Shown here: positions 1 through 20,000 of the stretch, piece by piece
Layout of the letters: each line of letters opens with the position of its first letter
How positions within the stretch are numbered: the stretch's first letter is position 1
Assembly: GCA_964255285.1 (NCBI GenBank)
Contig: CAXUUL010000014.1
Location: 49,403 to 69,402 of the forward strand
Reading direction: 5' to 3'
Source: Ionaspis alba
Taxonomy: Eukaryota
DNA: 20,000 nucleotides
The notes under the pieces: model-generated
Databases searched by the model: none
Seen by the model: only the letters and a program-made list of their open reading frames with translations
Told to the model about the DNA's origin: nothing
Program-made: the position numbers and the translations under genes

Positions 1-868
1 ATTTTAGATTTCCGGAGACCAAGTCAAGCTGATCGTAGGTGAGATCTCCATCCCACGCGTGTATAGCAGGCGCATCAGGGCGATTTTTGACGTGCCGGCT
101 GATTTCTCCGTGAACGGTGGACTCCACACTCTGTCGGATACCGCTGTTCCACGCAACAATTTGGTCAAGGTCGCGGCCGCTCAAGGACCGAACCTCACCA
201 ATCGTTTGTTTCGGGTTTTCCAATAGGCTCTGAAAGAGAGTGCGGCAGGTGTTGCCCACGTTGAGTATCGCCTCTTTGGTATAGTCGGAGCTTTTGAAGT
301 GGATCTCCAGTATCAATTTCCCCAACCAGTCATTGAAGACTGCTACAAGACCGTTGTGGTACATCTGGGGCAAGTTAGCAAATGGGTGAATGTCTATGGA
401 GGTTGATAATCTCACATGTCGGTGTTCATTCAGCATCTCTCTTTCCTCTGACTCTTTGTCACTACATAGACCTCGTGGCTTCGACTGAGTGTAGAGCATC
501 TTCGTGTTCAGCAGAGGAGTGGCTTCCCACAGGGTGCTGTCTACGACAGATGAAACATGTGCGTAACAAAATTCAACGCTTGAAACGGTCTGTGACTTGG
601 ATATTACTGCAGAGCAGACGTAGCCTGGTTGTGTGTGGAGTTCACCTTTGCTGGTATTGCCCTGTATGCGAAAAGCGACGGTCTCATTCCCTGTATAGAC
701 GCGAAGCACGAGAGCCCAGAGAAGCTCATACAAGTTCAATTGTCCTATGGCTTTCTGAAGTGTATCGAGCTTCGCTTTGTCATTGCAGAGTGAGAAAGTC
801 AATGCTTGAGCCTTACCCGCATGGGTAGTTATTGCATAATCGAGGGTGGGAAATAAACAAGGCTCCAT
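1..868 (-). CDS. Non-ribosomal peptide synthetase, 5' part (degenerate N-terminal C domain, then start of adenylation domain); continues beyond window start
   Basis: Absent from the ORF track because it has no stop in the window. Open frame from ATG 868 (in-frame upstream TAG at about 956-958): MEPCLFPTLDY...LYELLWALVLRVYTGNETVAF...SLLENPKQTIGEVRSLSGRDLDQIVAWNSG...VHGEISRHVKNRPDAPAIHAWDGDLTYDQLD. PCLFP and WALVLRxYTG are typical of fungal NRPS starter C-domain remnants. PDAPAIHAWDGDLTYxxL is the A1 region of fungal A domains. Probable 51-nt in-frame intron 365-415 (GTGAGA..GCTAAC..CAG). Confidence 0.93.
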   Translation of the reverse strand, partial: MEPCLFPTLDYAITTHAGKAQALTFSLCNDKAKLDTLQKAIGQLNLYELLWALVLRVYTGNETVAFRIQGNTSKGELHTQPGYVCSAVISKSQTVSSVEFCYAHVSSVVDSTLWEATPLLNTKMLYTQSKPRGLCSDKESEEREMLNEHRHVRLSTSIDIHPFANLPQMYHNGLVAVFNDWLGKLILEIHFKSSDYTKEAILNVGNTCRTLFQSLLENPKQTIGEVRSLSGRDLDQIVAWNSGIRQSVESTVHGEISRHVKNRPDAPAIHAWDGDLTYDQLDLVSGNLK

Positions 869-953
869 ATTCCACTGTAGAGAGACGAGGACGGCCCAAG
901 ATACGGAGCGAAAAGGACTGTGCAGGTGGGAGAAAATAGAATGATAACCTCTT

Positions 954-1253
954 GACTATATAGACAGCGCCAACAGGAATGAAACACAGGAATAAAACAC
1001 ATAGTTGTTTTGATACCGCCAACAACACCGATTCGCATAAGAAAAGCCCACCACAACGTTCAATTTCTATTTCCCGATACGTAAATAAATTATAGATTGA
1101 TACAGGTATTAACTGAAACTTAAGCCGCAAATTAAATCGACGTGCTCACTTTTTGGGCTTATTAGCGCTACCAGGCAATGGAAAAATAGCCTTTAGACTA
1201 TATGAACAGCGCCAATAGGGATCGAAACTGTAGTTGACTTAACACCACCGACA
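954..1253. repeat. Degenerate direct repeat upstream of the NRPS
   Basis: 954-980 GACTATATAGACAGCGCCAACAGGAAT vs 1196-1222 GACTATATGAACAGCGCCAATAGGGAT (23/27 identical). 1002-1024 TAGTTGTTTTGATACCGCCAACA vs 1231-1253 TAGTTGACTTAACACCACCGACA (17/23 identical). Confidence 0.75.
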
Positions 1254-2988
1254 GTGGGCGCCATTGGAGTGCAGAAACAGAAAAATAAGGTAATGGTTAG
1301 CCAGGCGTTTGAGGCATAGCACCATGGTTTCTTTAGGCGACTTGACACGACCGCGACAACCTGCGTCAAAGAAAAAGATCAGCCAGACTGCTTGTTGGGG
1401 AAATAAACTGCTCTTCAGAACCTAAACTTTTGTTACTGGACCTAGAATTAGGGCAAGGTTTCCATCCCACATTCTTTTTTTCTGCTTGTTCCTGAACCGG
1501 CACTAGCTTCTTGTCCTCCTGCAACGCTAAGCTTCATGTCAAGCTAAAGCGCCTTCGTATTGCGTCCAACATATACATGTACATGTACATTGCAGACTGT
1601 ACTCTGTATAAATACGCGTGATCCAATGCTCTATAAATCCTGGAAGGCGCATTGCATGAAGCGTTCTCCAAAAAAAGGAAAAGAGGGATCAAGTTGGAAG
1701 AGCCGATCGTTAAGAAGGAACCCACCTAGTTAAGGTACAGTACACTGTTGGGCATCTGGTCGGTTAATTGAGACCTCATCCAACTCCTTTCCCCACAGGC
1801 CCACCTCTTCTCGGTGTTTATGATGATGCATTCCCGAGGGATGTTGAGATACGAGCTTCGTTCAATAGTGGTGGCAGTAGTCTTAGGCCGCCCGGGCGCC
1901 TAACATAATCCAGGTTGTCCAAATCGACCCTCAACACGGTGGCCAGTCGATCTCACAAGAGAAGGGTCTCGATGCGTCAAGAGCAACAAAGGAGTGGTTC
2001 TTCTAGCTCGACATATTGGGCTGACCTCTGCCGGATGCCAATTTCTTGTCCAGTGGTGGTAGCTAGCATCGCCTTCATCAAGTACAAGGTGATGGTGATT
2101 TATGGGTATGACTGGCCTTCTCGATCCCACCGTTGAGCCTGATGAGATCCAATCTCGTGTTCGCTCGAATGGAAGGAAGGCCTGCAGGCTTGAGTTTCAG
2201 GTCTTCTCCACGCTTCATCATATGTACTGCATTGGTCGGTACCTTCACAGTGCGTATGTTCAAGGTCGTCACCCACCAGAGGAACACGTTCACATAGTCC
2301 AGGACGGATTCTTGTAGGGATCACTAGGCTATCTGGAAGCAGACAATCAATCGAGCGCGTTGTTTTGTTACTAATTTGACCAGGCTGTCCCAGTCTTTCC
2401 TTCTTCACTCACGAAACAGGTTGGTATTCTCAAAGACGAAAATCTGCTTCCTGTCCTTGTCACTACATGATCTCGTTCTGAAACCTCAGAGTCCAGAAAT
2501 GGCTGTCCATTCTCATTTGCTGGGCTGCCGGGGCTCGTTTATGGAAAGACTGGTTGGCCAGGAGTAGTTGGAGTGTCAACGGCGATGGTTGCTAGCGCTG
2601 GGGTGCAAGTTTTCAGACACAAAGGAAAGAGAACATTATCAGCAGGAACCGCTGGTGATGCGTGAGGTCTCTCTGTTGTTTTGGTGTTTGGCAAATGCGG
2701 CATGTTGGAATGATCAGTCTTAGGATTGGAAACAGTACACAACAGTGGGTGTCTAGCATCGTGTCAATAACTCGCCATTTCAGGCCACGCAATATAACAC
2801 TCCATACTTCATCTTGATATTTCTCGACACCACTTGCATTCCATATCTGTCGCAACGCATGAGGCTAGTATAACATATCATGTGCTCTAAACATCGCCGC
2901 AGGCTTGTTGTACTTGTGCTACAAGTAGTGATCCGCGTCGAATCTATAATATCAGGACCTGGGACAAGACGGAAGCTCTGCGGAGGAC

Positions 2989-4139
2989 TTATAGAGTTCC
3001 ATGCTCAACCAAATATCCGCCATCAACTGGGAGAATCACTCCGTTCAGGTACTGACAGCAGGCCACAAACACTACTGCGCTCGCCATATCCATGTGGGTC
3101 CCAACTCTCCCGCTGCTGATGTCTTTAACAGCCGGCCAAGACTCTTCGTCCAGTGTGCTCTTGCCATTCAAACTGGGCGTGCCAGCGGTTATCTCCGACG
3201 GAAATACTCCCGGTGCGATCGAGTTGACGCGGATGTGCAGCTTCATCCTTGCAATCTCCGTCGCAAGCATCTTGGTCACATGGATCGTCGCTGCCTTGGC
3301 CGCGTTGCTCGCAAAATGGTTGAGAGACGTTCTGATGAGGCCGTTGATGCTGCTGATGTTGATTACGCAGCTCTGGTAACCAGGGTGCTTGGGACTGCTG
3401 CCGCGGGCAAGGAGCGGGAGGAAGGCTGTTGTGACAAAGTAATGTGAGGCAGCGTTTGTGCGGTAGACATTTGTCCAGTCGTCAAAGGTGGCATTGGGAT
3501 GGTCGAAGAGATTCGCTCTTGCTTGGGACGCATCTTCGCCTTTGGGTTGCTGCGACGCGCTGTATATGCCCGCATTGTTTATCAAGAGATGTAGAGCCTC
3601 CTCTTTTGTTTCGACTTCATGAGCTAGGCGTCTGTGAAGAAGAACCTGTTAGATCGCTGTCCGAATTGCTGTAATGAGTAACAAACTGCCAAGGAAGCGT
3701 TTGTCTTCTTCTCCTGCCCCTTCTCCTTCGCCGCACCCTCTTACGTTCACCATCTCCACGACCAGCGCCTCGCGTCCTTTGACTGGGAAGTCGATCGTGA
3801 TAGACAAGACTTACTTGATGTCTTCCTTGTTAGCCACATCGCCCACGAGCGGAATGATCTCGCCCCTAATATTCTGGCTGTACACGTCCGCAGCCGTACG
3901 CAACTTGCTCTCTGTCCGCCCAACAATATAAACCTTTGCTCCATTGACTGCGAGAGCCTGTGCAGCCATCAATCCTATTCCAGTGGCCCCGCCCGTAACC
4001 AAAGCCACCTATGTGGAGGGTTAAACTCTATAACGCCGAAATTCTTCTGCTGGAAACACCATACCTTGTGCTCGACGTTGAAAAGAGAATACAGCTCGAA
4101 GTCTGCATTGTCTGTTGCCATGTTCTCTGAGGTGGCCAT
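2989..4139 (-). CDS. Short-chain dehydrogenase/reductase (classical SDR fold), about 303 aa, catalytic Tyr replaced by Ser
   Basis: Exons 4139-4065, 4008-3815 and 3631-2989, with GT-AG introns in consistent phase. Motifs: VALVTGGATGIG, VYIVGRT, LINNAG, VINISS, HFASNAAK (YxxxK position), RVNSIAPGVFPSE, VDGG. Alternative start at ATG 4121. Confidence 0.92.
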
Positions 4140-5447
4140 AGACGTCTCGTGCTGTCTTTCGATGTTGCTTTCTGAGTGTGGAAACAATTCAAAAGCTCAA
4201 GATATGCTCCGATAATACGGGAAGGACCTCTGCTTTATATAGTTGACCAGCATGGCCCAACCAGTAGGCCCGAAGGCGCTGAACCTAAGCCTGTTTTGAA
4301 GTTTCACCATCATGCAGAGTTGGCGTATCAGTTCATCTGGAAAGAAGACGCTCTTCGTTCAAACCGAAAGAACGCTTATGACTATGCTATTGACCATCAG
4401 TTTGGTTTCTAGCTGGATAAGCGGGGTTTTGATGTTTTCGTTTTCCCCCCCAACTAAATGTAGATTACTAGAAAAAAGAATAATGAGCTAAACCCGATGG
4501 AGATTAAGTCCTATGAACTCCAACGTCTTAGCAGCATCGACACAACCCTGATATGCTTCTACTGTTGCTCCGTCACTGAATCGTTGCAGTCCTGATGCAG
4601 TAAAAAGCAGACACTTTGGTTGTGGTTGTGAACCTTTAAGCGTGCAGCAAATGAGACGAGGTGCAAGGGAATAGCGGAGTTCAATCTCAAGGCCATCCTG
4701 CACAGGCTAGACGTCCACTAAGAGTATGCGGGCATGATGCAAAAGACTCCTTGCATTGAGCGGCTCACTTGAAGCAAAATGTCGTGCGGCTCGACTGCTC
4801 ACGTCTGAACTCGTTGTTTCCTAGGCAAACCGATTGTCTCTTACGGGGTCGCCGTCAACTATTACTATTCTTTCGTTTTGAAGGTGTAATCCAAATTCGC
4901 AAAGGAACCACTACTGGGTATATCTGGACACACTCACCACGATTCTCGTTGGCGCCACGGTGTAGTCCTACAACATGATCAGTAGAAGCTTTAAGGATAA
5001 GCTGGAGTCGCCCACTAAGCGATGGTAGACGTTTTGGACTGGCTGGGCCCGTCTCCATTAAAAGTTCCACATCTCTCGACGAACGATGCAAATGAAGAGA
5101 AACACTTGGAGGACCGGGAGAAGTAGGATGAGGTGGTAATAACGGATGAGAGGATTGGAGAGCCATACCACCTGAAGGCTTGCAAGGTAAGTGGATCTCA
5201 AGGCTTTCTGGAGTATGTTGCCTTCGATCTTCCGACTCATGGTGATTTCTGCCTTGCACAAGCGCGCTGAACGCATAATTGTGGGCATGGCTACTAGGTC
5301 GACCATATATGATAGTGTTTCAACAACTAGTATCAATTTCTTGCGACGCTGTGCAGTCTGTATCTATGCATTCCAGCGACGCTTATTCCGGCGATCGCCA
5401 ACCAAGAAAACCCACCTTTCTATCTCGGGCTTTTGTACTATGGGTCA

Positions 5448-6870
5448 CTAGACAGACGCTGCTTCAATAAGGGTCTCGCCTGCACGCGTGTCAGTGTGAA
5501 TCCAGCCATCTTTCTCCGAGACAGCTCACCTCCATCCGGAAAAAGTGTCTGGGCAGTATAGAATGTGCCACCCCTCCCAGCGAGGAAAAGAATTGTGGCT
5601 GCCATGTCAATCTCATGCCCGGCCCGGCCTGCAGCGTTGGTGATAGCTCTCGTCAATTTCGACTTTTGGTCGGGACCTGAGCCACCGGCGGTCATCTGAG
5701 AGCGATTGTAAGCGTGCCTGCCGTGATAGACTATTCTTATTGAGGCGGCTAGGGACTGGATGACAAACCTCGGATGGGAATGTTCCAGGTGCAATCATAT
5801 TGACCCGCACCTTTGTCTGAGAGAACAAGTGCGCCAACATGCGACTCAGGTGAACAAATGCTGGGCAAACATCAGCCTAGGAATCGTGTCTTATCTTTAT
5901 CTGGCGGATTTTCCAACACCTACCGGCTTTTGAAGCCCCGTAGCTGATGTGGCCCCGCGTGGTGTTCTTCAAGAAAGCCGAGTTGCTTGTGACGTTGACC
6001 ACGCTAGAGGTATAACCGGGTATAACGTCACATCCTTGTGCCAATAGCGGAAGAAAGCCGATTGACATGAAATATCCTCCCATACAATTCGTCGTGAAGT
6101 TCTGTTGCCAGCTGACGGGGTCTGACTTCCAGAAATGCTCGGAGATGGCCACCGGATCCTGGAAGTCGGGAGCCGGATTTCCTGCAAACTCGGTAGCGTA
6201 GTCTCTTGCAATACCCGCGTTGTTGACAAGAAGCTGGATGCCGTTTGGCTCTTCGCTTGAGACTTTGTCCACGAGTTTCTTGATCTCGTCCTTCTTGCTA
6301 ATATCAGTAACGATACTAGAACAACGTCGAAGTCAGCAGAAACGAGCTGGATGTCTCTTCCGGCCAAGGGATTTTCCTTGCAATCATGGGAGCCTTTACG
6401 GGATGATCTTGCCAGGGCCGGTGTTGTAAAGCTCCATCACTAAGCGCGGGTGTTAGGACAAAGTGTACAGACGAAAGATTGGTCCCGCATGCTCGGTCTC
6501 GTGCACTGAGATTGGAGCAGTCTAATAAGGATACTATTATACCTACCAACTTTCAGCGCCTCCTCACGAAGCTCAGCGACGTAGACCTTCGCCCCATTGG
6601 ATACCAATGCCTCGAAGTTCTAAGTCAGTCCATGCCCTTCCGAAGTCGAACTGTTCACAATCTCGTGGTGCTTCAAGTCTGTATTACCTGCGTGATCATC
6701 AACCCAATACCACCTGCGCATGGCCATTAGCCTTGCGTTTCTTCGCCTTTGCGATTAGCTCCACAAGATTACTAACTTCCACCTCCTGTAACAACGGCAA
6801 CGACGTGGGAAACGCAGAATATTTTTGAGCTCTGGAGGTCTACATTTGTTCCTGGCTTTGCGAATGCCAT
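5448..6870 (-). CDS. Short-chain dehydrogenase/reductase, about 301 aa, same subfamily as the neighbouring SDR
   Basis: Eight exons: 6870-6777, 6713-6688, 6610 (or 6619)-6547, 6439-6400, 6315-5924, 5860-5769, 5695-5530, 5479-5448. Motifs: VAVVTGGGSGIG, ALVSNGAKVYV, LLVNNAG, VVNVTS, SYGASK, RVNMIAPGTFPSE, FPDGG. Confidence 0.92.
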
Positions 6871-7250
6871 TGTCGCTAACTTGCGCTAACAACCGACAGA
6901 AGGTTCGGAGCAAGAATACCGTTGCTTTAGGTGCGTAGGTATTTGACTCAGCAATTGACTTCAGAGAGTTGAGGACGATATCTTATCGCAAGCAAATGAC
7001 TCCGAACACAATTTCGCGTTGGAAAAACTCCATGGGAAGCTGTCACTGCATTTGGGAGAAAAGCAAATGAGCCAACATCGACTTTTCAAGAATCAAAATG
7101 CTTTTGTTTTGCTGCTTTTCTGTACTATGAAAGAATGGAAATGATGAGTTAGTATACTTTTCGTCAAACATGCCGAACGCTTTTTGACCTTGAGATTGGG
7201 TTTCTGCTATCCTGATAGGTCGACCTGAGGGATCCGATCCCATAGCTGCA

Positions 7251-9069
7251 TCACGAGGCATGAACCTGGACTCGCGTAAATTGCACCCAGAGTGCGTCCT
7301 CGAGTGAGCCTGGAGAATGGCAGCCAAAAGTCTCGGTGCGGACCGGTTGCGCAGTGAAGTTCGAAAATATCAATGCCAAGATGTATCGCATTACTGGTAA
7401 ACGTTAGTCCCCTTCCTGTCGATCAGTATTTTGACGTGCGGCAACTGACGGTACTGAGACAGATTCGACCCCGCACACATCCTAGGGCCGCTGCAGAAAC
7501 CCCACATCTGGTTCTCGCCACTGCATTTAAGTAGCTTTCCATCGCTGTCCAGCCACCTCTCGGGTATCCACTCGTCCACCCGATCCCACTTCTTCGAATC
7601 CCTGTGCACAAACCACTGGAAAGCGTTGACGCGCACCCTTGGCGGGATACCCTCGATACCAGCGAGCCTGACAGACGAGTTTGCAGGGGTAATGCGTGGG
7701 AGAGGTGTGCTGTTGGGACGCATGCGGAGGGACTCGCAGATGATGGCCGAGAGGTATGGCAGCTCGTCTAGCGTTGCTGCAGAGGGTAGGTGCTGGTCGT
7801 GTAGATTGAAGGAGTCCGAGCTCGACAGGTGGTGCATTTCAGGAGCAGCGGAGGCGATCTCTTCGCGGAGCCGGTGTTGCGCTGTTGGCTTTTGGGAGAG
7901 GTAGTAGAGGGTGTAGGCAAGAACGAGACCTGCAGGATGTAAGACAGTGGAGCTGCCCAGCAGCCTGGCGATATACTAGCTTACCGAGGACTTCCCTGGA
8001 GGATGCTGTATATGTAGGCTCTTAGTGCCTCGAACGCTTTTCAAGAGATCAATACTTACACATGTGGTCGAATAGCTCGCTGGCAACCTCAATTTGTTTG
8101 GAATGGGCATCCAGGTGGCTGGAGTCTTGATCTGTAGCGCCTTTCACACGAGCATAGACGGTGGGAAAGTCTGCGGGGTTTTCTAGAGTCGATCTTTCGC
8201 CCCTCCGCATTGCAGTGTCCGCTGCCTCACACATGGCCATCATCCAAGACTCCATCCACTTCTTCGAAGTTGATGCACGTTTTGGGACTAAGCATACCCC
8301 GACCTTCTCAAGAGTTCTTGTAAGTCGTGGCAACTCCTGGGGCCAGAAGCTCTCCGCGCAGTATCGGTTCTCGTAATGCTCAAGGAATGACTTGATATCC
8401 TCTCCCTTCGTCAAGAATTTGGATCCATTGGACTGGCCGAAGAGGTAGGCGTTGACAAGATCAAGGCACATCGAGTAGCTGAGCTCGAGAAGCTCGGTCT
8501 GCTGGGATGTAAAGGCGTCATTTTCCATCCTCGGGACAAGGCCACCAAAGAGTATCGTCTCCGTGACGGCTGTAAGCTGGGGGGATGTAGAAAGGGCGGA
8601 CTTCGCATACACTGCAGCAATGCGTCGTCTGTGCGTGCTGTGACTTTCCCTGGTCAGGCTGCTAAAGGCATTCTCCATCCTACACCCAGCATCAGCAATG
8701 AAACCGAGCAAGTACGATGGATTCCATGACCTACCCATAGTAGTCAAAGAAGGAATACCACGGAGGCTTGTCAAAGCCTCCATGGTATACAGTCTTGATC
8801 CCATCTTCAAAGCAGCTTACGCTGATGTCTTGGGGTCCGAGCCTGACGATTGGTCCCAATCTTTCATGAGCTTGCCTAACGACATGTAACTCCAGTCTCC
8901 TGTAACGTGTGACAAGAATCCATAGAGAACTCAAGGGCGAGGACCAATGGGCGTTGGGTACCTTGGCCAATGGGGAGATGTGCAGAGGATATACAACGAA
9001 ATGGTAAAGCAAGGAAACACCAACCAATCCAGCCGCTAAGATCACTGCGTAAGAGCCTTGGAAACCCAT
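7251..9069 (-). CDS. Cytochrome P450 monooxygenase, about 532 aa
   Basis: Exons 9069-8735, 8679-8060, 8005-7985 (21-nt mini-exon), 7929-7450, 7393-7251. N-terminal TM anchor plus SPLAKVPNAHW, GPIVRLGP, ExxR (ESLR), PERW, and heme motif FCSGPRMCAG. Confidence 0.96.
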
Positions 9070-9973
9070 AACAATGATGAATCAACGGATGGGCTACAAC
9101 TGTAGAGGAACAAGGTTTTCGTTCAGAGAAAATTAAATCAGCCTACCGTCCGCTTGCCCCTTATGGTGCTTCCATCCAGGACCAAAGAGGGTATTCGCAC
9201 CTAAAATTTCCTGTCCAATATAGGCCATATTAGAATTAGGGCTTGAAGTACATACACCCCTGTGTTAGTCCCTTAGCTGCCATAAGGCACATATGTAAAT
9301 GCGATCTTGGCTAGCATGGGGAAGTTGAGAATGTACCCTGTAAACAACATATGTAGGCCATATCGGAACAAGAATCCTAGGTGTGACTACATAACCTATT
9401 ACACTGCTTCAGAGATGTCCTGTTGTTGAGCTGTGCAACTCCGATCTCGCTTACGATGTGAATATCAGGGACAATAGTTCGCGCAAGCGTCTAGCGCCGA
9501 TCACGATTTAGAGTTCTGACTGGGGCGTTCTGTTGTACTGTACAGTAATGAAAGTTACATGTAAACTACAAATCTGGTGTAAAGCCTTGGACTACGAAGG
9601 TGTCTTTCAACACTGCACCACACAGCTCCCCGGCATAAGATTCCTCGTAAGAGTACTACAGGGCTTTGACATAAGCGAGTGAGCTGGCGTGGGAGTATAC
9701 CAGTGCCCACTTTTTCTCCCAACATTTCAAGCGACATTTGCGGTGGAGGGGCGTTTATCCTCACCAGTCGTAGTCTACATGTATGCTACATTCCCTAATC
9801 AGCTTGGTATCAACCTACACCTGCAAGTTGCGAATCATATGACTAACGATTCGTCGATCGAGTGGTGATCAAGGCCACCATGGCATTCACATCTAGCCTA
9901 CAACTATCTCTGATATCCCCACGCAACAAAACATCTTGCCATTACACAAAACGAGTTACGAACAAGCCAAAGA
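9070..9973. promoter_or_regulatory. Divergent promoter region between the P450 and Sur2-like hydroxylase A
   Basis: Head-to-head gene arrangement. Contains the direct repeat TAGGCCATAT (9221-9230, 9354-9363) and TACATGTA palindromes (9556, 9776). No site is functionally proven. Confidence 0.55.
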
Positions 9974-11263
9974 ATGGCAGTCAACGCTACTTCCAGCTTC
10001 AAACCCTACACCTTACATCCGATGCCGCCTCTGGTTCCCGGGATATCGGATCTACATCTCGCTCTATTCGTCCCTATTGCCGTCCACTGGCTCACCTCGG
10101 GGTGCTTCGAAATTTGTGAGCGAACCGGCTGGCTGGGGCAATATCGGCTGCATACAACCGCGGAGGAGCTCACGAGGAATCGTGTTACACGGCTCGAATG
10201 CCTACGCGTGACGCTTCAATGTCAGGCAAGTCTATTCTTGTGGATTTGGCATTATGCAATACCTGATAAAATACAGGGCCTCCAGACACTCATGGGGCTT
10301 GCGCTAGGTATGCTTGGCGAGGGCGATGTCACGGGAAATGAGGACTACGATCTTGCTGTTTGGATCAGCAGAGTGCATGCTGTCTTTGCAGCACTCCCCA
10401 CACTACTCTACCTCACTGGCGTCGATTTTAAGAAAATGGCGATCACGCCATCTGGATTCGGGTCTTTCCTTCCTACGATAGGACACCCTGAACTTGACAT
10501 GCACAGCATCGAAGTATCGATAGGCACATTGCTGTACCGGTATATTGTACCAGTCTTCCAGCTTGCCTATGCACTGATTATCGCGGATGCCTGCATGTAC
10601 TGTCTTCATCGCCTAGGACATACGAACAAATGGATCTACAGTAAGTCCTGAGACCTCAACCAAAAGGTGTTCAGCACATTGACAAGTCCTAGAACATATA
10701 CACTCCCAACATCATAGGCTGTACGTCCCATATTCATGGGGTGGCTCGTACAATCATCCTGTCGATAGTTTATTCCTTGACGGTCTCAGCTATGGTATCG
10801 GCTGTGGGGTTTCTGGCTTGTCAAACAGGCTGTCTATTATACTTTTCGCCTACTCATCATTCAAGAACGTAACTGACCATTGTGGGTACCTGTTCCCGTG
10901 GAATCCGATCCGCTCGGTCACAGGGACTGATGCCGGCTTCCACGATGTCCATCACCAGAGTTGGGGCTTAAAGGCAAGCTCTCGTGCATCCCACCCAAGC
11001 TGTGAAGGCTAATTTCGACCAAGACAAACTTTGGAGCCCATTTGGCTCTCTGGGATCGTATGATGGGAACTTATTTTGCCGATGAAAAGCAAATTTCAAG
11101 GCTTCGTATGAAGAACCGTGTTGCAGCTCAAGACCTCGTATCCGCACAGGGCGTTAGCACGGACGCAGCGGACTTGGTTCTCCCTCAATGCGACGAGAAG
11201 GCTCTAGGCGGAGAAGGTGGCGGTGACTCAAAGGCTGTAATAACCAGGTCTTTCTTGTGCTGA
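9974..11263 (+). CDS. Sphingolipid C4-hydroxylase-like (Sur2/BasA family) membrane di-iron hydroxylase, paralog A, about 378 aa
   Basis: Exons 9974-10225, 10277-10640, 10693-10973, 11024-11263. Sur2-like N-terminus (YTLHPMPPLVPGISDLHLAL..QYRLHTTAEELTRNRVTR). His boxes HRLGH, HSQHH and HDVHH, plus RLYVPY, YNHP, DHCGY and WDR. Confidence 0.93.
10226..10276 (+). other. GC-AG intron (intron 1 of hydroxylase A)
   Basis: CAG|GCAAGT...CTGAT..ACAG|, 51 nt, in frame. Paralog B has a GT-AG intron at the same codon position (14518-14571). Confidence 0.75.
10974..11023 (+). other. GC-AG intron (intron 3 of hydroxylase A)
   Basis: AAG|GCAAGC...GCTAAT..CAAG|, 50 nt. Required to join WGLK to TNF..WDR. Paralog B has a GT-AG intron at the same position (13775-13826). 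Confidence 0.85.
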
Positions 11264-12090
11264 CGACGAATACCGAGTTGACAGTGGGACTATACCTAGC
11301 GGTCCGGTAAACGGAGACAGATGGCCTAAGTCTGCGCGTCAAATTGCAATCGGGTTTGCGATAGTGCATGGCCAAGTCCAGGCACGCCATGTTGATGTCT
11401 CATGCTATGTAGGTTAGTGATGAGTTCTCAAAAGTAACGCAGAAGGTTTTTTCACCACAGCGCTCACCCGTGATCTGAAAGAGCTCAGTCTAGTTCTAGC
11501 GTAAGAACATTCCAACTTGCAGGTGCGTCGTCTTTTGTTGGCTGTGGAGCATACATTTCACCATTGAGGTAATGTAATGTAGTAACGTGGTGCATGAGTA
11601 TTGGCGCTACTGCTAGTTGACGATTCGGCCAATAGGCATTAGCGTGCGAGGACAATGCTAGGTCATATCATGCTCAAAACGAGACCCCGGCTGCACTGAC
11701 ATGAAGCGGAGGTTGCGCCGATGGTGTCGAGGATATATATACTCTTGGACGTATCACCTGCATGGTCGCGAAGCACAGTACATCCTGAGGATGCAGCAGC
11801 ATGCGGAGGTGAGGAGATCGCGCAATTCCCGCATGATTTTAGTCAGGCGTGGACGGCTTGCGCGATTGAACTTGCCGACCTTGTCAAAAGCTGCGTTGCT
11901 TGTTATCCCGTGAACGTCAACTCATCCTCCCTCATACAATTTTCATGTCCAAGCACCGAGCGCCTATTGTTGTCATAGGGTAGCAAGGCCGACATATGCC
12001 GCCGCTGCACTCGGGATCGATACGAGGTAATCTAAATGCTAGTTTGAGCGTAGCCCAAGGTCTCAAACAGAATTTATTGCATCCCGAGGT

Positions 12091-13184
12091 TTAGGACTCA
12101 ACAGCTTCCTTCAACGACACTTCCAAACCAGTAAATCCTGGCCTGCCGTATCGCCGTAGTAGCTCCTGAGCTCTTTTTGTATCCACAATCTTCAAGTCCC
12201 TCGGTGCATCCTTGATCCTTTCGAATTGCCTACTGCCATCGCCGTAGCCTTCAGCGTCAATTTTCTCCATCAAAACCGCCGTGTCGTTGAAATTGAACGG
12301 GCCCGCGAAAGCCAAAAGCCTTTCCCCTATAACATCCTCTTCAAGTAAAGCCGCAATGTGTAACAGCGCTGTATCTGTCACATTGACGTAATGTTGAGGC
12401 GGGAAGTGATTCCTTAGAAGTTTGAGCGTCTCCGCATCCCCTTCCCACATCTTCTTGTACCAGCCCCCTGTCGACGCTGGCTGCTCCTTGGACAAAATCC
12501 TCCCAATGTTGCAATTTGGTAACACGGCATTGAGGACAAAAGCAGGTTTCTCTTCCTGCATAAAGCGCCAACACTCTTTTTCCGCTAGTGTTTTACTCGC
12601 CGCATATACGGCCAGCTTTCTGTCGTCGTTATAGGGCGGAGGTGCCCATGCGGCTTCAACGTCGGCGTCATTCCAGGAGGATACGTCAATATGGAACTTC
12701 TTGTTCGCTATCGGCGCGGTCGCTGCAGCGGATGAAGACGTGTAGACGAAGCGTTTGACGCTTGGGTTGCGCGCCGCTGCGGTGAGGGCGTTCTTAATTC
12801 CAGACAGCACCATTGGTAGCACTTTATGCGGGTCCGGATTCAGAGTGAGGTCGGAGGCAACGTGTATGACGCCTGCACAGCCTGTCGAGCCTCAGCATGA
12901 CAGTGGTGAGCAGTGCGCGTTTGGAGTACAATCTGACCTTTCATGACCTCGTCGAAGGCACCGCCCGTAGCCATGTCCTTAACGATCTGGACCTCGAACG
13001 CATCCTCGCCGTACTCCTCATCGAAGAGTGCGTGCATATAGTCGGCCTTGTAGGCATCGCGAACGGTACCACGAACACGGTAGCCGTGCTCAAGGAGCTG
13101 TTTGGCGATATGGCTGGCGATATACCCGTTCACGCCTGTGACAAGGACGAGGGATTCTTTGGGGATTGCTGGCATGGTCTTCAT
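12091..13184 (-). CDS. NAD(P)H-dependent carbonyl reductase, extended SDR (aldehyde reductase II/Gre2/Ari1-like), about 345 aa
   Basis: Exons 13184-12938 and 12881-12091. Motifs: VLVTGVNGYIASH, GYRVRGTVR, GVIHVASD, VKRFVYTSSSAA, VYAASK. Confidence 0.93.
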
Positions 13185-13612
13185 TATTAGCCTTGCAACC
13201 TTAGGCTTCTCGAAGGTTATAAGAGGGTTGAATATTGAGATATGTAGAAGTTACTCGAAAAGATTCTGGCCAGCATGACGAGGAAACCGTGACGCGGGTG
13301 TTTTCTGTGACGTAAACCGCAGCCGATTACATTTATAGTACGTGGTAATAAGTATCTACACAGGTCCGTACACGCCAAGGATTAACTAGGCCCACACTCT
13401 CCCCGTGCCAAGGCATCAGCCCTCCTGTCATGCAGGGGTTTTAAACCGGAACCGATTTTGCCTTTACAACGTTTTCGCTACATACTGCATGTTGAGTAGA
13501 CTATGAATGAGGAAGATGTGAGAGTTATTGCTAATACCCTATTGAACGGACAGTGGTGGAAAAGATGTCCGCAAGAGTTTCACGTGAGCATTACTCGCAC
13601 TGCCAATTGGGC

Positions 13613-14832
13613 TCAAGCCAATTTTTCACGGAGATTTGACTTCCTCCCCCTTTCCTTTCCAACCATCTCCGCTGCCTTGCGGTCCCGCGTATATAATCTA
13701 GATGCAGCTTCGGTGTCCGTGAACTCAGTCCCCAGAAGGCGATCCCAGAATCGGAAGTGAAGGGCAAAATTGTTCTGTAAGATATATTAGGAAGAAGGGT
13801 AGGAAGGGGATGAAAAGAGGAGTTACCTTGAAACCCCATCTCTGATGGTGTTTGTCGTGATAAGCAGCGTCGACTGAGGTAAAGAGATCCATTGGATTCC
13901 AAGGAAAGGTATATCCGCCGTGATCGGTACAAGCTTTTGCGGAGGAAAAGGCCGAGAATACCATACTTTCCCTCAATGTCATCCCGGAACCGATGACAGC
14001 AAACACAAAGGCTCCGACGCTGAGAAAAAGGCTCTCGATAGGGTCGTCATAGATTCCGCCCCAACTATAAGTCACGTTCAATCCATGATGACGGGCGTGA
14101 AAATGTTCTACACCATAGCATTGGTCAGTGATCTCTACAGACGTGATCTCACTTACTGTACAACCATTTGTTGCTGTGCTCTGCCCGATGAATGAAGAAG
14201 ACCCACGTATCCGCTAGCCATAGAGCCACGTAGAGTCGTAATGCAGGTATCAGTCCGTAGTAAATGAGTTTAGCCGCTAACAACTCCGCCTCTTGTTCCG
14301 CTCGACCTGACGCGAAGAAAGTTGTGACAGAGACGGAGCGGGAAACGGTAGCGATGAGCGCCTTAACGTTAAGGCCAGAAGATGACAGTAAAGTAAGAAT
14401 CGCTTGTCCAAGAACATGCACTCGACTTGCCCAGATCGTTATATCGCGGCCTTCGTTACCAATTGTCTCTACCTCGGAGAATGCTCCGAGTACGATTCCA
14501 AGACCGGTCTGTAAAATCTAAGGCTTGGAGATTAGGCCAGCTAAAGGCAATGGAAGCAAGTTATAACGTACCTGCACTAAAAGTACGCCACGGAGACACT
14601 CTGATCTGCTGATTGTGTTTTTCGCCGTTTCTTCTTCACTGGTATGAATTCTGTATTGTTGGAAAAACCCAAAATGCTGGAAAATCTCGTAAACGGCAGC
14701 AGTAAGCCAATGTGTGACGACAGGGACCAGTAGTGAAAGGCTGTAATCTGATATTCCTGAAATGAGTGGCGGTCTTGGACGTAAAACATCTTGAAAAGCC
14801 ATGGAGCCTTTTTCTACCATTGTCGATTCCAT
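13613..14832 (-). CDS. Sphingolipid C4-hydroxylase-like (Sur2/BasA family) di-iron hydroxylase, paralog B, about 354 aa
   Basis: Exons 14832-14572, 14517-14157, 14107-13827, 13774-13613. PRPPLISGISDYSLSL, QYRIHTSEEE, His boxes HRAEH, HARHH and HDKHH, DHGGY, FWDR. All three intron positions match paralog A, and exon 3 is 281 nt in both. Confidence 0.93.
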
Positions 14833-15428
14833 GATTGATCATTACCGGTCAAAGCGAATGCAAATATCAGGAAGGAAAACCATTTGGGCGATAAGTATCA
14901 CCACCTGGAGGAAGGGTGACAGAACAAACGCTGAAAAAACTACCCACGCCATTTCCGGCATGGCAGTCATTAGAAAAAGCAAGAAAAGCGGGGCAATTTA
15001 GGAACGAACAGTAGTGCCGCAATCATACATGTAAGTATATTATCATGCGTGACGATACTCGAACGAGACGCCACTACAATTATATCAAAATTCGAGCCGC
15101 GAGAAAAACTTTACAAATAATAGGTGCAGTTGCATAATGTACATACACACATTATGCACCGATTAACAGGATTTGTGGGGGCTAGCTTCGTTACGGAGGC
15201 TAGTAGCCGCGCTAACGCTCACTAGGATCTTGGAAATCGGTCCGTCCCGCTCCCTTCCGTCCTATTAGCTTCTATCCGCCATTTTGGCTCAGCGAGTCAA
15301 TTCCGCGCGGCTAGATACCCCTGTAGCAACCAAAAGCACTAATATATGTAAAGTACATGTATCCATGTATCACGGCTCACTCCGCACCACCGCATGACTG
15401 CCACTAGTGACATACTGCGTCCATGTAT

Positions 15429-15833
15429 CTAAGGCCTCGTACCATCCGACTCGACCGGCACCAATTCGCCGGGCATCCACCACACAATCGCAATTTTGCC
15501 CTCGCGGTACTGATAGAACATATGCTCCATGCACTTGACTGTCCCCTGTATGTTGCGTCCCATGAACTCGCGCAGAGGCGTGCATCGGAATTCAATCCTG
15601 CATCCCACCCGCTGCTTAGCCTCGTCCACGAGCAGCATTGATAGTTCAAAGCGGAGGTCTGGGGCCGCATCGATGTCGTCCGTGAGAAGCTTCTCGAAGT
15701 CGGCCAGGGGCATAGAAACATCGTTGAGGGTGACGATGGGGTGGATGTGGTCGCTCAGTCCAGGGAAAGGCCGCTTATTGATAGCAGCGACGTAGGAGAG
15801 GTAGGTTGATTCGAGGGAAGAGGACAGAGCCAT
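15429..15833 (-). CDS. SnoaL-like (NTF2-fold) polyketide/ester cyclase, 134 aa, intronless
   Basis: From ATG 15833: YLSYVAAINKR..HPIVTLND..IDAAPDLRF..LLVDEAKQRVGCRIEFRCTP..FMG..EHMFYQYREGKIAIVW. This matches the SnoaL/ester-cyclase pattern PDLxF..F.G..E..FY.f.dGKI..V. Confidence 0.88.
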   Translation of the reverse strand: MALSSSLESTYLSYVAAINKRPFPGLSDHIHPIVTLNDVSMPLADFEKLLTDDIDAAPDLRFELSMLLVDEAKQRVGCRIEFRCTPLREFMGRNIQGTVKCMEHMFYQYREGKIAIVWWMPGELVPVESDGTRP

Positions 15834-16230
15834 GCTGGGGATGCTGTCTTGTCTTTCGGAGGGGGTCTCTTGTTGTATCGCGAATGGAAGGTTGGACACT
15901 GGCTAGAATGGCTCGACAACCTGCTCTTCGAAGATATGGCGCTCGCGAAGCTAGAAAGTGGCAGGTAGTTCGCACTTAATCGACTTTCCTTCGCAGCCAT
16001 GTCTGGTTGAAAATGCGTGTGGGTTGAGGATCCCGAATGGCGCTGCAGCTAACAAAAGCAGATTTCGAATACGACAAGGCTTATGCCGCCAGTCGAAGGG
16101 TGCAGCACGAAGCGTCAAGTCGTGCTGCCGCTACCGAGTGTAAACAGCACTACCAAACACTGCAGTCTCACAATCACGGCGACTTGTCAAACCTCTCAAC
16201 CACATTCACCCCTCTGACCTCGAAGCCAGG
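15834..16230. promoter_or_regulatory. Short divergent promoter between the SnoaL-like gene and SDR3
   Basis: Head-to-head genes with start codons about 400 bp apart. Confidence 0.5.
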
Positions 16231-17282
16231 ATGTCCGTCCCATTCTCTATGCTCGGTGGCTTTCTCTACCGCCAGCTCCTCGTCACCCCTCCGGTACCTA
16301 GGACTCGATTTGACGGTAAAACCATCATTGTCACTGGCTCTAACGTTGGCCTCGGCCTCGAAGCTGCTCGTCACTTTGGTCGTCTTGGTGCCGCCCGCGT
16401 CATTCTCGCAGTCCGTGATCTTAAGAAGGGCGAGGCTGCGAAGCAGTCTATTGACCAGACCCTCAGCCGCTCTCCGTCTCCTGTTACCGTTTGGAAGCTT
16501 GACCTCTCTAGCTACGGTAGCGTCCAGGAATTCGCGGCGCGTGTCGACAAGGAGCTCGATCGCGTCGACGTGGTCTGCGAGAATGCGGGCATCGCGACTG
16601 GAATCTTCCGCCTCACCGAGAGGGATGAGAGTACCATCACTACTAATGTCGTTAGCACGTTCCTGCTCGCATTCTTGCTGCTACCCAAGCTAAAGGAAAC
16701 GGCACAACGTTTCAACACGCTCCCGACTCTCACTATCACTTCTAGCGAAGTTGTAAGTCATCGCCTCGGTTCCCTATCGGGGCCTCATCCCCTAGCCAGT
16801 CGCTAAAACGTTCTGTCGTACAGCACTCCTTCACGACCTTTCCGGAGCGGAACGAGCCAGACATCTTCGGTACGCTTTCCGATAGATCTAAAGCAAATAT
16901 GGCCGATCGTTACTACGTGAGCAAGCTGCTCGAAGTTTTTGGTGTCCGTGAGATGGCTTCGCGTACCGGCTCCTCTTACCCAGTCACAATCAACTGTCTT
17001 AACCCAGGCTTCTGCCATTCAGAGTTGGGAAGGGAGGCGGGGTGGTATTTGTATATCATGGGACTGCTGCTGGCGCGCTCGACGGAGGTTGGCAGCCGGA
17101 CAATCGTGGCGGCGGCAGAGGCCGGTCCGGGGACGCATGGAATGTATATGAGCGAGAGTTTGGTAACGGAGCCGAGCGAGTTCGTGAGGAGCGAGGAAGG
17201 CGCACGGGTGCAGAAGAAGATATGGGCGGAGTTGACGGCCAAACTGGAGAAAATTATGCCAGGTGTCACGGCCAATCTTTGA
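16231..17282 (+). CDS. Short-chain dehydrogenase/reductase, retinol-dehydrogenase/WWOX-like subfamily, about 326 aa
   Basis: Exons 16231-16752 and 16824-17282 (GTAAGT..CAG intron). Motifs: TIIVTGSNVGLG, VILAVRD, LDLSSY, CENAG, TSSEVH, RYYVSK, LNPGFCHSEL. Confidence 0.94.
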
Positions 17283-17512
17283 TAGACAACAACTATTCAT
17301 AATCATTGATACTTTTCCAGTGTGCTCACGCCTAGCGTCTGATGCACTGTACCGCTTCTGATACGTCGCAGGCCTTCTTCTTTACCTCACAATCGTAAGA
17401 CACTTATCTTCAGCTTTCAATTCACAAGAACAAGAACGCCTGCCAAAGACTTATGGCTGATAGGTGCAACTGCTAGAAATCAAGGCAAAGCACACGATGA
17501 ACCTGTGGCATC

Positions 17513-18896
17513 TCACAAGTGTGGCTCGATGACAGAGCCGTTGATAACAGTCTCAAGTAGTCCGTTTTCATGCTTCGCTTTGAGTTCTGAGGTTGCCACT
17601 AATGCCTCGGCCTGAGTTTGAAACCCGCAGAAGACCGCGATTGACTGCTGAAGTGTTAGTTACATTAGAAAAGCTCCGAAAAAATTTCACTCACGTCTTC
17701 AGTTTTGGCCTTTCCTCTCCCATTAGTCGTATAAGCTCGATAGAACTTGGCTTTGTCATTGATATAGCTCAGCCGCGTGGAACCTGCGGAGAGAGTTTTC
17801 GCAGTACCGTGGAATACGGAACGTGCTTCAAGGCTCTCTTGCGAATCTGTCATTGAAGACAACTCTTCCAACACCTCCCCAGGCAGGGTCATAGCATCGA
17901 CGCCAGCCATGCGGATAACCTCGTCGGTCGTCATGAAAGCGCACGACTTGACTTTGGTAGGGATCCCATGCTGTCTGTAGTATTGTTGGGCTTGTAGAAA
18001 GAGATCAAGGATCGGATCTGAATCGTGGTAGCTGCAATCATCAGCAAGGCATGATTGAGCCGGCAGAGCCCACGTACGACGTATCCAAGTGAGCACGAAG
18101 CTCGTAAGCGAAGGGTGAGATAGAGATACATCCTGCTTCGCCAGCCAAGACGACCTGCTCCATCGTGAAAAGAGTGGTTGCCAATGTCTTGATACCATCG
18201 GTCTTCAGTCTACTGCACGCTTGTAGACCGTCCCAAGTCGCTGGCACTTTCATGATGAGCCTAGACATGTTAAAATCTGGCTCCAAGACGCGACAGATTT
18301 TGTGGAAACCTGAAAAGCTGTCTGTTAGCAAAAGGTGACTCGGGAAAGGTTCACATGGACCAACGGTGGCCGGTTTCGAAGACTTTTTCGGTATCCCAGG
18401 CATACAACGGGTTACACATAACGTGGATCGATCCGGAAATCGATGGGACAATGCGGAGCGAAAGGCTAATCATCTATACCGCTATCAGCTGTGGAATACC
18501 TTAGGCTTATGTGAATGCACTACGTACAGCAATCTCTACGGCAAGCTCTTCGACAGAGACGCTCACATGCTGTCCTTGGAGCTGACGAGCGAGTGCCACA
18601 GATTCCTTCAGAAGAGCCGCATTCTGCGGGTTGCACAATTGACTATACGCCTCCCACTGGGCACCACCGTTAGTATTTTGTCAGTAACGTCAATCCAACT
18701 CACTCGCCTGATTGGAAGTACAGTCTGAAAACGGGCCAAGGTCCGTGGCGACTACAGAGTGATTAGCGTCGCAGACCGAATCTTTAATCTCTGTTTCACC
18801 TTTCAAGTCCAAGCAATCGAGATCAACCGAAGATTTCGAACGCAGATATGCCAAGAGATTGACCGGCGATGCCGGTGGCGAAGTACTGGAAACCAT
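17513..18896 (-). CDS. Transaldolase/fructose-6-phosphate aldolase family (class I aldolase fold), divergent, about 359 aa
   Basis: Seven exons: 18896-18800, 18751-18708, 18656-18528, 18473-18365, 18309-18078, 18031-17695, 17644 (or 17647)-17513. Motifs: VDLDCLD, DCTSNQ, IMKVPATWDG (Schiff-base Lys at 18248-18250), GIKTLATTLFTMEQ, AGCISISPF, AGVDAMTL. Confidence 0.9.
18657..18707 (-). other. GC-AG intron in the transaldolase-like gene
   Basis: AATCAG|GCGAGT...ACTAAC..CCCAG|TGG. Only the GC donor keeps frame (TSNQ-WEAYSQL). The GTGAGT donor 4 nt further in leads to a TAG within 5 codons. Confidence 0.75.
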
Positions 18897-19336
18897 AACA
18901 ATTACACTATTCAGTGTAGATGTGGAGTGAGGTTATGGGGATCCACCTGTTCTTGTATCAGAATCGAGAGGCTGGAAATTGGGGTGCAAAAGTACTCATT
19001 ATCATGAACAAAATGCGGACATGTAGGTGAAAGATTGTAGTATTATTACGGAGGCAGCTCGAGTCTATATCCGGCATGTGATAGCAGGGCGTCTGCAGAG
19101 GTGCATTGTTGTCGTGTCTTTCAAACAGCCGAGCAAGTCCATTCTTAAGAGTTTCCAATGTTTATGTTAGGTATTTCATGCACGCAATACAGCTCTGCAG
19201 GCAGTTTCGGCGAAGCGGTATCAGTGCGCATTAGCGTACAGTCCTCAACCGTGCGTTCTTCCACACCAATGCCATGACGTCCAGAATAAGTGCATATGGC
19301 CCGACGAACTCCTATGGTTCCCTTGGTCTCGTGACT

Positions 19337-19368
19337 TTGGGGACCTTCTTGGGGGCCTTCTTGGGGAC
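19337..19368. repeat. Short 12-bp tandem repeat (about 2.7 copies)
   Basis: TTGGGGACCTTC TTGGGGGCCTTC TTGGGGAC. Confidence 0.7.
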
Positions 19369-19425
19369 TGTCTGACGGCAAAGACGTAGCGAGATTTAGG
19401 CATGAAGAGACCATTTATACTAACT

Positions 19426-20000
19426 TTAATCATCTCCTAGACATCTTGAAGATCCTGTCTGCAAGAGAAGTTCCTCAAGCGTGGTGAAGTTAAGATTCTT
19501 GAAGAATTTGCATCGTTGGCGAATTGTCTTCTCGCGAGGGCATGCACCCGATCCTGTGATCATCATCTCCTCTACACTTGCTAGATAGAGCGCTTCCAAG
19601 TTCTCAGCTGTAGGAGGCAGTAGAGTATCGCGATCGATCTGCTCCTTTGACCTGTAAGTCTTCTCCATGGGTCGACCTGGACCAGGTATCAATTGAAAAC
19701 ATCATTGAAAGAACAAAGCTTCACGAACCGTAAAATTCCTCCATGACTCTCGCCATTTCGTTGAAGGTTGACCATTGACCAGTGACATAGGTTGTGCGCT
19801 CCTGAGAATGTAAGATGCCAGTCGTGAACGCTCTGGCCAGGAGAGTAACCAACCCACTCCGGCGCACTGAGTAGCATGATGAGCGCCTTTGCAATGTCCT
19901 GCGCACTTGTAAAGGATTGCACTTCATCACCAGTGCCTCTGATACATGCCCTCCATCCGTTTGGATCAATTGGAAATTCATCCGGGATTGAAGGCATGTA
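19426..20000 (-). CDS. NmrA-like / isoflavone-reductase-like oxidoreductase, 3' part (5' end outside window)
   Basis: Exons 20000-19854, 19801-19729 and 19676-19426 join to give ..FPIDPNGWRACIRGTGDEVQSFTSAQDIAKALIMLLSAPEWERTTYVTGQWSTFNEMARVMEEFYGRPMEKTYRS..FFKNLNFTTLEELL. This is the typical C-terminal half of atypical SDRs (GxGD..fTs..DiAka..W..tyv.G...T.nE). Confidence 0.8.

Follow-up and report, generated by a model that had tools for sequence, protein, structure and literature searches.

A candidate specialised-metabolite gene cluster with a putative single-module NRPS-like reductase in Ionaspis alba

A 20,000-nt stretch of DNA from Ionaspis alba, analysed here at its full length and referred to as the window, is filled by eleven intron-bearing enzyme genes and holds no other recognisable gene. 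They encode the N-terminus of an NRPS-like enzyme, four SDR-type reductases, an NmrA/isoflavone-reductase-like protein, a cytochrome P450, two FA_hydroxylase-family (Sur2-like) enzymes, a SnoaL-like protein and a transaldolase-fold protein (Table 1). The genes are a real, tightly packed set, and the window probably represents a co-functional cluster. The fuller reading, to which we give about even credence, is that fungi have conserved a true cluster for specialised metabolism here that has yet to be characterised; a tentative amino-aldehyde route is proposed below.

A Pfam search of 22 ORF pieces from the window returned a family match for 12 and none for 10, and the two genes lacking a direct match (the NRPS-like piece at 2-955 and the right-edge reductase at 19441-20000) were recognised through relatives. 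All eleven genes of the initial annotation were thereby confirmed, including its two hydroxylases, its SnoaL protein and its five Rossmann-fold reductases (four SDR-type and one NmrA-like); the ten genes named in its title are present, although the title omitted the eleventh, the P450. None of the 88 intergenic ORFs of at least 45 aa had a Pfam match at E≤0.01, so that the window shows no sign of a transcription factor, transporter or housekeeping gene, as had been stated at the outset. No PKS, FAS, PLP-dependent oxoamine synthase or acyl-CoA ligase was found by Pfam in the ORFs and gaps of the 20 kb; a PKS or FAS, like a transcription factor or transporter, may sit just beyond the edges.

Table 1. 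Predicted genes, Pfam-matched ORF pieces and listed indels in the window.
Feature	Position	Strand	Details
NRPS-like enzyme, first 289 aa	1..868	-	Start at 868; continues past the window's left end
SDR1, classical short-chain dehydrogenase/reductase	2989..4139	-	Model 303 aa, 2 introns; adh_short_C2 72 bits
SDR2, classical SDR	5438..6870	-	~300-346 aa; adh_short 44 bits
Cytochrome P450	7251..9069	-	Model 532 aa, 4 introns; PF00067 84.5 bits
FAH1, FA_hydroxylase-family (Sur2-like) membrane di-iron enzyme	9974..11263	+	378 aa, 3 introns; PF04116 42.8 bits (cut-off 31)
Extended SDR, aldehyde/keto-reductase type	12091..13184	-	345 aa, 1 intron; Epimerase + NAD_binding_4
FAH2, FA_hydroxylase-family	13613..14832	-	354 aa, 3 introns; PF04116 34.9 bits (cut-off 31)
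SnoaL-like (NTF2-fold) protein	15429..15833	-	134 aa, single exon; PF07366 44.8 bits (cut-off 28.4)
SDR3, classical SDR, retinol-dehydrogenase/protochlorophyllide-reductase-like	16231..17282	+	326 aa, 1 intron; adh_short 64.6 bits
TAL_FSA (transaldolase-fold) protein	17570..18896	-	At least 325 aa, 5-6 introns, 3' end approximate; PF00923 in two exons
NmrA/isoflavone-reductase-like NAD(P)H reductase, C-terminal ~155 aa	19429..20000	-	5' end past the right edge
Pfam adh_short / adh_short_C2 matches	2989-3648, 5877-6332, 16144-16806		ORF pieces
Pfam p450 match	7391-7975		ORF piece
Pfam FA_hydroxylase matches	10683-11012, 13725-14213		ORF pieces
Pfam Epimerase / NAD_binding_4 match	12091-13250		ORF piece
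Pfam SnoaL match	15429-15902		ORF piece
Pfam TAL_FSA matches (two exons)	17665-18469		ORF pieces
Listed indels of run X3	1513, 8011, five at 11264-11280, 16769, 16782, 17357, 18342, 19344

Of the NRPS-like enzyme, the window itself contains only a C-terminal-lobe remnant of a condensation domain and the beginning of the A domain; the remainder lies beyond base 1, and in run X1 a Logan contig reaches 3,973 nt past that end. By blastp the piece matches, over 100% of its length, three Teloschistaceae MAG proteins of 1,225–1,918 aa at 59, 47 and 45% identity, the full-length orthologue being about 1,250 aa. Each of these orthologues (P0001, P0002 and P0003) has the layout C-remnant, A, T, R, with one AMP-binding domain, one PP-binding domain and a NAD_binding_4/thioester reductase domain (TIGR01733, PF00550 and TIGR01746/PF07993); in P0001, TIGR01733 scored 361 bits (cut-off 317) and TIGR01746 218 bits (cut-off 213). 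The HHxxxD motif is absent from the 289 aa of the window and from residues 1–300 of P0001 and P0003, the Condensation family (PF00668) has no match in the window piece or in P0001, P0002 or P0003, and none of the three orthologues contains a second A-T module. Residues 4–288 of the window piece align to residues 897–1186 of P0004, whose Condensation domain spans 706–1136, and only the C-terminal lobe of that domain is alignable. From the domains of its orthologues, the core enzyme is very probably a single-module NRPS-like reductase, not a peptide synthetase. The initial annotation placed an NRPS in the window; only its first 289 aa are there, and the enzyme is NRPS-like and very probably not of the peptide-forming kind; its proposed role of loading or joining a lipid or unusual amino acid does not agree with the single-module layout and amino-acid-type A domain of the orthologues. 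Two candidate assignments were rejected: a peptide-forming NRPS, on the orthologues' lack of HHxxxDG and of a Condensation match and their single A-T module, and Lys2 (L-aminoadipate reductase), for which P0001 reached 297 bits against the TIGR03443 cut-off of 1030.

The A domain of the orthologues looks amino-acid-type in sequence. Its closest solved relatives are amino-acid-activating A domains, and both orthologues that cover the site keep the Asp of the motif FDV(S/A)TVD, the third model being gapped there. Reading the code by hand, we take this Asp to be the position that binds the alpha-amino group. From these features, the more likely role of the NRPS-like enzyme is a first pathway step in which an amino acid is reduced to an aldehyde.

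The five reductases are of several types. Over 278 aa, SDR1 shares 84.5% identity with the SDR portion of P0002, a fused Gallowayella model; that portion sits immediately upstream of the Gallowayella NRPS-like gene, and an amino-acid permease adjoins both in the same model. The SDR2 model includes a 26-nt micro-exon (6713-6688), its TGGGSGIG motif being restored only by splicing, and one internal junction is ambiguous between ~6441 and 6315. The extended SDR scored 161 bits with 1UJM, the aldehyde reductase II of Sporobolomyces, and shares 68.8% identity with the C-terminal portion of P0215, a fused model from Teloschistes exilis; PDB matches were also found for SDR3. The right-edge reductase matches residues 467–618 of the Cercospora berteroae fused model P0223 at 47–63% identity (tblastn); the NAD(P)-binding half of P0223 matches NAD_binding_10, with isoflavone reductase homolog A622 (31 bits) as its nearest solved relative.

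Like the Sur2/FA_hydroxylase superfamily, FAH1 and FAH2 match PF04116 and have three intact histidine boxes of the form HX3H, HX2HH and HX2HH (HRLGH, HSQHH and HDVHH in FAH1; HRAEH, HARHH and HDKHH in FAH2). Unlike Sur2, they are two diverged paralogues inside a cluster, and the likeness comes from the family match and automatic names. Two of the three FAH1 introns have GC donors (GC-AG), and the protein is 59–79% identical to full-length homologues. With 42.7% identity between them, FAH1 and FAH2 are old paralogues; the FAH portion of P0215 shares 68.5% identity with FAH2 and only 44.8% with FAH1. No solved-structure relative was found for either enzyme, and their best NCBIfam match, to OlsE, is weak (34 bits). 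P0018 matches half of the FAH1 query at 81% identity, and four of the five listed members of its 90%-identity cluster bear the automatic JGI name 'sphinganine C4-monooxygenase'. The P450 model has a 21-nt micro-exon (8005-7985), a heme-Cys motif (F-x-x-G-x-R-x-C-x-G) and ExxR, and lacks an evident AGxxT motif in the I-helix, where one is usual. The hydrophobic stretch at its N-terminus, as read from the model, would fit an anchor in the ER membrane.

Lipids are the usual substrates of membrane di-iron Sur2-type enzymes, which would suit a long-chain product better than a small polar amine. The intact histidine boxes, the sphinganine C4-monooxygenase names in the P0018 cluster and the possible membrane anchor of the P450 would all fit a long-chain or sphingoid-like lipid pathway, in which a fatty or polyketide chain, supplied by an outside PKS or FAS or by sphingolipid metabolism, would receive hydroxyl groups from the two Sur2-like enzymes and the P450, the SDRs would reduce its keto groups, and the NRPS-like enzyme would act on it, for instance through reduction of an acyl or amino-acyl carboxylate. 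We nevertheless consider such a pathway unlikely: the window lacks the PKS, FAS, oxoamine synthase and acyl-CoA ligase noted above, the orthologue A domain scores as amino-acid-activating with its presumed alpha-amino-binding Asp kept, and the conserved trio of transaldolase-fold, NmrA and SnoaL proteins is left unexplained. The precedent of SphC as a Sur2-like enzyme, drawn on in the initial annotation, is also doubtful, since passages of PMC10936153 call SphC a cytosolic monooxygenase, naming no family for it there, and a cytosolic protein is a poor fit to an integral-membrane Sur2-type enzyme. In the same passages the sphingofungin pathway is built on a PKS and a PLP aminotransferase, the pair found in sphinganine-analogue clusters (PMC10936153); neither was seen in the window. 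What the window shares with sphingofungin- and fumonisin-type clusters is the theme, noted in the earlier analogy, of keto-reductases and hydroxylases tailoring an amino-polyol.

The SnoaL-like protein resembles the SnoaL polyketide cyclase family in its PF07366 match above cut-off and in its nearest structure (3EHC, 56 bits). Unlike those cyclases, it lies in a window that has no PKS and belongs to a tiny orthologue group, every member of which, as far as seen, adjoins genes for transaldolase-fold or FAH proteins. Only three of 1.84 billion cluster representatives match it at E≤1e-30, and it is 69.7% identical to CB0940_00009 of Cercospora beticola.

The transaldolase-fold protein shares 61–76% identity with TAL-like proteins from Ophiocordyceps, Hirsutella, Cercospora and Ustilaginoidea and is far from classical transaldolases, scoring only ~79 bits against those of yeast and E. 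coli. It shares with TalB, yeast Tal1/Nqm1 and FSA the TAL_FSA fold, the Schiff-base Lys, aligned with the IKLAST/IKIAST Lys of 4RZ5 and 3CQ0, and equivalents of Thr156, Ser176 and Phe178. It differs at the equivalents of Glu96, Arg181, Ser226 and Arg228, which in comparison with 3CQ0 and 4RZ5 are Met, Glu, Ala and Met in the homologue P0054, and the window model shares the local sequence of P0054 at these sites. In E. coli TalB numbering, we take Glu96 to be catalytic and Arg181, Ser226 and Arg228 to bind phosphate. Given the low bit scores and these replacements, sugar phosphates are unlikely to be substrates of the protein; by sequence it appears clearly neofunctionalised, and without the catalytic Glu it may not be an aldolase at all. 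The 'aldolase' of the initial annotation is borne out in its fold and Schiff-base Lys, but its sugar-phosphate site is lost. A housekeeping transaldolase (talAB, EC 2.2.1.2) was rejected because the Glu96 equivalent and the three phosphate-binding positions are all replaced and the TIGR00874 score (95 bits) lies below the cut-off of 396. Another member of this enzyme type, LmbR, is reportedly the transaldolase of lincosamide octose formation.

The same gene order is shown indirectly in Ikaeria, Teloschistes and Gallowayella. In Ikaeria, FAH1 (Q9222_003528) and the NRPS-like gene (Q9222_003532) lie on one 30,665-bp contig, and their spacing of four tags agrees with the gene order of the window over the whole interval between the two. 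In Teloschistes exilis, SnoaL, FAH2 and the extended SDR have colinear counterparts within P0215. Sequencing run X3 contains a colinear copy of the whole 20 kb, ~90% identical in all 30 bins. Among the X3 indels listed (Table 1), 12 of 12 fall in predicted introns or intergenic sequence, including a 1-nt deletion at 8011 in the P450 intron 8059-8006 and those at 16769 and 16782 in the SDR3 intron 16753-16823; there are 59 further indels. Parts of the neighbourhood recur more distantly: SnoaL (WPA95410) and TAL (WPA95413) in Cercospora beticola, SnoaL (CBER1_06131) and a TAL–NmrA fusion (CBER1_06133), with one tag between them, in C. berteroae, and TAL (UVI_02051000) and FAH (UVI_02051020), likewise separated by one, in Ustilaginoidea virens. 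Against this, TAL and FAH share a contig in two Ophiocordyceps species but stand 17 and 28 locus tags apart. The Cercospora and Ustilaginoidea neighbourhoods were compared over two to three genes. That rare paralogues adjoin in other fungal classes suggests that the grouping is more than chance. The earlier claim of a single co-located enzyme cluster, against which a lack of conserved co-location would have spoken, held up in this comparison, with the neighbours conserved in other fungi.

The recurrence of TAL, SnoaL, NmrA and FAH genes side by side in Cercospora and Ustilaginoidea would also fit a window that comprises two neighbouring units, namely a module of the transaldolase-fold, NmrA, SDR3, SnoaL, FAH1/2 and extended SDR genes, and a separate unit of NRPS-like gene and SDR1 (with the permease in Gallowayella), adjacent only in Teloschistaceae. 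Close NRPS-like orthologues came from Teloschistaceae alone (three of nine matches); Cercospora, Ophiocordyceps and Ustilaginoidea yielded none, in each case with the N-terminal 289 aa as query and a restricted length band. The contrast in conservation is sharp (TAL 61–76% and FAH1 59–79% across fungal classes versus 45–59% for the NRPS N-terminus within one family), and a gene-free gap of 2.1 kb (869-2988) parts the NRPS-like gene from SDR1. However, the search is weak evidence because only the fast-evolving N-terminus served as query, so that other orthologues may be missed, the Ikaeria locus tags fit the full order between FAH1 and the NRPS-like gene, and the whole 20 kb is colinear in X3. 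We regard two units as improbable, while noting that the widely conserved module may function without the NRPS-like enzyme.

Still less probable, and by a wide margin in our estimate, is that the genes share no pathway, the window being a fortuitous row of oxidoreductase genes or an island for catabolism or detoxification. No promoter motif common to the window genes was found beyond chance, none of the RNA runs listed contained the stretch, and a pathway-specific regulator and transporter are missing from the window, all of which would agree with such an origin. Against it, rare paralogues remain neighbours across three fungal classes, among them a SnoaL protein with so few close representatives, and the transaldolase-fold protein appears clearly neofunctionalised. 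A thioester-reductase NRPS-like enzyme is, moreover, an anabolic hallmark.

The co-functional cluster that we favour has counterparts in part. Fungal reductase-terminated NRPS-like (A-T-R) clusters include those for herquline (hql) and the lna/lnb piperazines, in which an A-T-R enzyme is the only core, presumably releasing an amino aldehyde, and is accompanied by SDR reductases and a P450. The window cluster is like them in its SDRs, its P450 and its single core enzyme, predicted from the orthologues to be of the A-T-R type, and unlike them in the dead C-domain remnant at the N-terminus of the core. It has in addition a transaldolase-fold enzyme without a phosphate site, two Sur2-like di-iron enzymes and a SnoaL protein; none of these is known from the hql or lna/lnb clusters. 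Full-text literature searches yielded no described cluster with this gene set, in agreement with the initial annotation.

We propose a route from amino acid through amino aldehyde to a reduced, hydroxylated amine, which in its specific form is tentative and rather doubtful. The A domain would activate an alpha-amino acid and the R domain would release it as the amino aldehyde. The transaldolase-fold enzyme would then join or rearrange the amino aldehyde with a non-phosphorylated carbonyl partner, by Schiff-base aldol extension or cyclisation, and the SnoaL-fold protein may help in cyclisation or dehydration. The five NAD(P)H reductases would reduce keto or imine groups, and the P450 and two Sur2-like di-iron enzymes would add up to three oxygens, giving a reduced, poly-hydroxylated amine in the form of an amino-polyol or N-heterocycle. 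Whatever the route, the cluster probably makes a small molecule.

The gene at the left edge of the window encodes an NRPS-like enzyme, of which 289 residues fall inside the window; over the full length of this piece, identity to proteins from three MAGs of the Teloschistaceae, a family of lichen fungi, is 59, 47 and 45%. Two of these orthologues, P0001 (1,251 residues) and P0003 (1,225 residues), each contain one AMP-binding, one PP-binding and one NAD_binding_4/thioester-reductase domain, and P0001 exceeds the cut-offs of both TIGR01733 (361 bits versus 317) and TIGR01746 (218 versus 213). The third, P0002, is a fused gene model in which this A-T-R enzyme follows an amino-acid permease and an SDR. 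About 235 residues at the N-terminus align with a condensation domain over its C-terminal half (residues 897–1186 of the protein P0004, whose Pfam condensation domain spans 706–1136). The HHxxxD motif is absent from the window piece and from the first 300 residues of P0001 and P0003, and Pfam Condensation has no match in the window piece, P0001, P0002 or P0003. This N-terminal region is a dead condensation remnant. In the A domain, the Asp of the FDxS motif is kept in both orthologues whose models cover the region, and the closest solved relatives are amino-acid-activating A domains. Taken together, the A-T-R domains, the remnant and the amino-acid-type A domain indicate that the core enzyme is an NRPS-like amino-acid (carboxylate) reductase and not a peptide-forming NRPS, as read beyond residue 289 from its orthologues. 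The initial annotation had called this gene an NRPS onto which a long-chain unit or unusual amino acid is loaded or to which it is joined, a role that does not fit single-module A-T-R enzymes with a condensation remnant that lacks HHxxxD. A Lys2 identity was rejected (297 bits for P0001 versus a cut-off of 1030), as was a glycine-betaine reductase, since neither P0001 nor P0003 has a second SDR-type reductase domain.

This eukaryotic DNA contains numerous short introns and was therefore read as stop-to-stop ORFs in the standard code. When 22 pieces were compared with Pfam, 12 gave a family. They represent four SDRs, three classical and one extended (Epimerase/NAD_binding_4), together with a P450, the FA_hydroxylase proteins FAH1 and FAH2, and one protein each of the SnoaL and TAL_FSA families. 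No Pfam match was obtained for the leftmost (NRPS) and rightmost pieces, both of which were identified through relatives. None of the 88 ORFs of at least 45 residues in the inter-gene gaps of the window matched a Pfam family. These searches of gene pieces and gap ORFs bear out the description of the window as 11 genes, all for enzymes; no regulator, transporter or housekeeping gene could be recognised. The eleventh gene, left out of the title of that description, is the P450. Spliced models were built by script, guided by database homologues where possible, and searches were run with single exons or database homologues.

Predicted genes of the window, with coordinates in window numbering
Gene	Position	Strand	Product or remark
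NRPS-like	868 to 1, continues left of window	(-)	289 aa in window
SDR1	4139-2989	(-)	303 aa
SDR2	6870-5438	(-)	junction near 6441-6315 ambiguous
P450	9069-7251	(-)	532 aa
FAH1	9974-11263	(+)	378 aa
Extended SDR	13184-12091	(-)	345 aa
FAH2	14832-13613	(-)	354 aa
SnoaL	15833-15429	(-)	134 aa
SDR3	16231-17282	(+)	326 aa
TAL-fold	18896 to about 17570	(-)	at least 325 aa; last exon approximate
NmrA-like	from beyond 20000 to 19429	(-)	partial

A colinear copy of all 20 kb, ∼90% identical, is present in sequencing run X3, and the positions of its indels provide a check on the gene models that is independent of model building: all 12 of those listed fall in predicted introns or intergenic DNA, with a further 59 outside that list. 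X3 also carries a replacement at 2767–2935, between SDR1 and the NRPS-like gene, and deletions of 191 and 265 nt at 4536–4728 and 4797–5063, between SDR1 and SDR2. All three changes fall within gene-free gaps on either side of SDR1, which supports reading these gaps as non-coding. Run X2 contains a low-depth copy that is ∼99% identical, and a contig in run X1 reaches 3,973 nt past the left end of the window; X1, X2 and X3, the runs with copies of the window, all come from one study and do not count as independent support. There was no RNA run among the listed sequencing runs holding this stretch, and the plasmid collection had no match to the window. Two of the three FAH1 introns, 10226–10276 (donor GCAAGT) and 10974–11023 (donor GCAAGC), are of the GC-AG type. 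The former, of 51 nt, is in frame and stop-free, the unspliced ORF reads through it, and its 17 residues are absent from homologues. Micro-exons of 21 nt in the P450 gene (8005–7985) and 26 nt in SDR2 (6713–6688) are predicted from splice signals, and that in SDR2 would encode the GIG of the TGxxxGIG cofactor motif. Among eight upstream regions no shared promoter motif was detected, the best 7-mer occurring in five (50 shuffles gave a mean maximum of 4.4 and a highest of 6), and CGG-Nx-CCG sites, present in four, likewise gave no signal.

Proteins annotated as 'transaldolases' in Ophiocordyceps, Hirsutella, Cercospora and Ustilaginoidea share 61–76% identity with the transaldolase-fold (TAL-fold) protein. 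Against the transaldolases of yeast and E. coli this group as a whole reaches only ∼79 bits, and on TIGR00874, where the cut-off is 396, its score is 95 bits. Alignment of the homologue P0054 to the solved transaldolases 3CQ0 and 4RZ5 shows that the Schiff-base Lys and the equivalents of Thr156, Ser176 and Phe178 are retained (TalB numbering). The equivalent of Glu96, a catalytic residue, is Met, and those of Arg181, Ser226 and Arg228, the phosphate-binding positions of transaldolase, are Glu, Ala and Met. The window sequence is identical to this homologue at these positions. A housekeeping transaldolase is ruled out by the replaced Glu and phosphate residues together with the low TIGR00874 score. 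From these residues, the protein reads as a class-I (Schiff-base) enzyme that has been neofunctionalised and has probably lost the ability to bind sugar phosphates. The ESM Atlas, queried with the TAL-like protein, returned nothing beyond generic 'transaldolase' clusters.

The two Sur2-like proteins each have three His boxes, all present in the models, and are 42.7% identical to each other. FAH1 is 59–79% identical to the homologues P0010, P0011, P0015, P0024 and P0227, and FAH2 is 68.5% identical to the hydroxylase part of P0215, a fused 885-residue model from Teloschistes exilis; the pair are old paralogues, each with its own orthologues. No solved structural relative of either was found. 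P0018 is a close FAH1 homologue, and of the five members listed for its 90%-identity cluster, four carry the automatic JGI name 'sphinganine C4-monooxygenase'. The initial annotation proposed a long-chain or sphingoid pathway, with SphC, VlmA and Ahd1 as precedents, and this is one of the two main alternatives to the route suggested below; the membrane di-iron enzymes speak for it, whereas no chain-building enzyme is visible. Of the precedents, SphC is described as a cytosolic C-4 monooxygenase (PMC10936153), which sits badly with a membrane Sur2-type enzyme; the passages on VlmA do not name its family (PMC9860836), and Ahd1 was not found in the full-text searches. The extended SDR gives 161 bits against Sporobolomyces aldehyde reductase II, SDR3 is a generic SDR of the retinol-dehydrogenase/POR type, and the gene at the right edge is of the NmrA/isoflavone-reductase type. 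The SnoaL orthologue group is tiny, with 3 of 1.84 billion cluster representatives at E≤1e-30 and the next at 36% identity.

Conservation of the neighbourhood was assessed by proxy, from locus tags, accession order, contig sizes and fused gene models. In Ikaeria, FAH1 (Q9222_003528) and the NRPS-like gene (Q9222_003532) are assigned to one 30,665-bp contig, and the four-tag spacing corresponds to the window order FAH1-P450-SDR2-SDR1-NRPS-like. The NRPS-like gene of Gallowayella has SDR1 (84.5% identity) immediately before it and a permease alongside, and P0215 of Teloschistes exilis runs colinearly through the counterparts of SnoaL, FAH2 and the extended SDR. Outside the lichen fungi, Cercospora beticola has SnoaL (WPA95410) and TAL (WPA95413) assigned to a 6.19-Mb contig, and Ustilaginoidea virens has TAL at UVI_02051000 and FAH at UVI_02051020. 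In C. berteroae, SnoaL is CBER1_06131 and CBER1_06133 (P0223) is a 624-residue fusion whose halves match the window TAL and NmrA genes. TAL comes first in P0223, whereas in the window (17570–20000) the NmrA-like gene is upstream of TAL on the same strand; the two genes have thus stayed adjacent, with a local inversion of their order. The absence of conserved co-location, which would have spoken against a single pathway, is not what these neighbourhoods show. Two observations count against tight clustering everywhere. In two Ophiocordyceps species (CP532_3030/3047 and L249_3182/3154) the TAL-fold and FAH1 orthologues share a contig but are 17 and 28 tags apart, which would point to a dispersed module or to a locus of far greater size. 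In the FAH1 cluster, the members from Seirophora MAGs (P0228 and P0229) have a housekeeping ApoO (MICOS) domain joined to FAH1 or in its place, which suggests a truncated FAH1 beside a housekeeping gene and possibly cluster decay in that genus. Metagenome contigs in a first FAH alignment were too diverse to give syntenic loci, and a closer one gave 12 loci, all ≤58% identical over short stretches (best long matches 28–36%) and none usable for synteny.

The TAL-fold protein and FAH1 are 59–79% identical across Lecanoromycetes, Sordariomycetes and Dothideomycetes, and the NRPS-like N-terminus only 45–59% within the Teloschistaceae. The cross-class identity could reflect housekeeping-like conservation or horizontal transfer. 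Close NRPS-like orthologues were found only in the Teloschistaceae, with the divergent N-terminus as the sole query. The second main alternative is one of two units: the broadly conserved TAL/NmrA/SDR3/SnoaL/FAH module would function independently of the NRPS-like enzyme. The order of locus tags in Ikaeria counts against it.

From the enzyme families present, the reductive single-module core of the orthologues, the altered TAL-fold active site and the conserved neighbourhood, all of them observed, a single route can be sketched, although we think it rather unlikely to be right as a whole. An amino acid would be activated and released as an amino aldehyde by the NRPS-like enzyme, the TAL-fold lysine would form or rearrange a C–C bond with a non-phosphorylated carbonyl partner, SnoaL may assist cyclisation or dehydration, and the five reductases and three oxygenases would complete a reduced, poly-hydroxylated amine. 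A more specific version strikes us as distinctly more doubtful still: that the TAL-fold protein, stripped of its sugar-phosphate site and recruited into secondary metabolism, is a Schiff-base C–C catalyst acting on the NRPS-like-derived amino aldehyde to give an iminosugar-like or amino-polyol scaffold, which the two FAHs, with a non-sphingolipid substrate, would then hydroxylate, in a pathway common, with housekeeping-like conservation, to lichen fungi and to insect and plant pathogens. An aldolase route is used by chemists for iminosugar synthesis, and the TAL-fold step would, if this were true, be its natural counterpart.

No cluster with this gene content was found in the main text of the full-text literature, searched by enzyme names and homologue locus tags, and the initial annotation had matched the gene set to no described cluster either. 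The only homologue locus tag found there was UV8b_06058, which appears in a list of carbohydrate-metabolism genes down-regulated by rapamycin (PMC12028740). The cluster is of an NRPS-like-centred fungal type, with an accessory enzyme set for which no described counterpart was found in the literature, and it pairs a reductive NRPS-like enzyme with a TAL-fold protein of changed substrate class and two Sur2-like membrane oxygenases. Uncharacterised fungal clusters are common, and we consider this one of moderate interest, above the average orphan cluster, because of its repurposed transaldolase fold and its cross-class conservation. The conservation of the non-NRPS genes across classes and their kept adjacency suggest that the product is widespread and strongly constrained. 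Crop and insect pathogens (Cercospora, Ustilaginoidea and Ophiocordyceps) are among the carriers, and the product could be sought in culturable relatives with the same module, a tractable way into lichen-fungus chemistry. If the aldol hypothesis is true, the cluster would represent a new C–C bond-forming logic in fungal alkaloid or amino-polyol biosynthesis.

Follow-up and report, generated by a model that had tools for sequence, protein, structure and literature searches.

The window, i.e., the whole stretch of 20,000 nucleotides of Ionaspis alba DNA that was analysed, contains two paralogous genes related to the sphingolipid C4-hydroxylase Sur2/Syr2/BasA, referred to as A and B, which diverged anciently from each other and are present in addition to the housekeeping Sur2 gene of the same genome. 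Both genes are part of a cluster conserved from the lichen fungi of the Teloschistales to Ophiocordyceps, i.e., in two fungal classes, and since this cluster is devoid of any gene for making a lipid chain, A and B probably oxidise an amino-acid-derived metabolite. Sur2-like enzymes occurring in biosynthetic clusters are expected to be lipid-chain hydroxylases, whereas here two conserved ones, with no chain-building gene, are found beside an NRPS-like reductase and an aldolase-like enzyme. The product would belong to a metabolite class that is new to lichen fungi and, since this compact and seemingly complete cluster occurs in culturable Ophiocordyceps, the proposal is directly testable.

Organization of the Gene Cluster

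Table 1. Genes of the cluster located in the window.
Feature	Position	Strand	Remarks
Backbone NRPS-like gene, 5' part (partial C-A-T-R)	1..868	-	runs on to the left of the window, to L008:6825
Short-chain dehydrogenase 1	2989..4139	-	start approximate
Short-chain dehydrogenase 2	5438..6880	-	bounds approximate
Cytochrome P450	7250..9069	-	end approximate
Sur2-like di-iron oxidase, paralogue A	9974..11263	+	378 aa predicted, 3 introns, two GC donors
Aldehyde-reductase-II-like NAD(P)H reductase (epimerase/NAD_binding_4)	12091..13184	-	one intron, 12937-12882; start approximate
Sur2-like di-iron oxidase, paralogue B	13613..14832	-	354 aa predicted, 3 introns
SnoaL/NTF2-like protein	15429..15833	-	
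Short-chain dehydrogenase 3 (KR-type)	16231..17282	+	
Atypical transaldolase-family enzyme (PF00923)	17515..18896	-	end approximate
NmrA-like reductase, 3' part	19426..20000	-	cut by contig end; 5' part, then amino-acid permease, on overlapping contig C827 (L051)

The conserved set comprises the NRPS-like enzyme with its partial C-A-T-R architecture, the P450, the NmrA-like reductase, three short-chain dehydrogenases (SDRs), the aldehyde reductase, the SnoaL-like protein, the atypical transaldolase and the amino-acid permease, together with A and B. The C domain of the NRPS-like enzyme is a remnant only, and its lichen and Ophiocordyceps orthologs have identical pocket motifs in the A domain, among them the Asp that binds the amino group. 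The NmrA-like reductase was assigned from a reductase-like reading frame and from the matching NmrA slot in Ophiocordyceps, where it is labelled by Pfam; the part located in the window gave no Pfam match and none is listed for C827. This contig overlaps the end of the window over 1154 bases at 95.6%, the join being one between two haplotypes or strains, and beyond the window it consists of the rest of the reductase, the permease and unrelated sequence, with no PKS. The idea of a PKS gene lying past the contig end was rejected on this content.

Genes for a PKS, a FAS, an acyl-CoA ligase or an acyltransferase were found neither in this cluster, which was followed to both edges over the stretch that starts at the MFS gene and extends past the permease, nor in four Ophiocordycipitaceae gene lists, although a chain might be supplied from another place in the genome. 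The lipid-chain substrate proposed in the initial annotation is therefore unsupported, the backbone being an amino-acid-type A-T-R enzyme.

The atypical transaldolase resembles TalB and the fructose-6-phosphate aldolase FSA (PF00923) by its conserved Schiff-base Lys and SPF motif. It differs from them by the motifs SPFAYE, SCAFM and HVMCN, which stand in place of SPFVGR, GASFR and STEVD in TalB and in the housekeeping transaldolase of the same genome (contig C484). Both phosphate-binding Arg positions are replaced and the canonical acid/base Glu is not retained, the roles of these residues being presumed from TalB.

Structure and Divergence of Paralogues A and B

Both A (introns predicted at 10226-10276, 10641-10692 and 10974-11023, the first and third being GC-AG) and B (introns predicted at 14571-14518, 14156-14108 and 13826-13775) are intact PF04116 genes, with 42.8 and 34.9 bits, respectively, for their third exons against a gathering cut-off of 31. 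The gene models agree with the two opposite-strand paralogues described initially around a reductase; A and B are convergent, and all six motifs quoted at that time are found as written. The encoded proteins share 140 of 333 residues (42%, E 1e-100), and the single DNA match below E 0.1 is a 68-base patch. The intron phases are 0/1/0 at aligned sites in both genes, and introns 1 and 2 of B recur at matching sites in a metagenome contig (L013). Shared intron positions had been taken as a mark of kinship. All three do match between A and B, but introns 2 and 3 also occur in the housekeeping Sur2, and intron 1 alone, a position through which the housekeeping gene reads uninterrupted, is specific to A and B. 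Their common ancestry is nevertheless supported.

As in Sur2, N-terminal membrane helices and the K...DH.GY motif occur in A and B, and the nine His residues of the three boxes (H195, H199, H209, H212, H213, H268, H289, H292 and H293 in the numbering of A) are conserved across A, B and the canonical Sur2 group, in line with the intact boxes reported initially. The nearest ESM Atlas clusters are PF04116/SUR2-like (0.97). The structure predicted for an A ortholog (P0001, pLDDT 90) appears to keep the membrane-helix fold; its top fold match, the hydroxylase domain of Scs7p, is weak (Foldseek E 0.064; Z 5.4, rmsd 5.5, 185 aligned), and a sequence search of the PDB gave 0 matches. Two DNA runs that were compared showed no differences.

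The two paralogues depart from Sur2, which is otherwise a universal single-copy gene, in contrast to the clustered and patchily distributed A and B. The genome possesses a separate housekeeping copy with canonical motifs on contig C54, as the initial annotation had proposed to verify, so that neither A nor B can be that copy. A and B are only 40% and 35% identical to it, respectively, and the segments GALYNHP.EG, KT.DDH and NFSQP conserved in Sur2 are not kept. The replacement of NFSQP stands for both paralogues, but other divergent Sur2 paralogues have lost this segment too. Altogether, 31 columns conserved in canonical Sur2 are changed in A or B, and two Gln and one Asn, invariant in 25 of 25 canonical rows, are replaced in both.

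In a tree that covers A, B and canonical Sur2, A (11 rows) and B (17 rows) form two clades, each supported at 100/100, with stems of 0.71 and 0.62, respectively; they are sisters (96/87) on a branch apart from canonical Sur2. Both clades span Lecanoromycetes, Sordariomycetes and Leotiomycetes. They are distinguished by 22 fixed differences around the intact His boxes and each is separately constrained, B being under purifying selection (dN/dS 0.32 for exons 1-2), which bears out the divergence into two enzymes suggested initially. A recent inverted duplication was rejected on these separate old clades and on the restriction of the DNA likeness to the 68-base patch. Over the 17 B orthologs, the consensus at the HHGLNVTY..DDP segment reads HHELYVPYSWGGIYDHP; HHGLNVTY/DDP was discarded as a diagnostic of B, since its G, N-x-T and second D are private or variable among the B orthologs.

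Distribution and Expression of the Cluster

In O. kimflemingiae, the genes Ophio5|3393-3405 match the cluster family for family. In Ikaeria, O. australis, O. camponoti-leonardi and O. polyrhachis-furcata, the orthologs of A, B and the NRPS-like gene are located together on a single contig and their locus tags are close to one another; in Scytalidium, A and B are on different contigs. The inverted layout around the reductase, on which attention had first been drawn, is not conserved, since in O. kimflemingiae, O. australis and O. sinensis A and B are separated by the SnoaL gene. Among the rows listed of a 23-genome OrthoMCL ortholog table (PMC5624889), A and B occur in the same 4 genomes, in separate rows both apart from the Sur2 row. 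Among the rows listed, PF04116 is found on 1 of the 8 members of the NmrA row, and the transaldolase-like row 6815 includes 7 additional genes, belonging to 6 genomes with no A/B in their rows, so that the odd residues of this enzyme need not be pathway-specific. The cluster is also present in H. minnesotensis (HIM_05244-05254) and O. subramanianii (Hirsu2|7670-7679), where it includes no separate A/B gene. Because these two Ophiocordycipitaceae keep the cluster in this form, A and B look like optional tailoring steps.

No product and no study of the cluster were found in the open-access literature searched. In the supplement of PMC4545319, an automatic annotation label designates in O. unilateralis s.l. 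(kimflemingiae) a 'secondary metabolism cluster 33' whose families and their order are those of Ophio5|3396-3405, where the A and B orthologs are located; the parts of the main text covered contain no discussion of cluster 33 and no product name. According to the data consulted from that source, six genes of the cluster are silent in culture but induced strongly and together in manipulated ants; one of them is the A ortholog, identified through gene order, with a 472-fold rise during manipulated ant biting. After the death of the host, the expression of A remains high, whereas others drop (PMC4545319). The differential-expression tables listing A omit, by gene order, the NRPS-like gene g351, the SnoaL gene g356, B (g357), one SDR (g358) and the transaldolase g359 (PMC4545319). 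With six of its genes induced in manipulated ants, the cluster makes its product a candidate among the metabolites of the ant interaction. Another NRPS-like gene, Ophio1_1|g768 (374-fold up), was rejected as a cluster member, being located in cluster 9 with a DMAT gene.

Possible Function of A and B

It is quite likely that A and B are both biosynthetic and have different jobs. That they act on the amino-aldehyde-derived scaffold made by the cluster itself is about an even call, and the chances are similarly balanced for the complete reading, according to which one conserved PKS-free cluster would make an alkaloid from an amino aldehyde by aldol extension, with A and B as its dedicated membrane di-iron oxidases, neither being redundant with the other. 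The A-T-R enzyme would activate an alpha-amino acid and release it as an amino aldehyde, to which the atypical transaldolase would add, via its Schiff-base lysine, a non-phosphorylated ketol unit of the dihydroxyacetone type. Ring closure would then bring the amine onto the ketone, and the NmrA-like enzyme, the SDRs and the aldehyde reductase would set the redox state and the stereochemistry, with the assistance of SnoaL. The late oxidations would be devoted to the P450, A and B, the latter two differing in position or type (hydroxylation or desaturation). The amino-polyol intermediate would resemble the amino-diol head next to which Sur2 oxidises carbon. More speculatively, an undescribed fungal route may have been assembled in this way, leading from the NRPS-like reductase and its amino aldehyde, through a transaldolase-derived aldolase, to a polyhydroxy alkaloid (iminosugar-like or sphingoid-mimicking), with two recruited Sur2-derived di-iron enzymes possibly oxidising the non-lipid scaffold at two sites.

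A comparable backbone occurs in the fungal piperazine clusters, which also include lna and hql. In cps and flz, an A-T-R backbone is accompanied by an NmrA-like reductase and a P450, and A-T-R plus NmrA-like is documented there as an amino-aldehyde/imine-reduction pair (PMC13047030). The pair also occurs here, the NmrA being assigned by correspondence in this genome, and it speaks in favour of the amino-aldehyde route. The present cluster has in addition two Sur2-like enzymes and four more reductases, as well as SnoaL and the atypical transaldolase; the tailoring enzymes named in the portion of PMC13047030 consulted include none of these. Against the route stand the omission of five cluster genes, B included, from the tables that list A, the persistence of high A expression after host death while others fall, and the separate contigs of Scytalidium. 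Characterised PF04116 enzymes use lipophilic substrates, a poor fit to a small polar alkaloid.

This last point leads to a second reading, somewhat unlikely, in which A and B would be biosynthetic but would oxidise a lipid taken over from primary metabolism (a sphingoid base, a ceramide or a fatty chain), which would then be joined to the amino aldehyde, e.g., by reductive amination via the NmrA-like enzyme, or be secreted itself; it corresponds to the idea of the initial annotation with no clustered chain-building gene. Sur2 itself and the Sur2-like tailoring hydroxylases SphC (sphingofungin), VlmA (verlamelin) and Ahd1 (ustilagic acid) provide the family precedent for lipid substrates, the last three being extra PF04116 copies within a biosynthetic cluster, and the membrane-helix fold predicted for P0001 would suit such a substrate. 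The chain of these three pathways is PKS- or fatty-acid-derived, whereas the cluster versions examined here lack a PKS, FAS, acyl-CoA ligase and acyltransferase; the present cluster, with its two copies, retains only a remnant C domain, and the loss of the two Gln and the Asn of canonical Sur2 is also unfavourable. In favour of this reading, sphingosine is 2.6-fold higher in O. unilateralis secretomes near host brains, as given in the part of PMC4174324 consulted, but may be ant-derived according to its authors.

It is less probable still that one or both copies serve for self-protection, maintaining or remodelling sphingolipid C4-hydroxylation against the cluster product, acting either as a resistant version of the target or as a shield of the membrane. 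A housekeeping gene duplicated within the cluster and an A expressed at a high level after host death would fit, and a homologue of Sur2 from a cluster of A. terreus has been flagged likewise (PMC12616698), but the cluster table of that screen, as far as consulted, has no 'C4-hydroxylase' row. This reading is weakened by the cluster copies with no separate A/B and by the loss of Sur2-invariant residues; in addition, A and B share only the low identity noted above with their own Sur2, and two separately fixed copies exceed the need for resistance. Finally, the opposite strands, the close spacing and the cluster versions with no separate A/B might point to redundant copies kept for dosage, or to drifting remnants of an inverted duplication at this locus, but both are very improbable in view of the separate clades over three classes, the 22 fixed differences, the purifying selection on B and the non-conserved layout.

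Ortholog Searches

Homologs of A were searched with exons 1-2 as the query among proteins of 123-394 aa, and owing to this restriction the lack of an A match in Cercospora, Xanthomendoza and cf. Caloplaca does not show absence. Not all 49 matches are A orthologs: a recheck of 24 of them (P0026-P0049) placed 12 at about the same distance from A and from the housekeeping copy and 8 closer to the latter, and these non-A matches were kept out of the A group. A metagenome scan matched 70 stretches, one of which was confirmed (1.2 kb, devoid of gene context). In Xanthomendoza, the reductase and B are contained in one fused gene model (P0076).

The two genes and their surroundings

The window forms the right end of contig C14 in a fungal assembly of 18.3 Mb and 1282 contigs. 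The Sur2-like proteins encoded by A and B are 42% identical, and each gene possesses three introns of phases 0, 1 and 0 at aligned positions; introns 1 and 2 of B also occur in L013, a separate metagenome contig. All the motifs quoted for A and B in the initial annotation were found and the pairing is a genuine feature; HHGLNVTY..DDP of B is partly private to the I. alba genome. Both flanking introns of A have GC donors, apparently kept in its orthologs, as suggested by read-through models (CQAS in P0006 and P0018, WGLKA in P0022). Their apparent conservation is a possible reason for the many broken models of A in public databases.

Features of the cluster around A and B
Feature	Position	Strand	Description
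Left of A			P450, two short-chain dehydrogenases (SDRs), NRPS-like gene (remnant C, then adenylation, thiolation and reductase domains), MFS transporter
Gene A	9974-11263	+	378 aa, intact, PF04116 match above cut-off
GC-donor introns of A	10226-10276; 10974-11023
Aldehyde-reductase-like gene	between A and B
Gene B	14832-13613	-	354 aa, intact, PF04116 match above cut-off
Right of B			SnoaL, SDR, transaldolase-family gene, NmrA-like gene (cut at contig end)
Transaldolase-like gene	17515-18896
Overlap with contig C827	18865-20000 (L051:1-1154)		1154 bases, 95.6% identity

The interest of the pair resides mainly in the cluster that it marks. Beyond the MFS transporter, genes of housekeeping appearance occur, and contig C827 supplies the remainder of the NmrA-like gene together with an amino-acid permease. 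Since its overlap with the window is imperfect, with indels within a short tandem repeat, two haplotypes or strains are present in the assembly at this end. No Pfam match was obtained among the ORFs tested in the ~3.5 kb between the MFS and NRPS-like genes (L008:3320-6820), and no cluster transcription factor was recognised.

Relationship to the housekeeping Sur2

The genome contains 7 matches to PF04116 and 8 to a canonical Sur2 query, three of the latter on contig C54 and five on A and B. The separate housekeeping copy sought by the initial annotation is the C54 gene, which carries the canonical segments GALYNHPLEG, KTVDDHCGY and NFSQPFF; its identity is 40% with A and 35% with B. In tests for housekeeping Sur2 orthology both A and B failed; they are PF04116 members derived from Sur2 and constitute extra copies. 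The intron positions had been read as a sign of common ancestry of A and B; introns 2 and 3 are shared with the C54 gene, so that only intron 1, absent from the latter, specifically supports this ancestry.

Searches with exon 3 of B yielded 21 proteins of 34 candidates, all 75-89% identical, and those with the exon 1-2 frame of A 49 of 328 candidates, only part of which are true A orthologs. In a midpoint-rooted tree of 67 rows (37 hand-picked among 150 listed), the A clade (11 rows, 100/100, stem 0.71) and the B clade (17 rows, 100/100, stem 0.62) are sisters (96/87), separate from the canonical rows (25) and the other divergent ones (14). The nine His of the boxes are kept in every group, while 31 columns conserved in canonical Sur2 differ in A or B and 22 differences between A and B are fixed. 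Two Gln and one Asn, invariant in 25/25 canonical rows, are lost in both; B alone exhibits YDHP in place of YNHP and Ser in place of a conserved Asp (17/17 rows each). Exons 1-2 of B show a dN/dS of 0.32 against L013. As judged from these sequences, A and B are ancient, each under its own constraint. A confident structure model of an A ortholog matches Scs7p weakly.

Other Sur2-like proteins (P0026, P0028, P0031, P0033-P0037, P0040, P0043) are about equidistant from A and the housekeeping Sur2 and apparently devoid of intron 1; four belong to contigs equal in size to ones holding related NRPS-like genes, and the set possibly represents an earlier form of the cluster. Amylocarpus possesses a divergent Sur2 paralogue and a related A-T-R (adenylation, thiolation, reductase) enzyme on one 48,555-base contig (P0233 and P0179), and Byssothecium an adjacent pair (KAF1960675/76) with a related A-T-R enzyme on one 1.57-Mb contig (P0237, P0224, P0211). 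A further adjacent pair occurs in Gaeumannomyces (RB597_010420/010421). The association of paired Sur2 genes with an NRPS-like neighbour may have originated more than once.

Distribution in other fungi

The NRPS-like gene, A and B have orthologs on a single contig, with locus tags close together, in Ikaeria aurantiellina (Q9222_003532/003528/003526), O. australis (CDD81_2587/2582/2580), O. camponoti-leonardi and O. polyrhachis-furcata; likewise A and B in Seirophora lacunosa, and the NRPS-like gene and B in Xanthomendoza, cf. Caloplaca, O. unilateralis and O. camponoti-saundersi. Additionally, B occurs in two Cercospora species, A in Ustilaginoidea virens, and both, on separate contigs, in Scytalidium. 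One row of a published ortholog table is taken here as the housekeeping Sur2, from the identity of its Candida gene. Among the rows listed in this table (PMC5624889), A and B are each found in the same 4/23 genomes, and the presumed housekeeping Sur2 in 23/23. The listed O. kimflemingiae genes (3395 is not among them), namely 3393 permease, 3394 NRPS-like, 3396 P450, 3397 NmrA, 3398 A, 3399 SnoaL, 3400 B, 3401 SDR, 3402 transaldolase, 3403 and 3404 SDRs and 3405 epimerase-type reductase, match the window's cluster family for family. Almost the same set is listed for O. australis and O. sinensis, the NRPS-like gene of the latter not being among the rows. The cluster is also present in H. minnesotensis and O. 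subramanianii, where all gene numbers are accounted for and A and B do not occur as separate genes; PF04116 is borne by one of the eight NmrA-row members, possibly a fused gene model (PMC5624889). The same table holds a second partial set in H. minnesotensis (HIM_11170-11174: KR-type SDR, reductase, SDR, SnoaL) and, in O. subramanianii, a second transaldolase-like gene adjoining an NRPS-like-row member (Hirsu2|3731-3732).

Putative chemistry of the cluster

The adenylation domain retains the Asp binding the α-amino group, and its pocket motifs are identical in the lichen and Ophiocordyceps orthologs, proteins only about 41% identical. The window's cluster shares with piperazine clusters the combination of A-T-R enzyme and NmrA-like reductase, known there as the amino-aldehyde/imine-reduction pair (PMC13047030). 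The transaldolase-like gene is additional to a housekeeping copy on contig C484. Its protein keeps the Schiff-base Lys, but other residues occupy the two Arg positions that bind phosphate and the position of the acid/base Glu, which suggests non-phosphorylated substrates. FSA, a related aldolase, produces iminosugar precursors in vitro (PMC11848910). The wider fungal family (row 6815 of PMC5624889) seems uncharacterised, and the enzyme may be the most novel of the cluster. In the pathway that we infer, hypothetical at every chemical step, the NRPS-like enzyme would release an amino aldehyde, which would gain a ketol unit and undergo cyclisation and reduction; the P450, A and B would afterwards oxidise the resulting scaffold.

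The initial annotation had proposed a lipid chain as substrate; this finds no counterpart in the cluster versions examined, in which PKS, FAS and acyl-CoA ligase genes are lacking. Chain supply is a feature of the SphC, VlmA and Ahd1 pathways that the cluster of A and B does not share. PF04116 enzymes typically act on lipophilic substrates, the strongest objection to an amino-aldehyde route, and because of this the action of A and B on a lipid borrowed from primary metabolism stays a serious rival; a sphingosine enrichment of uncertain origin provides a weak hint in its favour (PMC4174324). A self-protective role, for which the published precedent is itself no more than a proposal (PMC12616698), agrees less well with the pattern. 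No description of the product was found in the open-access literature examined, including PMC7341126, PMC4625970 and PMC11057048.

Expression in manipulated ants

The genes reported as "cluster 33" and its neighbour include g353 (P450), g354 (NmrA), g355 (FA_hydroxylase), g360/g361 (SDRs) and g362 (aldehyde reductase II) (PMC4545319). All six convert to Ophio5 numbers by a constant offset of 3043 with agreeing families; it is this gene order, rather than sequence, that identifies g355 as the A ortholog. Its expression is 0.97 in culture, 457 during manipulated biting (a 472-fold rise) and 440 after death. Four of the other five genes increase by factors of 178 to 231; the P450 goes from 0 to 12.5 (PMC4545319). 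The absence from the expression tables of that source of g350-352 and g356-359, expected to include the NRPS-like gene, SnoaL, B and the transaldolase, and the decrease of the MFS gene g349 are evidence against a simple induction picture. A different O. unilateralis cluster, g767-g769, encoding a DMAT, an A-T-R NRPS-like enzyme and an aminoacyl-transferase-type PLP enzyme, likewise undergoes strong induction during biting (PMC4545319).

Follow-up and report, generated by a model that had tools for sequence, protein, structure and literature searches.

A transaldolase-like protein with an altered active site, encoded in a secondary-metabolite-type gene neighbourhood of Ionaspis alba

Described transaldolases and the gene model

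Two acid-base solutions are known for this group of enzymes, a glutamate in transaldolases and a Gln/Tyr pair in FSA. The classical transaldolases of subfamily I, such as TalB (1onr, 1ucw) and yeast NQM1 (3cq0), are barrels of ~330 aa, whereas FSA (subfamily V, 1l6w) has ~220 aa, and TalB has been engineered repeatedly, for example as F178Y/R181E (3kof), E96Q/F178Y (4rz6) and E96Q/F178Y/R300E (9qpk). In the account given in PMC7092467, transaldolases are divided into five subfamilies. According to PMC3962226, the TalB variant F178Y/R181E gained affinity for non-phosphorylated glyceraldehyde, the R181E substitution improved the use of this substrate, and the presence of Ser or Ala at position 176 decides between dihydroxyacetone and hydroxyacetone as the preferred donor. 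LmbR of lincomycin biosynthesis, compared here by its published description, shows that natural-product pathways can take up a member of the transaldolase family; unlike the protein described here, it is bacterial and acts on sugar phosphates, with ribose 5-phosphate receiving a C3 unit that F6P or S7P donates, as reported in PMC5854111.

We identified an intact transaldolase-like gene on the minus strand at positions 17513-18896 of the window, that is, of the whole 20,000-nt stretch of Ionaspis alba DNA that was analysed. Its spliced model consists of seven exons and six introns, extends from an ATG at 18896-18894 to a TGA at 17515-17513, and comprises 1083 nt encoding 360 aa with zero internal stops. 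Exon 1 (18800-18896) carries the ATG, the equivalent of TalB Asp17 (18818-18816) and one further Asp (18824-18822) that falls on TalB-15, as placed by profile alignment of the spliced model to TalB. By the same approach, exon 2 (18708-18751) contains the TSNQ motif with the Asn35 equivalent (18713-18711), and exon 4 (18365-18473) contains IHVMCN, with His at TalB-94 and Met at the position of TalB Glu96 (18419-18417). Exon 5 (18078-18309) encodes the Schiff-base Lys (18250-18248), the Thr156 equivalent and the motif ISPFAYE, which includes the Ser176 equivalent, the Phe178 equivalent (18112-18110), Tyr at TalB-180 (18106-18104) and Glu at the Arg181 position (18103-18101). In exon 6 (17695-18031), the motif CAFM puts Ala where TalB has Ser226 and Met (17934-17932) where it has Arg228. 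Exon 3 (18528-18656) and exon 7 with the TGA stop (17513-17647) were delimited from the sequence, the spliced model and the homologues. All of the motifs quoted in the earlier note (VDLDCLD, TSNQ, IHVMCN, MKVPATW, ISPFAYE and CAFM) occur in the translation.

Two of the introns are unusual in ways that give slightly wrong junctions when open reading frames are read plainly. Intron 1 (18752-18799), a GT-AG intron of 48 nt, is in frame and is probably spliced out, since its removal restores the spacing of homologues such as P0009 and P0014; its retention was rejected on the strength of the spliced spacing in the homologues. Intron 2 (18657-18707; 51 nt) has GC-AG borders, and the TSNQ/WEAY junction of the full-length homologues is obtained only with the GC-AG border. 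A GT-AG variant of this intron deletes two residues and was rejected because the homologues favour the GC-AG junction. For exon 7, homologues P0003 and P0005 agree better with an alternative acceptor that lies 3 nt downstream and would start the exon at 17644.

Fold and active-site residues compared with TalB and FSA

The protein belongs to the Pfam family TAL_FSA (PF00923, cut-off 27 bits), which matches exon 5 with an E value of 2.5e-15 (57.1 bits) and exon 6 with 3e-08 (33.8 bits); P0009, a close homologue that shares 73% identity with the window protein, matches the same family with 1.6e-32. Among solved structures, the best match of the homologue profile is yeast NQM1 (3cq0, E 7.7e-27). 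The AlphaFold2 model of P0009, which served as a stand-in for the window protein at the stated identity, has a pLDDT of 97.2 and a pTM of 0.93 and forms a TalB-like barrel, with Foldseek aligning it to TalB (1onr_A) at an E value of 7e-23 and TM scores of 0.82/0.85 (0.82-0.86 across the classical subfamily I). When six longer family members were scanned for fusion partners, all six matched TAL_FSA alone.

Residues were mapped by HMMER alignments to solved TalB chains, with P0009 and a profile of 10 homologues as queries. The Schiff-base lysine of the TAL_FSA superfamily is present, its codon in exon 5 falling on TalB Lys132, and the equivalents of Asp17, Asn35, Thr156, Ser176 and Phe178 are retained as in the classical transaldolases. 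In contrast, Met, Leu, Glu, Ala and Met replace Glu96, Asn154, Arg181, Ser226 and Arg228, respectively. The Met aligns with the very position that is mutated in the E96A chain 1i2o, and the Glu in the Arg181 column is the same as that of the engineered R181E chain 3kof. Furthermore, the window clade, described below, differs from the classical enzymes in an extra Asp15 and in having Gln36, His94 and Tyr or His180; in the profile alignment Asp17 is faced by the second Asp of a DxD motif. The alignment to TalB given in the earlier note, with Asp17, Asn35 and Lys132 kept and Glu96, Arg181 and Arg228 changed, was reproduced on the solved chains, as was its statement that Phe takes the place of the FSA-type Tyr at TalB-178. 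Both phosphate-site arginines are missing from the protein in these alignments, in agreement with the phosphate site having been lost.

Could this be a transaldolase of the pentose-phosphate pathway, either the ordinary one or a back-up, in the manner of the yeast TAL1/NQM1 pair? The Pfam assignment and the NQM1 profile match would suit such a role, and PMC12028740 puts the U. virens orthologue, by annotation, among carbohydrate-metabolism genes. However, Glu96, Asn154, Arg181, Ser226 and Arg228 are all replaced, identity to TalB is only ~25%, the protein has a patchy, clade-specific rather than universal distribution, and its gene lies in a putative cluster. Pentose-phosphate flux through the enzyme is unlikely, and we regard assignment to this housekeeping role as very improbable.

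Nor does the protein conform to FSA. Glu96 is absent from both, but the Gln/Tyr pair of FSA is Met/Phe in the window protein, the chain of 360 aa is TalB-like in length rather than short, and FSA chains align solely to residues 137-259 of P0009 (PDB E about 3e-8). The alignments and the family survey bear out the view that the acid-base set of TalB (Glu96) and that of FSA (Gln/Tyr) are both missing. When the engineered TalB chains were compared with the window clade, Glu181 proved to be the substitution that engineers selected for non-phosphorylated acceptors, as described in PMC3962226; there was no solved or engineered example of the combination Met96+Phe178 among the PDB matches listed. The loss of Arg181, together with the behaviour that PMC3962226 describes for TalB F178Y/R181E, makes the non-phosphorylated substrate suggested by the earlier note plausible.

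The Met/Phe clade and its Gln/Tyr relatives

Searches at E<=1e-3 yielded 1240 family representatives. Among 182 aligned full-length members, Met96+Phe178 was found in 43, the FSA-type pair Gln96+Tyr178 in 125 and the canonical Glu+Phe in 2. The Met/Phe proteins form a single clade of 47 tips in both the FastTree (support 0.93) and the IQ-TREE phylogenies, both of which place the window protein within it, and the clade is nested in a Gln/Tyr grade in both trees, in which canonical sequences number two. The trees indicate that the Met/Phe state is derived and clade-wide and not private to the window protein, which belongs to a large family confined to fungi. Because the state maps to a single clade, the coupling of the two residues was counted as one event; repeated co-evolution, which the perfect Gln/Tyr versus Met/Phe coupling might have been taken to show, was rejected.

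The nearest natural relatives carry the FSA-type Gln and Tyr on a long TalB-like scaffold, with Ala at TalB-176. This sister family, whose members in Aspergillus, Penicillium and many Agaricomycetes carry the annotation 'transaldolase' or 'aldolase', shares with the window clade the TSNQ motif (in place of the canonical one), His94, Leu154 and the loss of both arginines, and differs from it in having Gln96, Tyr178, Ala176 and Asn180 as opposed to Met96, Phe178, Ser176 and His (or Tyr) 180. Its resemblance to engineered TalB is close: Gln96+Tyr178 is present in 125/125 and Glu181 in 93/125.

Within the clade, Met96+Phe178 is present in 43/43 scorable members and Lys132 in all 47 tips. Of the 43, 35 have Glu, 2 have Asp and 1 has Arg at position 181, and Arg228 is kept in only 2/43. 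The clade signature is D15 D17 N35 Q36 H94 M96 N98 K132 T156 S176 F178 (H/Y)180 E181, and the window protein, with DDNQHMNKTSFYE, agrees with it. In addition, 101 of the 102 columns that are invariant among the 10 nearest full-length relatives are kept in the window protein. The residue pattern is more than chance or sequencing error, given the clade-wide Met96+Phe178 and Lys132 and this column conservation.

The loss of the canonical acid-base and phosphate-binding residues might also be expected of a non-catalytic protein, with the transaldolase fold serving in the cluster as a pseudoenzyme, a binding protein or a scaffold. We consider this quite unlikely: Lys132 is kept without exception, the donor-site residues are nearly invariant, identity remains at 62-81% over three fungal classes, and conservation covers the whole active-site face, beyond the fold core.

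Fungal clusters sometimes hold a resistant copy of the enzyme that their product attacks, and a duplicated housekeeping-type fold within a cluster might be such a self-resistance copy of transaldolase. A copy of this kind would require housekeeping activity, yet this protein has lost the catalytic Glu as well as the phosphate site, and a clade as old and diverse as this one (47 representative tips from many genera) is a poor fit to a recent TAL1 duplicate. Self-resistance therefore seems to us highly improbable.

Gene neighbourhood and proposed chemistry

The setting of the gene is of the secondary-metabolite type. Immediately next to it and convergent with it lies a short-chain dehydrogenase gene, SDR3 (16231-17282, plus strand; Pfam adh_short), followed by a SnoaL-like gene (15432-15902, minus; PF07366, E 1.4e-11; PDB 3ehc, E 4e-14), a FA_hydroxylase-family gene (13728-14517, minus; PF04116), a gene of the NAD-dependent epimerase/reductase type (12094-13250, minus; PF01370 and PF07993) and another FA_hydroxylase-family gene (9914-11009, plus; PF04116 with E 8.8e-11 on 10683-11009). 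Further along are a cytochrome P450 gene (7394-8816, minus; PF00067, E 9e-24) and two more short-chain dehydrogenase genes, SDR2 (5880-6332, minus) and the two-exon SDR1 (2992-4008, minus), both assigned by adh_short. At 2-868 on the minus strand, a candidate NRPS-type gene starts and runs off the window edge. It had zero Pfam matches, but the Atlas feature search placed it with Condensation-domain clusters (0.97-0.98), one of which has AMP-binding in 42% of its members, and there is a weak PDB match to microcystin synthetase B (E 0.0076); the region appears condensation-like and is followed by the beginning of an adenylation domain. The candidate NRPS start, the P450, three SDRs, two FA hydroxylases, the reductase and the SnoaL-like gene thus all lie within 17.5 kb. 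PDB sequence searches with two further open reading frames, 19692-20000 (minus) and 9974-10648 (plus), gave nothing meaningful.

The closest named orthologues of SDR3 (72-89% identity) come from the same taxa as those of the transaldolase-like gene. Judged from the locus tags of a few genomes, the two genes adjoin one another in Ophiocordyceps unilateralis (XA68_13384 and XA68_13383), lie on one contig 11 tags apart in O. camponoti-leonardi (CP532_3041 and CP532_3030), and share a contig in C. beticola and O. polyrhachis-furcata, whereas in Hirsutella they are on different contigs (HIM_05247 and HIM_11170). The biosynthetic setting that had been proposed from the window sequence agrees with this neighbourhood and with the pairing with the adjacent SDR that the locus tags suggest in other fungi.

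The kept lysine, the lost acid-base and phosphate residues, the fungal branch and the secondary-metabolite neighbours together suggest that the protein probably makes or breaks a C-C bond in a natural product. Our preferred reading, to which we assign about an even chance, is that of an enzyme dedicated to the cluster that uses a lysine Schiff base for C-C chemistry on a non-phosphorylated intermediate. It would be a class-I enzyme with a barrel of the TalB type as its scaffold. One half of the active site, which binds C1-C3 of the ketol donor, appears to be kept (the equivalents of Asp17, Asn35, Lys132, Thr156, Ser176 and Phe178), and the other half, which binds the sugar-phosphate tail, appears to have been replaced (Asn154 to Leu, Arg181 to Glu, Ser226 to Ala and Arg228 to Met). 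This division makes imine/enamine chemistry on a non-phosphorylated, fairly hydrophobic intermediate most likely. The enzyme may bind a small ketol or keto group as an imine or enamine, and this unit may be joined to, or cut from, a pathway intermediate supplied by the candidate NRPS and the neighbouring oxidoreductase genes.

Catalytic activity itself is predicted from residues. The retention of Lys132, Asp17, Asn35, Thr156 and Ser176 points to aldol or retro-aldol chemistry, the reaction type that the earlier note had put forward. Glu96, or the Gln/Tyr acid-base pair, could be replaced by Asp17 acting with the conserved His94, the His/Tyr at TalB-180, or both; the general base Asp17 is still present in the profile alignment, as are these two candidates. 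Since both known acid-base arrangements are absent, the protein could be a poor catalyst or carry out a reaction of another type.

One such type would be that of a non-aldol lysine-Schiff-base enzyme with a hydrophobic Met/Phe pocket, for instance a beta-keto-acid decarboxylase, an enamine-type isomerase, or a cyclase/dehydratase acting on a pathway intermediate. Hydrophobic surroundings of a lysine favour imine chemistry, the residues for aldol proton transfer (Glu96 or Gln, and Tyr) have become non-polar in every scorable clade member, and descent from Gln/Tyr ancestors suggests that the reaction, beyond the substrate alone, has changed. Against this stand Asp17, described in PMC7092467 as the base for C3-C4 cleavage in transaldolases, and the holders of the donor hydroxyls Asn35, Thr156 and Ser176, all of which are kept and would be hard to explain without a ketol-type donor. 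On balance we consider a non-aldol enzyme unlikely, although less so than a pseudoenzyme.

A more specific form of the preferred C-C bond reading is speculative, and we hold it to be improbable in its full detail. The Met/Phe clade would be a natural secondary-metabolism transaldolase, in which a Lys-bound C3 ketol enamine, protected by a Phe178 that lacks a proton donor, is transferred to an aldehyde that is hydrophobic and carries no phosphate, such as one set free by the neighbouring candidate NRPS. The acid-base role would have shifted from positions 96 and 178 to the conserved His94 and His/Tyr180, which would give the family a third catalytic solution, one that arose from FSA-type (Gln/Tyr) ancestors. 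The engineered TalB E96Q/F178Y/R181E aldolases would have their natural counterpart in the sister Gln/Tyr family.

The survey brings to light a large fungal-only family that combines, on a long TalB scaffold, FSA-type residues with Glu181, the substitutions that engineers made to obtain aldolases for non-phosphorylated substrates, and, within it, a derived clade that has neither acid-base residue and appears to be embedded in biosynthetic clusters. If active, the Met/Phe and Gln/Tyr proteins could be used as they stand as biocatalysts that form C-C bonds with unphosphorylated aldehydes, and the Met/Phe gene could mark a candidate NRPS-linked cluster common to lichen fungi, insect pathogens and plant pathogens. 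Literature searches yielded neither a characterised protein nor activity data from the Met/Phe clade or its Gln/Tyr relatives, and the full texts that were searched described no TAL_FSA-family enzyme in a fungal biosynthetic cluster. The 'transaldolase' matches in natural-product papers were to PLP-dependent L-threonine transaldolases, an unrelated group of enzymes.

Gene structure and correspondence to TalB

The window comes from a eukaryote, a fungus, and its introns are short. The transaldolase-like gene (17513–18896, minus strand) runs from an ATG at 18896 to a TGA at 17515–17513, its pieces showing up as separate ORFs. Exon-intron borders were read from the sequence, and the exons, concatenated by coordinate, give a predicted spliced product of 1083 nt that encodes 360 aa uninterrupted by stop codons. 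The predicted introns measure 48, 51, 54, 55, 46 and 47 nt; five have GT-AG borders and intron 2 (18707–18657, minus strand) is GC-AG, the sole border that yields the TSNQ/WEAY junction of full-length homologues. A nearby GT-AG option for this intron was rejected, as it would drop two residues present in all of them. Intron 1 is in frame, its excision being favoured by the homologues, and for the last intron an acceptor 3 nt further downstream matches the homologues P0003 and P0005 slightly better. Pfam TAL_FSA was matched by exon 5 (E = 2.5e-15) and exon 6 (E = 3e-08); a Pfam scan of the three short exons gave no match.

Mapping to solved chains of E. coli TalB by HMMER, both with P0009, a close homologue (73% identical to the window protein), and with a 10-sequence profile, reproduced the alignment given in the earlier note and confirmed its observation that Lys132 is kept while Glu96, Arg181 and Arg228 are replaced. 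The retained TalB residues are Asp17, Asn35, Lys132, Thr156, Ser176 and Phe178; those changed are Glu96 (to Met), Asn154 (Leu), Arg181 (Glu), Ser226 (Ala) and Arg228 (Met). Column assignment is unambiguous because the alignment includes chains carrying E96A (1i2o) and F178Y/R181E (3kof), and the Glu of the clade with Met at 96 and Phe at 178 (hereafter Met/Phe) aligns opposite the engineered Glu181 of the latter. The role of the TalB-type Asp follows PMC7092467, and the phosphate site, two Arg and one Ser, follows PMC3962226.

The AlphaFold2 model (pLDDT 97.2, pTM 0.93) was built from a 108-sequence alignment headed by P0009, and so describes this homologue rather than the window protein. Its top Foldseek match is TalB (1onr_A; E = 7e-23, TM 0.82/0.85, 25% identity), with further subfamily-I chains next. 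Matches to FSA-type folds and to the short transaldolases extend over just a portion of it.

A fungal family and its Met/Phe clade

Exon 6 used as a query picked out 17 proteins from 114 candidates. They are 62–88% identical, all have the same motifs, and come from Teloschistaceae lichens (Seirophora), Hirsutella, five Ophiocordyceps, Cordyceps sp., Cercospora beticola and Ustilaginoidea virens. A full HMMER search across 1.84 billion representatives yielded 1240 matches at E<=1e-3, of which 79 reached E<=1e-30. In a profile search that provided names, the named matches listed are all fungal (Ascomycota and Agaricomycetes) and labelled 'transaldolase' or 'aldolase'.

Residue states were read from an alignment of all 181 retrieved sequences of 295–480 aa plus the window protein (n = 182, none left out). 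Positions 96 and 178 are Gln and Tyr in 125 sequences, Met and Phe in 43 (window protein counted), the canonical Glu and Phe in two, Glu and Tyr in two, and other or gapped in 10. Nearly all non-canonical members lack both Arg181 and Arg228, and Glu occupies position 181 in 35 of the 43 Met/Phe and 93 of the 125 Gln/Tyr sequences. The two groups have Asp15, Gln36, His94 and Leu154 in common (TalB numbering), and are divided at 96 (Met versus Gln), 176 (Ser versus Ala), 178 (Phe versus Tyr), 180 (His, Tyr in the window protein, versus Asn) and 225 (Cys versus Ala). The window protein is not a decaying copy: of the 102 columns that never vary among its 10 closest full-length relatives, it retains 101.

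The Gln/Tyr sister family, fungal-only among named matches and with many Agaricomycetes, has the long TalB-type scaffold. Its natural Gln96, Tyr178 (125/125) and Glu181 (93/125) are the substitutions of engineered TalB (3kof, 4rz6), and our literature search found no description of it. Within the Met/Phe clade, P0179 (Aspergillus heterothallicus), P0020 and P0173 (A. calidoustus) have Arg at 180, and two of the three also at 228; an anion-binding site might be restored there, suggesting differing substrates within the clade.

In a FastTree phylogeny (LG+gamma; 323 columns after trimming; outgroup, the two canonical sequences only), every Met/Phe sequence falls in one 47-tip clade (support 0.93), which additionally includes one Phe/Phe, one Leu/Phe and two gapped sequences and is nested under successive Gln/Tyr sister groups. 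IQ-TREE recovered the identical 47 tips and nesting, with high support (aLRT 83–99) on most backbone nodes but only 47 at the node splitting the clade from the rogue P0120. Because both trees show this single nested clade, the simplest account of the Met/Phe state is that it was derived once, from an ancestor of FSA type, given a rooting on only two outgroup sequences. The perfect 96/178 coupling was consequently dismissed as an independent sign of co-evolution.

The gene tree places Teloschistaceae (lichen) and Cercospora sequences inside the Ophiocordyceps/Hirsutella/Ustilaginoidea group at 62–81% identity (P0003, P0005 and P0011 compared with P0009, P0010, P0013 and P0016). This conflicts with the species tree and may reflect horizontal movement of the cluster.

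Genomic neighbourhood

Pfam and related searches identified the neighbouring genes. A convergent short-chain dehydrogenase gene, SDR3 (16231–17282, plus strand), adjoins the transaldolase-like gene. On the minus strand lie SDR1 (2992–4008), SDR2 (5880–6332), a P450 (7394–8816), a NAD-dependent reductase (12094–13250) and a SnoaL-like gene (15432–15902). Two FA_hydroxylase genes (9914–11009, plus; 13728–14517, minus) form a paralogous, sterol-desaturase-like pair in one cluster; the long N-terminal exon of each had no Pfam match. At 2–868 (minus) there is a lead-level candidate for an NRPS-type, condensation-like start (Atlas score 0.98, PDB E = 0.0076, no Pfam match). Scanned stop-to-stop ORFs of at least 55 aa in 955–2900 and 4200–5800 had no Pfam match, and these stretches may be intergenic DNA or genes outside known families. 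An open frame at 19429–20000 (minus), with no Pfam or meaningful PDB sequence match, extends past the right end of the window and may be another cluster gene.

The best named orthologues of SDR3 (72–89% identity) occur in the same taxa as the transaldolase-like gene; beyond them identity drops to 66% or less (generic SDRs). The SDR and transaldolase-like genes share a contig in O. unilateralis (XA68_13384 and XA68_13383, respectively; 78,645 bp), O. camponoti-leonardi (CP532_3041 and CP532_3030, respectively; 167,136 bp), O. polyrhachis-furcata and C. beticola, and lie on separate contigs in Hirsutella. This linkage, read from locus tags in a few genomes, supports a conserved cluster.

Proposed function

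The donor half-site is whole (equivalents of Lys132, Asp17, Asn35, Thr156 and Ser176), and Leu, Glu, Ala and Met replace the acceptor/phosphate half-site. According to PMC3962226, the source for the effects of F178Y, R181E and S176A, Ser176 in TalB-type enzymes accompanies dihydroxyacetone-type donors. By the same paper, Phe178 keeps TalB working as a transferase and not as a lyase, since F178Y raises aldolase activity 70-fold. Together, the two half-sites and Phe178 favour a Lys-imine C-C enzyme that would act on a ketol unit and on a hydrophobic partner lacking phosphate, supplied by the pathway of the cluster, a proposal to which we give about an even chance. Its rivals are a change of reaction type, a pseudoenzyme, a housekeeping enzyme and a self-resistance copy. 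The conserved His at 94 and the clade-specific His/Tyr at 180 could stand in for Glu96 or Tyr. The earlier note's aldolase acting on a non-phosphorylated intermediate gains partial support, from the replaced acid-base and phosphate residues and the cluster-type context. The window protein belongs to a fairly large fungal family that is still uncharacterised, and the function given here is a proposal.

LmbR sets a precedent for transaldolases in natural-product biosynthesis but, unlike the enzyme proposed here, uses sugar phosphates (PMC5854111). The accessible part of the five-subfamily transaldolase scheme (PMC7092467) mentions no fungal Gln/Tyr or Met/Phe group, and our full-text literature search found no characterised member of either. 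The only orthologue mention found was that of U. virens UV8b_06058 in PMC12028740, where the gene is expressed, lowered after rapamycin, and placed by annotation among carbohydrate genes.
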